A DNA stretch of 64,000 bases from positions 43,374-107,373 of IMG/VR virus record IMGVR_UViG_3300011616_000006; one strand, written 5' to 3'. Origin of the DNA: a virus. Taxonomy: Duplodnaviria; Caudoviricetes. The translations under genes were made by a program, and so were the position numbers. Positions 1 through 64,000 of this stretch are shown piece after piece (the first letter of the stretch is position 1; every line of letters begins with the position of its first letter). The notes under the pieces were generated by a model, which was not told the origin of the DNA, ran no database searches, and saw only the letters and a program-made list of their open reading frames with translations.

Positions 1-2444
1 CGATCCACACCACGCTTAATATCGGGGTATGCCAACTCGAGGTCTTTGTTAAAATTCTTCTGTGATACCGGCGATAATCCAGCATTGTTGCAATATTCCT
101 TGTACTTCATGAATAACTCGGTTCGCTCTGTTTCACCATCGGGGGTCATTTCACAGCTTTCCTCCACAAAAGATAAAACACTGTTGCTGTCAATGCGGTA
201 ACGCTGAAGTTCCGCTCTGGTACTTTCTGTTTCACTGAAATGAAAGCGATTTTGAATAAGCCTCTTCAATCCTTCCACAGCGAACATAAAAATACCGTCT
301 GCTTCGGCAGCGAACTTGTCAAGAAGTGCCGCATCCTGTTTTTCTGTTGGCACAGGCTTAGAGAATCGGATAATAATGAGCCTGCGGTAAAATCCTTCAG
401 ATTTATCGCCATAGTTCCGAGGGATTGAGTTGCACGAAAATAACAGCCTTGCATACGGCTGAAAAGTGAATGGGTCTTTGTTCTTCCTCTCTGCCGTCAG
501 AAAATCCTCGCCGACCAATGCCTTAAATATGCCGTTGTCATCAATGTTCTTGGTCGGAAGGTCAGCGAAAATATTCGCCAATTTCCCAAACAACTCCGCC
601 GTCTTAAATCGCTCATTTAGGTTCTGCCACGGAATATTGCTCACGTTCTGCTGCCCCAATAAAATCTCATTCAAAGTCAATAGCAGCTTAGATTTACCCG
701 CTCCGGGTTCTCCCACAATCACAAAGGATTTCTGTGCCTTATTCACGGGAATGAGAAAATAGCCAAGCATTTCCTGCACCAGAGGAATTTCTGCTTCGTT
801 CAGCGATTCGGTCAGAAACTGCCTAAAGCGAGGACAATCAGCATTCGGCGTGTAATTGACATTTAGCTGTACGGTTGATAAATATTCCGGGGTATGCGGT
901 GCAAAGCTGTCATTCAGGACATTGTACAATCCATTCTTGACGTTGAGGATATACGGATTGCTGTTGAGTTCTCTCAAAGGCTTAATAATTAGCATCCTCC
1001 ACTGACCGTCTGCATCCACAATATTTCCAAGCGTTGTGTACCTCGAAAGCAAACGAGAGCGTACAAGAGATTTTGCCTCCAAGTCAGAGACCTCCCTGTA
1101 CACACCATCCCTGTAAACGTAATACTGCTCGGCGCTGTAAAATGCCTGCACCTCTTTTCCCATATGCTCCGCCAACACGCCCGGCAGGAACTTGACACCT
1201 CCTCGATCCGTTAATTCGTACCAATCAGGAAGTTCATATCCACTAGCCTCACGCTTAGTTTCCTTGCTCTCTGAAAATTTCTTGTAGGCATCCTTGTGAA
1301 AAGAAATCAGCGGTTTCACGTCACCCGTCTTAAAATTAAAACGTGCCTTGATTTCATAATTGATAAATGGCTCGGCAATAACAGGCTCAATGTTGTAAAG
1401 ATAAGCCGATATGAAGTCCTTTGCGGTCTGTATATTTTCAAGCGGCATCTCCTGCACGTCTTTCTCCTGTAGAAAAACACGAAGGTCAGCAATATCCAAT
1501 GCCTTGTAACAAAGAGCGGCAGGTGACTTACAATTGCACGAACCGTCCTCCATCTTTGGGCATTTAAAGCCAAACTCGGCAATCTTACTGCAAGTCATCG
1601 GCTTCGTACCGGACGATAGAAAATGATTAATCTTATCCTGCGTTTCTGCTCTGCTGTATTTTGGGTATGGCTTGGAGAGTGCATGAATCGCACTCTCTCC
1701 ACTATCAAATACTGCAAGGTTTGTAATCATCGCATACCACTGATTTTCAGGGAGCGTCTTTCCATTGTCCTTACAATGCTGAATAAAGGAACAACGCCTG
1801 CCGACCAATGATAAGCCTTTTCTTGCACCTTTAGGCACAGGTGCTTTTATCTGCTGTTCATCGGGAATCTGAGGCAGATGGACCTCCAACTCCGCTTGAG
1901 TGTATCTCAGTTCCGGATTAAACTTGATGCATTCCACCATAACAGGCTCGGCTTTGCAGTGATTAAATCCGGGTAATCGGAACACACGGCTCTCATTGAT
2001 GCAAGCCGAATCACCGTTAAACTGTGACACAAGACGCTTCTGTACTCGGCGGAAATCCTCTAGCTTTGCATCTTTCACCAGCCAGTAGCAATGCAACGAT
2101 TTCTTGGTACGGACAATCATAGACGGCGGCAGCGGAAATGCCTCAATCTGTGCCATCTGCTCTTCAAGAGATAAACTGTCGCACTCCACAAATTGGGCAT
2201 TAATTCTTGTAATATCTGCATCTTCATGACCACCGAAATTGATAACAAAATAAATCCCTCGGTTCTGCTGATTGTGTTTCTTCAGCGTATCTACCATGCC
2301 TGCAATCTTCCCAGCGGCACACTCTAATTTCGCACCCTTAAAAGCACCTGTCTTACGGTCATCAAATACCCTTAAGCAAACAGTTTCACTTGGGTCAAAG
2401 AACGGGCGCAGAAACTCTTCTAGCGGTATGGATAAAGGCTTCAT
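1..2444 (-). CDS. Phage/plasmid primase-helicase (P4/D5 family), 3'-truncated by window edge
   Basis: Not in the ORF track because it runs off the edge. Starts MKPLSIPLEEFLRPFFDP at 2444, Walker A GEPGAGKS near 700, same frame reads open at position 1 (KNFNKDLELAYPDIKRVVD). Confidence 0.85.
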   Translation of the reverse strand, partial: MKPLSIPLEEFLRPFFDPSETVCLRVFDDRKTGAFKGAKLECAAGKIAGMVDTLKKHNQQNRGIYFVINFGGHEDADITRINAQFVECDSLSLEEQMAQIEAFPLPPSMIVRTKKSLHCYWLVKDAKLEDFRRVQKRLVSQFNGDSACINESRVFRLPGFNHCKAEPVMVECIKFNPELRYTQAELEVHLPQIPDEQQIKAPVPKGARKGLSLVGRRCSFIQHCKDNGKTLPENQWYAMITNLAVFDSGESAIHALSKPYPKYSRAETQDKINHFLSSGTKPMTCSKIAEFGFKCPKMEDGSCNCKSPAALCYKALDIADLRVFLQEKDVQEMPLENIQTAKDFISAYLYNIEPVIAEPFINYEIKARFNFKTGDVKPLISFHKDAYKKFSESKETKREASGYELPDWYELTDRGGVKFLPGVLAEHMGKEVQAFYSAEQYYVYRDGVYREVSDLEAKSLVRSRLLSRYTTLGNIVDADGQWRMLIIKPLRELNSNPYILNVKNGLYNVLNDSFAPHTPEYLSTVQLNVNYTPNADCPRFRQFLTESLNEAEIPLVQEMLGYFLIPVNKAQKSFVIVGEPGAGKSKLLLTLNEILLGQQNVSNIPWQNLNERFKTAELFGKLANIFADLPTKNIDDNGIFKALVGEDFLTAERKNKDPFTFQPYARLLFSCNSIPRNYGDKSEGFYRRLIIIRFSKPVPTEKQDAALLDKFAAEADGIFMFAVEGLKRLIQNRFHFSETESTRAELQRYRIDSNSVLSFVEESCEMTPDGETERTELFMKYKEYCNNAGLSPVSQKNFNKDLELAYPDIKRGVD

Positions 2445-2869
2445 GGCATCAACTCCTCACATTTATCACTAAAATATCGAATTGGTATTCCTCGCTTTTT
2501 TGCTTTTGCAATCTCGGTCTGCATACCGCTAGAAATCTCCGAACCAAACACCCATAACTGGTCACACTTGCCCATAATCACTAATCCAAAGAAAATGCCG
2601 ATGCTACGCTGTGCCTTGTCACTGTCATCCAAAATCTGCGGATACAAAAGATGTGGGGCAAAGGGGATCGCTCCTTGCTTCACAGCAAACCTTGAATAGT
2701 GTCGGGCATTTTCAAGATTCTGCTCTACATCACCGGCAAACGGTGAGCAGATGAATACCAGTGGTCGATATTCCTTTTGCTTTTCTTCACGGGTTACTTT
2801 TGATAATGCTTCATAGGTGGTCGGGTCATAATAACCCTCGCTGTTGTATTTATTTACACCCATAATCAC
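2441..2869 (-). CDS. DUF4406/nucleoside-deoxyribosyltransferase-like protein
   Basis: Motifs VFICSPFAGD, APHLLYPQ, CDQLWVFG..ISSGM..EI typical of this phage family. Confidence 0.7.
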   Translation of the reverse strand: MIMGVNKYNSEGYYDPTTYEALSKVTREEKQKEYRPLVFICSPFAGDVEQNLENARHYSRFAVKQGAIPFAPHLLYPQILDDSDKAQRSIGIFFGLVIMGKCDQLWVFGSEISSGMQTEIAKAKKRGIPIRYFSDKCEELMP

Positions 2870-4791
2870 TCCTCCATCTCTTTCATATTTCCAAATCTTG
2901 TGCCAACTGCTGCCTCTGCGATAACCGGAACATCAAACTCGGCAAAGGGCTGTGATTCCATACAAGATTTTACAAAGTCTATTGTTTCTGACACCTTACT
3001 CTCTGGTAGCTCAAACACCAATTCATCATGAATCTGCAGGAGCGGCCTAAGCCATGGTCGGTCAGGCAATCCGATAAGAATTCTGCCAAGTGCTAGTTTC
3101 AAAATGTCCGCTGCCGTTCCCTGAATTGGTGTATTTAATGCACATCTCTCGGCAAAGGACTTCTTTCCCCAATCAGTCGATGCAATATTGGGTAAATAAC
3201 GTCTCCTGCCAAGCCAAGTTTCAGTGTATCTGCGAAAGCCTGCTTGCTGCTTGGTTTCCTCCTGCCAACGGGTCAGTTCGGAATATCCAGCCTTGAGATT
3301 ATTGATGATTCGTTCGCACTCAGCCAGTGATGTCGGCAGCCCTGCCTTGAACTTCAGCGTTCTCTGCAGTCCTTTGGGGAACAGACCGAAGAATGTGCCG
3401 AAGTTGCAGTTCTTGGCGATGGTACGGCGCTCTTTGTAATCGGGAGCATCCTTATCCACCGCCTGTTCAAAAGGAATATGATAAATAACCGCTGTGGTTC
3501 GGGCATGAATATCACCACCGGAGCGGTAAGTCTCCAGCATTTTTTCATCCCTGCAGTAAAATGCACCCACTCGCAGTTCAATCTGCGAAAAGTCCAGTGA
3601 CAATAAAACCTTGCCCTCCGGTGCAATAAAGAAGTTACGGATACCAACCTCATCCGCTCCGGCACGGGGCATATTTTGCAGATTAGGATTCCTCGCTGCG
3701 AATCTTCCCGTTTCTGTTGTCAATGGCATAAGGTCTGGGTGTATGCGGCCGGTAGCAGAATTTAGATATCCTAAATATCCGTCAATATATGTGGACTTGA
3801 TTTTACCCCATCGGCGATATTCCTGAACTAGCTTGAACAGCGGCATATACTCCGGCTTGTTTTCTTCGCACCATTCAGAGAGCAGAACCATCACTTCATC
3901 GTCCATTGCTTCTTGGAACTTTGCTGTGGTCTTAAAAACAGGCAGCTTTAAATCGTTGTATAAATATTTCTTAAAAGCAGCGGTGCTGGCATTCGCCCCG
4001 ATATTTACATCACCTATGATAAATGCAATATCTTCACGCAACTTCGCCAGATGTTCTTCAGCCTCGGTCTGTTTCTCTCGCATTAAGATTTCATCAGCAA
4101 GTAAGCCATTGTATTTCATGATGCCGACATACACCGCCGTGGGTGATTCGATTTGCTCTACAATAAAACGATGCTTTGGCAGAAAACGGTCAAACCAGTT
4201 ATTAAACAAATGATACAATTGCAAAGCATAATCAGAGTCGGCACAGGCATAGCGAATTGTTTCTGTGTCCTGCGGATCGAGTTCATCAAAGGAACTGCCA
4301 CCTGTAACCTCGCCAAAAGACGGCAGTTCCACACCAAGCAGTTCTGGCACTAAAGTTTTCAGACCGCTGTCACCCAGAGTACGGAAAGCAGTATTGCTTT
4401 TCAGTGTTAGCTGTGATGCGGCAATCGTATCGTAAACAGGTGACTGCACCACAATCCCTCTTGCATAGAGGAACATGGACTCAAAACTGAGATTGTGCGC
4501 TATCTTGATGATGTTGATACTCTGGAAAATCTCATTCATAAGCCATTGCCAGATTTCTTCCTGATTGATGGCATTCTGTCCAATTCGGTGTGTCAGCGGG
4601 ACATATACTCCCGTACCTTCAGCAACCGAAAAGCTAATGCCGACAATATGAGATTTATGTGCATCAAGTGCCGCCTTTGGTTCTTCACGATATGCTTCAT
4701 CTGGTGCAGTTTCAAAGTCGAAAGCAACTGGGGAAGCCCCAGACAAATATGTCTGAAGCCCCGCCAGTGCTGTTACACAGCGATATCCCAT
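2866..4791 (-). CDS. Family A DNA polymerase with 3'-5' exonuclease domain (phage-type)
   Basis: Exo DFET, motif A DFSQIELR, motif B RTIAKNCNFG, motif C QIHDEL. Confidence 0.95.
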   Translation of the reverse strand: MGYRCVTALAGLQTYLSGASPVAFDFETAPDEAYREEPKAALDAHKSHIVGISFSVAEGTGVYVPLTHRIGQNAINQEEIWQWLMNEIFQSINIIKIAHNLSFESMFLYARGIVVQSPVYDTIAASQLTLKSNTAFRTLGDSGLKTLVPELLGVELPSFGEVTGGSSFDELDPQDTETIRYACADSDYALQLYHLFNNWFDRFLPKHRFIVEQIESPTAVYVGIMKYNGLLADEILMREKQTEAEEHLAKLREDIAFIIGDVNIGANASTAAFKKYLYNDLKLPVFKTTAKFQEAMDDEVMVLLSEWCEENKPEYMPLFKLVQEYRRWGKIKSTYIDGYLGYLNSATGRIHPDLMPLTTETGRFAARNPNLQNMPRAGADEVGIRNFFIAPEGKVLLSLDFSQIELRVGAFYCRDEKMLETYRSGGDIHARTTAVIYHIPFEQAVDKDAPDYKERRTIAKNCNFGTFFGLFPKGLQRTLKFKAGLPTSLAECERIINNLKAGYSELTRWQEETKQQAGFRRYTETWLGRRRYLPNIASTDWGKKSFAERCALNTPIQGTAADILKLALGRILIGLPDRPWLRPLLQIHDELVFELPESKVSETIDFVKSCMESQPFAEFDVPVIAEAAVGTRFGNMKEMEE

Positions 4792-5579
4792 TAGTGACCT
4801 CCTTGTAACGGCTCAATAATCTCGCCAGTTTCGGGGTCAATATTTTCCATTGGCATTTCATCCATTTCCTCTACACTGTCATAATCGAACGCCACATTTT
4901 TGCTGAATTCCTTGACCTGCTCACTCATTTTATTGATAAGGGCAAACTCATCTGCTGTAAGCGGACGGTCGACAGCGAACTGTGCCTGTGAATAGGCAAG
5001 ACCGCCACTGTTGGTGGCTTTCTTCAGAGAAAAGCGAGTGACCACACTGTTGGACTTTCTACCTTTGCCGAGCAAGCGTTTAATATATTTGGTGAACTCC
5101 TTTAACGAACCAGTCGGCAGGGAAAGCAATAACGGGAAAATCTCACCTTCACGGAGCAGATAAATCCTGCGGCGGTTCTTACACGCTTTGGAATTGTTCT
5201 CGCCAGAGCCGAACTGATTGTATGGACACTTCTTGCAGTTCCCGCCGGGATCACCCTCACCGACAACACCGTCAAAACTGCCGCAGTCAGGTGGATTATT
5301 GCCGCCAGTGTATTTCTCTTTGTAATAAGCCATCAGCGGATGATGGAACAATATCACTGCACTAAATTCCTTAACGCTTTCTGCCTCAGCTGGGTCTTCG
5401 CCGGGAACCTCATATACCGTACTGCCTGCTGACGGAATCTTAATACGCTCGAAACTCATATCTAATCCGTCAAGCTCCTCGGCCATCATTGCCGCCATAT
5501 CCACGTTCGCTAACCCTGTATATCCGCTCTCCTGCGGTACCAATGCCTGTTCATTTTTTGATTCATTCTTCTTAGCCAT
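4791..5579 (-). CDS. Hypothetical protein, probable phage ssDNA-binding protein
   Basis: Sits in replication module, Cys cluster, acidic C-terminal tail (IDPETGEII). Confidence 0.55.
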   Translation of the reverse strand: MAKKNESKNEQALVPQESGYTGLANVDMAAMMAEELDGLDMSFERIKIPSAGSTVYEVPGEDPAEAESVKEFSAVILFHHPLMAYYKEKYTGGNNPPDCGSFDGVVGEGDPGGNCKKCPYNQFGSGENNSKACKNRRRIYLLREGEIFPLLLSLPTGSLKEFTKYIKRLLGKGRKSNSVVTRFSLKKATNSGGLAYSQAQFAVDRPLTADEFALINKMSEQVKEFSKNVAFDYDSVEEMDEMPMENIDPETGEIIEPLQGGH

Positions 5580-5604
5580 AATCTAAAACCTCCATAAATT
5601 TGAT

Positions 5605-6018
5605 TTATTTTGCTTTACGCACTCCAACCGTTGTCTTCTCAAATACATTTACTAAGCCGTTCAGCCAATCTGGTAATACATCCTCGTTCTCACCAATTTG
5701 CTCCTTGACAAACGAAGATAGAGAATTGGCATTGACGGTTTCATACACCAAATCGCCATAACCTTGCTCACGAAGAGCTGCATACAGTTCCTCCTTGGAA
5801 CCGGCGACTGCCGAAGCACGGGTCTTGGTAGTCAGACAGAACATCGTGCCGGAGCGAGTGAAATTCTGTGTTTCCGTTTCTGCCATAAGCTCTGAAAGAC
5901 GATAATCCGTCTCATCAATCTGAGCATTAATTTCCTTAAGCTGTGCCTCTGCCTCTGATTTGTCATCACGCAGGCTCTTCAGCTTTTCAGCCAGTACAAA
6001 CATTTTTTCGTTATCCAT
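5605..6018 (-). CDS. Hypothetical phage protein (coiled-coil)
   Basis: ORF co-oriented and tightly packed in the replication operon. Confidence 0.6.
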   Translation of the reverse strand: MDNEKMFVLAEKLKSLRDDKSEAEAQLKEINAQIDETDYRLSELMAETETQNFTRSGTMFCLTTKTRASAVAGSKEELYAALREQGYGDLVYETVNANSLSSFVKEQIGENEDVLPDWLNGLVNVFEKTTVGVRKAK

Positions 6019-6027
6019 AAATATCAA

Positions 6028-7479
6028 TCATCCTTTCAATGAAAATGGGTTTTGTCCTCGCCGATAGTCATCTACCAGCGTTCTTGCTAAATCTGCCTTA
6101 GAGCGGAGTGCCTCTAGCACCTTTTCATCCACTGTGCCTTTTGCCACAAGATAAATGTAGGTGCAGTTTTCTTTCTGTCCAACACGATGAATTCGTGCCT
6201 TTGCCTGTTCAAAGTTGCTCATGCTGTAATCCTCAGAATAAAATACCATGGTGCTTGCAGCAGTCAGAGTAATACCAAGTCCTGCCGTGGCAATCTGCCC
6301 GATAAAAACTTGTGTGTTCGGGTCATTCTGAAATGCTGTAACCTGCTCTTCACGGTCTTTGACACCGCCCATGATGCAGGAATAACCGATGCCGCATTTT
6401 TCAAGCAACTTGCTGATAGCGTTGATTTCCGCTACAAACCGAGCAATAATTACCAGCTTTTTTTCTTCCTGCAGAACTTGCTCTACAATATCCTCCAGTG
6501 CCGACAACTTTGCTGTGCTGATTCGCTGCGGAGCATTACCCTCATCATCGCCGATAAAACCGCCTGTAAGCTGCGATAGGCGAAGTAGGCGAGTAAGAAC
6601 ATTTGTGACAGTAACTTCACTCTTACCAAGCTCTGCATAGGATTCCTTTACCAAGTCGTTATACACTCTTGCGGCGGCAGGCTCTAAATCCACATAGCGA
6701 ATGATATCTGTCATCTCTGGCAGGTCAAGGCATTCCGCCTTTGTTGCCCTGAAAGCGATGCAGTGCAGACGTTTCATCAATTCCTGCTCCATGTTTTTCT
6801 TCATTACTGGTGTGTGATTGCCATAACCAGTCATGTCAAAGTAACGGTTTCGGAAGGAATAAAAGCTGTTACCGAAGATAGCCGGGTTCACGAATTTGTA
6901 CTGCGAAAACACATCGATTGCTTTGTTCGTGATAACCGTTCCAGTAAGCAGCAATCGGTAGCCTGCCTTTGCACCAATTCGGTGCATTGCTTTGGATGCT
7001 GAGATATTATGAGTCTTGATTTTGTGTCCTTCATCAGCAATGATGAGATTGGGATTCCAAGCAGTAATCTCTTTTTCTAATCGCCATGCCGATTCATAAT
7101 TGACCACTGCCACCTGCAGTGGTGGGTAATCCATACACTTAAGTTCTTCAGCCTTCTTTGCTCCGCTGCCACTTAATACCGATAGGGAATACTTGAAATC
7201 TGCAAACTTCTGAAATTCCTCATCCCAAACACCAACAATTGAAAGCGGAGCAACTACCAGTACCCGGCGGATTTTGCCGGACTGATACAATGCACCAGTA
7301 ATCGCAATGCTGGTAATGGTCTTGCCGGTACCCATTTCCATGAGCAGTGCTACTCCTTGACTTCGTGCCTCGTGTTCGCCCAAACCAAACTGCCTGCAGG
7401 CAAAAGCAAACGCCTCCCTCTGATGCCGATACGGCGATGCCTTAATCGGCATGGGCGGATACGAGTTGTTTTCCTGCAT
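6028..7479 (-). CDS. SNF2-family (DEAD/DEAH-box) helicase
   Basis: EMGTGKT, DEGH, LTGT, QAKARIHRVGQ; SD GGAGG before ATG at 7479. Confidence 0.92.
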   Translation of the reverse strand: MQENNSYPPMPIKASPYRHQREAFAFACRQFGLGEHEARSQGVALLMEMGTGKTITSIAITGALYQSGKIRRVLVVAPLSIVGVWDEEFQKFADFKYSLSVLSGSGAKKAEELKCMDYPPLQVAVVNYESAWRLEKEITAWNPNLIIADEGHKIKTHNISASKAMHRIGAKAGYRLLLTGTVITNKAIDVFSQYKFVNPAIFGNSFYSFRNRYFDMTGYGNHTPVMKKNMEQELMKRLHCIAFRATKAECLDLPEMTDIIRYVDLEPAAARVYNDLVKESYAELGKSEVTVTNVLTRLLRLSQLTGGFIGDDEGNAPQRISTAKLSALEDIVEQVLQEEKKLVIIARFVAEINAISKLLEKCGIGYSCIMGGVKDREEQVTAFQNDPNTQVFIGQIATAGLGITLTAASTMVFYSEDYSMSNFEQAKARIHRVGQKENCTYIYLVAKGTVDEKVLEALRSKADLARTLVDDYRRGQNPFSLKG

Positions 7480-7636
7480 CTTCTTTTGCACCTCCACTTT
7501 CTGCTGACCTCTGCTCTAACAGAATCAGCTTTTTTGCCAGCCGCTTTGACACCAGACTGATTGCCGTAAGTACACCGACAAGTTCTTCGGTAGTGTCAGC
7601 TTCATGAGTCAAAGCAGCAGTTGATTTTTTCTCCAT
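7442..7636 (-). CDS. Small hypothetical protein
   Basis: SD GAGGTG then ATG at 7636; first gene of the replication operon. Confidence 0.55.
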   Translation of the reverse strand: MEKKSTAALTHEADTTEELVGVLTAISLVSKRLAKKLILLEQRSAESGGAKEDAGKQLVSAHAD

Positions 7637-7725
7637 TGATTTCACCTCTTTCTGAGGGATAAAAATACCCCCTCACTCTATAAGGAAAGTAAGGGGGCAG
7701 GCGGCAACCCTAATTCAAAAACTTT

Positions 7726-8127
7726 TTATGAATTGAGTAGCTTTTTAAGTTTTTCTAATATTCGAACTTTCTTTTTATGTACCGCTTGGTGAGATATGCC
7801 CTTTTGATTAGCCACTTCACGCTCTGACTTTTCTTGATAAAACAAGGCATCTATCAGACTGCGCTCATCCGCTGTTAATTCATCTAAAGCAGTTAAAAGA
7901 ATATCCAACAACAGCTTGTCCTCTACAATTTCATCAACCAGTTTCTGATTTGTGTCAGCTTGTCCATCAAAATCGTTCTCAAGCATGAAATCGTAAGAAC
8001 ATTCCCTTGTAGCTCTCACAACATCTTGTTTCTCTTCTCGCCACTCGGCACGTTTATATGTACGATACACTTCTTCAGTCACTGGTATCTCTTTGCCGTC
8101 AAGCCAGATATACCACTTTTTACTCAT
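7726..8127 (-). CDS. Sigma-70 region 4 domain regulator (Tn916 Orf7-like)
   Basis: LDELTADERSLIDALFYQEKSEREVA..GISHQAVHKKK helix-turn-helix; SD GGAGG. Confidence 0.85.
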   Translation of the reverse strand: MSKKWYIWLDGKEIPVTEEVYRTYKRAEWREEKQDVVRATRECSYDFMLENDFDGQADTNQKLVDEIVEDKLLLDILLTALDELTADERSLIDALFYQEKSEREVANQKGISHQAVHKKKVRILEKLKKLLNS

Positions 8128-8225
8128 TGCACTTCCTCCTTTCCTTGAAATTCAAAGAAAGGGGAAGAGGAGGTGCTCTCGCCCTAAAGAACGGGCGTTC
8201 GTCAGAAAATGATAAATTTCGCAAC

Positions 8226-8269
8226 AAAAAAAGCGTGGAGATAAACCTTTCGGCTAAGCTCCACGCTTT
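8226..8269 (-). terminator. Rho-independent terminator/attenuator upstream of the sigma-like gene
   Basis: 11-bp stem AAAGCGTGGAG/CTCCACGCTTT followed by a T-run on the minus strand. Confidence 0.7.
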
Positions 8270-8521
8270 AAGTATTATTATGTAGTTGTTTGGTTCCTTT
8301 TGTTGCTTGAATAAACAACGCACGGCGGCCACCTCCTTGGTGCCGCCGTGCAAATGAGCGCAACAAATCATTTAAAATGACCTTATACGCACATCGCTAT
8401 CTTATCTTTTTTATAGATAGACGGCGTCTCTTATTTTGATGAATACTAGTAATTTGATATTAGTAGTTAACAGGCTGTCACAAAGACAAAAAGAGCCGAT
8501 GTACCGTGATTTCTCACAAGT

Positions 8522-8710
8522 TCATCGGCTCTGCGTCTTAGCGTCTGGCTCTTTGATGACATTTATTTGTAAATCTTTAGCTTGTATTAAGCTCTCTTGT
8601 TTGCATTTCGGACAGTAAAGCGGAAAGTTCATCAGAACGGTATCCGCTCTAATCCTGTCACGGGTTTTACTGTTGCAAACAGGACACATTATCCATTTTA
8701 CTTTTTCCAT
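8522..8710 (-). CDS. Cysteine-rich KTR domain protein (Cpp-like)
   Basis: WIMCPVCNSKTR...NFPLYCPKCK..EPDAKTQSR; this family is commonly adjacent to resistance genes in clostridial elements. Confidence 0.85.
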   Translation of the reverse strand: MEKVKWIMCPVCNSKTRDRIRADTVLMNFPLYCPKCKQESLIQAKDLQINVIKEPDAKTQSR

Positions 8711-8801
8711 AGGCTTCACCTCTTTGTACCATAACCACTCCATTCACCCAATCAATGGGGAGTAATTGCGACTTCAGATTATTATGGTCTTATATAATTA
8801 C

Positions 8802-9614
8802 TTAAAATAAACTATTTACTTCGTCTATCAGATTTCTCAAATGATGACATGCTTCTAACAAATCAGTACCAATCAACGAAAAGATAATATTTATTTTTTC
8901 GTTGTAATTATCAGGATGAATTAGAAACCTATCTATCATTTGTACAGCTTTTTTCTCATTGAGGCAGTATTGTTCATTTAGTGCAAAAAGCACTTGATTG
9001 AGTGCAGAAATAGAACGTACAAGGTGAGCTACCACATAATAAACATCGTTTCTTGAAACATTGTTTTCAGCAAACATTAGAGAAAAACCAGCTTCGAAAG
9101 AAAAGAAATGTATTATTGGTTCCTTCAAATTTTGTGGATACTCCTCTGCAATCTTTTTTAGTTCTTTTATTTCATCACTTTTACTCCACAGCAGTTTACA
9201 AATAGCAAGTTCACCCATATACATTACATTGAGATAGGCATGTGGATGCCCTGTTTGATAATGTGAAGTGACAATTCCTTCTCGGCAATCTTGAATAGAT
9301 TTTTTCACTCGGCTTATATCCCGCAAAATAAGGTCAATATGCACACTGTCAGTACTAAGCCAACATCCGCCATTCACCCATGCTCCCCACTCTCCGGGTC
9401 TTGCAAGTAGGTTTGGTCTATGCTCTTGGTCTAAAAATTGCATTCGTTCTTCTAACAAAGACAAGTCAAGCGTTCGTTTGTCGTAATACAATCCAATATC
9501 AATATCAGAGTCAGGATTGTGAGTACCCCTTGCACGTGATCCGCCAAGTACAATTGCCTCAAGTCCTTTTATGTCCTTTAATGAATTAACAATATTTTCA
9601 ATAATACTTTTCAT
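8802..9614 (-). CDS. Nucleotidyltransferase-domain protein (DUF4037-like C-terminus)
   Basis: LGGSRARG..PDSDIDI Pol-beta-type NTase motif. Confidence 0.85.
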   Translation of the reverse strand: MKSIIENIVNSLKDIKGLEAIVLGGSRARGTHNPDSDIDIGLYYDKRTLDLSLLEERMQFLDQEHRPNLLARPGEWGAWVNGGCWLSTDSVHIDLILRDISRVKKSIQDCREGIVTSHYQTGHPHAYLNVMYMGELAICKLLWSKSDEIKELKKIAEEYPQNLKEPIIHFFSFEAGFSLMFAENNVSRNDVYYVVAHLVRSISALNQVLFALNEQYCLNEKKAVQMIDRFLIHPDNYNEKINIIFSLIGTDLLEACHHLRNLIDEVNSLF

Positions 9615-9693
9615 TTTTCTCCTCTTCTAATAAAAATGTTAAATTGATTTATAGATTTGTCACTTCGGGAGGATTTGTCCCAAAGTGTCCCCT

Positions 9694-11157
9694 CTACTTC
9701 AATTTGTGTATTTTGCAATCCCGTATCTCATATACAATATCCGCCACATTATCAATTAACTTTTTATCATGCGAAACAAATAAAATTGTTCCTGCATAAT
9801 TCTTAATCATACTTTCCAATGCTTCCATACTAAAGATATCAAGATAATTAGCTGGTTCATCCATAAGCAAGATATTATACCGTCCTAACAACATTTTAGA
9901 AAGCAGTAGTTTAATTATTTCACCGCCAGATAATACAGATAGGTCTTTATTGATATCATTTTGTCTAAATCCCATTGATGCTAAGACCCCACGTATTTCT
10001 GATACTTGATAATCACAATCCTCTTGCATAAAAGAAATAACAGATTGATTTGCTATAAACTGATATCCTGTTTGAGCAAAGTAGCCAATTACCGCCTTTG
10101 GTGAAATGGTAAGCATTTCGTTGTTGGATAAAACCATCTTTAATAATGTGGTTTTACCCGTTCCATTACCTCCAGTCAAAGCGACTTTTGCACCAAGAGG
10201 AATATTAAAGCTGGCACTTTCAAATATCACACGCTCTCCAAATTTCAAATTGATATTATCACCCACAACTGGAAATTTATTGTGTAATTCTAAGGCTTTA
10301 CTTTGTCTGAAACGAATATTGACAATACGTTCGGAGGCACTAAGATCCCCCATTTTCTCGATTTTGCGTTCCATGTTTAAGGCGGCATTATATATTTTTT
10401 TCTGTTTGCTACCAGTACTTTTCTGATGTCCTAATCTGCCGGTACTTTCATTAGAATTTTTCTTCACAGTTCCTTTTTGTTTATTATCAATCTGTCGTGC
10501 TTGATTCCGTTTCTCTTCTGCTGCACGTTCTAATCGCTCACGTTCCTGTTTAATCTGTTCATATTGCTTAGCTTTCTGTTCACGTTCTACCTCTTTTTGA
10601 TTAAGATAATCACTATACCCACCCCAATATTCAGTAATTTTTCCGTCTTTTAGTTCCCATATTTTATCCACAACCTTATCCAAAAAATAACGGTCATGAC
10701 TAATAATCAACAATGCCCCATCAAACGATTTTAGATGTCCAATTAATAACTCTATTCCCGCACGGTCAAGATGGCAAGTTGGCTCATCTGCAAACAAAGC
10801 ATGAACTTGCTTGGATAAAGCTATTGCAATTTTAGAGCGTGTTTCTTCACCTCCGCTCATAGTATCTTTCTGTAAGCCGGACACACCTAAGCGTGATAGC
10901 ATAGCGGGGTCATAAGCTTCTTCTAACATAATACTTTCAAGTTGTTGTATATAAGCTATTTCTCCAAAACGCTGTATTTTACATTCCGACGGGGCAATTC
11001 CCCCAGCTAGAATATTTAAGAGAGTGCTTTTTCCTTCACCATTATTGCCGATTAAACCAATTCGGTCATATGAGTACAATTCTAGTTCATCAATATCTAA
11101 AACATCACGTCCTGTATATTCAACGCGGATGTCATTTGCTTTTATAATTAATTCCAT
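9694..11157 (-). CDS. msr: Msr-family ABC-F ribosomal protection protein (Msr(D)/Msr(E)-like, divergent)
   Basis: 487 aa, two NBDs ([26 protein letters not shown]), linker [19 protein letters not shown] shared with Msr proteins. Confidence 0.92.
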
Positions 11158-11277
11158 ATTTTCCTCCTATCACATTGCCATGCAGAATCAAACCCTTTTC
11201 TGTTTTGAAACAGGCCGTTCTGCAACTGCTGATTTTCCTACTACTGTAACGCTAATGATTAAAGATAATTTTTCTTA

Positions 11278-12483
11278 TTAATCCAATTTTCTGATTTCAG
11301 CAATCAAGGGACAAATTGCAGCAATGATGATAACTAAAATACCTGATATGAGAAACCAAATATTCACACCGATTCTATCAGCAAAAAAACCGGAAAGGAT
11401 TAAACCAATAGGCATAGCCAGTGACACAACACTCCCTGTAAGAGAAAACACACGTCCTAAATATTCAGGTTTGATTTTTTCTTGAAAAAGGGCTGTTTGA
11501 ACACCACTGTAAAACGGAACTGATAAACCCATCATTGCACAACAAATTACGAAAATAATAAAGCCATTTTGGGGAAGCAATCCTGAAATAGTTAAACTTA
11601 TTCCCATCATGAAAATAGATGCTGTTATTAGCAAAACTCGTTTTTTTAATCTACCCAAAAGTCCTAATATCAGACCTCCTGCCAACATGCCAGAGGCGTA
11701 TGCTATTTCGGTAATTGATATATGCAACGGTGTACCCCCAAAATATTCCATGCTGATTAAAGGGTATAGTGCGTTAATTGGCATATAAACAAACATATAT
11801 ATAGTGCCAATAAGCAACAATGCAAATAGTCCTTTATTTCCTTTCAGAGCAAGAAAGCCTTCTTTCATCTCTTTCATAAAGTTAAATTTCGCACTTTTTT
11901 GTTCTTTGTTAAGTTTGGGAATACGCACAAATGCCACTGTGATACACGCAATAATCGCGCCTAAAATGTCCACGCCAATGATTGCATTTAATTCCCAAAC
12001 AGAATATAAAAATGCCGCTACGGCAGGACTGAGTATATAGCTTATTGACTGCAAGGATTGACTGTAACCTGCGCATTTCGTCAGCTGTTCTTCCGGCACT
12101 ATAAGAGGTGTAGCCGCACTCAGTGCAGGAGAATGAAAAGCCGTTCCAAGGCTTCGGATAAACAACACTACCATAACCATCCAAACTGAAAGTTCCATAT
12201 GCAAAGCAATAACAGATAGTACAGCGCCTGCTGTTGCAATAATCAAATCAGCACCAATCATTATCTTTTTTCTATCATAACGGTCAACTAATACCCCTAT
12301 CATAGGTCCGAAAACAGCATATGGGAGAAATCCAACTAATGAAGCAATCGAAAGCACCATCGCCGAACCTGTTTTTTCTGTAAGGTAAAATATTAACGCC
12401 ATTTGCAGAACAGCACTAGTAATCAGAGATACTGCCTGACCTGACCATATTGTAAAAAAAGTAAGTTTCCAATTCCTTTTCAT
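11278..12483 (-). CDS. mef: Mef-family macrolide efflux MFS transporter (Mef(A)-like variant)
   Basis: WSGQAVSLITSA..FYLTEKTGSAMVLS..VPEEQLTKCAGYSQSLQSIS matches Mef(A)/(E) as recalled. Confidence 0.95.
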   Translation of the reverse strand: MKRNWKLTFFTIWSGQAVSLITSAVLQMALIFYLTEKTGSAMVLSIASLVGFLPYAVFGPMIGVLVDRYDRKKIMIGADLIIATAGAVLSVIALHMELSVWMVMVVLFIRSLGTAFHSPALSAATPLIVPEEQLTKCAGYSQSLQSISYILSPAVAAFLYSVWELNAIIGVDILGAIIACITVAFVRIPKLNKEQKSAKFNFMKEMKEGFLALKGNKGLFALLLIGTIYMFVYMPINALYPLISMEYFGGTPLHISITEIAYASGMLAGGLILGLLGRLKKRVLLITASIFMMGISLTISGLLPQNGFIIFVICCAMMGLSVPFYSGVQTALFQEKIKPEYLGRVFSLTGSVVSLAMPIGLILSGFFADRIGVNIWFLISGILVIIIAAICPLIAEIRKLD

Positions 12484-12549
12484 TTTCTATCGTCTCCTGT
12501 ATTCATTATCTTGTTTTAAATTTATGTTATCAATGATAATGGAAGCAAT

Positions 12550-12589
12550 AAAAAAGCAGACCCAAGTCCACAATGTGACTCTGATCTGC
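12550..12589 (-). terminator. Attenuator terminator in the mef leader
   Basis: GCAGATCAGAGTC-loop-GACTTGGGTCTGC followed by TTTTTT on the minus strand. Confidence 0.75.
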
Positions 12590-12730
12590 ATACATACAAT
12601 ATAGAAGCAGGCTAAAGAAAGGTATAGTCAAAATGACCATTCCTTACCGTAACTAATGCTCAATACTGCGAAAATACGCACAACAAAAAAGCCTATCATC
12701 ATGGATAGATTTTACTTTTTTATTGCCCGA

Positions 12731-12757
12731 TTATCTCAAACGCATTGATGCTGTCAC
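12731..12757 (-). CDS. mefL: mef leader peptide MTASMRLR (macrolide-arrest RLR motif)
   Basis: SD AGGAGG then GTG ACA GCA TCA ATG CGT TTG AGA TAA; same peptide as the known mef(E) leader. Confidence 0.9.
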   Translation of the reverse strand: MTASMRLR

Positions 12758-12798
12758 GGTATTGTTTCCTCCTGAATCTTATTTTTTAATTATCGGTT

Positions 12799-12827
12799 AT
12801 TATATCATAAAAAGTTTGACCCGTCAA
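12799..12827 (-). promoter_or_regulatory. SigA promoter of the mef-msr operon
   Basis: TTGACG-17 nt-TATAAT with extended -10 TG. Confidence 0.85.
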
Positions 12828-13033
12828 CCTAAAACCGAACAAACAAGGATTTTTTGTCTGGATATCTAAATCGTCAAAGTAGAAAACATCATAAATTGTA
12901 AATATTGTCAAGAGTGACCTCGTTACACTCGGCGACAAGCGCCCTTGATCATTGTTTTCTTTTTTAAATTTACGAAGCCTTTTTATTCCGCTCTCCTGTT
13001 TCCGAGAAAGAAATAAAGCAGGCACAACAATAT

Positions 13034-13149
13034 CAGTGGATATGTTCCCTCACACAGGCAACCCCCAATTTCAACAGTGGATATATTCCCACACACTTCC
13101 AAGCCTTGAGTTGACTATATTTTTTATCAGTAGATATGTTTCCGCACAA
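13034..13149 (+). repeat. Three 22-bp direct repeats resembling the rlmD 3' motif, inverted relative to rlmD
   Basis: CAGTGGATATGTTCCCTCACAC (13034), CAGTGGATATATTCCCACACAC (13075), CAGTAGATATGTTTCCGCACAA (13128) versus rlmD GAGTTGATATGTTTCCGCATAC (13297-13276). Confidence 0.85.
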
Positions 13150-13150
13150 C

Positions 13151-13194
13151 AAAAAAAACGGCAAAACCAGTTTCATAACTAGTTTTGCCGTTTT
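13151..13194. terminator. Bidirectional terminator downstream of rlmD
   Basis: AAAACGGCAAAACcAGTT-tcat-AACTaGTTTTGCCGTTTT with T-runs on both strands. Confidence 0.8.
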
Positions 13195-13229
13195 CTCAAT
13201 TTTCTCTAAACCCCCAGTAAATCAGCCTT

Positions 13230-14387
13230 TCAGCCGTTTTTCCTTGTCATCAAGACAACACTCTCAACATGCCCAGTATGCGGAAACATATCAACTCCCC
13301 AAGCCCCCTTAGCTCCATACCCCAACCTCTCAAACACCTTCAAATCCCGCGCCAACGCCTCCGGCCCACAAGAAATATAAACCACCTTCCGTGCCTTCAC
13401 CGCTGCCACAGCCCTCATAAACTCCTCCGTACTACCACTCCGCGGCGGATCCATAAACACCACATCCAACGTCTCCCCCTGCTGCGCCATCTGATTCATA
13501 AACTTCCCGGCATCATTACAGAAGAACTTAATATTCTTAACCCCATTAATCTTAGCATTACTATTAGCATCCTTGACCGCATCCTTATTCAGTTCAACGC
13601 TAATCACCTGCCCGGCCTTCTTACTGGCAATAATCCCAATTGTCCCGATCCCGCTATAAGCATCCAGCACAGTCTCTTTCCCGGTCAGCCCGGCCAACTC
13701 AATTGCCTTCTGATACAGTACCTCCGTCTGAACCGGATTCACCTGATAAAACGACTTCGACGATATCCGGAACCGGCAGCCGCACAACACATCCTCAATA
13801 TATCCTTTCCCATACAGCACCTGCTCCCGATCCCCCAGCACCATACTCGTCACACGCCCGTTAACATTCTGAATCACGGTAGTAATCTCCGGATGTTTCT
13901 GCCGCAGCGCCTTCACAAAATTATTCTTCGACGGGAAAATCGGCGATGCCGTAACCAGCACCACCATGATCTCATTCGTAGCAAACCCACGCTTGACCAA
14001 CACATGGCGCAAAAGCCCATATCCACTGTCCTCATCATAAGTACGAATCTTAAACGATTTCAGCATCCCGCGAATTGTACCGATAATCTCATCCGCCTTT
14101 TTATCCTCAATCTTACACTGCTCCACCGGCACCAGCTTATGCGTCCCGGCCTGATATACACCCGAGATCGCCTCGCCCTTACGGAAGCCAAACACTGCAT
14201 GAACCTTATTCCGGTAATGATAAGGATTGTCCATTCCGACAATCGGATATACCTTACAAAAACTCCCCAGCAGCTTCTGCATATTTGCCTGTTTCACTTT
14301 CAACTGTTCCTGATATGGCACATCCAGATACTGACAGCTACCACACTGCTTAAATACCGGACATCCCCCATTCTTCTTTCCCGCCAT
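13230..14387 (-). CDS. rlmD: 23S rRNA (uracil-1939-C5)-methyltransferase
   Basis: CPVFKQCGSC Fe-S motif, SFYQVN, DAYSGIG, DPPRSG, YISC, VDMFPHTGHVE. Confidence 0.95.
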   Translation of the reverse strand: MAGKKNGGCPVFKQCGSCQYLDVPYQEQLKVKQANMQKLLGSFCKVYPIVGMDNPYHYRNKVHAVFGFRKGEAISGVYQAGTHKLVPVEQCKIEDKKADEIIGTIRGMLKSFKIRTYDEDSGYGLLRHVLVKRGFATNEIMVVLVTASPIFPSKNNFVKALRQKHPEITTVIQNVNGRVTSMVLGDREQVLYGKGYIEDVLCGCRFRISSKSFYQVNPVQTEVLYQKAIELAGLTGKETVLDAYSGIGTIGIIASKKAGQVISVELNKDAVKDANSNAKINGVKNIKFFCNDAGKFMNQMAQQGETLDVVFMDPPRSGSTEEFMRAVAAVKARKVVYISCGPEALARDLKVFERLGYGAKGAWGVDMFPHTGHVESVVLMTRKNG

Positions 14388-14644
14388 TTTTTCTCCTTAG
14401 ACTCCTGCACAAAATATACTTGCAAATTATTTTTATTTTTTGTAAACTGAACGTAAACATTCAGGACGGCGGGAAATGGCAAGGAGAAACAGTCGTCAAG
14501 CTCGCTTGTAAGACTGTTTTTCCTTGTCATTTCCCATCGGATGAACATCCGATGCTTCTTGAATGGCTTTTCACATTCAAGAAGAGCTCTCCGGCCCCCT
14601 CACGACTATAACTCAACACAACCCCAAAGGAGGTACCAAACCCC

Positions 14645-15238
14645 ATGACCCAATTCTCCACAACAAACACCACACCAACACCAACCGACCCGCCACTATT
14701 CCAGGGCCGTCCCACCGATACCACAGGCCGCATCCCCCAGGAAACCCGCACCTACGACCTCCTGGACCAACTACAGATCCCATACGACCGTCTCGACCAC
14801 GAACCAACCGCAACCATCGAAGCCTGTCACGACGTCGACCGGATTCTCGACATAGAGATCTGCAAAAACCTGTTCCTGTGCAATGCCCAGAAAACGAAAT
14901 TCTACCTGCTAATGATGCCCGGCACAAAAAAATTCAAAACCGCAGTCCTCTGCAAACAGATCGAAAGTCCCAGACTCTCCTTCGCCGCACCAGAATTCAT
15001 GCAGAAATTCCTCGACATCACACCCGGATCAGTCAGCGTCCTCGGCCTGATGAACGATACCGACAGCCAGGTGGAACTCCTGATCGATCGCGACGTCATC
15101 GAGTCTCACGAATACATCGGCTGTCACCCATGCATCAACACCACCAGTCTAAAAATCCGCACCACCGACCTTCTGAACAAATTCCTTCCATTCATCAAGC
15201 ATCCCTATAAATTAGTAGACCTGCCAGGCGAAGCGTAA
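14645..15238 (+). CDS. YbaK/ProX-family prolyl-tRNA editing protein
   Basis: CKNLFL, RLSFA, PGSVSVLGLMND, GCHPCINT. Confidence 0.9.
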   Translation: MTQFSTTNTTPTPTDPPLFQGRPTDTTGRIPQETRTYDLLDQLQIPYDRLDHEPTATIEACHDVDRILDIEICKNLFLCNAQKTKFYLLMMPGTKKFKTAVLCKQIESPRLSFAAPEFMQKFLDITPGSVSVLGLMNDTDSQVELLIDRDVIESHEYIGCHPCINTTSLKIRTTDLLNKFLPFIKHPYKLVDLPGEA

Positions 15239-15278
15239 CCGCTCCGCCATGACAGGCCCCCACCCTTTTTATATTCAA

Positions 15279-17081
15279 TTATTCCAATCCAACCGGTCTG
15301 GTCGCTTCTTTCAGCCACTTTGCCTCCTCAGCAGTCAGATGCGGAGCGATTTTCTCATATACCTGAGCGTGATACTCATTCAAATATCTGATATCCTTTT
15401 CCTCCATCATCGATACATCAAGCGGATCCAGATCCAGCGGTACATAAGTCAAGAACTCAAACGTCAAAAACTGACCATATTCGTTCTTTTCATCTTCTTT
15501 ACAGTATATCAGATTTTCCGTCCGAATTCCATGACTTCCTTCAATATAAATACCCGGTTCATCGGAACACACCATTCCCGCCTCAAACGGATGACTGTCC
15601 TGACGTTCCGGCACTACACGGAAACGGATCCCGGCCGGTCTCTCATGCACATTCAGCAGATATCCCACACCATGTCCGGTCCCATGATTATAATCAATTC
15701 CCCGCTGCCACATCAGTTCCCGCGCCACGTAGTCCAGACTCAAACCACTGCACCCGCGCATAAATTTCACATGCCCCAACCGCAGCATACTCATCACCGT
15801 CAGCGTATAATGCTCACGCTCCTGATCGGTCACCGGCCCCAGCGACATCGTTCTGGTCACATCGGTAGTTCCCTCCAGATACTGTCCGCCGGAATCAACC
15901 AGATACAGCCCCTTTGGTTCCAGATCTGAACAACGATCACGATTCGCATGATAATGAACCACCGCCGCATTCGGCCCATACGCCGAAATAGTCGTAAAAC
16001 TCAGCTCAATCGCGCCCTGCTCCATTCTCAGCTCTTCCAGATGATCCGAAACACTGACCTCAGTCATCGGAATCCTGCCGATATTTTTCTTAATCCAGTA
16101 CATATACTTCGTCATGGCCACACCATCTTTGATATGTGCCAGCTTCATATTTTCAATCTCCACCGGATTTTTCATCGCCTTAGCCATAACGGTAGGATTC
16201 ATCTTATCAATAATCTGATTACTGTCATCCAGATACTGCACCACTGCATAATTAACTTTGCCGGTTTCCAGCAGCACCCGCTCATTTTTCAGCTGTTTCA
16301 CATCGGAATAAATCTGCTGATACGGTTTAATCGTCACCCCCAGCGCATCCATATAAGCTTTCACATCACCGGACACAACTTCCGGATTGATATAAAGCGT
16401 CAGCGCATCAGCCGTTATCATAAGATAAGACAATGCAACCGGATTACACGGAATATCATTTCCCCGAATGTTCAAAAGCCAGGCAATATCATCCAGTGTC
16501 GTCAGAATATGAACCGTAGCGTGTTCCTCTGCCATATCATCCCGAAGCTTCTTAATCTTATCAGCTGAAGATTTTCCCGCATACTGCTCCTGCAGTATCC
16601 AGATCGGTTCTGCTCCAAGCGGCGGCCGGTTCTCCCAGATTTCACCAATCAAACTTTCAGTATATGCAATCGCTACATTCCTGTCCTTTAAACCATCTTC
16701 CATTTCCTTACCGGTCCGGGCATTCACCACCCGTCCGTCAAATCCCAGAATACCGCCATCAGGCAGATTCTGCTGCAGGAATTTAAGAATCGACGGCACA
16801 TCCGGCTGCCCCATCCGCATCAGCTCAACACCGCTGCCATCCAGCTCTCTGGATGCCTGAACAAAGTACCGGCCATCCGTCCACAGACCGGCCCAGTCTT
16901 TCATTATCAAAGCCGTACCGGCAGACCCGGCAAATCCGGTAATATATTCACGGCAGGCAAAATGTTCCCCCACATATTCCGATTCATGATAATCAGAGGT
17001 CGGTACCAGATACGCATCCATGTTCCGTTCCTTCATGAGATCTCTTAAATCTTTCAAACGCTCACTTACACTCTTATTCAT
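15279..17081 (-). CDS. Aminopeptidase P family (M24B)
   Basis: DSGGQY.EGTTDVTRT, HGTGHGVG..LNVHE, DEPG, GIRTEN; start moved to the ATG spaced correctly from SD GAAGGAG. Confidence 0.93.
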   Translation of the reverse strand: MNKSVSERLKDLRDLMKERNMDAYLVPTSDYHESEYVGEHFACREYITGFAGSAGTALIMKDWAGLWTDGRYFVQASRELDGSGVELMRMGQPDVPSILKFLQQNLPDGGILGFDGRVVNARTGKEMEDGLKDRNVAIAYTESLIGEIWENRPPLGAEPIWILQEQYAGKSSADKIKKLRDDMAEEHATVHILTTLDDIAWLLNIRGNDIPCNPVALSYLMITADALTLYINPEVVSGDVKAYMDALGVTIKPYQQIYSDVKQLKNERVLLETGKVNYAVVQYLDDSNQIIDKMNPTVMAKAMKNPVEIENMKLAHIKDGVAMTKYMYWIKKNIGRIPMTEVSVSDHLEELRMEQGAIELSFTTISAYGPNAAVVHYHANRDRCSDLEPKGLYLVDSGGQYLEGTTDVTRTMSLGPVTDQEREHYTLTVMSMLRLGHVKFMRGCSGLSLDYVARELMWQRGIDYNHGTGHGVGYLLNVHERPAGIRFRVVPERQDSHPFEAGMVCSDEPGIYIEGSHGIRTENLIYCKEDEKNEYGQFLTFEFLTYVPLDLDPLDVSMMEEKDIRYLNEYHAQVYEKIAPHLTAEEAKWLKEATRPVGLE

Positions 17082-18498
17082 CAGCTGCATCTCCTTCATT
17101 GATTGCATTATGAATTGCCTGGGCAATTCCCTCGCTATAAGTCGGATGGGCCCGCATCGCCTTGTCAAGCTGGCTGGCTGTCAATCCGTTGGCAATAGCC
17201 GTAGCCATCTCACCAATCATGTCCGTAGCCCGGGGACAAACCATCTGCGCCCCGACAATGGTATTGGAATAAGCCTCAAAGATCAGACGGATAAAACCGC
17301 CCTCCTCCTTGGTAATAATCGATTTCCCGTTACCATCCATAAAACACACACCGCACCGTACTTTCATGCCCAACTTAACCGCTGCTGCTTCAGTGATTCC
17401 AACCGTAGCAATCTCCGGCTTGGTATAAATACAGTTTGGGACAATCGGCAGCGGTACATACATACCATTTGGAACTACTTCCAGCATAATACTGTGTTCC
17501 TTACCGGCAAGCTTTTCAACCACATATGTACCCTGAGCAGCCGCCACGTGAGCCAGCTGTGTCTTAGCAATCACATCACCAATCGCATACACGCCCGGTT
17601 CGCTGGTCATAAAATCCTTGTCCACCACCAGCTTGCCATATTCATACGCCAGCGTAACATCCCCACCGGTCAGATTATCCGTATAAGGAGTTCTTCCGAT
17701 CGCAATGACAACCTGGCTGGCTTTCATTTTATGTGTTTCTTTCGTTTTATGATTATATAAGGTACAATTCAAGTCCTCGATCTGCTCAATAGTAGTATTA
17801 CAATGTATCGCTATCCCTTTGGCCCGAAGCGTCGTCTCCAGTGCCTCGGCTACCTGAATATCCATCGGCCCAAGCAAATGCGGCCCCTTTTCCACAATCG
17901 TAACCTTGGAACAAAGCGCCTGGAAGATCGTAGCGAATTCCACCCCGATCACACCACCACCGACAATCACAATCCGGTCAAAGTTCCACTCCTTTGCCGC
18001 CAGCAGCCGGTCACTGTTTACCACCCCCGGCCCGTCGATTCCCGGAATATCCGGCATCATCGGCTGGGCACCGGTCGCAATAATAACCGATTTCCCTTGC
18101 AGATACTCACGGCCCTCTTCATTTACAATCTCCACCGTCTTATCACGACGGATCTTTGCTTCTGCTCTGATAAAGGAAACCTTGTTCTTCTCAAACAGCT
18201 TTTCAATCTCACTGCGGTACTTAAGCACGGACCGTCTCTTATAGCCCTGCATTTTCCCAAAATCAAAAGAAATAAAATCCGTAGAAACACCAAAATCATC
18301 ACATTGCTGCATCATCGAAAAAATATTGGATGCGTACAGGAGAGCCTTGGTCGGTATACATCCGCGGTTGAGACAAACACCACCAAGCTTATCCTTATCA
18401 ATTACGGCAACACTCATGCCCAATTCAGCTGCCTTCAGTGCCGCGGTATATCCACCCGGCCCGGCTCCGATCACAATCAAATCAAACTGTCTAGTCAC
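17074..18498 (-). CDS. lpdA: Dihydrolipoyl dehydrogenase
   Basis: GAGPGG, GGVCLNRGCIPTK, GGGVIG, AHPTYSE. Confidence 0.92.
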   Translation of the reverse strand: MTRQFDLIVIGAGPGGYTAALKAAELGMSVAVIDKDKLGGVCLNRGCIPTKALLYASNIFSMMQQCDDFGVSTDFISFDFGKMQGYKRRSVLKYRSEIEKLFEKNKVSFIRAEAKIRRDKTVEIVNEEGREYLQGKSVIIATGAQPMMPDIPGIDGPGVVNSDRLLAAKEWNFDRIVIVGGGVIGVEFATIFQALCSKVTIVEKGPHLLGPMDIQVAEALETTLRAKGIAIHCNTTIEQIEDLNCTLYNHKTKETHKMKASQVVIAIGRTPYTDNLTGGDVTLAYEYGKLVVDKDFMTSEPGVYAIGDVIAKTQLAHVAAAQGTYVVEKLAGKEHSIMLEVVPNGMYVPLPIVPNCIYTKPEIATVGITEAAAVKLGMKVRCGVCFMDGNGKSIITKEEGGFIRLIFEAYSNTIVGAQMVCPRATDMIGEMATAIANGLTASQLDKAMRAHPTYSEGIAQAIHNAINEGDAADE

Positions 18499-18504
18499 TA
18501 AACG

Positions 18505-19302
18505 TTACTTCCTTTCCATCCTCTCAAATAACCCTAAGGCCTGACAAGCATTCCAGACTCCATCTTCCCCGATATCTGTGGTCACATAGTCAGCCACCTG
18601 TTTCAGCGGTTCAATGCTGTTCCCCATCGCAATCCCGACTCCCGCTGCCTGAATAATCTCATAGTCATTCATACTGTCGCCAAATGCCACCGTATCCTGT
18701 ATCGCCACACCATAATGTTCACACAGCCGTTTCAGCCCTTCCGCTTTGGAAGCCTCTTTCTCGATCACATCGGCTCCATTCCCGCTTGAAAACATCGGCA
18801 GTTTTACCTCCGGAAATGCTTCCGCAACCATCTCAACCCACTTAGCCTCACCAATATACGTCAGCGATCGGATCGGCATGTCAAGCAGCAGATATGGATC
18901 CAGATAAGTCCGGTTCGATTCAGCAAATCGCATTTTGTCATGCCGTGTCACATATTCCGGATTCACATAATAATCCTCAGTCCCGGTGGTAAGCCCCAGC
19001 GCAAACTTCTTGCCCTCCGTAAATCGCAGCAGCCGCGCTACCAATCCCCTCTCCATACAATGCTCATAAATAGTCTCCTCACCAATCGTAATTTTATTGC
19101 CGTTCAGATGAATGATCGCATCCGGAGTAATCAGATCTTTCAGCCCCGCACTGAACTTGCTGTCCATATCACGCCCCGTCGCTATGACAATGTAATACTG
19201 TTCCCGCAGCCGCTCAACTGCGCGGTATGCACTGTCAGGAATCTTCCATGTATGATGATCCAATAAAGTCATATCCATGTCAAAACTGGCTATTGCTTTC
19301 AT
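18505..19302 (-). CDS. Cof-type HAD-IIB hydrolase
   Basis: FDMDMTL, ATGR, SKAEGL, FGDSMND. Confidence 0.9.
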   Translation of the reverse strand: MKAIASFDMDMTLLDHHTWKIPDSAYRAVERLREQYYIVIATGRDMDSKFSAGLKDLITPDAIIHLNGNKITIGEETIYEHCMERGLVARLLRFTEGKKFALGLTTGTEDYYVNPEYVTRHDKMRFAESNRTYLDPYLLLDMPIRSLTYIGEAKWVEMVAEAFPEVKLPMFSSGNGADVIEKEASKAEGLKRLCEHYGVAIQDTVAFGDSMNDYEIIQAAGVGIAMGNSIEPLKQVADYVTTDIGEDGVWNACQALGLFERMERK

Positions 19303-19430
19303 ATTGTCTCCTTACTGCATTTCTAAACGATTCTATACATTAACCTCTACCCCCAATCTTAACAAAATAAAAACCTGCTGTAAACCTCTTTTCAAATTGG
19401 AATTTTTCTGTTATAATAGCAAAGCAGTTA

Positions 19431-19504
19431 CGGAGTATGGCGTAGTTTGGTAGCGCGCTCGGCTGGGGGCCGAGAGGTCGCAGGTTCAAATCCTGTTACT
19501 CCGA
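19431..19504 (+). tRNA. tRNA-Pro(GGG); probable prophage attachment site
   Basis: Full cloverleaf CGGAGTA/TACTCCG, anticodon arm CTCGG-CTGGGGG-CCGAG, T loop TTCAAAT; extended -10 TGtTATAAT upstream. Confidence 0.95.
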
Positions 19505-19566
19505 TTTTCCCTTTAATATCAAGGGTTTGCGAGAAATTTGTGGATAAAATGTTTGATTACCTTTGA

Positions 19567-20859
19567 TTACTTTTCTGTCAGGATAGAGCTTTCTATCGTA
19601 TTGTTTGCGCCTACAAACTGGGACATAGTAATCTCTTTAGTAACCATGCCTACCATAAGTTTCTTTTCTTCTATATTAGTAATGTCATAGGTGTAGTATT
19701 GCTCATTAACCTCCTCGGTATGACCTAAGAGGGCACTAACAACAGTTGATGATACACCATTACATTTTAATTTAGATGAAAACGTCCTGCGGTAAGCATG
19801 AATGCTCTTCACCGGAATTCCAAGCTGTAAACACTTATTCTTCGCACACGAAGATATCACTGATGCTCTCACACGGCCTTCCTCATTCTGAAATATGAAT
19901 TCCCCCAGATATCCATATTCCTTTTCAATTTCCCTTACTTTTATGAGTAGGGCTTTTGTTTCGTCCGTTAGAGGCATAAACCTTTTCTTCTCATTCTTTG
20001 TCTCCCCAATAAAGCATTCTTTGGTTTCCCGGATATACTTTTCAGAGTGACTTATTTCAATTATTCCATTTTGTATATCTGCCCACCGCAATGCCGCTAT
20101 CTCACTCACTCTCAGTCCTGTGAGACTTGCAAAATGTACTGCGTAAGTTGGAATATAATCGGGATGATCTTGATAGTCTTTGGCGAATCGTTGAAATAGA
20201 AGTCGGTATTGATCTTGAGAAACGGTTCTTTCCTCAGCTGTCTTGACTATTTTCTTGCAGAATGGATAAAAAGATTTTGTTTCAATGTTTTCGAATGGAT
20301 TTTCCTTTATTAACTTGTTTATCTTCGCGCTCTTCAATGTGTTTCGAATATATCCACACAATGTTTTACACGCTTTAGGGGATAGCTTCAACTCTTTAAT
20401 AAGCTTGATAATGAAGGCACTAATGTTTTCTTCGTTCATTTCTGAAAGTGGCATTATCTCAAAATCTCGCCCTTTGAAAAAACGTTTGTAATCACTTCGA
20501 TACTTATCATGAGTATTAGTTGTGGAGAAACGAATTGAGTATACATCAAACCATCGCTTATAAGCTTCCTTAAAGCTAATTCGATCACTATGATTACTTT
20601 TTTGCTTATAGTAATCAATAATCACTTTATTTATCTTTGCTTCGGTTTTAAGTTTTTTTAATTTCCTCCCCTTTTCTTCGTCTGGTAAATACGTTCTCCA
20701 ATAGCCATCATTTCCCTCCCACACTTCGTATGGATGATTCTCTAAATATTCTTTGTCTTTCATAGCTTCAATATCATTCTGTACATCGTCAAGGTTAATT
20801 TTACCATTAGCGATCAAGAAACTCAATATCTGGCTTGTATCTATTTGTTGTGCGCTTAT
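19567..20859 (-). CDS. int: Phage tyrosine integrase (probable AUA start at 20859)
   Basis: TGLRVSE, TKN, HAYRRT, LLGHT..YY; adjacent to tRNA; the only SD (GAGGTG) precedes an in-frame ATA. Confidence 0.92.
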   Translation of the reverse strand: MSAQQIDTSQILSFLIANGKINLDDVQNDIEAMKDKEYLENHPYEVWEGNDGYWRTYLPDEEKGRKLKKLKTEAKINKVIIDYYKQKSNHSDRISFKEAYKRWFDVYSIRFSTTNTHDKYRSDYKRFFKGRDFEIMPLSEMNEENISAFIIKLIKELKLSPKACKTLCGYIRNTLKSAKINKLIKENPFENIETKSFYPFCKKIVKTAEERTVSQDQYRLLFQRFAKDYQDHPDYIPTYAVHFASLTGLRVSEIAALRWADIQNGIIEISHSEKYIRETKECFIGETKNEKKRFMPLTDETKALLIKVREIEKEYGYLGEFIFQNEEGRVRASVISSCAKNKCLQLGIPVKSIHAYRRTFSSKLKCNGVSSTVVSALLGHTEEVNEQYYTYDITNIEEKKLMVGMVTKEITMSQFVGANNTIESSILTEK

Positions 20860-20926
20860 ACTTAATCACCTCTTTAACTATGTAAGAATAGTGCAGCCAA
20901 AGAAATCTCTGGCTACACAAATCCAC

Positions 20927-21586
20927 TTAGTAATAACAATAATAATGTTTACTCGTCTTCAGATGTACACCGCTTCCCTGTCTGCCACCAGACTGATAAA
21001 CGACATCACCTGGAAAAACACTCCCGTTCTCCAGTATATACCTAGCATTTGCCCAGTTCCGGTCAGTCGGCGTGCGATAATAATTCCCGTCCCATGTACA
21101 GGCATATTGCCCCTTCTGAAACGCAACACCTTTAATCGTATTAGGATAGCTCGGATGATTAACACGATTCATTACGACCGATGCAACATATCGCTGCTCC
21201 TCATCTGAATAGGTATGTGCTTCACCCGTCAACAGATGTGTAAGTATGTACAAATCTTCATCTGTATAAGAATTCACTGTCACTGGCTCATCACTGAACC
21301 AATCAGTCTTCATATACGCATAGCCATCTTCGGTAACGATCATCGCCCAGCCATCAATAACCACGGCAATCTCAAATGAACTTCCCCTCTGGCCCACATC
21401 AAGAATTTCAGACTCTACATTTGGTTCTCTCCGTATATTAACCGCATCAGTCGTATATTTGGTTTCTGTGTCCGTTACGTTCACTAATGCCTGTTCAAAT
21501 TTATTGATCAAAGCGATCTCATCTTGCGCAAATACCTGTGCTGTCATAAGTAATGAAACCGCCATTGTCATTAATAATTTTCTCAA
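20927..21586 (-). CDS. Secreted SH3 plus SleB-like cell wall hydrolase
   Basis: Signal peptide, VNIRREP SH3b, GEA..VASVVMNRV..YPNTIKGV.FQKGQY. Confidence 0.85.
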   Translation of the reverse strand: MRKLLMTMAVSLLMTAQVFAQDEIALINKFEQALVNVTDTETKYTTDAVNIRREPNVESEILDVGQRGSSFEIAVVIDGWAMIVTEDGYAYMKTDWFSDEPVTVNSYTDEDLYILTHLLTGEAHTYSDEEQRYVASVVMNRVNHPSYPNTIKGVAFQKGQYACTWDGNYYRTPTDRNWANARYILENGSVFPGDVVYQSGGRQGSGVHLKTSKHYYCYY

Positions 21587-21687
21587 ATCAAATCCTCCAT
21601 TTTTATCAGAGGACTACCGGTAATCCATTTTTTTCTTTCGTATTTTATACTCTCACCACTGTTTGCAACCAGAAATGAGGGTATTAT

Positions 21688-21954
21688 TTATTCGCCTTTT
21701 AAGGCATTTTCGAATACTTTTGAAGCGCTGTTTATTTCTCTTTTATGAAATTCATCTTCCGGAACGAAATGTTTACACTGCTGTTTATGATCCATCCGTT
21801 TCGTCTTCATAGTGTGATCACATACAAAATATTCACAACACATTTTACGGTAATAATTCAGATCTGATTCTCCAAGTGACAACAAATACTTTGTGGATGG
21901 AATGGCGAAACATGTTGACTGATTGCATTCCCTACACTTAACCGTTTTACTCAT
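21688..21954 (-). CDS. Small Cys-rich hypothetical protein
   Basis: ORF overlapping the HNH stop region; CRECN motif. Confidence 0.55.
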   Translation of the reverse strand: MSKTVKCRECNQSTCFAIPSTKYLLSLGESDLNYYRKMCCEYFVCDHTMKTKRMDHKQQCKHFVPEDEFHKREINSASKVFENALKGE

Positions 21955-22672
21955 TTTTTATGTTACCTTCATTATTTATTAGTTTTAGACTAATAACCCC
22001 ATTCACATATTTTAGCTCATACTGTTCCGATTCAAAAGAGTATAATAATTTGAAAACACCCTCTCCTTTATGTAATACTGATTTGTCTCCAAACAATTCT
22101 ATTTCCTTACTAAATCTTGTTTTTACAGCCACATTAAAATCAGAATATCTTCCCAGATTATAAAATTTACCATTTAGATATATATGTGCCATCCATTTAT
22201 TATCTCTTTTATCAAAACTTACACCTTTCACACCGCTGGTATTTCTCTTAGAAATTTTCGAGTTCATCATATTTTCACTTTTGTTGACTTCCCTCAAATT
22301 TTCTTTCCTACAATCATAAATGTCATGATTTATATGATCCACAGTAGCCTCAGTGCCTAAAATAAAGTTTTGTAAATAAACTTTCCTATCATTTATTTTA
22401 GCAAACGGATAGTCGTTACCACACATTCTCCATTTGTACATTTGGCATCGAGCCACATCTTCTAAGTCGATCTTTAAATCAAACCTGTTTGTTTTTATAA
22501 CAACATAAATGTCATTTTTATCATAACGAGTAGGTATAGTTTTTCCGTATTTTAATAATTGCCGATAATGCCTAGAACACAGGATTGATTCAAATTTTCT
22601 TCTGACTTTTCCAAGCTCGCTGCAATACATGCATTTCTTATCATTGTCATCTTTCTTATATTCTTTATCTAT
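21947..22672 (-). CDS. HNH-AP2 homing endonuclease (probable AUA start at 22672)
   Basis: VDHINHDIYDCRKENLR, NTSGVKGV..KWMAHI..LGRY; the extended start completes a CMYC...CSRH zinc motif. Confidence 0.85.
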   Translation of the reverse strand: MDKEYKKDDNDKKCMYCSELGKVRRKFESILCSRHYRQLLKYGKTIPTRYDKNDIYVVIKTNRFDLKIDLEDVARCQMYKWRMCGNDYPFAKINDRKVYLQNFILGTEATVDHINHDIYDCRKENLREVNKSENMMNSKISKRNTSGVKGVSFDKRDNKWMAHIYLNGKFYNLGRYSDFNVAVKTRFSKEIELFGDKSVLHKGEGVFKLLYSFESEQYELKYVNGVISLKLINNEGNIKNE

Positions 22673-22865
22673 GAATACATTCTCCTTTTACAAAAAATTG
22701 TACCAATTAACTCTTCAAATTCGCTGTCTGACATGCATTTAACCACACTCAACGCAATCTCGTATAACACATATTTCTTATTTAGGTAATCTAAGTATCG
22801 TTCACTCTGAATACCGCCAAACATAACTTCCATCTGATTGATCTCGTTCTCAAAGTATTCAATAG

Positions 22866-23405
22866 CTACTTGCTTAACCATTTAACCACACGCCCCTCTT
22901 CCAACGTTTTCTTTACATCGATCAATCGCTGGTTACTACTCCCACGGTATGGCAAGATTATGTCTCTCAGTTCATGCACATACCTGCCATCAACCACAAC
23001 ATTACAGTATCTTACAATTTCTTTGCGCAACATCTTTTCGATTACAAAATCACAGGTATCAACAACGGGAAATATTTCTTCCCACATATATCCGGTATAC
23101 AACCAGATCGTTTTTGACTCCCCAAATGAAAGTCTGATATCATGAACCAATTTCAGTACTTCCGAAAGGTTGTTTTGGTGGAGAGGATCACCTCCGCTAA
23201 GGCACAAACCAGCGATATATGGGATTTCAAGTGCCTTCATTATCTTACTTTTAATATCATCAGTGAATAAAACACCATATTGAGGGTCATGGGTTTGAGG
23301 ATTGTGACACATCGGACACTCGTGGGAGCATGAAGTAAGGTACAATACTACCCTTACTCCCTCTCCGTCTTTCACTGATTCATAATCGATCCCGGCAATA
23401 TTCAT
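22866..23405 (-). CDS. nrdG: Anaerobic ribonucleotide reductase activating enzyme
   Basis: CSHECPMC radical SAM motif, SGGDP, RGSSNQR. Confidence 0.93.
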   Translation of the reverse strand: MNIAGIDYESVKDGEGVRVVLYLTSCSHECPMCHNPQTHDPQYGVLFTDDIKSKIMKALEIPYIAGLCLSGGDPLHQNNLSEVLKLVHDIRLSFGESKTIWLYTGYMWEEIFPVVDTCDFVIEKMLRKEIVRYCNVVVDGRYVHELRDIILPYRGSSNQRLIDVKKTLEEGRVVKWLSK

Positions 23406-25636
23406 GGCATCACTCCGAAATCTGTATAGCTACTATGCTTTTGTCTATCAGCCACTTCTGCTTGTTTTCCATTGTTGAAGTGCGAAACATCAGTGCTTAA
23501 ATAACCTGTAACTCTTGCTAAATGTTCTATATGATTACCATTACACATTGGACATTTGCTGTTTATCTCTCCTTGATATCCACACTCCAGGCAAGTGTCT
23601 ATTGGAAAATTGATTGCCAGATAAGGGATGTCTAGCGACATTGCATAATTAACTATAGATTCCACCGCTTTGATGTTTTCCATAAATGTTGAATCGGTCT
23701 CACAATATGTAATACATCCACCTGTACCAAATTTGCAGAATGGAGCTTCAACGTTCAGTTTCTCAAAAATAGACATCTTCATCCACACCGGAACATGAAC
23801 GCTATTTGTAAGATATTCTCTGTCTGTCACATTCTTTATTTCACCAAACTGTTCTCGAAGTGCCTTAGCCGCCGTGTGGCAAAGCCCCTCAGCTGGGGTG
23901 AAATATGTACTGAAATTCAAATCATTCCTCTCACTGGCTTCTTTGACAAATGTGTTTATGTATTCAACTACCTCGTATGCAAAATTCCACACCACCTTAT
24001 TTTCAGCGTGATTTTGACCAAATAATGCGGTACACATTTCCGCAACTCCAATAATCCCAATAGCAAGAGTCCCATGTTTTATGGCATTATACACCTCTGT
24101 ATCTTCATCCGTTAACCCATGCATAGTCCCATTGTTATACATAAATGGTGCCGAACTTGGTCGCTGCCGCTTAATAATTTCAAACCTCTCCAGCAACATA
24201 TTTTCACACACTTGAAGACTACTTTTTAACGATTTCCAAAACGAGCCGAGATCCGGCTCCATCCGTTCACCCAGACAAATCCCATTTTCTATGCCCAGCT
24301 TGGGAAGTATTATTGTACACGGACTAATATTCCCACGCCCTTGCCTTCTATATCCAAATCCATGCCTATCATACCCCAGCATTGTTCTGCAACCCATAGT
24401 GGCAAATATTGTATCGATATCCCCTTTATCTTCATGTGCTTCTGAGAAGTCACAATTGACAAAATTCGGATATATTCTTTTACTTAATGACTTTAGAGCT
24501 AATAATTTCAGATCATAGTTAGGATCTCCCTTGTCTGCATTAACACCTTTTTTATGTTGAAATATAGAAATAGGGAAAATCGGAGTTCTGTGATATCTTC
24601 CAATTCCGTCAATCGAAGCTTCTAAAAGAGATTGAGTAACCAACCTCCCTTCCGGAGAAGTATCTCTACCAAAATTAATACTTGTGAACGGAACCTGAGA
24701 ACCGGCACGACTCTCCAACGTGTTCAGGTTGTGATAAAGCCCCTGTGCTGATTGCTTACATTCTCTCAGCAAAAACTTCATCGCATAATCATAAGCCGCT
24801 TTGTCCATTTTGAAGTAGCTATCATCAATGTGGATATTAAACTCTTCTGCGACGCTGATTGTCACCTTTGCAATATCTTTTGGTTTATTGCATTTTTCAA
24901 TCAGACCGTCAAGATAATACTTCAAAAAGCTTTTCTTCACATAAGGGGCTAAATCATAGTCAATGTGCATAGATCCAACACCACCATACATGACCTGAGA
25001 CTGACATTGAAAAATCACTGCCACTAGCTGACATGCTGTAGCAAAAGAATTAGCCCCACGCACATCACCATTTCGAGTTGTAAAGCCGTCCTTCAATAAT
25101 TTAGGGATATCCGCAAATAGGCAGTTATGCACTCCCCAAATGATCTTCTCTGCATCATGCTCATATATCAACATGTTCTTATGTGCATCTGCTGATTCCT
25201 TATTTATGCCATCCAATTCGAATGCGATGGTTTTGCTCATTGCACTTGCTGCCTCTTTTTCCCGGCCAGAGAAAGAGCCTTCATCTACATTGGCATTAGA
25301 CCGCTCATCAATCGTTGAATATACACGCTTGTATGTATCCAAAACAATTTTACTCTTTTGATCTCTTGTCTTTGTTCTTTCATTTCTGTAAATAATATAA
25401 GCCTTGGCGACATCCTTTCGTCTGCTTGCCATCAGCTTATCTTCAATAATATCCTGTATTTCCTCGACCAACAATTTTGTCTGTAATGAGGAAATATACT
25501 GGGCAATCTCTGCTGCTTTTTTTCGAGCATCTGGTGTTAGCCTACCATCAACTTCTTCATATGCCTTCAAAATCGCCTTGACAATTTTACTTGAATCAAA
25601 CTCTACCCTCCGGCCATCCCGTTTTACTACTATCAA
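23402..25636 (-). CDS. nrdD: Anaerobic ribonucleoside-triphosphate reductase
   Basis: ATP-cone VVKRDG, MGCR, TPAEG, CxxC pairs, RVTGYL glycyl radical loop. Confidence 0.95.
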   Translation of the reverse strand: MIVVKRDGRRVEFDSSKIVKAILKAYEEVDGRLTPDARKKAAEIAQYISSLQTKLLVEEIQDIIEDKLMASRRKDVAKAYIIYRNERTKTRDQKSKIVLDTYKRVYSTIDERSNANVDEGSFSGREKEAASAMSKTIAFELDGINKESADAHKNMLIYEHDAEKIIWGVHNCLFADIPKLLKDGFTTRNGDVRGANSFATACQLVAVIFQCQSQVMYGGVGSMHIDYDLAPYVKKSFLKYYLDGLIEKCNKPKDIAKVTISVAEEFNIHIDDSYFKMDKAAYDYAMKFLLRECKQSAQGLYHNLNTLESRAGSQVPFTSINFGRDTSPEGRLVTQSLLEASIDGIGRYHRTPIFPISIFQHKKGVNADKGDPNYDLKLLALKSLSKRIYPNFVNCDFSEAHEDKGDIDTIFATMGCRTMLGYDRHGFGYRRQGRGNISPCTIILPKLGIENGICLGERMEPDLGSFWKSLKSSLQVCENMLLERFEIIKRQRPSSAPFMYNNGTMHGLTDEDTEVYNAIKHGTLAIGIIGVAEMCTALFGQNHAENKVVWNFAYEVVEYINTFVKEASERNDLNFSTYFTPAEGLCHTAAKALREQFGEIKNVTDREYLTNSVHVPVWMKMSIFEKLNVEAPFCKFGTGGCITYCETDSTFMENIKAVESIVNYAMSLDIPYLAINFPIDTCLECGYQGEINSKCPMCNGNHIEHLARVTGYLSTDVSHFNNGKQAEVADRQKHSSYTDFGVMP

Positions 25637-25651
25637 TCAAAATCCTCCCTA

Positions 25652-28600
25652 TCAGTGTTCATATTTTTCTTTGGGAAACAAACTTTCAAGATCCACATAA
25701 TCATCAACAGCCGCTTTCAAATCAAAGCAAATACCATCCTCTCGCATATGAGCAATAAATCCACCTTCGTCGAATAACCCATATCCAAATATTTTTCTCA
25801 TCTGTGCCATAAACTCAGTTACCCACAGATATGATACCCATACATAGAACTCATTATCATTTACCCACCCCAGTTCATCCACAAGGCAGGTATTATATTC
25901 ATTATCTTCTGTACAGCACAGAATATATAAATCTAAATCGTAGCTGTTGTCCATCTAAACCACCTCTTAAAATAGTTATTTTATCACACCTGTGGTTTGT
26001 GTAAAAATTGCACTAACCACTATTTCTACACTCCCATTTATTACAACTCCCTTCTGCATCCACAAAATCAGCACAATACTCACTGTCGCCGTTCACGCAC
26101 ACCCAAGCAAGACCATACTCATCAAATTGAATCCACTTGCAGGTACTACAAGAATCAAACATATTATTAGTTCTCCATCAAAAATTAATTTACCTGATTG
26201 CCACGCTCATACACAAACAATCTCAATATCTGTTTTGCCTCATTCTCTGTCAGTGAATCCACTGTATCAGAAATATAAGACATGTTGTCTGACTGCAATA
26301 ATTCTTCCTTGATTTTACGCATCTTCATGTTATTTTCTATCAATGCATCTATATCAACCATGCTCTTACCTCACTTTCTCCTACCCATATTGCTCCGGCA
26401 GCACCATCCAAGCAACCACCCCCCTGGCTGCAGCACCATTTCGGCTGCATAAACCCGTCTGCTAATTCATCGAACGCACAAACTACAATATCACCCAGAT
26501 CTGTCTGCACCAGAAACTCACTGTCATTAGCCAGGCGTTCTGCGGCATTTGGTAGCCGCTCGGCCACCGGTATCCACGTATGATAATTTCCGAGCGCTTC
26601 TATCGCATACTTTAATGCCGCATCCTCGTCTGGTGTTTCTATCTCAACATCGCCCTGATAGGTAACGCCCTCTAAGATATCTGTTAAAATATCAATCGCT
26701 TTTTCTTTTTCCATAGTCACTCCTTAAAATCATTTGTACTTGTCGTACTTATCAATTAACCAATTCATATGCCCTTCTAATCGTTCAGGAAAAATAGTTC
26801 CGTTTGCTTTCAGCTTACTTATCTTCTCAATAGTAAGAACCATCTGTGTCTCTTGGACTGTGAGCATTTCTAAAAACAAATTTGATTCCTTATTTCCCAT
26901 TTTTTCAAGCAACATATCATATGTTTGTTGATATGCATTAGCTAGAAGAATTGTCATATTCTCCAACCACTCAGTATAACTATCTAAAGACTCTGGTTGG
27001 TGAAGAGCGACAATTGCCGCCTTTAATGCTGAACACCTGTAAGGGTCATGTGTCTCAGTATACATTTGCTTTAATTGCTGAATATGCTCTTGCATCTTAC
27101 CCCTCCCAACTTTGAGTCGCCACTTCATTAAATATTTCCAACATTTCTTCGTATCCGTGAATTGTCTCTTCAATATGATCAATAATCATTTCTTCAAACT
27201 GTTCTTTTGCTTCATCAAGATCACCTGCAAAAACGCAGCCATCCTCCACACTGAGCATATCTGACCTGTAATTAAACTGCTCCGGATCTTCACGGTCTTG
27301 AGCAAATGCTAGGATTACTTTATCATCATAAAACTCGGTAAAATGCAATTCATAAAACGGAGTTCCAAACTTAATTGACTCATTCCGTTCCCAATGTCGG
27401 TTTGTATATTCAACCATTTTCACCACCTCCAGTCTTAGCTACTCATCTTTCGAAATAATCTTACTATTCCCACTCCATAACCTCGCTGCGCTTTTTACGC
27501 CACGCACACATATCGGAAGATTTAAGCCGTCGTTTCCACTCTTCCCAGTTTGTTGGCCGAAATTCTTGCCATTGTAAATCTGCCAACACAATTGTTAATT
27601 CATCGCCAGCCTTGTCATCAACATTTAAAGGGGGCTTCCATAAATTGATTAAATATATTTCATAGAGATTCATATCCGCCTCGGTGGTCAGTTTGGTATA
27701 CTCAATCAGAGAAACATTATGTATATCTATGGCTCGATGCATTGGTTTAGCAAACATGTGACCTCTAATTCGCGATTGCAATGGTTGCTTGGTTCTTCCC
27801 AGGTAAGCAATCCAGTCACCGTAATAAATCCTATATAAGATAAATCCTTTTGGACTTGCCATCAGTCACAGTCCTCCTCTAAAGCGTTGATCTTTCTTAA
27901 ATACTCTTCTGTACTCATATTTTCTTCCTCTGGAACATCAAAGTCGAAATAGTACATTCGATTTAGTACTTGTTTCATTTCAGAATTGTATCCCTTCATC
28001 AATTCTGCTATTTCAATTAATGAATATTCCTTATCAAAGAAATTATTTGACAGCCATTCATATGCTATTTTTAGTCTGTTACCAGCCCACTTTTCCATCT
28101 GTCACCTTGCTCTATCTCATATTTAATGTAATTTGAATACATGTAACAACCATAAATTTCACACACATATTCACATCTTTCATCATCCCAGCAGCAAAAC
28201 CTACAGCCATGACATTTATCTCCTATTAACGCTCTTCCACTCTTATTTTTATAGGGCATTTGGTTCTTCCAGGCTTTTTATCTTAGAGAGTTTATCATTA
28301 CTCTTTTTAATCTGCTCGAATATTTCATTTTGTTCAGCAACATAACGGCGTGTCACATCAGCACTATTTTCCGTCAAATCATCAATACGTTTCTTCAGTT
28401 GCCTAGTAGCCTTCTTCAGCAGCCCCTGTGTGATGGGAACAAATAGGCATCTGTCCTCAGTATGATGTTTTTCCATCTCAATCTTATCAGTTTCCGTATA
28501 TATACCGGCATCTGGGAGGAAACATGTATAACCATTGCGTTCAGGCCCCCACCAAGTATCAATTTTGTAATGTTTTGACCAATATTCGCTTTTTATAAAA

Positions 28601-29310
28601 TAAAGAATCATCTCCACTCCCTTCATCACTAAAATTCTATAACCCATACCGGAAATGCACCGCGCTCATCTTTGCCGCAATATGTATAGCAACCACTACT
28701 GCTATCGCCGTCATAACCACACCAGTCTGGTACGCGAATATAATATCTGCACCAACGTTCATATACATCATCAATAGTGACCGACTCTTCAATTCCTACT
28801 TCGGCAATCGCCAATGTGATAACTTCTTCCTTAGTAAATTTCTTGGCATGTGCTACAAATTCCCCAGAAGAACCACCAGTAAACTCCATATAATCAAACT
28901 TGCTCATCGTTCTATTCCTCTCTGCTGCCTCACATAATTAGCCGTACTCATAATAGCTTCATTGCAAGAACGTCCAGTACAACTATGCAGCCGACTCCAT
29001 TCACAGAAGGAACACCGACAACACTCGCCGACAGATTTCAAATATTCTATATCAATAGTCAACTGGTCTTTTTCACTCAAATCAGCCACCTCTCCTATCA
29101 TGAAATCTACCTTTTAACGCAGCCCTGTCCTCCGTCTCTTAAAACCAGGCAGATGTCGCTGATTGCTCCATCTCCGCCCCGTGGTTGCCGAGCCACGCAA
29201 TCAACAACCAACGCAACTACATTTCCATTTGTATCTATGTATTTGCAGATAATATTGTCATCCCCCATACCTTTTAACGCTCCTACTAACTCCCTGTTTG
29301 TAAAAATCAA
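25652..29310 (-). other. Array of about 12 small hypothetical phage ORFs (includes DUF551-like 26349-26720 and several Cys-rich mini-proteins)
   Basis: Tightly packed minus-strand ORFs, most with an SD; no recognisable function except WIPVAERLP (DUF551-like). Confidence 0.65.
27464..27862 (-). CDS. GIY-YIG nuclease domain protein
   Basis: ILYRIY...YLGRT..LQSRIRGH...YEIYLI..WKPPLN. Confidence 0.7.
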   Translation of the reverse strand: MASPKGFILYRIYYGDWIAYLGRTKQPLQSRIRGHMFAKPMHRAIDIHNVSLIEYTKLTTEADMNLYEIYLINLWKPPLNVDDKAGDELTIVLADLQWQEFRPTNWEEWKRRLKSSDMCAWRKKRSEVMEWE

Positions 29311-29769
29311 CTATTTATTGCCCTCCCCATAAAAATCTCTGATATAGTCCATTGCCTTCCGCAATCCGTCTCTTCCTGTTTCTACCCGGTCACACTGTTC
29401 ATACTTCCAAGGATGGATTTTGATGCTCAATTCTTTTTTATTTAATTCTTCATCAATAAATCCTATCACCGGCTTTCCATTTAAATATGCATACAATATT
29501 TCGTCATTTGTTCCAATTGACTGCCGGACATTATTTAAGTTGACCAGAATAACATCTGCCGACTGAACTTTTCTCAGATCAAATCTCATTACTTCTTTTT
29601 CTGTTTTATGATAGTTCTTACCATACTCATAAAAATCTGTAGGAGAAATAACCACAAATCCATCATCAATGAAGTTAAAATATTCCTTCACTTTATTACG
29701 CCATCCCTCCGCAATAGTTGTTCCTTCATGCATTTCCATAGCCCCAGCAGTATAAATAATTTTACTCAT
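29311..29769 (-). CDS. Nucleoside 2-deoxyribosyltransferase-like protein
   Basis: IYTAGAM, WR, FDLRKVQSADVILV, SIGTNDE..AY..GKPVI. Confidence 0.75.
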   Translation of the reverse strand: MSKIIYTAGAMEMHEGTTIAEGWRNKVKEYFNFIDDGFVVISPTDFYEYGKNYHKTEKEVMRFDLRKVQSADVILVNLNNVRQSIGTNDEILYAYLNGKPVIGFIDEELNKKELSIKIHPWKYEQCDRVETGRDGLRKAMDYIRDFYGEGNK

Positions 29770-30329
29770 TTTACATTCTCCTTTATAAGTGTAATAATCT
29801 TTTCAACCACCTGATCAATATCACTGCCAACATTGTTATAGACAATCTTATCAGCCACTAATTCAAACCCCTTAAAATCTATTTTGTCAGCATCAAATCT
29901 ACGTTTGGCTTCTTTTTGATCATCGCATCTCATCTTCTGGCGTTTTATAACAGTCTTATCATTTGAAAATAGATAAATGACAAAGATATTATCATCGCAA
30001 TTCCTTTTAAGATTACTTACACCCTCTGGTGTAAGAATCGTAATTGTATTATTGCTGGCGTTTTTAATATCATCTGCTGCTGAACCATAAAACCAATCTT
30101 CACTCTGACCATTGACTTCAGTGTGGTAAACTCTATGTTCTGCAAAGAACCCCTCATTGATCTTATCTTTAAATTCTTCTGCAGATATAAAATGGTATTC
30201 AATATCCTGCGTCTCTCCCGACCGCATTGGTCGGGATGTATAGGTTACTAATTTCTGAAATCCACGCTTCACCAATTCTCTTTGTACTGTATCCTTGCCT
30301 GTACACGAGCGTCCCGACAGAACAATCAT
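29766..30329 (-). CDS. gmk: Guanylate kinase-like protein
   Basis: GRSCTGKDT, YTSRPMRSGE...YHFIS, FYGS. Confidence 0.85.
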   Translation of the reverse strand: MIVLSGRSCTGKDTVQRELVKRGFQKLVTYTSRPMRSGETQDIEYHFISAEEFKDKINEGFFAEHRVYHTEVNGQSEDWFYGSAADDIKNASNNTITILTPEGVSNLKRNCDDNIFVIYLFSNDKTVIKRQKMRCDDQKEAKRRFDADKIDFKGFELVADKIVYNNVGSDIDQVVEKIITLIKENVK

Positions 30330-30956
30330 CTATCTACCTCCCTCAGCAATGATCAGTTCATCGGCATATGGCAATGTATAAATCCAGTCACAGAATTCGT
30401 GCCATTCAGCCAATTTGTGGTTATTCCTGGCATAATAAATGTTGACCAGTGTTTCATAGTTGAAGGAACAAGTTCTCATCTGATTGTAGCTGGAGGGAAG
30501 AAGCTGAATCATGTCGTACCAGTCTTCTTTGCTCTTACATTCCATATAACGAAGCCGAATCTCTTCCAGTTTATCTACAACTGTCTGCATAAATGCTTCG
30601 GCCGCCGGTGTCATATGATCTGTACTGAAGTCTTGAATTTCAATCGGCTTGCTGTGAATCTTATGCATAGTACTGGTCGAATTGGCAACTGTAGCGATCT
30701 TATATGTTTCATATTCTTTCCACCAATACAGAGGGGCTGTAATATCCACTGACACAAAGATCTGTCGCATAAACTTCCTATGATCACTTCCGGCCTTTCT
30801 GAGACGTTTAGCCAGATCCAGATCATTCGCACCTAAAATGTAATTCCCATTAGTATCATAATAACTATCACTCTTGTTCCAACTATTCATGGGGTTCCTT
30901 GCCCCACGAATAGCATTTTCCAGATTCATTACAGATGTTCTTTCAAGTTTAATCAA
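30330..30956 (-). CDS. ThyX-like (flavin-dependent thymidylate synthase fold) protein
   Basis: GARNPMNSW, DHRKFMR, APLYWWKE, RNNHKLAEW; canonical RHR motif not evident. Confidence 0.65.
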   Translation of the reverse strand: MIKLERTSVMNLENAIRGARNPMNSWNKSDSYYDTNGNYILGANDLDLAKRLRKAGSDHRKFMRQIFVSVDITAPLYWWKEYETYKIATVANSTSTMHKIHSKPIEIQDFSTDHMTPAAEAFMQTVVDKLEEIRLRYMECKSKEDWYDMIQLLPSSYNQMRTCSFNYETLVNIYYARNNHKLAEWHEFCDWIYTLPYADELIIAEGGR

Positions 30957-30967
30957 TTATTTTTCTC

Positions 30968-31204
30968 CTATTCTACAATCCAATATTTACAATTCATGAC
31001 GAACTGATCTCTCACCCTGTCATCGTCGGTATGTAAAACCACTTCGACCAGATTTGATAAATCAAGGCTCATCATCCCTAGTATGGATGACCCATCTACA
31101 CAAAATTTCCGGTCAATCGAGTGCACTTCAACAGTCTCATCTAATTTAGATGCGATTCTACAAAAGTCCTGAACATCAGACACACTATTAAATTTTAGTT
31201 TCAT
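30968..31204 (-). CDS. HPr-family phosphocarrier-like protein
   Basis: VDGSSILGMMSL resembles the HPr Ser46 region (KSIMGVMSL); no His15 motif. Confidence 0.7.
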   Translation of the reverse strand: MKLKFNSVSDVQDFCRIASKLDETVEVHSIDRKFCVDGSSILGMMSLDLSNLVEVVLHTDDDRVRDQFVMNCKYWIVE

Positions 31205-31222
31205 GGATTCTCCTTGCAAGAA

Positions 31223-32292
31223 TTATTTATTTTCGAGATCTTTCAGATTTAATCTTTCAACCAATTCACTATACTTTTTCATTTCTTCCATATTCAAACT
31301 TTTTTCGCAAAAGTCATGAATTTCTTTTACCGACTTCCCTTCTTTGCACATGTCTAATACAAAACCCAAGATTCCAACTGCTCCTTGCGTAAAATGTGCG
31401 AACTTGCCATCTTCAATAGCTCTCTTTGCCGTACCAACAACGATATCATTCAATTGTTTCTGTCTTGTCTTTTTATTTTTTAAATATCCCAAATTCATTC
31501 CTCCTCTTTCTTAAAATCATTCTTTCATTTGGTTTGATACTATATCAGCTGAGAGCAGTTCTTGCTTACAATATTCAAGAAACTCATCTGCCCACATTTT
31601 TTTCTTCAATGTATCGAAAATGTACATCGTTTCGTACCCTTTTACTATGTGTTGAAAATCGGGATTCTTCTCGTCCAACCACTCACAACTGTCCCAATTC
31701 CAAAATGAGTCAATTACATAATCGAACTCTGTCCGATATCTCCGTTTATAAATTTCCACTGCCTCATTCAATGAAGTTGCCAATATAAGGCGCTCATACC
31801 TTTTGTTATCTACAACGACACGACGCTGCCTTTTGCGGGAGCGTTCGTACCATTTTTCTTTTGGAGCATTCCCGATTGCATTAAAACTTTGCTCTACATA
31901 GACTAAATATATCTTCTTTTTCATAGTCATCCTCTCGAATATTTCAATTAGCCTAACCATATTGTACATTTCTAAACTGTTAACCCAAATGCACTAATAC
32001 TCATGGAATCGACCTTGCCGTCAGTTGATTTAGTCTCCTCCTCTGTTCCTCCATAATATAGGAGACCATGCATTGTGGCATAAAGGAATTCATCATCTTC
32101 AGCCATTAATGCATTACCTATAACAGCTCCAACCACTTCAGACTTTCCATTCTTATAAATTACAATAGGCTTTCCTGCGACATCCTTATAGGCTTCAATA
32201 ACCGCTTGCTTTTCATATGTAATCCCATTGTGGTCTGGTTTGCCAATAGGTATTGGTATTTTCATCGTAATTTCAATATTTTTGCTCCTCAT
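31223..32292 (-). other. Three hypothetical phage ORFs (31223-31498, 31517-~31930, 31972-32292)
   Basis: SD-led minus-strand ORFs. Confidence 0.6.
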
Positions 32293-32570
32293 AAATCTCC
32301 TTTGAATGATTTATTTTATACGCTCACCACCGAATGTAAAGTTTGCTTTACATTTTATTTAAACTCCCAGTTTTTTAGTTCTTCGCAAAACCTGCGAAAT
32401 GCCTGACTAGAACCAAGCTGCTCTCTTAGAGATTCAGTAACCCCAAAACCAGCACAAGTGAACTCAAACATTTGTCTATAAAACTCGTCTTCCTTATCTG
32501 AAACATCTTCAACCACTTTACTCGATGGCTCCATCTTATTAATGGCCCCTTTCTGATTGAAATTCGTCTT

Positions 32571-33260
32571 TCAAGCCCACTGATTCGCAATAGCCTTTGC
32601 GACTCCTATATATGTTTTGCTACGAATCTTTGCCGTTTCTGGGGAGTTCCACGCCAGAACTTTCCCTTTATCATTTTTTGTATTAAACCCTTTGTATTTT
32701 CCATCTTTTATGTATTGATTTTTCCACCCATCTTTCGGCTTTTCAACAACTTTTGTAGGTGTCAGCAGCGGTAGATTCTTCAACCACAAACATGTTGACT
32801 TTGTCTCTTCATGCCCAAACATCCACGGCTGAATTATTTGGTCTGGCTTACGATAAACTGTTGACATCACCCCTACGGGATTTTCAATCGCTATTCTCTC
32901 ACAATCCGCATTGACGAATGAATTGAAGAATTCAATTGCCTCTTCTCTGTCTTTATGTCGCTGAATAGCTGCATCTCCATATCGATCAATATTGAACCAA
33001 CGATTACCTGCGACTGTAAGATATGTACAAGGTGGAAATGCAATAAGAATATCCCATTTTCCGTTTATTGTATGATTTTTACCATCAACTGTAGTGAACT
33101 GACAATTGCCATTCAGCAGAGGTAAAACATTGGTTTGAATGTGCCACTCTGGGTAGCCACCAGAACATTGCTCCAAATCGCAAGAATATGCTTCATGCCC
33201 CAGACTTCTTAGCTCTTTTGTTACAGCTTGACTCTCTTCACATGCAACTAAAATCTTCAA
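32571..33260 (-). CDS. Phage DNA cytosine methyltransferase-like protein
   Basis: KILVACEESQ, YSCD, AFPPCT catalytic PC, IENP, RSKT..GVA.A.A.QW. Confidence 0.8.
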   Translation of the reverse strand: MKILVACEESQAVTKELRSLGHEAYSCDLEQCSGGYPEWHIQTNVLPLLNGNCQFTTVDGKNHTINGKWDILIAFPPCTYLTVAGNRWFNIDRYGDAAIQRHKDREEAIEFFNSFVNADCERIAIENPVGVMSTVYRKPDQIIQPWMFGHEETKSTCLWLKNLPLLTPTKVVEKPKDGWKNQYIKDGKYKGFNTKNDKGKVLAWNSPETAKIRSKTYIGVAKAIANQWA

Positions 33261-33354
33261 TTTATTACCAGGAGTAAAGAACGTTCTTTTGTTGTCCGGA
33301 CAAAACCTCTTTATCCCTTCTTTTAATCAGAATCCATTATTTATAAAATCAACT

Positions 33355-34583
33355 TCACTTCGTATATACTCTCTGCATCAATTCTTCCCGTCGCGAAATG
33401 GGTTTCCCGCATACTTGACAGATTCGTTTGCTTTTACGACATGTGCCGCACAAATCAGCCCCATTTACGTAATTAAATACTTCTATTCCGCAGTATTTAC
33501 ATTTGATTAGTTTTATACCCTTTGCAATAGGACAACACACATGGACTGCTACAACTATCACCTCCGTCTTTTCAATCAAACAAAAGTCGCATTTTATTTA
33601 ACCTTTACTTCCGCATTCCCAAATAACAAGTTGCTCCACACGCAGGGCATTTAATGTGTTTTGAGCCATTACCTTTTGCTTTCAAATTTTGTTTTATGTC
33701 ACAATTAGAATACTGCAAAAGCGATTTACATTCCTGACATTCAATCTTGCGATTAATCATACTACCCAATTCTAATACTGTAACCATTATTCCCTCCAAA
33801 TCAAATCTCTATTTCATATATGTCCAACAATCTTGTGTCCGTTAAACTTAGTGTTACATCGAGGGCATTTCTTATAAATCGTAACGTTAAAACAATCTTC
33901 TTCTGGTAAAAAGCTTTTCAACTCAAGAATGAGCCCACAATATTCACACATTGAGCTTATTGCCGAGCAATCATCATTTTTGGGATATGTCCACACCAAT
34001 TATCTGTACTACACTTTCTATAGTTGGTTGAGAATCAATTAGTTCTAAACTAACCCCAAATGGTTTATCCCAATTTGTAATATCTGCTTCTCTCTTTAAT
34101 GCATCCGCGTCAATCAGTCTTCCCATTACAAATCCCTTCTCATATTGTTTTTCAATTATCATAACCATCTTCTTTGAGTGTCATAACAATCTTCTCGATC
34201 TCATTCATCACCTCAAGAAGCTGTGATTTATTCATACAACACAAACTGACCGTGTCCGGAATCGCCATGGTGTATGCTCCAACTTCTTTAGCAATCACAT
34301 CAATCTTTTTATAGTGGTCGATCAATTCCCGGCAGCTGACATTTTCACTATAAGATAAAACGACAATATCATTTGGCTTTGGCTGTAAAATACTCAAATC
34401 AACATCATTCATCTTTGCTCCTTCTTTAACTCATCATATTGTACTTCCAATTCCTGAACCTTTTTACTATGTAGAGCTTTCACTTTTATTGCTACTTCAT
34501 TACCACAGTATTCAGCTATTATTTTCACCATATCATCGAAGGTTCGCACCGGCCACCACTGACCATTTATGTAGATAATACAT
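33355..34583 (-). other. Cluster of small hypothetical ORFs, several with CxxC zinc-ribbon motifs
   Basis: ORFs 33355-33579, 33605-33799, 33814-33999, 33974-~34126, 34152-34412. Confidence 0.55.
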
Positions 34584-34612
34584 AATCACCCCCTTTGAAA
34601 GTGCTGTTTCAT

Positions 34613-36556
34613 TTACATCATTTCCAGTAATTGTGCTTCTGAAATAATTGGTACTCCTAACTCTTTTGCTTTTTTATTCTTGCCAGTAGTTGATGTAATG
34701 TCGTTGTTTACTAAATAAGATGTTTTGGCCGACACGGAACCACTCACTTTACCACCAAGAACCTCAATCTTCGATTTGGCTTCATCCCGATTTTCAAAGC
34801 TATCCAACTTACCCGTAATAACGAAAGTCATCCCATCCAACGTTGTTCCCTTTGCCATCTGCACATTTTCAAATTCGAATATATCCATCAAATTAGGAAG
34901 CCAGGTGTGATTGCGCTGGAGATAAGTCCACATTGAATTCTGCATTGACGTTCCAAAATCTGATAAAGTTGAGAAATCAAAACCGCTACACCATGAATCA
35001 TAAAATTTCACTTCATTCTCAAAGGAACTGGCAATCGCTTTGCTGGCGGATCGCCCAATAAGAGGAATTGATAACGAATAAATAAATCTGTCCAAAGTAG
35101 TGTTCTTACTCATCATTAAACTCTCCAGCAATTTTTCAACTGAACGTTTTCCAAATCGATCACTTCTACTCCATTCATCTTTATATTGATCAAGGTTGTA
35201 TAAATCGATAAATGATTTCACCCATCCCCGGTCAACCAGAAATTCTATCGTGGCCTCACTCATTCCATCAATATTCAGAGCATTCTTAGAACAGAAATGA
35301 GTTAGTTTGCCAACTAATTTTCCTTTGCAGAATTCATTTGTGCAGTGTAACACTTCTGTATCTATATCTTTTTCCACTTTAGTTGCCTCACTGCACACTG
35401 GACATACGCCAGGGATGCGAACCGCATTACTTCTGGTGTTATTTTCCTTCACCTGCGGTATGATCTGATTTGCCTTATAGACCGATATCTCATCTCCAAT
35501 GCCTAATTCCAACTCTTTGAGAATGCTCACATTATGAAGGGATGCTCGGCTTACATCTGTTCCATCGATATTCACTGTGTCAAAAATTGCAACTGGTGTA
35601 AGAGATCCGGTCTTCCCCATTGACCATTCAATGTCTCGCAACGTAGTTAGATGTTCTTCATCGTAAAATTTGAACGCCAATGAATGTCTTGGATGATGTC
35701 CTGTAGACCCAAGCGATTGACCATAAATCATATCGTCATACGAAATAACCAAACCATCAATTGGATAACCTCTGTCTTTGGCCTCATCTTTCAGTGATTC
35801 AATCAGTCTTGTTATTTGCTGAACATCATCGAATGGACATGAAATAAAGGGAACAACATCAAATCCCAATTTTTCTAAAGCATCGAGATTGGTACTCATC
35901 TGTCTTCCAAAATTCTTAGCCGGAACCTTCCAAGCAATACACCGAATCTTTCTTTCAGCAGCTACACGGTTATCAAGCTGCCTGACAGAACCGCTGACAA
36001 GATTTCTCGGATTCTTATATTTTTCTTCATCGGTTAAAGCCTCATTAATCACTGCAAAATCCTCATATGTAATGATTGCTTCTGCTTCAATCTCCAGCCG
36101 TTCATTATATCCGATCACAAGGGGTATATTAATAAATTCTCTGGCGTTGTGAGTAACCAGTTCTCCAACTTCTCCGTTTCCTCTAGTCTCAGCTTGAATT
36201 AATCTACCGCCATCATATGTCAAGAGAATAGTTAACCCATCAAGTTTATGCATTAGCAAGCATGGTTCAGATGCTGCAAGCTTAAGCAAGTCATCAACCG
36301 ACTTCGTTTTACTCAGGCTGAGAAGTGGGTGACTATGCTTCACTTTCTCCAATTTTGATACAACTTCATATCCTACAGTTTGAGTAGGGGAACCTGAAAT
36401 AATAATCCCTGTCTCCCTCTCAAGTTCCTCTAACTGGTTAAATAGTATATCATACGTTTCGTCTGAAATAACTGAATTTGAGTTATTGTAATACTCATTG
36501 CGATAATAATTCAGTTTTCTTACTAGCCCCTTCATCTCGTTAATATCTTTTACCAT
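34613..36556 (-). CDS. ligA: NAD-dependent DNA ligase
   Basis: KLDG adenylation motif, TRGNG, NPRN, zinc finger, HhH, C-terminal BRCT. Confidence 0.95.
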   Translation of the reverse strand: MVKDINEMKGLVRKLNYYRNEYYNNSNSVISDETYDILFNQLEELERETGIIISGSPTQTVGYEVVSKLEKVKHSHPLLSLSKTKSVDDLLKLAASEPCLLMHKLDGLTILLTYDGGRLIQAETRGNGEVGELVTHNAREFINIPLVIGYNERLEIEAEAIITYEDFAVINEALTDEEKYKNPRNLVSGSVRQLDNRVAAERKIRCIAWKVPAKNFGRQMSTNLDALEKLGFDVVPFISCPFDDVQQITRLIESLKDEAKDRGYPIDGLVISYDDMIYGQSLGSTGHHPRHSLAFKFYDEEHLTTLRDIEWSMGKTGSLTPVAIFDTVNIDGTDVSRASLHNVSILKELELGIGDEISVYKANQIIPQVKENNTRSNAVRIPGVCPVCSEATKVEKDIDTEVLHCTNEFCKGKLVGKLTHFCSKNALNIDGMSEATIEFLVDRGWVKSFIDLYNLDQYKDEWSRSDRFGKRSVEKLLESLMMSKNTTLDRFIYSLSIPLIGRSASKAIASSFENEVKFYDSWCSGFDFSTLSDFGTSMQNSMWTYLQRNHTWLPNLMDIFEFENVQMAKGTTLDGMTFVITGKLDSFENRDEAKSKIEVLGGKVSGSVSAKTSYLVNNDITSTTGKNKKAKELGVPIISEAQLLEMM

Positions 36557-36557
36557 T

Positions 36558-37106
36558 CTACACACATCCCTTCATTAATTTGGACATCAATACGCCATGA
36601 CATACCTCATATATCATCTGGCCCATATTTTCTTTTTTCACAAAATTCATATGAAAATTTGAAATTCTTTGCACCCCCAGAATCCTTCTTAAAAAAGCCA
36701 CTTCATTATACTCAGATTGATAATTGTGTGTGATAATATCATCAATCTGACAATCTTCAATAAAGAGATAACAGTTTTGTATATTAATCATTCTGTTCAA
36801 TTCCTTAAAAAATCGTTCATCGTGGGCCTTGATATTTCCAGCTATTTCATCCAATCCGTTTTTTCGTTCTATGCACAATTCATCTGTAAAATATGTATCC
36901 ACCAAAAAGCCCAGTTCTGGACATCTCTCTATCATGAAACAATAATCACCCGTTTTCAGTTTTCGTTTCTTACAACGAATACTTTTCTTATCAAAATACT
37001 CAAGTATATGCTGATTGGATTTTTCTGCGCTATCATGAATAATGACCATATGTTTAAGTAATTCCTTTAGTTGTTTTTCAGTATAATAATTCTTGATCTT
37101 CTTCAT
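36558..37106 (-). CDS. ERCC4-domain nuclease
   Basis: DSAEK..LKTGDY..CIERK. Confidence 0.75.
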   Translation of the reverse strand: MKKIKNYYTEKQLKELLKHMVIIHDSAEKSNQHILEYFDKKSIRCKKRKLKTGDYCFMIERCPELGFLVDTYFTDELCIERKNGLDEIAGNIKAHDERFFKELNRMINIQNCYLFIEDCQIDDIITHNYQSEYNEVAFLRRILGVQRISNFHMNFVKKENMGQMIYEVCHGVLMSKLMKGCV

Positions 37107-40100
37107 TCTCCGTTCTTTTTACTTTATATTTCTGCAACCAAAACTCAAACTTATCTGGAACATCTGCATAAATCTTCTTCCCAGTCTGTGGATTTATCTC
37201 CCCCGTAGGCTCTTTTTTATGTTTCTTTTCACATGATGAAATGATTAATATATCCATTTCTTCAAACGGATGTCGGTTGAATGCATTTGTCCACATTTTG
37301 AGATCCCTTGTTTTACCTGAATATATCTCATATAGTTTGATATTAGTTATGGATTTTAAAACCTCCAGCCCCGACACATAGTAAAGTAATTTACTTGCAT
37401 TTGGCTCTGTAGTTGACAATATTCCGAGAATACGATGTTCATTATCCAGTTTATCTTTAAGAGACAGTGGCTTGTACTCAACCCCCTTGATCAGCTCCTC
37501 TAAAAGTCCAGTATTGTTTAATTGGTTGTAAAGAGTTTTTGTTTCATTTCCGTATTTTTTCACAATATCCTCTGCTATTCCGTTCTCTGTAATCTTCTTT
37601 TTCGACAGTTGTTTTGCCGCGATCAACAGATCATAGTACTTTTTAGTGGCTAAAAGAGTATTGACATCACCAAAATTTTTAAAGTACTCAATCCTAATCA
37701 GGTCTTCAACTCTTGATGAATTTACTGAAGTACTTTCAATGGCGCTCAAAATTTCAACAAATGACGAATATTCGTATTTCCCAATCTCATATAATTCGCT
37801 TACAACTTTAATACCAAAATTTTTCACACTAGACAGACTTGGATAGATCACTTTAGCAGCCCTGTCAATAGTAACGCGCCTGTTGTCCTTTCCGAACTCA
37901 TATCCGCCAAGCCTCACACTATAATGTTTAATGCATTCTTTAACAAGAGAATCGATCTTATCTTTTTTTCCTTTGTCTTGATAGTGATTGATTGCAACCT
38001 CATAAAATGTAAACGGATAATGCCCTTTCACCCAAGCTTGATAAGCACTGTCCCCGCCCATTGAATAAGCATGTGGTGAGTTAAACGCATAGAATGCAGA
38101 GTCTTCAATGATCTTCCAGACCGTCTCAAAGTTATTTACATTTCCGATTTCTTTTCTCCAGGATTTAATAAGCTCTTTCTTTAGCTCTGCCAGTTTCTCC
38201 GGATTATCCTTATATTCTTTCTTTGATATCGACTTGATCACACTATAAGTATTGTCCATCGCCATGCCAAGGAATGATAAAACTTTCATTATTGATTCTT
38301 GATATAACATAAAATGTGCTGTATCTTTTAACAGCTCGTTGATACGATCTTCTCCTGTCGAATAAGGTTGTCTGTCCAGGAATATCTTTAAAGAAGATGC
38401 AAACCCTGGCCTAATCGCAGCAATAAAGGCAGATAGTTCGGCAAGTGACTTCGGCTTATATTTCATTACTTTGGGAATTGTTTTAATTTGTTCACACTGG
38501 TTTATACAGCAGGTTATTCCTTTCTCATAAATATCCCAAGTCTTGTTATCTTCTTTAATCATTTCTTTCAGTTCCTCAAATGATGGAACCTCCATTCCTA
38601 AACTTTTAAAAAGTTTGTATGTAAGATGAACACTGTCTACAATAAGGAAATCGTCTTTCAAATAACCAAATTTATCGAGATATTTGCCTTCTATACAGGC
38701 CACCAACGTACGTTCCTTTGTGGTTTCTGATATTGCAGTAATTAGGCCTATTTCTCTTCTAATATCTCCATCAAAAAGAATATAACCACACGGATGTTTT
38801 ATAAGATTTATCACTATGCTTTGATATTCTTTGCTTTCTTTGTATAAAGAAAGATATTCTTGAGGTATGAAATCATCTGCTACAATTAAATCTCTGGCAT
38901 CCTCATCAGCATATTTTTTCGCTTTTTCAAATTCATCAAGATATTTTGAGATCTGCAGCGAATCATGTGCAGAAACATCATTTGCTCCGGCATAAAGCTG
39001 CCATGCCGACTTTTCTTTCAGTTTTCCAACCGCCATCAATGGATAACATCCATGTTCACCAAGCAATTTCTTGCCAGACTTTTCAAATGGTTCTTGCTCG
39101 GCAATATTGAGATCAATATCAGGCATTTGTCCAGCTAATACACGTTCTTTGGTTAAAAATCTTTCAGGATATATTGGTATATCAGAATTGAACCTGTCTA
39201 CAGTTGTAAAACCAAGCAGCCTATTTGTGATAAATGAAGCAGAACTCCCTCTTGATGTTGTAGTTAATATTCCTCCTTCTTCAGTTATTGCATTATGTAC
39301 TAATCTTTGATTTGTTAGGAAATAGTCAACCACACCTGATTCAGTTACTTGTTTCGCCTCATAACGGACACCATTGATTTTATCCTTGGATTTTAAAGGC
39401 TCTTTTCTGTATGCCTGGTTTAAAATGTTATGATAGAGCTTTACCCTTTCCCCATATGATTTATCCTTGTAAATATTGGGGATTTTAAATGATTTATCAA
39501 GCTTTATATCTTCACACTCATCAACAAAGACATTGGTATTCATGATCGCTGTTAAAATTTGTCTGTCAGATAACACGCCCTGTTCTTGGAACCGTCTTAT
39601 CAAAGTTGTGGTGTCAGGATAATCCATATACCACCCAGCCTCTTCCGGATAAGATACTTTTTTGTATTTTAATATCTGGTCTCTCTTCACACGGCCTGAT
39701 TCTCCAATATAATGACTATCTAATCCAGCAATTATTTGAATTCCATATTTTTCAGACATCTTGATAATTCTTTTATTTAGTTCTTTTTGTTTGCTGGTAT
39801 TATTGGCTTGTAATTCAAGAAAAAAATTGTCGCCAAAATATTTCCATACTTTCAACCAAATCTCTTCCGCATCATCATAATTCCATCCGGCTATACATGC
39901 GCTCGTAACAATTATATTGTCTCTAGGAATGTTTAGGAGAAGCTCTAAATCTATACGTGGACGATAATAATATCCATCAATATTTGCCATAGACAATATA
40001 TAGTTGATATCCGCTCTCCCCGTTTTGTTCTTAGCAACAATAACCATATGACAATTGGTTTTGTCTTTTTCATGTCTGTCTTTCACCCAATAGGCTTCTG

Positions 40101-40383
40101 TTGAGTGCCTATACTTAAGATTTTCTTTTTCTGCAACATCATAAACAAAGAAATGATTGCCTTGCGATCCGTGTTCTCCAGAATACAAACATTTCGCATT
40201 CAACTCTTTGACCCTCTTTACATATTCACTTAACAATTCTCCGCTGTCAGCGATATACGTATTTGAAAAGTCCTTATGACAGTGGTAGTCTTCTAAATAG
40301 AGATTTTGGGCATAGTCAGCTATTTCATATGGAAACTTAAACTTTAATTTTGGAATAATTTCCTCTATTAACTCTTGATACAA
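37078..40383 (-). CDS. Phage DNA polymerase III alpha subunit (DnaE-like)
   Basis: PHP HCH, RGSSA, PDIDL, HPCG, YAFNSPHA; no intein seen. Confidence 0.92.
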   Translation of the reverse strand: MYQELIEEIIPKLKFKFPYEIADYAQNLYLEDYHCHKDFSNTYIADSGELLSEYVKRVKELNAKCLYSGEHGSQGNHFFVYDVAEKENLKYRHSTEAYWVKDRHEKDKTNCHMVIVAKNKTGRADINYILSMANIDGYYYRPRIDLELLLNIPRDNIIVTSACIAGWNYDDAEEIWLKVWKYFGDNFFLELQANNTSKQKELNKRIIKMSEKYGIQIIAGLDSHYIGESGRVKRDQILKYKKVSYPEEAGWYMDYPDTTTLIRRFQEQGVLSDRQILTAIMNTNVFVDECEDIKLDKSFKIPNIYKDKSYGERVKLYHNILNQAYRKEPLKSKDKINGVRYEAKQVTESGVVDYFLTNQRLVHNAITEEGGILTTTSRGSSASFITNRLLGFTTVDRFNSDIPIYPERFLTKERVLAGQMPDIDLNIAEQEPFEKSGKKLLGEHGCYPLMAVGKLKEKSAWQLYAGANDVSAHDSLQISKYLDEFEKAKKYADEDARDLIVADDFIPQEYLSLYKESKEYQSIVINLIKHPCGYILFDGDIRREIGLITAISETTKERTLVACIEGKYLDKFGYLKDDFLIVDSVHLTYKLFKSLGMEVPSFEELKEMIKEDNKTWDIYEKGITCCINQCEQIKTIPKVMKYKPKSLAELSAFIAAIRPGFASSLKIFLDRQPYSTGEDRINELLKDTAHFMLYQESIMKVLSFLGMAMDNTYSVIKSISKKEYKDNPEKLAELKKELIKSWRKEIGNVNNFETVWKIIEDSAFYAFNSPHAYSMGGDSAYQAWVKGHYPFTFYEVAINHYQDKGKKDKIDSLVKECIKHYSVRLGGYEFGKDNRRVTIDRAAKVIYPSLSSVKNFGIKVVSELYEIGKYEYSSFVEILSAIESTSVNSSRVEDLIRIEYFKNFGDVNTLLATKKYYDLLIAAKQLSKKKITENGIAEDIVKKYGNETKTLYNQLNNTGLLEELIKGVEYKPLSLKDKLDNEHRILGILSTTEPNASKLLYYVSGLEVLKSITNIKLYEIYSGKTRDLKMWTNAFNRHPFEEMDILIISSCEKKHKKEPTGEINPQTGKKIYADVPDKFEFWLQKYKVKRTENEEDQELLY

Positions 40384-41988
40384 TTAATCACCACCTATCC
40401 ATATTTTGTTACAAACGGCCTTTAATACAAATTTTTTTCCTAAAAATCCACTATCTAAGGTGCAAACACAGGAAACAATATCTCCCATAATCGCCGCATC
40501 TTCATACACCTCAAACGAGCCGCTGTAATTCCATTTGATGACAAGTAGATAGTTATTTGGTTGTACAACCAAATGCTTAAAATTACTCATGTTGCTTATT
40601 CCATAATCTTCAATATTGGTAATATATACCTGTACTGGCTTGAACTTTTCACCCGCTACTTTATCAATTAGTTTTATTTGTTCTATTAATCCTCTTGTGA
40701 TATCGGATACATCCAATTGAATATCTGCAGCAAGTTCTGTAATATCAGGTTCTTGCATTGCAAGACTTTCTTCTATATACAATGAGAAATCATCAAATAG
40801 ATTCTTATCAATCTCTATACCACTTGCTAATTCATGTCCGTTGGCCTCTGCAAAACTGCTGTCGTTGCATATCTTTCTAAAATCGCTTACGCCAATCGCT
40901 CTCATAGAACCACATAATTTATCACCACAATCTTTTAAAACAAGTATTGGTCGCTGATATTGCTCAAGTAATTTGCCAGCAATCAGTCCAGACACACCAT
41001 ATTCACTTTCTATGATGACGGGAATCATCTTTTTTTCTTTTTGCTTCTCACATTGCATCAATACTGAGGGAAACAATCTTTCAACCTCATAGTTTTGACG
41101 TTCTCGACAGGCTACAAGGGCCTTTTTATATTTTAAAATCTCTTTATTATCATCCGACAAAAATAAATTCATTGCGGCCTCATTTTCATTCATACGGCAA
41201 GAAGCGTTAATCAGCGGCGCGATACTGAATGATATGGCTGTTGAGTTAAAATCAAAACTTCCAATAATCTTCTTCACAGCTGGATTATAAATAGTTTTCA
41301 GACCTTCATTTACAATATAGCGATTTTCCATGACAGTCATATCCATCATATCTGCTATAATTCCACATGCTGCCAGATCAATTAATTCATCTGCGTAGTC
41401 TGTCAGTTCTTGTTCATCTATATATTTGCAGAATTTCCATACCACACCAGAACCAGATAATTGGGGATTTTCATATCCCAGCTGGGATGATACCAGTGTT
41501 ATATATTCCGAATAAGGAACTTTATCATCAACAGCATGATGATCCAATACAATTACTTCTATCCCCATTTCTTTCAGTTTTTCATATTGTGAAGTATTTT
41601 TATCAAGGCTATCAACAATTATAAGAAGATCAACATCTGCAAACCGACTGATATCTTGATTAATCAATCCATGAGCTTTACCATTATTAATAAATGTATG
41701 AACCTTCTTTTTATCTGTTATGTTCCACAAATATCTTGCCGCAATAGTCCCGGCAGAGATGCCATCAACATCAACATCATAGAGAACACCTATTTCTTTA
41801 TTCAAATGGCTAAACAAGATTTTATAGGCCTTGTCAATATCTTTCAAAGAATCCAAAGGCAGTAAATCCGCTTCGATTGGATTCAGAAATCGGTCTATAT
41901 CTTCTACACCCCTTTGTTTTAAAATGACTTCAAATATTTCACTTTCACACATTCCGCGACAATCATTTAACACATTACATTTATTCAT
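40384..41988 (-). CDS. RecJ-like DHH ssDNA exonuclease
   Basis: DVDVDG, DHH, LSGSGV, GSMR, GHELASG. Confidence 0.9.
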   Translation of the reverse strand: MNKCNVLNDCRGMCESEIFEVILKQRGVEDIDRFLNPIEADLLPLDSLKDIDKAYKILFSHLNKEIGVLYDVDVDGISAGTIAARYLWNITDKKKVHTFINNGKAHGLINQDISRFADVDLLIIVDSLDKNTSQYEKLKEMGIEVIVLDHHAVDDKVPYSEYITLVSSQLGYENPQLSGSGVVWKFCKYIDEQELTDYADELIDLAACGIIADMMDMTVMENRYIVNEGLKTIYNPAVKKIIGSFDFNSTAISFSIAPLINASCRMNENEAAMNLFLSDDNKEILKYKKALVACRERQNYEVERLFPSVLMQCEKQKEKKMIPVIIESEYGVSGLIAGKLLEQYQRPILVLKDCGDKLCGSMRAIGVSDFRKICNDSSFAEANGHELASGIEIDKNLFDDFSLYIEESLAMQEPDITELAADIQLDVSDITRGLIEQIKLIDKVAGEKFKPVQVYITNIEDYGISNMSNFKHLVVQPNNYLLVIKWNYSGSFEVYEDAAIMGDIVSCVCTLDSGFLGKKFVLKAVCNKIWIGGD

Positions 41989-42044
41989 TAATCGTTAGAG
42001 TAAAGATATCTTTTCGCTGCGCAGCAAACCCCCTTACTCCTCTC

Positions 42045-43049
42045 TTAAATATACTTTATTTCTTCTTGTAAAATCCGTTTCAACTCTTCGCCCCCCAGGT
42101 CTGATGCAGAAATTTTGTTGCCATAATTCTTGTCAAAATTGTCCCAATAACCAACATCCATTTCACTAAATCTGGAATAGCTCTTTAAGACCATGATGTT
42201 TCTTTCAATATTGTCATACTTATAACCAACATCATGCATGAATATTACTCGTCTAGGATTCAACTCCATTATCATCTGCGCCTGTTTAGAACTCAACGAA
42301 CCACTTCCTAACCCTATTGCATATCTTATTCCATAGGAAAAACATTGCATGGGCGATTTTTCCGCTTCAAATATCAAAACTGTATCACCCTGCATATACT
42401 TATAGTTCTGCGAATATCCATACAGTTGTTGGGACATCTGACACGGGAGAAGATAATAATACTTTTGATCTCCATCTAAAACATCGTAATTACATCGTGC
42501 CTTTATCCCAACGAGCTGTCCGAGCTGATCCCTAATTGGAATTACAATAGTCTGAGATCTTCGGTCGTAGCAAATACCGAAATATTTTTGAGCTGAAAGT
42601 GAAATGTTGTCTCTAAGAAATCTTAAGTTCCCACAGTTTTCATAGTCCTCTAATAGTGAATCATCGTATGTATTAATTGTTGATTTCTTGTATTTTCTTA
42701 CTTTGTCATAGATGCCACCAAAAATCCCTCTGTTGGTTTCAAAAAAATCATAATAATCTTCAATTCCAAGTATTGATCTTATGGTTCTCATCACATCAGA
42801 AAACTCTACGCTTCTCTGGGTGCAAATAAAGCTTATCAATTCCTTATATTCATTTCTTGCCCAGTCTTTAACATACAGAAACTCGTTGTCATCAAGATGG
42901 ATCGTAATCGATTTAGGGCTTGATGATTCACTACGGCCAAACTGAATATATTTATTCCGAATGATTATGTTCGCATATCCAAAGTTAGCTAAAACCTGTC
43001 TTATTCTTTCAGGTTCTTTTAGTAACTCCTTTTTTATTTCTTTTAGCAC
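42045..43049 (-). CDS. Phage DNA primase (TOPRIM)
   Basis: IPIRD..GQLVGIKAR, FEAEKS; lies between helicase and RecJ as in SPbeta. Confidence 0.8.
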   Translation of the reverse strand: MLKEIKKELLKEPERIRQVLANFGYANIIIRNKYIQFGRSESSSPKSITIHLDDNEFLYVKDWARNEYKELISFICTQRSVEFSDVMRTIRSILGIEDYYDFFETNRGIFGGIYDKVRKYKKSTINTYDDSLLEDYENCGNLRFLRDNISLSAQKYFGICYDRRSQTIVIPIRDQLGQLVGIKARCNYDVLDGDQKYYYLLPCQMSQQLYGYSQNYKYMQGDTVLIFEAEKSPMQCFSYGIRYAIGLGSGSLSSKQAQMIMELNPRRVIFMHDVGYKYDNIERNIMVLKSYSRFSEMDVGYWDNFDKNYGNKISASDLGGEELKRILQEEIKYI

Positions 43050-43071
43050 ATCTCACTTTCACCTCCTCTAA

Positions 43072-44625
43072 CTATTTTATTTCGCCATGTTTGATTCTAC
43101 ATTGGGCGGTCTCACGAAAAATCGCATAATCGCCTGAAAATTTACTGAGGTAACAAATCCCGTTATCACTAGAATTTGCTCCACTTCTACATTTTTCTGT
43201 AAATATAACACGCCACACAGCAGTTGGATCGGGCTTATATTCCTCTTCTATCCATTTGTCATTGACCTTTTTTAGTCTAAAAGGATGACAATAATACTTA
43301 CTCTTAGGATCTAGTTCTTCATCAAAAACATTTCGCATAAAAAACAGATTTTCTAAAACTTCTTTTATCTGTTTTGAATTAGTTAAGACAGATGAATCCA
43401 AGAACAATTTTCCTTTCATACTTTCCAGCAGCTGAACAGATCCAAGCATTATTATGTTGTATTTCTTTGCTAATCTGTCTAATTCTCTACTATCTCGCAC
43501 AAGAGCCAAATCCTGTCTTTGTCCTTTAAAATCGTTTTCAGACAATTTAAATGTGTCTACAAGCACAGTGTCATATGCATAACGTAACACATTTTCACGA
43601 ATCTTCTTTTTGTATATTGATATATTGGATGTGTTTACTTCAATAAATTTCAATCTGCCTTTATAATTATCTCTCCAATATTCTTGGGCGATCTTTATGT
43701 ACTCTCTGTCCTCGTCCGTGATGTTTCCGCTCATCAACTTTTTCTTCGTCAGCTTGAAATATCTACAGTATTTACCCAATATCCAAACAAGAAACTTCAA
43801 TTTGAACTTTTTCGAATTTTCCTCGTTGGAAATAATAAGTATTTTTTTATCTTGATATAGCAATGCCATGATAATCGTTACCCACCAGGTACTTTTTCCT
43901 GTGCTACTAAAGCCTCCCATCATGGTAAAGGTTCCTGGTAAAAGCCCATTAATTTGCTTTGATAGAAATGGAAAGCAGTTTATCTCATCCAGATTTATAT
44001 CATCACCAGCTGTACCAAAATCAACTCCATTTTCTTCTCCGCTTGAACACGATTCAATGAATGAATCCGGGAAATCGATTTCTTCTTCTTCCAACACACT
44101 ACTTGACTGACCACAATCGTAACTCTCTATTCTTGCAGAATACCAATCACACACTTCTTCCGCAGTCATTTTTCGCAACAGTTTAAGCGGAATCACAAAT
44201 TTCTCATTGAGGCTTATCTTCCCCAACAGATTAAAACCATCTCTGTGCATACTAAGCAGTATGTTTTCGCGATATAGGATATCTAAATATATATCAAAGT
44301 TTTTTGCATTTATTATTTCAATTTGATGTTGAATTGTTTCCCACCCACCGCAAGCGTTATATCTTTCGATAACCTCTTCATTCATATTGCTAAGAATTGT
44401 AACTTCATCCAGGGAATAGAACCCCTTCTTCCTTAACTGCTTCAGCAGCGAAAAATAGAAGTAACCATCTTGCGTAATGAAATTTTCAGATTCTAGCGTT
44501 GTTTCATCTAATAAAAGCATATCATTGAAAAAACAGCTAACAACATTTCCTTCTATTTCAAGACGGCCTTTTAACAATTGTTCAGGATATTTATCTTTAA
44601 CGCCTGTCAGGAAATCCTTTTCCAA
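43072..44625 (-). CDS. DnaB-like replicative helicase
   Basis: GGFSSTGKS, ISNEE, VDTFK, SVQL, KCRSG. Confidence 0.88.
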   Translation of the reverse strand: MEKDFLTGVKDKYPEQLLKGRLEIEGNVVSCFFNDMLLLDETTLESENFITQDGYFYFSLLKQLRKKGFYSLDEVTILSNMNEEVIERYNACGGWETIQHQIEIINAKNFDIYLDILYRENILLSMHRDGFNLLGKISLNEKFVIPLKLLRKMTAEEVCDWYSARIESYDCGQSSSVLEEEEIDFPDSFIESCSSGEENGVDFGTAGDDINLDEINCFPFLSKQINGLLPGTFTMMGGFSSTGKSTWWVTIIMALLYQDKKILIISNEENSKKFKLKFLVWILGKYCRYFKLTKKKLMSGNITDEDREYIKIAQEYWRDNYKGRLKFIEVNTSNISIYKKKIRENVLRYAYDTVLVDTFKLSENDFKGQRQDLALVRDSRELDRLAKKYNIIMLGSVQLLESMKGKLFLDSSVLTNSKQIKEVLENLFFMRNVFDEELDPKSKYYCHPFRLKKVNDKWIEEEYKPDPTAVWRVIFTEKCRSGANSSDNGICYLSKFSGDYAIFRETAQCRIKHGEIK

Positions 44626-44631
44626 TATGTT

Positions 44632-45108
44632 TTATCCCTCCAATTCTATTTCAGCCAAACTCCTTCGGCATTTTTGTGGCTTATATTTCATTTCAATCAC
44701 ATCAACTGAAACTTGTTTTTTTATATTCAGAATTTCTTTTCGAGTAAAATCAGCCAAAGAATTCTTGAGTATTGCTGTGAAGTAACGAATTTGAGCAAAT
44801 TCACTCTTGAAGTCCTTTCCGACGATAGAGGACAATTGATTCTCGTTCTCTTTTAAATAGGCGAATATTTGTGAGTATGTATATATATTTGCCAGATCTT
44901 GTATTTCCTTAAATAAAATGGTATTTGTAATTCTTCGGCCAAATATTTCATAAATCAGAATGAATGTATTATCCTTTTCATCCTTTCTCTTGTTCCATTC
45001 ATCGCATTCCTCTTTGCTACAGTAATAGACATTCTTTTCTTTTATGATCTTTTTATAGGCCAAGCTTCTCTCGATCTTATTGCCACAAATCTTACATTTT
45101 ACGAGTAT
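44632..45108 (-). CDS. Zinc-finger replication protein (possible helicase loader; probable AUA start)
   Basis: VKCKIC...YYCSKEEC; SD GGGGGTG 5 nt before ATA at 45108. Confidence 0.6.
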   Translation of the reverse strand: MLVKCKICGNKIERSLAYKKIIKEKNVYYCSKEECDEWNKRKDEKDNTFILIYEIFGRRITNTILFKEIQDLANIYTYSQIFAYLKENENQLSSIVGKDFKSEFAQIRYFTAILKNSLADFTRKEILNIKKQVSVDVIEMKYKPQKCRRSLAEIELEG

Positions 45109-45170
45109 AATTTCACCCCCCTTTAAAATCAAAGCAGGGAATCGAACCCTACTTCGACAATTTTTAAGTA

Positions 45171-46319
45171 TTAATTATTTAGTTTGTCATACAATTTTTT
45201 CAGTTCATCATCTGGAACATCTGTAAATTTACCAAATGTCTTAACTGTTTCTCTCACTTCTGTCTTGAGATCATCAACCTTACAATTTTTGAACAGATCC
45301 CTTGTTGCCCCAATCAGATCATCAGGATAATTATCATCATCAAAAGGAAGTTCATTCACTGTGTCTTCATTCGTGGTATCATCCTGCAACTCGTCTTTAT
45401 CAATGTCGTCTTTTCCTGAATCTTCAGTAACTTCCCTTTGTGTAGTCTTGCTGTTGACAAATTTGGAAACGCTAGATGCTTCAATAGCATCTTCTAGTGC
45501 CTTAATAAAAGCATCTGAATTCATTGGAACACTGTCAACAATTCCACTAAATCTCGACTTACTATCAACAGAATAATTATCATCTCTAAATACAATTTTT
45601 CTGTATTCCTCTTTCACTTTGTTAACTGTTATTTCTTTTTTGGTAGCAATATTTTTTCTACCGGTTCCCTCCACCTCAATGGTTCTGTCAATACAGCCCA
45701 TTCCAACAACATGCATCTTTGATTTAAATCCATTGAAGTATTTTTGCATCATATTTGTTGTTAGCGTTGTATATGTTGAATTTGAGATTGGATCAATGAT
45801 ATCACGAACTTTGACATGACCTGTATACCAAACCCGAACACCAACCTGTTTCAATGCCCACACCTTATTTAAAATAATTTCAACAACTTTATCTTCACCT
45901 CGCCCAAATCCACCACAAGCAGCATTTAATGTTTTAGCGGGAACAAAATCCTTTTTTCCAAGATTCTCTGAGTTCCATGCACGAACAACTTCTGGCTCAG
46001 TGATTTCAATGATCTGATCCAGAGTATCAAAAATAACCACCTTTAAGTCTGGATAATCTGTCTTCTTATTTTTCACGATATCAGACACTACAGCATCGAA
46101 TTTCTTCCAATTTTCAATATCCTCATAAGACGCATAAGGTAAGCAGTCAACTCCCTGTTCTTTACCAGCATTAAATATCATGTAGCCATCTGACCCAAAA
46201 AGTTTTTCGCAGGTCTCATACATGGTTGTTGTTTTACCAATTCCACTTTCTCCCAATAAGCATACCGAATAATTTTCTAATCCTTTTTTAACAACATTCT
46301 TTTTTCCAAACTTAGCCAT
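45171..46319 (-). CDS. AAA-family ATPase (AAA_24/Sak4-like)
   Basis: GESGIGKTT, VIFDTLD, TGHVK. Confidence 0.82.
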   Translation of the reverse strand: MAKFGKKNVVKKGLENYSVCLLGESGIGKTTTMYETCEKLFGSDGYMIFNAGKEQGVDCLPYASYEDIENWKKFDAVVSDIVKNKKTDYPDLKVVIFDTLDQIIEITEPEVVRAWNSENLGKKDFVPAKTLNAACGGFGRGEDKVVEIILNKVWALKQVGVRVWYTGHVKVRDIIDPISNSTYTTLTTNMMQKYFNGFKSKMHVVGMGCIDRTIEVEGTGRKNIATKKEITVNKVKEEYRKIVFRDDNYSVDSKSRFSGIVDSVPMNSDAFIKALEDAIEASSVSKFVNSKTTQREVTEDSGKDDIDKDELQDDTTNEDTVNELPFDDDNYPDDLIGATRDLFKNCKVDDLKTEVRETVKTFGKFTDVPDDELKKLYDKLNN

Positions 46320-46380
46320 TACAATCTCCTTTAATTAATGTTTTGGAAGGGGCGAAAACAATCGCCCCATATTATATTGA

Positions 46381-47586
46381 TTACAGGTCGTCGTCATCAT
46401 CCTCAAAGAGACCCGGAACATCTTCAGGAAGATCTTCGTTGAGAGGTTTGATTATCATATCATCAACTGAATAGACTGTTTCCTGTTTTCCTTTAGTGAA
46501 TCCGCGCGCCGGTTTAACAAATTGTAATTCCTGAATCCTATCCCCATATACACTCCCGCCAAGTTCTGCTCTAATGTCATCCAAGGTGATAAGTCCGCAG
46601 TCAATGTCCTCTCTCTGGTCATCTGTCAACATATCGTTAGTAATTTCAACCTTCTGTGCGCCATTAATCATACTTACGACAACTCCATATTCATAAACCT
46701 TATCGTCATCAATTGTAAACTTACGCAAGATTGCTTTGACGCGCTTTGCTTCCTTTTCATCTTCAGATCCTAAAATTGCAATAGTGATGGGAACCGGAAT
46801 ATTGACCTTGCGATTTGATTCATATTCCATATGAAATCCATTTACATAATATTTTCCTGTTTCCTCAAAAGACAGATCATCAAGTGAGTTAGAATCAAAC
46901 AAAACGTTTACTGTCGCAGTAGAATATTCTTCTGCATCTTCTGCTGCTAAATAAATGCGATTGGGAATATAATTTTCGTATACTCTTTGCTTATCATCTG
47001 AATATGAATAGTCTGCATTGCCTCGAATAAGAAACTTATTATTATCGTATTTACCGCTGTCAATAACCTTTTTGATAAAATCAACAAAGTCCCATTCTGA
47101 AATATATTCATGTCTTCTCTTTTTGCTTTTTTCTAACTCTTCAGCAACATCTGCTTCTGATGTCACTTCAATTTCTTTTAGTTCTTCATCTGTAAGGCTG
47201 GTTCCCTCTTTAACCTTTTCGGCAGCTTTCTCAAGTTTGTATCGTCTTCCTGGCTTCTCAAGATCGAATACAAACTTCTTAAATTCTGCGATTTCAGGAA
47301 TATATTTTGAAGTAAGTCTTTCTTTAAATGGTATTTGAATTGGTTCGCCTTTCACTTTCTTACCAGATGCATCAGTTGATCCCTTCGTAAAAGAATAAAC
47401 ATCCCCATGTCCATCAGCAAAGGCCCCAGCTTTTACTTGTAATAAATGTCTGCTATCACCACAGGTTGCAGTAAACCTAATTGTTTTGTTCATCCAACCA
47501 GATGACTCATAATTTTTTTCTTCATATGGATGAAATTTCTCACTATCTTTGCCCAAACTCAACTTTCCAATCATTTCAAAATTCAT
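46381..47586 (-). CDS. Probable phage ssDNA-binding protein
   Basis: Head of replication block; acidic tail FEDDDDDL. Confidence 0.6.
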   Translation of the reverse strand: MNFEMIGKLSLGKDSEKFHPYEEKNYESSGWMNKTIRFTATCGDSRHLLQVKAGAFADGHGDVYSFTKGSTDASGKKVKGEPIQIPFKERLTSKYIPEIAEFKKFVFDLEKPGRRYKLEKAAEKVKEGTSLTDEELKEIEVTSEADVAEELEKSKKRRHEYISEWDFVDFIKKVIDSGKYDNNKFLIRGNADYSYSDDKQRVYENYIPNRIYLAAEDAEEYSTATVNVLFDSNSLDDLSFEETGKYYVNGFHMEYESNRKVNIPVPITIAILGSEDEKEAKRVKAILRKFTIDDDKVYEYGVVVSMINGAQKVEITNDMLTDDQREDIDCGLITLDDIRAELGGSVYGDRIQELQFVKPARGFTKGKQETVYSVDDMIIKPLNEDLPEDVPGLFEDDDDDL

Positions 47587-47726
47587 ATATATTCAATTAC
47601 CTCCGTATAATTATTTGTATATAAACTTTGCTACTGGGACGAATCTTTGAAATATGAATTTCGTCTTATTTAATTTTTTTATTTCTATAGCCAAATGGTT
47701 GAACTATTAATATCGTGCACATATTT

Positions 47727-47780
47727 TGGACACTAAGGGAGTCGAACCCTTCCACCATAAGAACCCACATTCTAGCGCCC
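47727..47780 (-). ncRNA. tRNA-like element lacking an anticodon arm
   Basis: Acceptor GGGCGCT/AGTGTCC+A, T arm AAGGG-TTCGACT-CCCTT, only 22 nt between them. Confidence 0.55.
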
Positions 47781-48919
47781 GTCACACTTGCGATATCATA
47801 GTTTAAGCTTAAAAAAAATATAAAAATCAAACCATCTATATAAAGTCACAGCAGCAAAGGATATTTTAGTTCATTGAAAACCTTCTTTTATTCGTTTGGC
47901 TATCCCAGTGGATTTATCCCGAAGCAACCAATTGCCTCAACAACTACAGGATTATCACTGACTAATGTAATCTCACTCTCTTCAATAATCCCGTACACCT
48001 CACTGTGTTTTCCCTCACACTCTCCCAAAAATAACTCTTGACCAATCAGGCCCCTAACTTCTTCATCAGTGGCTGTAAACAAACCACCGATAAAGGCATA
48101 GTCAGAATCCCATTCAAATTTCCATAGTTTTTTCACTTAAAATCACCTCACTTTCTCCAAAAAAAGGTGCAAAAAATATAGAGCTGCTTAAATCAGCACT
48201 ATATCGTCTCCGATATTTAGTTTTTCCACCATATTTGATTCGTCACAAATAACTTTGTTCATATCCATATGCGTAATGACCAACGATCAATTTGCATTTC
48301 TCACATTGAATATCGGCTTCGCACAAAATAGATCCAATACCGTCTAAATAGTCTTTATTCGTATAGACAAGAGCCTTACAGCCACACTTACACATTATTG
48401 GTTCATGATACTTATTTTCATAACCTAGTGCACGCATCTTCAGATGGTGAATCTCCTCGCTTAAAATGAACATTAGCAACTCAATACGTCGTTTAATCTG
48501 GGCATCCCTTTTTTTCTTATTTTGTCTCAATATATACCTTTTCTTCGCTTACTATTTTCCAGAACACATAATTTGATTTTGGGATTCCGCATACACGCCC
48601 AGACTTAAAATCATCAACTGTGTAACTACAATATACTGGGCGACACTTTATATCATCAAACCATATAGGAACAAAATCCACCCCATCTGCGCCATATTCA
48701 AGCATCATATCAAAAATAGTCTTCATTAATACCTCATCTCTATCAATAAAATATTGGTTTCTTTTATCTCATGAGTAATCATCACACGAGTCATTATAAT
48801 CAACATAATCTCCATGACGTTGACAGTAACCATCTTCGCAACTCATTGTGAGATAATAAGCACAATCTTCACATCTATCATAATCCATTTAAATTCCCTT
48901 TCTTTAATACAAATTTTAA

Positions 48920-49552
48920 TCAGTCTTCGTCATTCGTCTCCATCAGTTCATCACAATTGCCACATTTAATTTTTGCATCGCGCCCGGCCTTAGCAGTCTG
49001 ATCACATCCTGAACAGATATATTTGAACGACTTCTTTTCTCTCGGTTTTTTTACTTTCACTGGTACAACAGATCCAAGCCGGAAATATTTAAATGCTTTT
49101 GGATCAGGTTTCATTTCTTCAACGATAAAAGTTTTCAATGATTCCGACAGTGATGTATAGCCCCATCCATATTGTTTTGACTTTTCACAGATCAGACCAA
49201 CTCGTTCCGCTGCAGTCTTAAACTTCTTATTATGTACTTGACCGTTACAGTCTTTGATCTCATTTTGTCTATTAACGTAGTGAACCATTTCATGATGAAG
49301 GGTCTCAATAATTTCTTCTGCCGGACGATTCATATTTACCGGATTAATATTAATCTCGTACCTAGCGGATTCTTCATTCTCAGTTTCGTTTTGATTCTTC
49401 CATACTTTTCCCAGCGTAAAATGTCCCAGATTATTTGGTCTTGATTTCTGAATTGATATAACCGGTTCTGGTAATTTTCCTTCATAATACTTTGCGTTTA
49501 AGATATCAAAACATCTATGTAGCTCATCGAGAGCTGCGCCTATAATATTCAA
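48920..49552 (-). CDS. SprT-like zinc metalloprotease
   Basis: TLHHEMVH..HNKKFK, C-terminal CxxC pairs. Confidence 0.85.
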   Translation of the reverse strand: MNIIGAALDELHRCFDILNAKYYEGKLPEPVISIQKSRPNNLGHFTLGKVWKNQNETENEESARYEININPVNMNRPAEEIIETLHHEMVHYVNRQNEIKDCNGQVHNKKFKTAAERVGLICEKSKQYGWGYTSLSESLKTFIVEEMKPDPKAFKYFRLGSVVPVKVKKPREKKSFKYICSGCDQTAKAGRDAKIKCGNCDELMETNDED

Positions 49553-49582
49553 TAATAACTCCTCTCATATAATGCAGGTCAA

Positions 49583-49826
49583 TCAGTCACCCGTTACCCA
49601 AATATATGCCGCCATTATACATCCCAGCCAGGCAATTAATCCTCCAACACAAGAAGCAAATACACATTTAACAAATGTAATTCCCACCACCGAGGCTGTC
49701 AATGTTCCTGTATCAAATGCGCGACAAGCTGCTAAAATCGGCTGTACAAACAATACCCAACCACCAAGGTAAAGACCACTAAAGATTCCCATCGCGCCTA
49801 TCAAAAAAAGCTATTATATTTCGCAT
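49583..49826 (-). pseudogene. Small membrane protein gene frameshifted in a T7 tract
   Basis: SD GGAGG and ATG at 49826 (MRNIIAF) are out of frame with the hydrophobic remainder; T6 instead of T7 at 49803-49809 restores it. Confidence 0.6.
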
Positions 49827-49886
49827 CTAAAATCCTCCACTTTGTTTCTGTCTATCAATCTTTGAATATTTGTTGAATGTGTCGTT

Positions 49887-52078
49887 TCATTCGTTAATCT
49901 GCTCGAACTCTGCACAGTACATTGCCCTATCGAGCTGATTGAAGGTCAAGCAATCAGAGACGCCGGTTCTTCTGTTAACACAGTATATCCCTGTTGCATA
50001 CGTGCGCCATCTGCTCGTACCAGCAGCCGTTAACTCTGTTGAAAAATCATAAATATCTCCAACCTTTAAATCGCGAAACAATTGACATTTTGATTTCCTG
50101 TATATCTCAGTGCATTTTGCGGTACATTTTAAATCCATAACCCCTCCTAACTATAGTTTGCTTCTGGTTCGGCCTCGGGTGTAATCCCCTCCTCTGCCGA
50201 ATTATCATCAATCTGCAACTTGCAAAATGATCTCTTTAAGCTACAAAGAAATACTTCGAATGAGTTCATATATCTTAGTGAAGAAATATCCGGATTGCAT
50301 CGATAATCTATATCCCATTTTTCTCCATCATATTTTTGCCATCTTGTGATCGGAATTGAGAAATTCATATCCTCATCATGTTCACACTCAAAAACTATAT
50401 TGGCCTTCTCAAAATCAGACCAGGAACAACCAGCTTCATATTCCACTTCCATTGTACATTCCACTGATTCATACGTTGGCTCATCATCAGTATTGACTTC
50501 CAGCCCATTCGTCTCAACATTGGCAGCTACATAATTACACCATTGCTCAAACAACTCTGAGGTCTTAATGACCTTTCGCCCATCTTCAATCATAAGTTCC
50601 TTAAAATTCTCAAGGATTTTCTTATTTTCAACCAAAGATGTAGAATTAACAATTTCTGTTAATACCGTATCTAACTTAACTATGTATTCCGAGAAATCAG
50701 TTTTTTCAATAGCTGGAGCCATTACAGATTCCACCTTTTCTCTAATTGCTTTTCCTACTATCCCGTAACTTCGGAATATTTCTGCCATAGCCTCATTGAT
50801 ACCTTTTTCAAACTTTTCAGACATGATTTTTTCTATCGAACCGTCTGAGAGCTTCTCTTCAATAATTCCCTTAATGTTTTCTTCTAAAGTCATATATCCT
50901 CCTATTTGACATGTAATAATCAATCACAATTTAACAACTTCCACCGTCATATGGAATAAAGTTCTCTTCGCAGTCCTCCGGCAAGCACACGCCACAGTCC
51001 CAACAATTATAATCATCATCATAAATTCCATGGCAACAACTACTGCAATCATTCACGGGTTCACTTTTATTAAAATCGCTCATCACTCTAAATCACCTTC
51101 CTGAAATAAAGATTTCAACTGTTCAACCAACTGTTTTCTAAATAGTAAAAGCCATACACAATAGCTCCTGTGAGAACTAGCCAGAGGAGCCAAAAAACAA
51201 CCACCGCTAAGATAACCATTAATATAAATGCTGGACTAATCTATAGCACCTCCTGCTTAGATCAAATTGAAGATTGCCCACCTCAGTGTTTCTGCCGCAT
51301 AGCTATCCTGCTCTACCTCAGCTCTAGTCAATAAATCCTTTAATTTGGTAAGCTTTGGTTCTTTGTTTTCCTTCAAGTATTGTAACTCTTCTTTATTTAA
51401 ATGTTTCGCTGCCGACGCACGACTTTCGATCTGCCGTTCGACAATCCTAAATTCATCTTTATTAAGCCATTTAATCCATTTCCCACACTTTGAACAGTAA
51501 AGCCCTTTGTTATTACCAGACGTTTTAATAAAGACATCGCTTGAAAGACATTTATTACATGAAAACATTATTACACTTCCTTTCCCTTTAAAAGAGTGGA
51601 TTCAAGCCTATAAGCATTTCCCTAATATCTGAGGAAAATTATATGAGCTTGGTAACTGTCCGATCAGATTAACCTCAACTTCTGTTACTCCGTTTTTTGT
51701 TTTTACCATAACAAAATCCCCCTTTTTAATAAGCTCTGGTTTCATTGATTTTGGAAGCTTCCACCCGGATTTTTTACCACTATTTAAATAGGTTCCAATC
51801 ACGTAAGTAGAAAGAGACTTATTATTTCCTCTAAATAAACGTTGCCAAGCGGATGGTTCGTCAAATTTCACTTTAACACGCTTTACCCCGGCTTCCTTCA
51901 AAACTAAATATAATATGTATCCATCAATCAGTTCATGTTGCTTGTTTATAACGATGTACCGATCTTGAATCTTCTTATGGATATAATTATCCCTACAGAG
52001 TTTTAGTTTCACTGGACTGGGTGATGACCTGGCAAAGTCATCTGTAATAGTTATATCTGTTAATTTTATAGTCTTCAT
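49887..52078 (-). other. Hypothetical ORFs 49887-50138, 50147-50893, 51257-51568 (zinc ribbon), 51608-52078 (ParB-N-like LIDGY)
   Basis: SD-led minus-strand ORFs, several separated by the 16-bp junction motif. Confidence 0.6.
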
Positions 52079-52306
52079 GCTTCCCCCCCCTATGAAAGAG
52101 CAGTTTCACTGTATACTTCGGAACTGGTTAAGGCCTATTTTTTTCTCCGAAAACATTTCCCAGAATACCAAGCTCGGTATCCCTGATCATTTTTAACCAT
52201 AATACAGTCACCATCTGAACAATAAACTAAATACTACTTATTTTCTATAAATCCATATTCTTCTGCTGCCGAAGTCGCAACAGCCATTTCTCCAATTTTA
52301 AACGAA

Positions 52307-53009
52307 TTACAGATCATCATAAGTTCTGTCTGGCTCCTTTATTAACTTAAGCAATTCTTTATAATATAAATCATCAAAATCTTTTTTGTTTCTAATTGTA
52401 AAGCTTAAATCGCATTCATCACACTCCCAAGATACCTCTCCATATTCCCAGTCCTCATCAGTCCAGTTTGTTTCCCCCTTTTCGTGTGCGATCTTCATTT
52501 TTTCATATTCTTCTGAAGATAAAAAATGTCGTCCTCTATCGCATAAACACCCTATCTCACATTCTCTTTTTTGTGATTTTATGATCACATAAGAAATCAT
52601 ATAGTTTTTCACACAACAAATCATCTCGCCCATAAATATCTGTCAGTCGACTCTGAACATAGCATCCAGTTCTAAACTGGCACAATAGTTCATCCAGTTT
52701 TTTTATTCGCTCTTCACTTAAAAAATCAACTTGATTCAGTTCCGGATAATAAACCGCCTTCTTGAGTTCTGGATATCTTTCTTGTCTCTTATTCTCATAA
52801 ATTTCCATCACCCTAGCTTCCATATCTTTTGTAATATGGTACTTTAGACATGGCATGACAGCCTTCATGTCCTCGTAGTCCAGTGCTTCGAATTCCGAAA
52901 TATTCAACTTCGACACTGCTTCTTTGAGGTCTAGCATAACCTGTTTTGCAAAAGCCTGAGCCTTTTCATACTCCTCATAAGCCAGTTTTATGTTCTTGAT
53001 CGTATTTAT
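52307..53009 (-). pseudogene. Hypothetical gene split by a frameshift in an A6 tract (probable AUA start at 53009)
   Basis: ORFs 52557-52937 and 52307-52633 fuse (HKITKRECEIGC) if one A is removed at 52567-52572; SD GAGGAGG precedes an in-frame ATA. Confidence 0.55.
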
Positions 53010-53233
53010 CCTTTTTCCTCCTCATTCAAACTGTAGGTCTTTTTGCCAAATGTAGCCAAGACTCCCATCATCATCAAATCTAACAAGACAATCCCCAGCT
53101 ACGTTCTGTGTGACTACACCTGTTTCACCCAAATGGGCCGAAGAAGCAACTCTTTCAGAATTTTGTATTACCAAAACCCTATCGCCTACTTTATAATTAT
53201 TTTTCATTCTCACCGTCTCCTTCTATAAAAGAC

Positions 53234-54268
53234 CTATTTTAAAAGTTGCTCAATATACCGCTCCATCTCATATGTCAGCTTCACACAGTTACCATGAGAT
53301 ATGTGATTCTTCCAGGAATTATAAGACTCTTGAAACTTTTCGGTACTCAGTTTACCCTTCGTAACCAACCGAGCCATCTTTTTGAATTTCTTTTTGGCCG
53401 CTCGTTTGTTTTCGTTCTTCAACTTTTGAATCACTTTGCCATCCATTGTTACATATGTGTGAAATCCACAAAACTTAATTCCATTCTTGAATGGCATGAT
53501 TTGTGTTTTACCATTAAGTGTCAGTCCTAAAGATTCTGCAAATATCATAATGGCATTTAAGCATTCTTTTGCATAACCTCGGCCCGACACAATCATATAA
53601 AAATCGTCCATGTATCTACCATAATACTTAACACCAAGCTCCCCGGTCACAAAATGATCTAATCCAGATAAATACAGCAGTGCATAAACCTGGCTAACCT
53701 GATTCCCCAAGGGGATTCCTACGCCATCTGTGCTATCTACAAACTTCTCACAAAGCCAATACACTTTTGGGTCTGACACATAATACTCCAATATATCTTT
53801 TAGAACATTGTGATCTATAATATAGAAGAATTTGCTCACATCAGCTTTTATGATCCAGCAGTCATAACCGAACCTTTCATATGCGGCCAACATATCACTC
53901 TTCAGCCAGTTAAGACCATACAGAGTGCCCTTATTTATTTGCCCAGCAAAATTATTGGGTATGAATTCGGATGATAGTATTGGAAGGAGTACATTATCAC
54001 ACAAACTATGCTGCACAATCTTATCTTTGAATCCACCAGCCTTAATGACTCTCTCTTTTGGTTCATATATTCTAAATTCATTGTATGGAGAGACGGTATA
54101 TTGACCTGTTTCTAATAGCCGTTTTATCTGCAGCACACCATCAAGGGCCGCTGTCTGGAACTTTTGACTTCCTTTATTCTTACCATTTCCCTGTTTAGAG
54201 CGTTTATATGCCTTATACAAATTTTCAAAATCAGCAATCGCTTCAAACCCGTTACTATCTTCGATCAT
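53234..54268 (-). CDS. DGR reverse transcriptase
   Basis: 344 aa; YEPKER, KADVSKFF, GIPLGNQVSQ (DGR-type GxxxSQ), YGRYMDD, FCGF. Confidence 0.96.
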   Translation of the reverse strand: MIEDSNGFEAIADFENLYKAYKRSKQGNGKNKGSQKFQTAALDGVLQIKRLLETGQYTVSPYNEFRIYEPKERVIKAGGFKDKIVQHSLCDNVLLPILSSEFIPNNFAGQINKGTLYGLNWLKSDMLAAYERFGYDCWIIKADVSKFFYIIDHNVLKDILEYYVSDPKVYWLCEKFVDSTDGVGIPLGNQVSQVYALLYLSGLDHFVTGELGVKYYGRYMDDFYMIVSGRGYAKECLNAIMIFAESLGLTLNGKTQIMPFKNGIKFCGFHTYVTMDGKVIQKLKNENKRAAKKKFKKMARLVTKGKLSTEKFQESYNSWKNHISHGNCVKLTYEMERYIEQLLK

Positions 54269-54313
54269 AATATTTCATTCCTTTATATTTATCCTTACCT
54301 AAGCGGCAAGGAA

Positions 54314-54486
54314 AGGTTATTCATTCATTTGATGGCGGGACTCTCATTTCAGGGATTTCCCTTACTTTTTCTCGTTTTCCGCCCCAGAGCGGGCGCACAC
54401 CTTTGTCGTAGTCATAGTCGTTGTAGTTGACACTGCCGTTGCTGTTGACATACTGAACATAGTGGTTGCCATACAATGAATAACCT
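54314..54486 (-). ncRNA. Predicted DGR template RNA closed by a 12-bp terminal stem
   Basis: AGGTTATTCATT (54486-54475) is the exact complement of AATGAATAACCT (54325-54314); further hairpins lie 3' of TR. Confidence 0.7.
54390..54473 (-). repeat. DGR template repeat (TR), 84 bp
   Basis: TATGGCAACCACTATGTTCAGTATGTCAACAGCAACGGCAGTGTCAACTACAACGACTATGACTACGACAAAGGTGTGCGCCCG; AAC-rich; lies between avd and RT. Confidence 0.96.
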
Positions 54487-54494
54487 ACTAATGA

Positions 54495-54857
54495 TCAACG
54501 ATTTTTGTCTTTTGTTCTCCAACCAATTGTCATATACTTAACATCATTAATTTGCTTCTGCCAGTGTATAATTGTGTCGCATCCGATTATTTTCAGAGTC
54601 ATTGATAGCTCAGCGTAACAAGATAATTTATCACAAGCGGACACTGCTTTAGTCTGCAATTTCCCTCGTTCTTCTTTTGATGATTGAAGACTCAGGCGAT
54701 TTGCATCCAAAAGAAGTTCATATATATCCATGCAAGTTTCTTGAATACGTTTTACCAAAGTAACATACTTGTTGGGATACCTTTTTCTGTTAGATGTAAT
54801 TGTCATCGTATATTCCATAAGTTTTATCGCTTTAGTAACTACTTCAAGCTGCGCTAT
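54495..54857 (-). CDS. avd: DGR accessory variability determinant (Avd, four-helix bundle); probable AUA start
   Basis: TSNRKRYP.KY..LVKRIQ..DIYE.L..AN..W..DK.R, basic helical protein directly upstream of TR; SD AAAGGAG 9 nt before ATA at 54857. Confidence 0.88.
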   Translation of the reverse strand: MAQLEVVTKAIKLMEYTMTITSNRKRYPNKYVTLVKRIQETCMDIYELLLDANRLSLQSSKEERGKLQTKAVSACDKLSCYAELSMTLKIIGCDTIIHWQKQINDVKYMTIGWRTKDKNR

Positions 54858-54891
54858 AGTATCAAGCTCCTTTCAGTCGCTATGTCATTCC

Positions 54892-54907
54892 GGCTGCTCC
54901 CGCAGCC
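54892..54907 (-). promoter_or_regulatory. GC-rich hairpin downstream of VR (candidate DGR target-recognition cruciform)
   Basis: GGCTGC-GGGA-GCAGCC about 45 nt after the target stop codon. Confidence 0.6.
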
Positions 54908-54950
54908 CCAAGTTCCCGGCTTCGTTCTGCCGTTTCGAAGATGCGAAGAT

Positions 54951-55715
54951 TTAAGATCGTAAGATGCAAATCGGGCGCACACCCCCGCCGCAGCCATAGT
55001 CGCCGTAGCGGACACCGCCGCTGCTGCGGACACACTGAACACAGTGGTTGCCATAACCAGACGGGGTTGAATCTGGAGTAGCTAGCCACCACCATTTGTC
55101 CATGCTTGGAATATTCTCCCGACATTCTCTGTATAGATCAAGAGTTGGAATTGATAAAATATCCCCCTCTACCACACCATAATCTTTCAGCCCATCAAGC
55201 GAAAGTAGGTCTGTGGTAACCGGCACAAGTCTATCGCCGAATTCCGCCTTCAACGCCTTGCCTAGCTTGCAAATATTCAGTATTTCTCGGATATTTGATG
55301 TTGCATAATTGTTTGACTTGCCAAACTCATGATTACCAAGACTTCCATCAAGCAAATAATATGTACCTTTTTCATCTGTCTTAATTGCCGTCCATGCCCA
55401 GCCAGCCATGATTGTTAGATCCGCCGTCTGCATTTCATCCTTAACCGCCGCACGGAATTCTGCTTCGTATCTTTCTGGATCTTCATCGTACCAGTCTGGA
55501 GTGATGTCCTGATCAACAATATATTTCCAGTCATCTACGCTAGTGGCCTTGTTGCCATCTTTCGGAATTAACTCGGCTCTTATAAACACCTTTGTGGCGT
55601 TTTCGCGAGTATCTTCAATATTAAGGCTCTCCAGCAAAGAAGAGTGACTCTCATTTCCCCTAGGTGCTAACACAACTTTACTTTTCAAAATAATTCCACT
55701 CTTAAATTCGCACAT
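54951..55715 (-). CDS. DGR target protein with C-terminal CLec-like (DUF6273-like) variable domain
   Basis: NNYATSNIR..L, WWWLATP...GVRP C-terminus containing VR; no signal peptide or TM segment. Confidence 0.9.
   Translation of the reverse strand: MCEFKSGIILKSKVVLAPRGNESHSSLLESLNIEDTRENATKVFIRAELIPKDGNKATSVDDWKYIVDQDITPDWYDEDPERYEAEFRAAVKDEMQTADLTIMAGWAWTAIKTDEKGTYYLLDGSLGNHEFGKSNNYATSNIREILNICKLGKALKAEFGDRLVPVTTDLLSLDGLKDYGVVEGDILSIPTLDLYRECRENIPSMDKWWWLATPDSTPSGYGNHCVQCVRSSGGVRYGDYGCGGGVRPICILRS
54972..55055 (-). repeat. DGR variable repeat (VR), 84 bp
   Basis: Ungapped match to TR with 16 differences, all at TR adenines (14 A>G, 2 A>C). Confidence 0.96.
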
Positions 55716-55740
55716 AATTTCAATCTCCTTTTAATTGCTT

Positions 55741-58474
55741 TTATTTATAAATACAGGTTTTATTAATCATTACTGGCCTATAAATCTCATTTATATCTTG
55801 GGCAACGATACCATATGCTGCCAGGACAGCCATTTCCTGTTCATAGGTTTCACAAGCTTTCAGCATTGCACAGATTTCTTTATATTCCGCTTCCAGTGAG
55901 TCCTCCCGAGCTGAAACATCAATGTCCAATTTGTGTAACGCTCCATCTGACACATCAGTTGAATAATTGTGGCAGTCAATATTTAATGCTGGATAACCTT
56001 TTGCCGTGATCAATGAATCTACTCTTTCAACCGCATCCTTTACCTCTTTATAAAAGGGATCTTCTTCGAAAATCTTTTCCGTCTCCTGAGATAAACGCTC
56101 TTGAATTGCCTCTTCTTGTCTTTCTTTCCATAACTTGATGATTGCTGCTGTTCTCAAATTTTTCTCCTCCTCACAACCGTTTTTACAATAAATTCCTGGT
56201 GAACACGAATCCTGACCAAAACAAGCATTAAGTAGTCTCAAACTTCTATCAAATGAATCTTCTTTTATTATTTCGCTTATAGTCATTTCTCTCCCTTCTT
56301 TTGAAACACTGATTTCAGCACTCTGCCTCCCCTTTTAAGTTACCTATTTGAGTTCTAATGTTGGTTAGATCATACTCCATGTCTTCCGCTTTTGTTTTCA
56401 TGGAATCAATCACTTGACTCTTTGTAATTACAGCATATTTCCAAACCCAACTCGAACCATCAACATATAGGCGTGGAAAATTCCAAATGTTTTGCCCTGC
56501 ATCGCCCATAAATCTCACACTTTCGATGGAAAGCCCAGGCATTGCAATTTCGGTATTAAAGTCAAAATCATCAGCGTTGATTTCAAATAAGTACCTCCCA
56601 TCGTCTGGGATGAAATCGCACCTCACCAAATGCATTGGTATTTCGCAATCTTCTATGAACTTTCTTATATTCTCGTAGGCCTGTTCCCACGAACCAGTAG
56701 GACATAGTCCCGCACCGGGGTTTATGCATATATCCATTATTTCCTCCTTAAAATTCTGGTTTCATAAACTTTGATTTAATAAATTTTATTGTTTATTAAT
56801 CATGTAGACAAACAATATACACAATTAAGGGTTATTATATAGAAGTAAGATAAATAAAGCTTTTCATACCTTCCCCCTATATAGTGGAGCCGTCCCCCGG
56901 CTCCTTTTTTATTGACCGCTACCAATAAACTCCAGCATCATATTCTGCAGCTTATCAATATTCTGCTGAATCTTCTTTGGAATAATATCTGCAACTTTGT
57001 TGAATGCTTCATTTTGATCATCCGTTAGCAAATCTGAACGTTCTATATGTAGCTCACGGCAAGTAAGCAACCATGTTCCCGGATGATGTATATGCCTATG
57101 TACAACTACTTTACATTCGTTTAGTCTCAGCTCCCAAATGCGAGGAATCCACTCCTTATCATCCCTTGAATACGATGTTACATCTTTCCATTTAGATATA
57201 TTCATATTTCTCCTTTCCCCGGCTAACCGGTTAAAATTATTCATTTGGATAAACCGGAAACATCTCACAACTCAACATGTTGCACAACCCTTCTTTTGAC
57301 AAACTAAGAATATAATCTGCTACAATACTTTTTGCTTCATTTATTTCTGTCACTTCATTAAGATTTATATGTAACCTCATTTCAAATTTTTTCGCTTTGT
57401 CGATATATGGTATTGGGTTTATGTATCCCATGTGCTTCTCCTTCCTTGAACCACAGCCGGATAAAATTAATTTACATATTTTCGTTCCAAGCACAAATTT
57501 CACAAGTTTTCGGGCATACACCTGATTTAATTGCCCTTTGACACATTTCTCTTTTGCTTATTTTTTTCACCTCTAACACCCCGATCATGCGCAATAATTT
57601 CTTTAATAAACCGACAAAAATATTTTCTTTCCTCATACTACAGACTCCTATTCCAAATATTAATTTAATGATAGTTTCCACACATCATCTGATGATCCAC
57701 TTCACATCCATCTATGATGCAAATATGTTTTTCTGAAATTGTCTTGCCGTTCTCATCTGTAATTTCTTTCAATGCACAGCTTTGACAGTTTAAACAACTC
57801 ATTCCAGTGTCATATACAAACCCCATATTATTTCCTCCTATATGAATTGATGATTTCTTCTATGTACTTAGTTTGACAGGCTCCTGATTGCGATACATGT
57901 ACTTTCTTGTTGACAAACCATCCACACATTTCTGTATATTACCAGCTGCGATTTTACCAAAATCACTTCGCAATATCGTGTCTACAATGAGTAATTCATC
58001 TTTGACTATTCTCCGCTGCTCTAGCAAATCCTTCAGCTCTCGAAACATTTTGTAACCATTACAGGCGTTTACCTTGGCTGCGAATTCAATTTCGTGCTCC
58101 ATATCAACTTTTCGCTTATCCGGGGTGGATAGTTGACTTGCAAGTTCTGTTTTTCTCTGTAAAGCATCATCTGCCAACCCATTAAGACCCTTTATCCTCT
58201 CAACCCATGTTTGGACGGATACATGTGTTTCTTTTACATCACATATAAGTTTCGGTTCACACGCTTTCTCTAATGTCACCGATGGTCTTTCCGAAATCTC
58301 AGGGATTGCTTCTGTCTTAAAATTCATCCGCTTAAGCGGTTTGGGTAAAGATGCAATAACATTCTTCGCCTTAGAATATTCAAACCTCTGGGCATGATTT
58401 TTTACGCAAGTTTCCGCTTTACCATTTTCGTTCAGGCGGATATATACCTTATTGTTTCGAATGAAATAATCCAA
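55741..58474 (-). other. Hypothetical ORFs 55741-56286, 56315-56737, 56909-57205, small ORFs, and 57860-58474 (coiled-coil)
   Basis: SD-led minus-strand ORFs; the 57860 ORF starts at TTG 58474, not inside the tRNA. Confidence 0.6.
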
Positions 58475-58515
58475 CTTATCCCCTCCTCGTTCCTTTTTTG
58501 AGTACAAAAAACCAA

Positions 58516-58589
58516 TTGAAGCTGTGGGACTCGAACCCACGACCGACCGGTTATGATCCGGTTGCTCTGACCAGCTGAGCTAAGATTCC
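58516..58589 (-). tRNA. tRNA with CAT anticodon, Ile2-like body, degenerate acceptor stem
   Basis: GGAATCT..GCTC/GAGC..ACCGG-ATCATAA-CCGGT..GTGGG-TTCGAGT-CCCAC-AGCTTCA-A; mismatches G1:A72 and T5:C68, A at position 32. Confidence 0.75.
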
Positions 58590-58593
58590 ATTA

Positions 58594-58651
58594 CAGGGCT
58601 AGTCAAGTTCATGAATCAAAATCCTGTGCCTTACCACTTGGCGATAACCCT
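58594..58651 (-). pseudogene. tRNA-Gln(TTG)-derived gene lacking the T arm
   Basis: Acceptor AGGGTTA/TAGCCCT and D arm GCC-AAGTGGTAA-GGC intact, anticodon loop TTTTGAT, only 8 nt in place of variable loop plus T arm. Confidence 0.7.
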
Positions 58652-58832
58652 CTATTTAGTTTGTAATAACTCGCTTCATAATTTTCTGGATAATTTTGGA
58701 TAATGTGAAACCCACGCTTCAGATATAATTAATCATGCGTGGTATCCACGTATCTAAATTCTTGACCTTTCAGGTCATGAGTTTACAATTGCTATTGAGT
58801 GAGCCGGAGGTGCGCCAACACCGTTTGACGGC

Positions 58833-59156
58833 TCATTCTTTATTTCCCTTATTGGATATGTATACTTTGAAATTCTCAAAACTTATTTCATAAATATGAT
58901 GATATGTATTTGCGATTTTACTTCCGTGTTTTCTTAATTTCACTCTCAGGCTAAGATTTAAATCGATTGTTATTTCCATTCTATTATCTTGACTACATAA
59001 ATAAATTTTCTTACCATCATCATTAATATCCAGCATTGGGTGTACAAACCGCATACAACTTTTACCTAAGTCAAAATTATATGGCCCTGGCAAAACTTTG
59101 ACATTCAAAATACTATTTTTTGAATCTTTCAAAAAACTCATTAAGCTTTCATTCAT
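58833..59156 (-). CDS. Hypothetical protein, first gene of a LexA-controlled transcript
   Basis: SD GGGAG; promoter and SOS box upstream. Confidence 0.6.
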   Translation of the reverse strand: MNESLMSFLKDSKNSILNVKVLPGPYNFDLGKSCMRFVHPMLDINDDGKKIYLCSQDNRMEITIDLNLSLRVKLRKHGSKIANTYHHIYEISFENFKVYISNKGNKE

Positions 59157-59188
59157 TCTCTATCTCCCAATATCCATCGCTCTATTTT

Positions 59189-59242
59189 CGAACATTTGTT
59201 CTGCTTGTTTTCTATATTACCATGTCATATTTATTATGTCAA
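59189..59242 (-). promoter_or_regulatory. SigA promoter with downstream LexA (Cheo) box
   Basis: TTGACA-17-TAATAT (59242-59214); AGAACAAATGTTCG at 59202-59189 fits GAAC-N4-GTTC. Confidence 0.8.
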
Positions 59243-59301
59243 TCTTTTTTACAAACATATTTTGGCACATTTCAAAGCAATCGAGGGTTTAAATACTATC
59301 A

Positions 59302-60285
59302 TCACTGATAGTATTTACCTTTCATCACATAAGGAAGACACAAACGCCTAACTTCTGTTGCATTTTTTGCTTCTTTTGTAAACCCATAATTATTAGCGTA
59401 CTCTACAATTTTTGTAAACCCTCTCTCATTGTTCCGAACATAGAATAACTTAATAAAATAATCAAGAGGTTTTTTATTTTCATCACACTTTTCTTTTACA
59501 TAATTAATAAAACCAGATATATATAACATATCATATGATACTGTGTACCCAGCGCAAAGAGAAATCCGCTTGAAGTAGTTAGAAATGTTTGCTGTCATAT
59601 TCTTTTGATATAGTGAATCTGTTAAGTTGTCTGTATCACTAATTTTAAAAATATAGTCTTTATATGAGGTTAGTGACATTATATTAATTTTAGGGTTATT
59701 AGCACCAGGCCCATATCCTTCGTAAATATAAATATCTCGATACTGCTCTAATGCAATAAAGAAAGCCTCTGTCATTCTTCGAGTTTTTCCTCCAGCTGTG
59801 ATAATTCTTTCGTCAAAATCCACATCTTCGTATTTAAGAAGCACAAACTCCTTAATATTCCTTATCCCTTCATAAAATCCCCTAATTAAAACTTCATATA
59901 ATATTTTATTTCGTTCCTGTTTCTGAATTAAAACCTCAACATCTTCATCATAAAAAGCTTTAATATCCATAACCTCGACGTTCTTTTCAATAAAATACTC
60001 ATTGTCGAATTCTTCCTCTTTGAGCACATTAGTACTTATATAACGTTTCTCTACACACCAATCAAAAAACATACTTATTCTCCCTTTTTGATTGAGCATG
60101 AATTTCAATGATCTAGATTTTTTCCCTAGAACACCTGCTATGAAGTCTATCAGTTCGTCACTATCTAGTTCAAACAGATCAGCATTGTACACCACCTCTT
60201 TATCCAATGCGGCCTTGGCATGAGGATTAATTTCGCAGTACTCTTTTATAATCCGCTTATAATCTGCTGCTGTATATTTTCCCAT
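59302..60285 (-). CDS. Degenerate tyrosine-recombinase-fold protein, MrpR/YopR-like phage repressor
   Basis: FFDWC..N-terminal SAM-like part, FYEGIR..LKYEDVD, LYISG in place of HxxR; own promoter TTGACA-17-TATAGT (60343-60315). Confidence 0.65.
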   Translation of the reverse strand: MGKYTAADYKRIIKEYCEINPHAKAALDKEVVYNADLFELDSDELIDFIAGVLGKKSRSLKFMLNQKGRISMFFDWCVEKRYISTNVLKEEEFDNEYFIEKNVEVMDIKAFYDEDVEVLIQKQERNKILYEVLIRGFYEGIRNIKEFVLLKYEDVDFDERIITAGGKTRRMTEAFFIALEQYRDIYIYEGYGPGANNPKINIMSLTSYKDYIFKISDTDNLTDSLYQKNMTANISNYFKRISLCAGYTVSYDMLYISGFINYVKEKCDENKKPLDYFIKLFYVRNNERGFTKIVEYANNYGFTKEAKNATEVRRLCLPYVMKGKYYQ

Positions 60286-60364
60286 TTCATCACACCTCTT
60301 CAACTTATATGACTACTATATCACAGCAAACAGAACCTGTCAATACACATTTCAAAGTATAATT

Positions 60365-61318
60365 TCAAAAATCTTCGAAGACGCTGTTCCAAAACTCTAG
60401 ATCCCTCTCCTGCTCGATTCCCAGATATCTAGTTGTATCATTAAAACTTGAATGGTTAAAACTGCTTTTAATCTTTCCCGCTGCTGTTAACGGATCTAGG
60501 CCTGCTGCCATCCCCTTTTCATAACCACGATATGCGTATGTCTTCCGTAAACTTCTACCGGCGTAATTTCCTTTAAGTCCACAATCTTCCGCGAATTGTT
60601 TAACCACCTTTCTAATTCCAGCTTCTGTCAAATAAAACTGTCTTACCTTGTAGGGGATATTATATTTTTTTAAATATTCGATTTTGATATCCAATTGCCG
60701 CTCAGTTAACCCTCTATGTTTCAATTTTTTATATTCATCTATAGAAGTTTCTACTGTTATGTCCACATCGTCTATTATTTTAGCTTTACCATATCTTATA
60801 TCGTATATTTCATACAGTTTTTTTTGGCTGGTAAAAATATAATTATCAGCAATTATATCTGGTTGAACAGTTGCAACATACTCTTGGATGTATTTTTTGA
60901 CACTATTGGTTAATTGGAATCTGCGGGTTTTCCCTGTTTTTTGTTCTATGATATTTTGTGGGTTATCATGAAAATTGGTGTTTTTATCAAAGAACACTCC
61001 CCATGTCACTTTTTTTAAATCTGAAACCCTGAAACCCGACATGATCCCCAGCATAAACAATAGTTTGTTTCTAGCCTCCTGGTTTCTCTTACAAACCGTC
61101 TTCGCATCATCTATTTTTTGTTGAAAATACTGAGTTATCTGATCTATACTTTCTCGTGACTTTATTGGATCAACCCATGTCGTCACTCCCGTATTATCGG
61201 GTGCAATATTTGAAGATTTTTTGGTCACCTGAGCCTTAATATTATTTTCTACGTATTTTTTCAAATAAATGATATTATTAATGCCATCTTGTCTTGTTAT
61301 CTGTTCCAATGCCCCCAT
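60365..61318 (-). CDS. Second tyrosine recombinase (stand-alone catalytic domain)
   Basis: SGFRVSDL, EQKTGK, RSLRKT (R in place of H), FNHSS, TRYLG. Confidence 0.88.
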   Translation of the reverse strand: MGALEQITRQDGINNIIYLKKYVENNIKAQVTKKSSNIAPDNTGVTTWVDPIKSRESIDQITQYFQQKIDDAKTVCKRNQEARNKLLFMLGIMSGFRVSDLKKVTWGVFFDKNTNFHDNPQNIIEQKTGKTRRFQLTNSVKKYIQEYVATVQPDIIADNYIFTSQKKLYEIYDIRYGKAKIIDDVDITVETSIDEYKKLKHRGLTERQLDIKIEYLKKYNIPYKVRQFYLTEAGIRKVVKQFAEDCGLKGNYAGRSLRKTYAYRGYEKGMAAGLDPLTAAGKIKSSFNHSSFNDTTRYLGIEQERDLEFWNSVFEDF

Positions 61319-61320
61319 GA

Positions 61321-61668
61321 CTAACTCCCCCTTCTTTTACTGAGTAAAAGCAAACTTCTTACTTGCCCCATCTTAATCATATTATTTTTATCTGTTTGTA
61401 CAATACTATATAGATCAAGATGGGGGCATATTGTATCTTCATTATAGAAAATACTTTTAGCTCCCTTTATCAATGCCACACCATGAGGCAATGTTATCTT
61501 TTCTATTGGGCCGCAAGTAATATCATTGTCATAATCTATCATTGTACTAGGAATAATTTCTTCGTCCAAATTTTCCAATACTTTTACTGCCTCTTGCATT
61601 AGTTGAATACTTTCCTTTAAAATCTGGATAGCATCTTCCACCTTGACACTGTAAAATGACTCTTTCAT
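61321..61668 (-). CDS. Hypothetical protein between mazF and the recombinase
   Basis: SD AGGAGG; operonic spacing. Confidence 0.6.
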   Translation of the reverse strand: MKESFYSVKVEDAIQILKESIQLMQEAVKVLENLDEEIIPSTMIDYDNDITCGPIEKITLPHGVALIKGAKSIFYNEDTICPHLDLYSIVQTDKNNMIKMGQVRSLLLLSKRRGS

Positions 61669-61676
61669 TTTGCCTC

Positions 61677-62063
61677 CTAATTTATCAACTCAGGCACAAG
61701 GTCAGCTTTGCCAGTAAAATTAGCAATATAAGCTGCCCCCACCTGATGCTGAGTTTTCTTGTTCTGAATACGACCCCTTCTACGCTCTGGCCGGAGTAAT
61801 GATTTGTCAATCATCCTAATATTTTCTGCCAACACCATTGAATCGCAAGATAAACCAGGAGCATCCTGTGGTCTAACTAATACGTGAGTTGGCTGCTCCA
61901 GTCTTTTGATTTGACTTGTCATTGGCAAAACAAGGCAATTGGGACTATATTTATTTCCAATATCATTCTGAATGATTACGTATGGTCGCTCTCCCGACTG
62001 TGAATGTGCAACATTTTCACTAGGTAAATTCAAAATGTAAATGTCAAATCTTTTTATATCCAA
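61677..62063 (-). CDS. mazF: PemK/MazF-family endoribonuclease toxin
   Basis: IKRFDIY..L..SQSGERPYVIIQNDIGNKYSP..PMTS..PTHV..DSMVLAENIRMIDK. Confidence 0.9.
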   Translation of the reverse strand: MDIKRFDIYILNLPSENVAHSQSGERPYVIIQNDIGNKYSPNCLVLPMTSQIKRLEQPTHVLVRPQDAPGLSCDSMVLAENIRMIDKSLLRPERRRGRIQNKKTQHQVGAAYIANFTGKADLVPELIN

Positions 62064-62110
62064 GCATTTCCCCCCTTCCTCTTATGTATTTTCGATTTTC
62101 TCATGTCTCC

Positions 62111-62206
62111 ATTATATAGGTATATACCTATTTTTGCAAGATGTAATTATAGCAGAAAATAGCCACATAATTGGTCGTCTTTTTGTGCAAATTATAGGTA
62201 TATACC
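62111..62206 (-). promoter_or_regulatory. mazF promoter with palindromic operators
   Basis: TTGCAA-17-TATAAT with perfect palindrome TAGGTATATACCTA (62117-62130) in the spacer; second GGTATATACC at 62197-62206. Confidence 0.75.
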
Positions 62207-62235
62207 CGTTTTATTTTCAGAAAAAAACGAGATGA

Positions 62236-62415
62236 TCATTTACCATCCCGTTCCAGCTTTTCTTTGACAGCCTCGTTTATATATCCATTCACGGTACTTC
62301 CAGTTGAAATTATTCGTTCCTTAGTCCCTTTAGGAAACCTTACTAATATATTATCGTTCGCCTTGTCATGATATTTCTTTGATGCCCGTTCCTGAGCCTT
62401 TTTGTCTACCGGCAT
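62236..62415 (-). CDS. Small ribbon-helix-helix/Arc-like DNA-binding protein
   Basis: AQERASKKY..DNILVRFPKGTKERI..TVNGYINEAV.EKL; promoter TTGACA-17-TATTAT (62474-62446). Confidence 0.7.
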   Translation of the reverse strand: MPVDKKAQERASKKYHDKANDNILVRFPKGTKERIISTGSTVNGYINEAVKEKLERDGK

Positions 62416-62994
62416 TATTCCAACACCTCTCATTTTTATGTTAGAATAATATATCATATCCAGAGAAATGTCAAATCCTCATGAAATACTTATTTTAGAG
62501 CACCAGGAGCAAAAAGAAAAAGACCCGTCATAGGTCTTTTTTATTCTTCTACAGGAACAACATCAATTACAACTCCGGTGGACGTACTATATACATCTCC
62601 CAATACTCATAGCTATTTCCGTCTTCATCCAGGATAGGCCTTGAGGCTTTGTATCGTTCCTTCGGCTCTCTCTTTTCAAGCTTCACCCCTCTATAAATCT
62701 TAGATTTCATTTGTTGTTTACTAATCCCTCGGAAAAAGCATACTTCCGCAGTTTGGACAGTATGTAACCTCAATTCTTTGCATATTCCCAGCAATAAACA
62801 TCATCAATTCGCCTTTACCGGCCTCGCCTACGCCGACAAATACACAATTATTATCATCTCTATAGAACAGTGGCTTATCACCGACACAGCAGTCACAACC
62901 GCTGTCAATCACTTTTGCCATAACATCTCCTCTCTCCCCATATTAAATTATAAATCAACTGGTAGTCTTTGACAACTACCAGTCGTATGTATCA

Positions 62995-63889
62995 TTACTG
63001 ACTAATCGTCAGCTGCTGCTGAAACATCTCTGTTGGTGATTGTTCATAAGCCTCACACATAGCACAGAATGACTTAATTACATTCGGCCATTCGCTCTCT
63101 TTAACATGTTGAATATGTGGCTTCTTTCCTTCGGCACGTGCTTTTAAATCCATTCCGTATTTGTATTTCAGCTGCTTATATAACTCATTCCAGACTACAT
63201 GGAACTGCTGCCCTGTCACCGCTGAAAGTCTTCGAATACCTGCGTTCAGTTTACTTCTGTCTTCCCAGTCAAGTATTTCACCGGCCAGGCCCTTATTGTC
63301 TTGCTGCAGCTTAATGATATGCCGGTTCTTGAATTCCATCATCTTTGTGGTTGCTAACATGATCGCAGTCTGATCCCCTGAGGCAAATGCCATTCCAACG
63401 GACAGCATAAGTGAATGTTCTTCATCAATGTCAGCCGTCTTGATCTCCGCAGAAGTTTTTTCTTCGATAAAGTTGAGTACGGATCTCTTTGGCAACTTCC
63501 GAATCACGGAGCAGCATACCTATTCGAAGGATTGCTCGGCGAGGAAACACCTTTAACCCTCGATTAGGAACCTCAATAAGTTGTTTGTTTGGTAGAGTTA
63601 TCAACGTTTTCCCACGAACATGTTCTAAACTTTCAACTTGCAAGTTTAGAAAGCTTTTGTAACCCATATTTTTCATACCATCTTCAACTAGTTCTTCTTT
63701 AAATCTGGTATACACAGCTTCGATAGCTTCTTTCCCTACTTCATAATACTCTGCCAACTGTTTGACACTCATCATCTCTGTCCCGGGGATCAGCAGCAAT
63801 TGCTTTACCTTTTCCAAAACCTCATACCGACCAGAACATTTGTCCCTAAGTTCCCGGCTGCTTAATAAATCTTCATTCATTATTTTCAT
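62995..63889 (-). pseudogene. Antirepressor-like gene interrupted by a frameshift near 63470
   Basis: FPRRAILRIGMLLRDSEVAKEIRTQL continues in another frame as IEEKTS; the downstream half has no SD of its own. Confidence 0.6.
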
Positions 63890-64000
63890 TAAATCTCCTC
63901 CCTATTTAGTCAAGTCTTTTTTCCTTTAAAATAAAGGATTTTTTTATTATATATCTCAGATGAATGAGCCATTGCCATGGATATCTCTCTATATCAAGTA

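Follow-up and report, generated by a model that had tools for sequence, protein, structure and literature searches.

A dispersed 5-6-5 inverted motif at gene junctions of an SPbeta-type prophage and its possible role as a recombinase site at module joints

What purpose is served by a short inverted motif that recurs between the early genes of a temperate phage? This question arose from a 64,000-nt stretch of phage DNA (hereafter, the window), in which an earlier note had observed the sequence T(A/G)AAA-N6-TTT(C/T)A, i.e. TRAAA-N6-TTTYA, at many gene junctions and had proposed an integron-like system of gene cassettes. A scan against shuffled sequence, as the note had suggested, found 14 exact copies in the window, compared with a shuffle mean of 1.47 and a maximum of 4. 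Thirteen of them lie within 25968-62497, where we reproduced both of the reported counts, 13 exact copies and at least seven with one mismatch at junctions or in intergenic gaps (60352, 58706, 51589, 49874, 48747, 33801 and 32303). Only an arm spacing of 6 was enriched (22 copies, compared with 1-5 at each other spacing tested from 0 to 12), and the everted and direct arm arrangements that we tested showed no enrichment. The whole 6.55-Mb genome contains 123 copies of the motif and 131 of its reversed control. Only two contigs show an excess: C22, which is the window, and C38, which is the other part of the same prophage and holds nine further copies, all in its last 14 kb. The 5-6-5 motif is real and its geometry is fixed. 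Individual copies, to which no strand is assigned, are listed below.

62482-62497, exact copy: has an intrinsic terminator (62541-62517) on one side and, on the other, the -35 box of the strong promoter 62474-62446
61652-61667, exact copy: overlaps the start codon of ORF 61321-61668, an atypical placement; may be a chance occurrence
60352-60367, one-mismatch copy TGAAATTATACTTTGA: starts at the recombinase gene's stop codon; the MrpR-like gene's promoter (60343-60315) has its -35 box 8 nt downstream of the copy
56749-56764, exact copy: abuts the Shine-Dalgarno (SD) sequence (AGGAGG) of gene 56315-56737
56302-56317, exact copy: its opening TGA is the stop of gene 56315-56737; followed by the SD of 55741-56286
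53226-53241, exact copy: the stop (TAG) of the reverse-transcriptase gene lies in the spacer; followed by the SD of 53022-53213
52093-52108, exact copy: immediately 5' of the SD of gene 51608-52078
51589-51604, one-mismatch copy TGAATCCACTCTTTTA: immediately 5' of the SD of gene 51257-51568
51102-51117, exact copy: immediately 5' of the SD of gene 50931-51086
49874-49889, one-mismatch copy TGAAACGACACATTCA: begins at the stop codon of gene 49887-50138
48747-48762, one-mismatch copy AGAAACCAATATTTTA: upstream of gene 48517-48726
47875-47890, exact copy: 9 nt past the stop codon of 47900-48136, bordering the replication block on its upstream side; not followed by an SD
34596-34611, exact copy: 1 nt past the stop codon of the gene for NAD-dependent ligase, bordering the replication block on its downstream side; followed by an SD
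33801-33816, one-mismatch copy TGAAATAGAGATTTGA: immediately 5' of the SD of gene 33605-33787
32558-32573, exact copy: its first TGA is the stop of gene 32571-33260; followed by the SD of 32355-32534
32303-32318, one-mismatch copy TAAAATAAATCATTCA: abuts the SD of gene 31972-32292
31512-31527, exact copy: the stop of gene 31517-31969 lies in the spacer; followed by the SD of 31223-31498
29101-29116, exact copy: the stop of gene 29107-29310 lies in the spacer; followed by the SD of 28904-29080
25968-25983, exact copy: abuts the SD of gene 25652-25954, which directly precedes the anaerobic ribonucleotide reductase (NrdD) gene

Copies of the motif are found in the early arm, immediately ahead of ribosome-binding sites. 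The minus strand carries every gene in 20000-64000, and the observation that nearly all copies are at gene junctions was borne out by 12 of the 13 exact copies in 25968-62497. They were also said to lie near an upstream stop codon and 5' of the next SD; indeed, 11 of the 13 are followed by an SD 0-8 nt on and a start codon 10-23 nt on, and in five the preceding gene's stop codon is part of the copy. According to rough gene calls, nine of the 13 are mostly non-coding, compared with 20% non-coding DNA overall (p = 2e-4). The ligA-to-SSB replication block (34611-47875) contains no copy between the two that flank it, again as the note had described. The copy at 9054, which is inside an ORF and outside the early arm, looks like a chance occurrence.

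The motif is conserved across a large clade of SPbeta-type temperate siphophages, which includes this prophage, a 160-kb Lachnospiraceae-type phage, phiCD211 of C. difficile and SPbeta of B. subtilis. It is enriched in these distant relatives (62, 31 and 36 copies, respectively), and persists in relatives with a DnaE identity of only 29-38%. The SPbeta consensus is longer, TYTRRA-TAAAA-N6-TTTTA-TYYARA, which gives an 11-6-11 layout, whereas outside SPbeta only 5-7 bp of each arm are conserved. In the stretches of the SPbeta record that we examined, the motif carries no annotation.

Given its location, the motif might be supposed to act in RNA, as a small hairpin 5' of the ribosome-binding site of early genes, at which the RNA would be processed, its 5' end stabilised or a translational regulator bound. 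The restriction to early genes fits this idea, as does the fixed short distance to the SD and start codon (relative G028 has TAAAA-N6-TTTTA-AGAGGT-N7-ATG, and its modal distance is 13 nt). However, the R of one arm and the Y of the other vary independently of each other: 23 oriented copies from the window and C38 comprise 10 GC, 2 AU, 6 GU and 5 AC combinations, close to the 10.4, 2.4, 5.6 and 4.6 expected under independence, so that there is no covariation and A-C combinations occur at chance frequency. A hairpin with a 6-nt loop and five stem pairs, mostly A-U, would also be unstable, and the motif is identical when read on either strand. Copies 62482 and 60352, which the note had correctly placed just upstream of -35 boxes, and copy 76171 of SPbeta precede the -35 box of the downstream promoter, two of the three following a terminator, and are therefore outside the downstream gene's own transcript. 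In addition, mosaic joints at both edges of the motif, described below, are unexpected for an element of the downstream mRNA. We regard a function in RNA as improbable and conclude that the motif is a double-stranded DNA site.

If so, which protein might read it? The following genes of the window bear on this question.

61677-62063, minus strand: PemK/MazF-like toxin gene, in a conserved module
60365-61318, minus strand: orphan small tyrosine recombinase, 317 aa (Pfam PF00589, 3e-8; PHROG 216 integrase, 1.7e-28)
59302-60285, minus strand: MrpR/SroF/YopR-like repressor, 327 aa; predicted tyrosine-recombinase fold, no conserved catalytic residues
19567-20826, minus strand: ordinary tyrosine integrase, 419 aa, at the prophage end (Pfam PF00589, 3.6e-16)

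The order of the conserved module is PemK, a protein of ~95-115 aa, recombinase and MrpR-like protein. The resemblance of the last to MrpR, which the note had pointed out, is supported by its AF2 model (pLDDT 93.9), whose best fold matches are SroF of phi3T (9rd5_H, TM 0.63), MrpR (8a0a) and YopR (8bpz); its profile match is XerA (6e-6), and only G140 and G258 are nearly invariant in the family alignment. This predicted fold and the two copies just upstream of -35 boxes would favour the alternative in the note that the copies are operators of this protein. However, the ChAP-seq peaks of SPbeta MrpR (10) are at SPBRE, about TAGACAAAtACAAAtAATATGTATAtAAT, which is unlike the motif with its 36 SPbeta copies, and the box to which SroF binds, as a monomer, is asymmetric and 24-26 bp long; SPBRE is the MrpR/SroF operator of SPbeta-like phages (PMC10516654; bioRxiv 10.1101/2025.11.27.690993). 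SPBRE is likewise a dispersed repeated element of this phage family and is sometimes found beside the motif, as at the SPbeta aimR promoter, where motif 76171 is 22 nt before the SPBRE core, but its ~10 copies are embedded in promoters, whereas SPbeta-like genomes contain 34-45 copies of the motif each, mostly inside operons. The motif is distinct from the MrpR/SroF operator, the 59302-60285 protein is not likely to read it, and the proposal that the copies are its operators is very hard to sustain.

As our search yielded no close relative of the window phage, the breakpoint check that had been recommended was run on the SPbeta and phiCD211 families, both of which carry the motif. The motif is located exactly at the edges of many homology blocks in both; at these blocks, related phages have different genes as neighbours. 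Of 209 unique block boundaries in the SPbeta family, 35 are within 10 nt of a motif, compared with 1.9 at random positions, and the phiCD211 family has 13 of 154 at the motif, compared with 1.3. Motif edges thus coincide with block starts or ends 10-18 times as often as random positions do, although counts across related genomes are of non-independent events. A boundary is present at 24 of the 36 SPbeta sites and is 3.5-7 times likelier at motif-bearing junctions than at other junctions. In the SPbeta family, homology begins most often at positions -1 to +1 (72/139) and ends most often at positions 16-17 (38/141). The whole site, including the spacer, is common to the upstream and downstream modules. 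Furthermore, phiCD211 and AR1086 differ by a 4.4-kb indel with both ends within motif copies, in which the 5-6-5 register is kept, with only 8-9 bp shared on each side.

The spacers are unique within each of 11 genomes, and those of the window are all distinct from one another, as claimed for the cores. Only 3 of 126 spacer columns are variable in the SPbeta family, compared with 11.6% in the adjacent flanks (p = 4e-4). In the phiCD211 family the difference was not significant (9 of 84, compared with 15.6%), and the arms there were no better conserved than the flanks either. The spacer is thus unique to each site and yet more conserved than its flanks in SPbeta-like phages, a result that was not reproduced in phiCD211 and to that extent counts against a recombinase.

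These results bear directly on the integron-like proposal, in which promoterless circular cassettes (site, SD and ORF) would be excised and inserted at any copy by the stand-alone recombinase, with non-matching spacers tolerated. As in integrons, promoterless genes form a co-directional array with a recombination-type site between them and a tyrosine recombinase nearby, and the breakpoints at motifs in the two related families, the apparently intact catalytic set of the recombinase, the AR1086 insertion between two copies with related spacers, and tandem copies 8 nt apart in phiCD211, which resemble an empty slot, are all in its favour. However, such cassettes predict similar frequencies of homology ending at position 16 and beginning at 12, and likewise of homology beginning at 1 and ending at 5; we counted 47 versus 1 (the single case begins at 12-13) and 72 versus 8. 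The spacers within a genome all differ, no cassette lies between identical sites, and segments replaced with motifs at both ends are not in excess (22, compared with ~20 expected under independence). An integron attC is a 57-141-bp imperfect hairpin that is recombined as single-stranded DNA and travels with its cassette, whereas the motif is a 16-bp palindrome common to both neighbours, with no long attC-like hairpin, attI-Pc platform or IntI-type enzyme but a small YopP-type one. Thus, breakpoints at the motif and a seemingly competent enzyme stand, but the system is not integron-like in detail, and we consider cassettes in the strict sense improbable.

We tentatively propose, as a possibility somewhat short of even, that the motif is a core-type site for the orphan YopP-type tyrosine recombinase and is used as a joint for module exchange. 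The note had identified a second stand-alone tyrosine recombinase at 60365-61318, and the presence of the integrase at 19567-20826 indeed makes it a second, orphan enzyme. It keeps the full catalytic set R-K-(R/H)xxR-H-Y (R97, K127/K130, R258, H289 and Y298 are invariant in the family alignment), and its box I matches that of SPbeta YopP, of which it appears from sequence to be the counterpart. It is our candidate for the protein that reads the motif. A PF00589 tyrosine recombinase is encoded by all of the related phages that were examined, in most cases one of ~330-380 aa. SPbeta integrates by means of the serine recombinase yokA, so that YopP is a conserved enzyme without a known job. In the proposed mechanism, the two 5-bp arms around the 6-bp spacer (11-6-11 in SPbeta) would form a core-type site bound by a dimer of the enzyme, here the 60365-61318 protein, which would bring together equal sites of two related genomes resident in one cell and exchange the flanks. 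We infer both binding and catalysis for this candidate. Modules would then be swapped at gene boundaries, with genes and operon read-through left intact, and the placement before ribosome-binding sites would follow if the motif takes up the only free DNA between tightly packed genes.

Several observations count against a recombinase. SPbeta YopP has a Lys in place of the second catalytic Arg, the 5-7 bp arms outside SPbeta are short for a recombinase-binding element, and G201, which by DnaE is the nearest relative (75% identity), shows just a degenerate form of the motif, though it encodes tyrosine recombinases. Segments with motifs at both ends are at the level of independence, as noted above.

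The main alternative is that the motif is a dispersed operator or roadblock, bound by a dimeric phage regulator (HTH or a non-catalytic recombinase-like protein) that tunes or silences long early operons. The module joints would be a by-product, with short conserved intergenic sequences acting as linkers for homologous or annealing-type recombination and only joints at gene borders surviving selection. This reading, to which we assign a real but lesser chance, fits the early-arm restriction and the closeness to ribosome-binding sites and promoters, which also count against a recombinase, as well as the independently varying half-sites expected of a dimer on DNA and a 5-6-5 spacing that is the classic one-helical-turn layout of dimeric operators. 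Single-strand annealing proteins are encoded (Sak in L079, Erf in phiCD211), ~83% of block boundaries are away from motifs, and ordinary homologous recombination within long shared blocks accounts for the laboratory phi3Ts x SPbeta hybrids; the last two points likewise weigh against a recombinase. However, an operator leaves unexplained the spacer conserved above its flanks in the SPbeta family and fits poorly with the register kept in the phiCD211/AR1086 indel; its regulator is hypothetical, and the known master repressor, MrpR, does not occupy the motif sites. Other phages, too, have dispersed palindromes at gene junctions, for example the stoperators of L5 and the conserved inverted repeats of phiC31. 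Like the motif, the stoperators of Cluster A mycobacteriophages (L5 gp71) and the phiC31 repeats comprise tens of short sites in short intergenic gaps by stop and start codons of a temperate phage genome. Stoperators, however, lack symmetry, follow the direction of transcription and are binding sites of the immunity repressor, whereas the motif is symmetric and the immunity repressor of its family (MrpR/SroF) binds a different, long asymmetric box.

Joints of exchanged modules have precedents. 'Linker' or 'boundary sequences' were proposed for lambdoid phage mosaicism, and Arbiol et al. reportedly described, in 2010, PeSL as mobile regulatory cassettes of T4-type phages; both are, like the motif, short conserved intergenic elements found repeatedly between accessory genes, at the joints of modules that related phages exchange. 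A PeSL, however, consists of an early promoter and a stem-loop and acts via homologous recombination, whereas the motif is a 16-bp palindrome without -35/-10 boxes, has a site-specific spacer, and could plausibly be read by a dedicated tyrosine recombinase. As a core-type site, it would resemble XerCD dif (11-6-11), loxP (13-8-13) and FRT, in which inverted arms surround a spacer, but those occur once or twice per genome, whereas this putative site occurs dozens of times and has short arms outside SPbeta. We know of no natural system of dispersed core-type sites. There is also a likeness to engineered cassette exchange with heterospecific lox or FRT sites, where, as here, spacers differ within one genome and are identical between partner sites at the joints.

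The inverted motif TRAAA-N6-TTTYA, which consists of two 5-nt arms around a 6-nt spacer, occurs 14 times in the window, compared with 1.47 copies expected and a maximum of 4 in shuffled sequences. The earlier note had described the accessory genes between 25968 and 62497 as punctuated by this motif, and the set is real: 13 of the 14 exact copies lie inside that range. Every gene from 20000 to 64000 is on the minus strand, and when the motifs are read on this strand, 12 of the 13 copies are located at gene junctions. A Shine-Dalgarno sequence follows 0-8 nt after the motif, and the next start codon within 10-23 nt, in 11 copies; in five, the motif includes the stop codon of the preceding gene, which is the left-arm TGA in some and lies within the spacer in others. 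At least seven one-mismatch copies are placed like the exact ones. The replication block contains no motif copy, and the single exact copy outside the motif-bearing arm (the early arm) is most likely a chance match. These two features are as follows.

34611-47875, replication block, encoding a ligase, a DnaE-type polymerase, a DHH protein, a DnaB-type helicase and an AAA_24 protein
9054-9069, exact motif copy inside ORF 8802-9614, outside the early arm

The original observation was thus confirmed in all respects, in its counts, its junction placement and the empty replication block.

We also placed the window in its host genome of 6.55 Mb, where it corresponds to positions 1-63950 of contig C22 in reverse orientation. 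Genome-wide, the motif is not enriched (123 copies vs 131 for the reversed control). The excess is limited to C22 and C38, a contig that carries the other part of the same prophage and has 9 copies in its last 14 kb. In the early arm of approximately 60 kb, spacing 6 alone is enriched, with 22 copies compared with 1-5 at each other spacing from 0 to 12, and neither everted nor direct arm arrangements show any enrichment. This arm encodes NrdD, an NAD-dependent ligase and the DnaE-type polymerase, and the late arm, on C38, encodes the terminase, the portal, a 2085-aa ORF and an 891-aa protein of phrog_8308. The nearest named relatives by DnaE (33-36% identity) are Geobacillus virus E3, Clostridium phage c-st, phiCD211, Lactococcus phage 949 and large Bacillus siphophages. 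No close relative was found by megablast against phages, by peptide-pattern scans of genome, viral and metagenome contigs, by exact-protein look-up or by BLAST against the remaining host genome. The best relative, the genome G201, has only the replication block in common with the window phage, at approximately 70% DNA identity.

The motif recurs across the phage clade. A 160-kb phage (G028:C55; DnaE 29% identical) has 62 copies; its early arm holds approximately 53 of these, and its late arm is almost free of them. The copies that precede approximately 150 genes, 46 exact and 8 with one mismatch, have the form TAAAA-N6-TTTTA-AGAGGT-N7-ATG. The same spacing-6 peak was observed in G187:C56, the faecal phage MT835469, phiCD211 and a 108-kb metagenomic relative (L079), and the copies precede ribosome-binding sites in all of these except MT835469. 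SPbeta has 36 copies at spacing 6, compared with 0-10 at other spacings, and six further SPbeta-like phages have 34-45. The extended SPbeta consensus, TYTRRA-TAAAA-N6-TTTTA-TYYARA, has an 11-6-11 layout. Beyond the conserved element, which is 16 bp long (in SPbeta at most 28 bp), the flanks are not further conserved. G201, the closest genome by DnaE (75%), has only a degenerate version. In phiCD211, a tandem pair 8 nt apart precedes one gene (19658-19697; TAAAATCATGGTTTTA aatgatta TAAAATGTCAGTTTTA) and could be what remains of a module slot, lost or empty. The motif has no feature annotation in the examined stretches of the SPbeta record. No account of the motif turned up in the searchable literature, a set without the 1999 SPbeta genome paper (Lazarevic et al.), and an earlier mention is possible.

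Next, we considered whether the motif acts as RNA or as DNA. The arms could pair, and the possible stem is 5 bp long; a 5-bp A/U stem would be unstable. Among 23 oriented copies, the R and Y positions of the arms vary independently (GC 10, AU 2, GU 6 and AC 5, compared with 10.4, 2.4, 5.6 and 4.6 expected under independence), and therefore base pairing has not been selected. Copy 62482 has a terminator on one side and the -35 box of a strong promoter on the other, copy 60352 has another -35 box 8 nt downstream, and SPbeta copy 76171, before aimR, shows the same terminator-motif-promoter order as 62482. Being upstream of the -35 box, these three copies are outside the transcript of the downstream gene. 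Given both the lack of selection for pairing and these positions, an RNA element is unlikely, and the motif is a clade-wide, junction-bound element of the early arm that acts as double-stranded DNA. More generally, -35/-10 boxes were found neither within the motif nor at a fixed distance from it.

The proximity of two copies to -35 boxes had led the earlier note to suggest, as an alternative, that the copies are dispersed operators of the MrpR-like protein encoded at 59302-60285. The label itself was well chosen. A structural model of this 327-aa protein, built with 46 homologues (pLDDT 93.9), gave 9rgl, 8a0a, 9rd5 (TM 0.63), 8bpz and 8bj6 as the top Foldseek matches (E = 2e-8 to 4e-7), so that the predicted fold is closest to phi3T SroF and SPbeta MrpR/YopR, with Cre, Tn1549 Int and XerA ranked below. 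Among the homologues, only two glycines are nearly invariant, and the conservation summary contains no conserved Arg, His and Tyr set. The operator assignment is unlikely. All ten ChAP-seq peaks of MrpR are at SPBRE, the operator of SPbeta-like phages (PMC10516654), and SroF binds as a monomer to an asymmetric box of 24-26 bp (bioRxiv 10.1101/2025.11.27.690993). In the SPbeta sequence, SPBRE (approximately TAGACAAAtACAAAtAATATGTATAtAAT) lies within promoters and differs from the motif. The motif is therefore distinct from the repressor operator, and by analogy with SPbeta the repressor of the window phage would be expected on an SPBRE-type box. In SPbeta (NC_001884), a box of the form TAGACAAA-N-ACAAA-N-A-ATATGTATA-TAAT also recurs at or within promoter-like sequences at approximately 12 places (e.g., 76190-76225, 83400-83430 and 129200-129230), and it fits the SPBRE/MrpR operator when set beside the published description, rather than the spelled-out sequence, of SPBRE.

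A long SPBRE-like box was not found in window positions 44000-64000; the repeat pair found there instead belongs to a diversity-generating retroelement of the early arm (53234-55715), with the following features.

53234-54268, minus strand, reverse-transcriptase gene (RVT_1)
54385-54473, template repeat, in the 226-nt gap upstream of the reverse-transcriptase gene
54495-54818, small ORF between the two repeats, which may be Avd-like
54967-55055, variable repeat, at the 3' end of the target gene 54951-55715

The template and variable repeats share 80% identity, and they differ by T to C/G changes on the plus strand, which makes the changes adenine-specific on the coding strand.

Other owners of the site were also considered. 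Known host regulator sites have other layouts (CcpA cre, 5-4-5; CodY, everted arms; ComK, AAAA-N5-TTTT; ArgR, 5-4-5); none of these fits the 5-6-5 arrangement with its free spacers, nor is the motif enriched in the host genome. The late arm starts with the gene of the 891-aa protein (C38:34538-37213, minus strand; L021:14538-17213), which matches phrog_8308 (1.7e-92) and, weakly, a family with the annotation RNA-dependent RNA polymerase; the protein may be a YonO-type single-subunit RNA polymerase. We rejected the motif as a promoter of such an enzyme, given that the 891-aa gene heads the motif-free late arm and had no SPbeta match in the search run.

The window encodes two tyrosine recombinases in addition to the MrpR-like protein of the same general fold group.

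19567-20826, integrase of the ordinary tyrosine type, at the prophage end
60365-61318, minus strand, orphan tyrosine recombinase (317 aa)
59302-60285, minus strand, MrpR-like protein (327 aa)

The orphan recombinase adjoins the MrpR-like gene, with motif copies on either side, in a lysogeny module that consists of a PemK/MazF toxin, a 115-aa protein, the recombinase and the 327-aa protein. This order is kept in the relatives found through the recombinase. A PemK/MazF-like toxin, a 94-115-aa protein, the small tyrosine recombinase, an MrpR-like repressor and an 88-aa protein form a conserved gene order in distant relatives (L079 and L081; window 61321-62063), so that a toxin gene is an integral part of the lysogeny module. 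The 317-aa protein (Pfam PF00589, 3e-8; PHROG integrase, 1.7e-28) carries the catalytic set of PF00589, namely R97, K127/K130, R255-x-x-R258, H289 and Y298; in an alignment, R97, K127/K130, R258, H289 and Y298 are invariant among 18 homologues and position 255 is Arg or His. Its box I matches that of SPbeta YopP, which has Lys where the second catalytic Arg is expected. We dropped the idea that the presence of a recombinase tracks the strength of the motif, because a Pfam search found tyrosine recombinases in every phage, including G201.

Since the window phage has no close relative in the collections, we examined breakpoints in the SPbeta family (SPbeta, phi3T, Goe13, SPbetaL8, L4, L3 and SPR) and the phiCD211 family, both of which carry the motif, by using unique boundaries of megablast blocks. 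With SPbeta as the reference, 35 of 209 boundaries fell within 10 nt of a motif, compared with 1.9 at random positions, and the other six genomes as references gave 27-38 compared with approximately 2; because the genomes are related, these counts include the same historical events more than once. Boundaries were carried by 24 of the 36 SPbeta motif sites, and at the junction level a boundary was 3.5-7 times more likely in motif-bearing gaps than in other gaps. In the phiCD211 family, 13 of 154 boundaries were within 10 nt of a motif, compared with 1.3. Thus, in both families the motif coincides with the joints of modules.

The boundaries in the SPbeta family peak at the motif edges. Read in the coding direction, 72 of 139 cases have homology starting at position -1, 0 or +1 of the motif, and 38 of 141 have it ending at positions 16-17 (47 at 16-18, including 9 at 18); a start at the right arm was seen only once, and an end at the left arm eight times. 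This indicates that the whole 16-mer, including the spacer, is common to whichever side is homologous, and the exchange partners must have carried identical 16-mers. The left-edge peak is partly forced by gene packing, because the upstream stop codon lies in or adjoins the left arm; the right-edge peak is approximately five times the per-position level of the next 12 nt. Single cases inspected in the phiCD211 family had joints to the left of, to the right of and inside the motif, and either end of a 4.4-kb indel lies within a motif copy with the 5-6-5 register kept, which is stronger evidence for joints inside the motif. Approximately 83% of the block boundaries are away from motifs, and replaced segments with motifs at both ends show no excess (22 vs approximately 20 expected under independence). 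In laboratory hybrids of phi3Ts and SPbeta, the switch intervals are 1.4-18 kb of identical sequence, apart from one 40-nt interval without a motif; these switches fit ordinary homologous recombination and are uninformative on the motif.

The layout of the motif is that of a dimer-binding site, and its binding partner could be a dimeric regulator, with recombination at the joints only incidental. We regard this, the main rival reading, as rather doubtful. We tentatively place ahead of it, though at somewhat less than an even chance, the reading that the motif is a core-type site of the orphan YopP-type tyrosine recombinase and would serve as a joint for exchange between co-resident related phages. 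In geometry the motif is like dif/lox-type core sites, and in outcome it is like the PeSLs of T4-type phages and lambdoid boundary sequences. A PeSL is an intergenic repeat that combines an early promoter and a stem-loop; the motif likewise coincides with the joints of shuffled modules in the SPbeta and phiCD211 families, but it lacks promoter boxes and has the Shine-Dalgarno sequence within 0-8 nt. It resembles stoperators and phiC31 inverted repeats in its genome-wide spread. Stoperators (L5 gp71) are asymmetric, have one orientation to transcription and are bound by the immunity repressor, whereas the present motif is a palindrome and the repressor would, by analogy with SPbeta, be expected on SPBRE.

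The earlier note had interpreted the junction motifs as an integron-like system of gene cassettes. The part of this idea that holds is the location of breakpoints at the motif in two related families. An attC site is an imperfect inverted repeat of 57-141 bp with R''-L''/L'-R' boxes that folds as single-stranded DNA; it travels with one cassette, with the crossover at one fixed point of the right core, and an IntI-type recombinase lies beside attI and the Pc promoter at the head of the array. In contrast, the present site is no long hairpin but an element of 16 bp (28 bp at most in SPbeta), and in the SPbeta-like relatives the whole motif is common to both neighbours and does not move along with a single cassette. 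There is also no attI-Pc platform; the recombinase lies in the lysogeny module, and its relatives are small YopP-type or 199-aa recombinases. A strict integron-like mechanism is therefore unlikely.

As noted earlier for the window, the spacers within a genome are all different, and this is true in each of 11 genomes; it is only weak evidence for avoidance of duplicates, given that the number of site pairs predicts an estimated three or so chance duplicates in total. Among SPbeta-like phages, 3 of 126 spacer columns at orthologous sites are variable, compared with 11.6% in the adjacent 54 positions (p = 4e-4), 4-6% in the arms and 13-15% in the outer arms, and pairwise divergence is 2.2% in the spacer compared with 4.75% in the surroundings. 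This conservation was not reproduced in the phiCD211 family (9 of 84 vs 15.6%, not significant), in which the arms vary like the flanks.

A further reading, which we consider improbable, is an address-coded cassette exchange in which each gene junction of the early arm would hold a recombinase core site with the 6-bp spacer as its address. The YopP-type recombinase would join a site of one phage to a site of a co-resident, related phage only if their addresses match, so that accessory modules would be swapped position for position, and the sites of one genome, having distinct addresses, would never recombine together and delete genes. This would be a natural counterpart of recombinase-mediated cassette exchange with heterospecific spacers. 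It would explain the unique spacers of each genome, the conserved spacers at orthologous SPbeta-like sites, the 16-mer common to both neighbours at the joints and the retention of a YopP-type recombinase in SPbeta-like phages.

It is an old question whether the mosaicism of temperate phages arises from exchange guided by linker sequences or from random joints filtered by selection. Here, one motif is common to large prophages of Bacillus, Clostridioides and gut Lachnospiraceae and lies at the exact joints of exchanged modules, which carry anti-defence, toxin-antitoxin and retroelement genes. This is broader than the earlier note could see, and in part agrees with its idea. Given that SPbeta in B. 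subtilis 168 has 36 copies and YopP, a conserved recombinase without an assigned function, the matter is directly testable by standard genetics. Exchange driven by a dedicated enzyme would be a new route by which phages trade accessory genes and possibly a ready-made tool for multi-site cassette exchange; otherwise, a model phage would still have in this motif an unannotated control or linker element that is found throughout its clade.

Two minor observations concern the prophage itself. At least 12 other contigs of the genome carry the sequence of C22:1-54 (window 63897-63950) at an end, and C38 ends in sequence matching the start of C7. It seems that the prophage is split between C22 and C38 by a multi-copy element, which is probably an insertion sequence. 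The genes for the AAA_24 protein and the DnaB-like helicase are separated by a 545-nt gap (approximately 44626-45170), in which GGTTCGATTCC has the form of a typical tRNA T-arm; the gap may hold a phage tRNA gene.

What the first reader, a model, noticed from the sequence alone, without database searches (positions are those of the whole stretch)
53234..55715. Complete DGR diversifying an apparently cytoplasmic early phage protein, not a tail fibre
Seen: gene order target(VR)-hairpin-avd-TR-RT; 84-bp ungapped TR/VR pair with 16 of 26 TR adenines changed and no non-A differences; intact RT (YMDD, GNQVSQ). The 254-aa target has no signal peptide or structural context, lies among early accessory genes, and has an unrecognised N-terminal domain (MCEFKSGIILK...ESHSSLL) fused to a CLec-like variable domain. 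Known: the best-studied phage DGRs (BPP-1 Mtd) vary receptor-binding proteins. Inference: a hypervariable intracellular binder, for example an adaptable anti-defence or host-takeover protein, or an anti-superinfection sensor.
Basis: partly seen in the sequence, partly recalled or inferred. Interest (0 to 1): 0.85.

Follow-up and report, generated by a model that had tools for sequence, protein, structure and literature searches.

The report
Phage retroelement hypermutating early lectin-like proteins
A large prophage of a gut bacterium carries a complete mutagenic retroelement (DGR) that rewrites the binding face of a small soluble lectin-fold protein, and probably of a second one, encoded among its early genes rather than its tail genes; this layout is real and active in relatives and has been reported in other gut phages, but what the proteins bind is unknown.

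Summary
On the minus strand lie the target (54951-55715), a hairpin, Avd, TR and an intact RT. The 84-nt TR/VR pair differs at 16 of 26 TR adenines and nowhere else (chance about 8e-11).

In 23 IMG/VR relatives with an identical TR there are 20 different VRs. They vary at 23 of 24 A positions and 4 of 59 others, so the family's DGR is active.

The target is a confidently modelled two-domain protein. Its 98-residue N-terminal module has no Pfam family and no clear PDB fold match. Its C-terminal DUF6273-type C-lectin domain carries the VR.

Outside the window, contig C38 is collinear with the same about 100-kb SPbeta-like prophage. It holds a second DUF6273 paralogue beside an anti-repressor gene, with a VR-like end and the same downstream hairpin element. 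In relatives the orthologue is a clean second VR about 17 kb from the TR.

Both targets lie in the early arm, divergent from the TerL/portal/tape-measure module. So 'not a tail-module gene' is supported; 'cytoplasmic anti-defence binder' remains unproven.

Small early-region DUF6273 DGR targets and non-structural phage DGR targets are already published. This scan has noted the same layout on other genomes several times. Verdict: new member of a known kind.

The parts
54951..55715 (-). DGR target gene 1 (254 aa): N-terminal module plus DUF6273-type C-lectin domain
   Evidence: ORF. phrog_9958 E 5e-27 over residues 103-254; PF19789 20 bits, below the 23.5 cut-off. AF2 model with mean pLDDT 96. 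1175 homologues, with full-length ones at 60-70% identity.
55422..55715 (-). N-terminal module (residues 1-98): small alpha/beta domain ending in a long helix, of unknown function
   Evidence: No Pfam or PHROG family. Modelled alone at pLDDT 94. Best PDB match Z 4.9; in BFVD only an uncharacterised homologue. About 55 of the best 150 cluster representatives match only this part and carry other C-termini.
54954..55421 (-). C-lectin-fold domain (residues 99-254) carrying the VR
   Evidence: VIA-align matches: 9qa6_A N-terminal DUF6273 domain, Z 14.7, rmsd 2.4, 151 aligned; Lcl C-terminal domain 8q4e, Z 9.8; TvpA 2y3c, Z 8.4; 4eps, Z 7.7.
54972..55055 (-). Variable repeat VR1 (84 nt, codons 221-248); its last 12 nt, GGTGTGCGCCCG, are a G+C-rich IMH-like boundary
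   Evidence: 16 of 26 A positions changed, 0 of 58 others. Homology to the TR ends right after CCCG.
54892..54907 (-). Hairpin GGCTGC-GGGA-GCAGCC, 64 nt downstream of VR1: candidate target-recognition element
   Evidence: Fold (z -2.8 for the 61-nt piece). The same element, GAACGAAGCC...GGCTGC-loop-GCAGC, follows the second VR on contig C38. Hairpins with 4- or 5-nt loops follow VR1 and VR2 of relative G001 at the same place.
54495..54818 (-). Avd accessory protein gene (107 aa)
   Evidence: phrog_3206 'Avd protein of DGR', E 2e-14. 59-64% identical in relatives at the same position.
54390..54473 (-). Template repeat TR (84 nt, 26 adenines)
   Evidence: It lies between avd and the RT gene. 25 of 26 adenines are at codon positions 1-2 in the VR frame.
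53234..54268 (-). DGR reverse transcriptase gene (344 aa, intact)
   Evidence: RVT_1 E 1.7e-10 and phrog_1423 E 7e-104. YMDD at 219 and GNQVSQ at 188. 67-71% identical in relatives.

Best explanation
This is a complete BPP-1-type diversity-generating retroelement in the early arm of a large (about 100 kb or more), low-G+C, SPbeta-like prophage.

How it works (inferred from the established DGR mechanism). The TR is transcribed. The RT, with Avd, copies it into cDNA while misreading adenines. [quoted passage not shown] This re-randomises about a dozen residues on the ligand-binding face of a C-lectin-fold (DUF6273-type) domain.

Targets. The cassette-adjacent target is a 254-aa soluble, acidic protein: a constant 98-residue N-terminal module of unknown fold family, joined by a helix to the variable lectin domain. 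A second paralogue, with a different N-terminus and next to an anti-repressor gene on contig C38 of the same prophage, is very probably a second, remote target. In relatives it clearly is one.

Inference. Both genes belong to the early, non-structural transcription arm. My reading is therefore that they are not tail or baseplate parts but free variable binders, made with the early genes and acting off the virion. I put about 0.55 on an off-virion role, split roughly 0.35 inside the infected or lysogenic cell and 0.2 released outside it. Their ligand is unknown.

Shown: the anatomy, A-specific variation in relatives, the lectin fold, and the genomic position. Inferred: the homing mechanism in this copy, the timing of expression, and the off-virion role.
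For: - DGR anatomy and the A-only TR/VR differences.
- Family activity: 23 IMG/VR loci share an identical 83-nt TR but have 20 distinct VRs. These vary at 23 of 24 A positions against 4 of 59 others, while the rest of the gene is 97.7% identical on average.
- Second target in this genome: C38:58219-58302 differs from this TR at 13 of 26 A positions against 4 of 58 others (p 1.8e-5). It shares the IMH-like end and the downstream hairpin element with VR1.
- Second target in relatives: in G001-G004 the orthologue, about 17 kb upstream of the TR, has 0-1 non-A and 11-21 A mismatches.
- One prophage with a divergent late module: G001 (CheckV 99%) is collinear with C38 and then C22. TerL, portal and tape-measure genes are on the opposite strand of C38. 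The spacing matches G002, and Pol III alpha is shared at 65% identity.
- Early-region placement recurs in unrelated phages: the N-module protein of Dulem virus 35 lies just after cro-like genes; the FP_Brigit DUF6273 protein lies between HTH genes and exonuclease/RecT; nd4_tgt2; L007.
- Fold. No membrane segment.
- Self-association model: score 0.56 against a best control of 0.20. That mark was reached by 20 of 30 proteins solved as pairs and 1 of 23 solved as single chains. The runs agree in at least 55% of contacts and partner pLDDT is at least 85. The job used my own alignment and three copies, unlike the calibration. The confident interface is a symmetric one between two copies through the lectin domain, not a three-fold one.
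- Literature: in Shimadzu, VR2 in a small protein of unknown function is diversified but weakly selected compared with the tail VR1 (bioRxiv 10.1101/575076). A Quimbyvirus second target is read as non-structural (PMC8008677).
Against: - No experiment places this protein on or off the virion. Virion proteins also lack signal peptides.
- Published authors read the small DUF6273 targets as Mtd-like receptor-binding proteins (PMC10743442; bioRxiv 10.1101/2024.10.15.618418).
- A constant N-terminal module joined to swappable binding-type C-termini (lectin, or 9-residue-repeat solenoid-like) is also the classic design of receptor-binding proteins.
- DGR cassettes with presumed capsid-decoration targets (Hoc-like, tentaclins) can also lie outside the structural block.
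- The closest solved DUF6273 domain belongs to a secreted, wall-anchored protein.
- No neighbour matched a defence or anti-defence model.
- Activity of this very copy is unproven. VR2 here carries 4 non-A mismatches, so that site may no longer be used.
Confidence: 0.55

Rival explanations
1. The target is a virion-associated accessory receptor-binding or decoration protein, functionally Mtd-like. It is merely encoded away from the structural module. The N-terminal module docks it on the tail or head, and the DGR varies host or mucus recognition.
For: - This is the published reading of small DUF6273 targets (PMC10743442; bioRxiv 10.1101/2024.10.15.618418).
- The VR-bearing lectin part is homologous to that of Hoc-like/tentaclin targets: phrog_10993 hits for the C38 paralogue and P0121.
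- A constant N-terminal module with interchangeable C-terminal binding domains resembles anchor-plus-tip designs of receptor-binding proteins.
- DGRs in phages classically vary adsorption proteins (established knowledge, BPP-1 Mtd).
Against: - Both targets lie in the early arm, on the strand opposite to TerL, portal and tape measure and 28 kb or more from them.
- The same family sits right after lysogeny-switch genes in unrelated small phages.
- The family occurs in phages of different tail types with different or no N-terminal extensions, so no common anchor is evident.
- The confident predicted self-contact is two-fold, not the three-fold symmetry of fibres.
- In Shimadzu the remote small target showed no directional selection during infection blooms.
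Confidence: 0.35
2. The target is a lysogen-expressed 'moron'. The prophage makes the lectin-like protein for its host, and it is released (through lysis of a subpopulation or in vesicles) to bind gut glycans, mucus or other microbes. The DGR adapts this binding.
For: - A 2026 preprint reports a DGR-targeted DUF6273 tentaclin in the secretome or vesicles of lysogens without phage particles (10.64898/2026.05.08.723808).
- DUF6273 domains of bacteria are found in secreted surface proteins, for example the T. ramosa IgA peptidase.
- The genes lie near lysogeny-type genes: MazF-like toxin, integrase-like genes, anti-repressor.
Against: - There is no signal peptide, lipobox or membrane anchor.
- The gene sits inside a long co-directional early gene string without an evident promoter or terminator of its own.
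- The preprint concerns the large Ig-domain tentaclins, not small targets.
Confidence: 0.1
3. In this particular prophage the DGR is a frozen relic: the repeats record past homing, and the element no longer diversifies anything.
For: - About 10 related loci keep the full-length target but have no avd or RT downstream, so the target functions without ongoing diversification.
- VR2 on C38 has 4 non-A mismatches to the TR.
- No read-level data could be obtained for this copy.
Against: - RT, Avd, TR, the IMH-like end and the hairpin are all intact.
- VR1 has zero non-A differences over 84 nt, which argues for recent homing.
- Close relatives with the same architecture show abundant A-specific VR diversity.
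Confidence: 0.2

Closest known systems
Small DUF6273 'target 2' proteins of gut Firmicutes phage DGRs: nd4_tgt2 and nd12_tgt2 (Baykov et al. 2023, PMC10743442), the small targets of Faecalibacterium phages Lelie and CP11 (PMC11792537), and the second remote target of FP_Toutatis (bioRxiv 10.1101/2024.10.15.618418)
   Same: - Proteins of 200-300 aa consisting mainly of one DUF6273 C-lectin domain with the VR at the C-terminus.
- Encoded away from tail genes, and often a second, remote target of one TR.
- nd4_tgt2 is a direct sequence hit: 36% identity over residues 104-221.
   Different: - Here the cassette-adjacent target is itself the small early-arm protein, and no Ig-domain tentaclin or tail target was found for this TR in the genome.
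- It carries a distinct, widely shuffled 98-residue N-terminal module not described in those papers.
- The phage is a large SPbeta-like prophage rather than a 30-60 kb phage.
Bordetella phage BPP-1 DGR (Brt, Avd, TR, VR in mtd, IMH and hairpin)
   Same: - RT plus Avd plus TR.
- A-specific TR-to-VR differences.
- VR at the 3' end of a C-lectin-fold domain.
- G+C-rich VR end followed by a short hairpin with a 4-nt loop.
   Different: - Mtd is a trimeric tail-fibre tip protein with beta-prism and beta-sandwich domains, encoded beside the tail genes.
- This target has neither domain, sits in the early arm, and its hairpin lies about 64 nt from the VR rather than immediately after it.
Quimbyvirus ('Quimbyviridae') DGR with a second target nested among defence-related genes (Benler et al. 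2021, PMC8008677)
   Same: A phage DGR target distal to the structural module and read as non-structural. The role in phage-host conflict is proposed there but untested.
   Different: - Bacteroidetes phages with a frameshifted RT.
- One target there is still next to tail fibre genes; here both are in the early arm.
- No recognised defence or counter-defence neighbours here.
Roseburia phage Shimadzu VR2 in orf43 (Cornuault et al., bioRxiv 10.1101/575076)
   Same: A remote second VR in a small protein of unknown function. It is experimentally shown to be diversified, and the phage infects Lachnospiraceae.
   Different: Shimadzu's primary target is a tail gene next to the RT. I did not test sequence relatedness of orf43 to this protein.

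Membership tests
Diversity-generating retroelement (BPP-1 type) | Reverse transcriptase of the DGR clade with intact catalytic YxDD and the [I/L]GxxxSQ motif | tested here: met
   RVT_1 E 1.7e-10 and phrog_1423 E 7e-104. YMDD at 219 and LGNQVSQ at 187-193.
Diversity-generating retroelement (BPP-1 type) | TR/VR pair that differs only at TR adenines, with the VR at the 3' end of a protein-coding gene | tested here: met
   84 nt, with 16 of 26 A positions changed and 0 of 58 others; chance 8e-11.
Diversity-generating retroelement (BPP-1 type) | Accessory variability determinant (Avd) | tested here: met
   phrog_3206, E 2e-14.
Diversity-generating retroelement (BPP-1 type) | Target-site cis elements: G+C-rich IMH at the VR 3' end and a downstream hairpin | tested here: met
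   The GGTGTGCGCCCG boundary and a 6-bp stem with a 4-nt loop at 54892-54907. The same element follows VR2 on C38, and hairpins follow both VRs in G001. Function of these elements was not assayed.
Diversity-generating retroelement (BPP-1 type) | Ongoing A-specific diversification of the VR | tested here: inconclusive
   Shown for relatives: 23 loci with one TR and 20 VRs.
DUF6273 (PF19789) C-lectin-like domain / phrog_9958 | Sequence match to the family model | tested here: inconclusive
   PF19789 scores 20 bits, below the 23.5 cut-off. However, phrog_9958 gives E 5e-27, and many 60-70% identical homologues carry a precomputed PF19789 hit.
DUF6273 (PF19789) C-lectin-like domain / phrog_9958 | C-type-lectin-like fold with the VR on a surface beta-hairpin | tested here: met
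   AF2 pLDDT 96. Z 14.7 to the DUF6273 N-terminal domain of 9qa6, with further matches to Lcl, TvpA and 4eps. VR residues 221-248 fall on strands 225-229, 235-239 and 243-245.
Mtd-like tail receptor-binding protein | N-terminal beta-prism and beta-sandwich domains and trimeric assembly | tested here: inconclusive
   The N-terminal module is a small alpha/beta domain with no clear PDB match (best Z 4.9). The self-association model gives a two-fold lectin-domain contact. Neither result excludes a trimer.
Mtd-like tail receptor-binding protein | Gene located in or beside the tail module | tested here: not met
   The gene is in the early arm, on the strand opposite to TerL, portal and tape measure and tens of kb away.
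Mtd-like tail receptor-binding protein | Presence in the virion and a role in adsorption | not testable with these tools
   Needs virion proteomics and adsorption assays.
Tentaclin / Hoc-like DGR targets | Ig-like (Fn3/Big) domains following the lectin domain | tested here: not met
   The 254-aa model holds only the N-terminal module and the lectin domain. There are no Ig-domain Pfam hits.

The most novel reading that the evidence does not exclude
Both DGR targets of this SPbeta-like prophage are intracellular, early-expressed variable binders. On this reading a phage-encoded, antibody-like system re-aims a lectin-fold binding site at variable host or rival-phage proteins (defence proteins, repressors or superinfecting-phage components). 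The constant 98-residue N-terminal module would serve as the effector or adaptor end. That module is also fused to other repeat-type binding domains in many phages.
Probability: 0.3. Interest if true: 0.85.

Novelty: new member of a known kind. Interest (0 to 1): 0.42.

Why it matters
DGRs are the only known natural systems of targeted protein hypermutation in prokaryotes. In phages they are understood almost entirely through tail-fibre tropism switching.

A growing set of small lectin-fold targets sits among early genes, and nobody knows what they bind. This locus is a clean case. The only two targets of the TR found in this genome assembly both lie in the early arm of a large prophage. The family runs to more than a thousand proteins, and relatives show natural A-specific variation.

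If the host strain or a relative can be grown and induced, virion proteomics and pull-downs with VR variants could settle whether phages hypermutate proteins that act off the virion. The shuffled N-terminal module is a further handle, because its partner would point to the pathway involved.

Tried and rejected
- N-terminal module function:
  - Pfam, PHROG and PADLOC gave nothing.
  - PDB-wide structural search gave a best Z of 4.9 to RNase-PH-type subdomains, at noise level.
  - BFVD gave only an uncharacterised homologue.
  - ESM Atlas gave only hypothetical viral clusters.
  - The alternative C-termini fused to this module had no Pfam or PHROG family.
  - Their contigs were too short to give context.
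- The Pfam DUF6273 model was too weak to find paralogues in relatives; a protein query worked.
- FP_Brigit's early-region DUF6273 protein was tested as a hidden second target of Brigit's DGR. No TR match was found near its RT, so family members also exist without DGR targeting.
- An exact-register search of the whole genome for further VRs, allowing up to 4 non-A substitutions, found only TR and VR1. The C38 site surfaced only through protein similarity.
- Promoter and terminator scans around the cassette were no better than shuffles.
- I first considered the whole 107-kb contig to be one phage. G+C content, a second replication set and the host genes between them show two elements instead: the low-G+C DGR prophage (window about 20-64 kb) and a separate siphovirus-type prophage further on.
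- The homotrimer idea (Mtd-like) was put to complex prediction. Self-association passed, but the confident contacts are between two copies only.
Full report
**1. Observation**

The ORF list and repeat search show, all on the minus strand:
- a 254-aa ORF (54951-55715);
- a 107-aa ORF (54495-54818);
- a 344-aa ORF (53234-54268);
- a direct repeat pair offset by 582 nt.

Read on the coding strand, the TR (54390-54473) and VR (54972-55055) are 84 nt long and ungapped. The TR has 26 adenines. Sixteen are changed in the VR (14 to G, 2 to C), and none of the 58 other positions differs. The chance that 16 mismatches all fall on adenines is 8e-11. Twenty-five of the 26 adenines occupy codon positions 1 or 2 of the VR frame, mostly in AAC, TAY and GAC codons.

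The 107-aa protein matches the PHROG family 'Avd protein of DGR' (E 2e-14). The 344-aa protein matches RVT_1 and a PHROG reverse-transcriptase family (E 7e-104), with YMDD and LGNQVSQ intact. Homology between VR and TR stops right after a G+C-rich GGTGTGCGCCCG. A hairpin with a 6-bp stem and a 4-nt loop lies 64 nt downstream of the VR.

**2. Is the system active?**

Relatives give strong indirect evidence.

A scan of IMG/VR found 36 loci encoding the same 254-aa protein at 47-53% identity. Most have the conserved order MazF-like gene, a further shared gene, target, avd, TR, RT. Twenty-three of these loci share an identical 83-nt TR, yet they carry 20 different VRs. Twenty-three of 24 A positions vary among them, against 4 of 59 other positions. 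The rest of the gene is 97.7% identical on average. Substitutions favour G, as in the window.

About ten loci keep a full-length target but have no avd or RT downstream.

**3. The target protein**

Sequence searches show a large family. There are 1175 hits in the 90%-clustered collection, with full-length members at 60-70% identity, and 1272 representatives at 50% clustering. The protein is modular:
- Residues 103-254 match phrog_9958. They match Pfam DUF6273 only weakly (20 bits against a cut-off of 23.5).
- Residues 1-98 match no family.
- About 55 of the best 150 representatives match only the N-terminal part and continue into other C-termini. Many others are the lectin part alone.
- Several of the alternative C-termini are made of degenerate 9-residue repeats that look solenoid-like (my reading). 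They have no Pfam or PHROG family.

AlphaFold2 with a 52-row alignment gave a model with mean pLDDT 96 and pTM 0.88. A PDB-wide structural search matched residues 99-254 to the following:
- the DUF6273 N-terminal domain of the Thomasclavelia ramosa IgA peptidase (9qa6_A: Z 14.7, rmsd 2.4, 151 aligned, 23% identity);
- the Legionella Lcl C-terminal domain (Z 9.8);
- the DGR target TvpA (Z 8.4);
- a Bacteroides fimbrial tip protein, 4eps (Z 7.7);
- many animal C-type lectins.

The N-terminal module modelled alone (pLDDT 94) had no clear PDB match (best Z 4.9). In BFVD it matched only an uncharacterised homologue. The protein has no hydrophobic segment and is acidic.

A self-association job with three copies passed. 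The score was 0.56 against a best control of 0.20. That mark was reached by 20 of 30 proteins solved as pairs and 1 of 23 solved as single chains. The runs agree in at least 55% of contacts, and partner pLDDT is at least 85. The job used my own alignment and three copies, unlike the calibration. The confident contacts form a symmetric interface between two copies through the lectin domain, partly on VR residues. This is a model, not a measurement, and it gives no sign of a fibre-like trimer.

**4. Genomic setting**

The window is the first 63,950 bases of a 107-kb contig (C22) of a 6.55-Mb, 96-contig genome. Two elements share the contig.

- *Window about 20-64 kb.* G+C is 35-39%, against 45% for the genome. 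This stretch carries a PemK/MazF-like toxin gene, integrase-like genes, the DGR, a Sak4-like/clamp-loader-like protein, DnaB, primase, RecJ, a Pol III alpha-type polymerase, an ERCC4 nuclease, an NAD ligase, NrdD and a tyrosine integrase.
- *Beyond host genes.* A separate siphovirus-type prophage of host-like G+C follows. It has its own polymerase, primase, TerL, portal, capsid, tape measure, lysin and serine recombinases.

The contig starts in a multi-copy repeat, so the DGR element is cut there.

Contig C38 (62 kb, G+C 37%) carries TerL, portal, tape-measure and other large genes on one strand. On the other strand it carries small genes, including an anti-repressor. A 166-kb IMG/VR provirus rated 99% complete by CheckV (G001) is collinear first with C38 and then with the start of C22. 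It shares the Pol III alpha at 65% identity. In G002 the spacing and strand relation between TerL and the two lectin genes matches C38.

I therefore take C38 plus C22:1-44.5 kb to be one prophage of about 100 kb or more, of SPbeta-like organisation. The SPbeta-like label is my inference, from the Pol III alpha/DnaB/primase set, a YopX-domain gene in relative L007 and the divergent late module. The DGR lies in its early arm.

**5. A second target**

C38 encodes a phrog_9958 paralogue (L047:5616-6350, next to the anti-repressor gene). Its 3' end aligns in register with this window's TR, differing at 13 of 26 A positions and 4 of 58 others (p 1.8e-5). It has the same GGTGTGCGCCCG-ATTT end as VR1. 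Downstream at the same distance it has the same element, GAACGAAGCC...GGCTGC-loop-GCAGC.

In relatives G001-G004 the orthologue lies about 17 kb upstream of the TR. It is a clean second VR, with 0-1 non-A and 11-21 A mismatches, and it also has a downstream hairpin.

So the lineage's DGR has two targets, both small lectin-fold proteins of the early arm. In this genome the four non-A mismatches suggest that VR2 has not been rewritten recently. No further VR for this TR was found in the genome.

**6. What it does**

The retroelement mechanism can be taken from established DGR biology. The open question is the role of the targets.

Points against a tail or baseplate role:
- their position in the early arm, opposite to and far from the structural genes;
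- the recurrence of both modules in early regions of unrelated phages: the Dulem virus 35 N-module protein lies just after cro-like genes, and the FP_Brigit DUF6273 protein lies between HTH regulators and exonuclease/RecT and is not a DGR target there;
- the lack of a common anchor domain across phages of different morphotypes;
- in Roseburia phage Shimadzu, the remote small target is diversified but not directionally selected during infection blooms, unlike the tail target.

Points for a virion role:
- the published interpretation;
- the anchor-plus-tip look of the modular architecture;
- homology of the VR-bearing part with Hoc-like/tentaclin targets.

A third possibility is release from lysogens for the host's benefit. 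It is suggested by a 2026 preprint on tentaclins in the secretome.

I put about 0.55 on an off-virion role (0.35 intracellular, 0.2 released) and 0.35 on a virion role. Nothing here identifies a ligand, and no neighbour matched a defence model.

**7. Novelty**

- DUF6273 is a published DGR target domain.
- Small 'target 2' proteins away from tail genes are described for nd4 and nd12, Lelie and CP11, Toutatis and Shimadzu.
- A non-structural second target was proposed for Quimbyvirus in 2021.
- Earlier notes of this scan report the same early-arm, two-target layout on other genomes at least eight times, including an SPbeta-like phage. I treated these notes as leads only.

What is particular here:
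- both targets of the TR are early-arm proteins, and no structural target was found;
- the setting is a large SPbeta-like prophage;
- the 98-residue N-terminal module is widely shuffled and not described in the papers I read;
- both target sites share a conserved downstream hairpin element.

I class it as a new member of a known kind, of moderate interest.

Noticed in passing
L047:6219-6303 (G000 contig C38:58219-58303); gene L047:5616-6350 (+): Second DUF6273/phrog_9958 paralogue next to an anti-repressor gene on another contig of the same prophage. Its 3' end matches this window's TR with 13 of 26 A and 4 of 58 non-A mismatches, and it shares the downstream hairpin element. This is a probable remote VR2, and it is clean in relatives G001-G004.
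   Followed up: yes
G000 contig C2:169168-172325 (outside the window): A second, unrelated DGR in the same genome. The RT is at 169168-170316 (-), 31-33% identical to the RTs of relatives of the window's DGR. The TR is at 170452-170562 and the VR at 171207-171317, at the 3' end of a 377-aa ORF. All 11 mismatches are at TR adenines.
   Followed up: partly
window 9054-62497, e.g. 53226-53241 and 56302-56317: The motif TRAAA-N6-TTTYA occurs 14 times, against 1.5 expected from shuffles, mostly at gene junctions of the low-G+C prophage. One copy overlaps the RT stop and another lies two genes upstream of the target, so the DGR plus one ORF is bracketed by two copies. Other first-reader notes describe this motif.
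   Followed up: partly
window 1-21000 and L004-L006 (C22:63951-107275): The contig holds a second, separate prophage of host-like G+C. It carries an SNF2 helicase, PolA-type polymerase, primase, TerL, portal, capsid, tape measure, amidase and three serine recombinases. It is separated from the DGR prophage by host-like genes, and defence-type genes (Abi-alpha-like) lie beyond it.
   Followed up: partly
L045:14538-17213 (-) on contig C38: An 891-aa protein of phrog_8308 with a faint RNA-polymerase-type hit lies beside the structural module. It may be a YonO-like single-subunit RNA polymerase, which would fit an SPbeta-like late-transcription scheme.
   Followed up: no
IMG/VR loci L009, L017, L028, L035, L036, L038-L042: Relatives keep an intact 254-aa target gene but have no avd or RT within the flank downstream. 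G005 also lacks the second paralogue. This points to repeated gain or loss of the DGR cassette around a retained target.
   Followed up: partly
proteins P0163, P0176, P0181, P0230, P0234: The 98-residue N-terminal module is fused in other phages to 200-290-residue C-termini built of degenerate 9-residue repeats (pattern like xxSxVxxMx). These look like a beta-solenoid and have no Pfam or PHROG family.
   Followed up: partly
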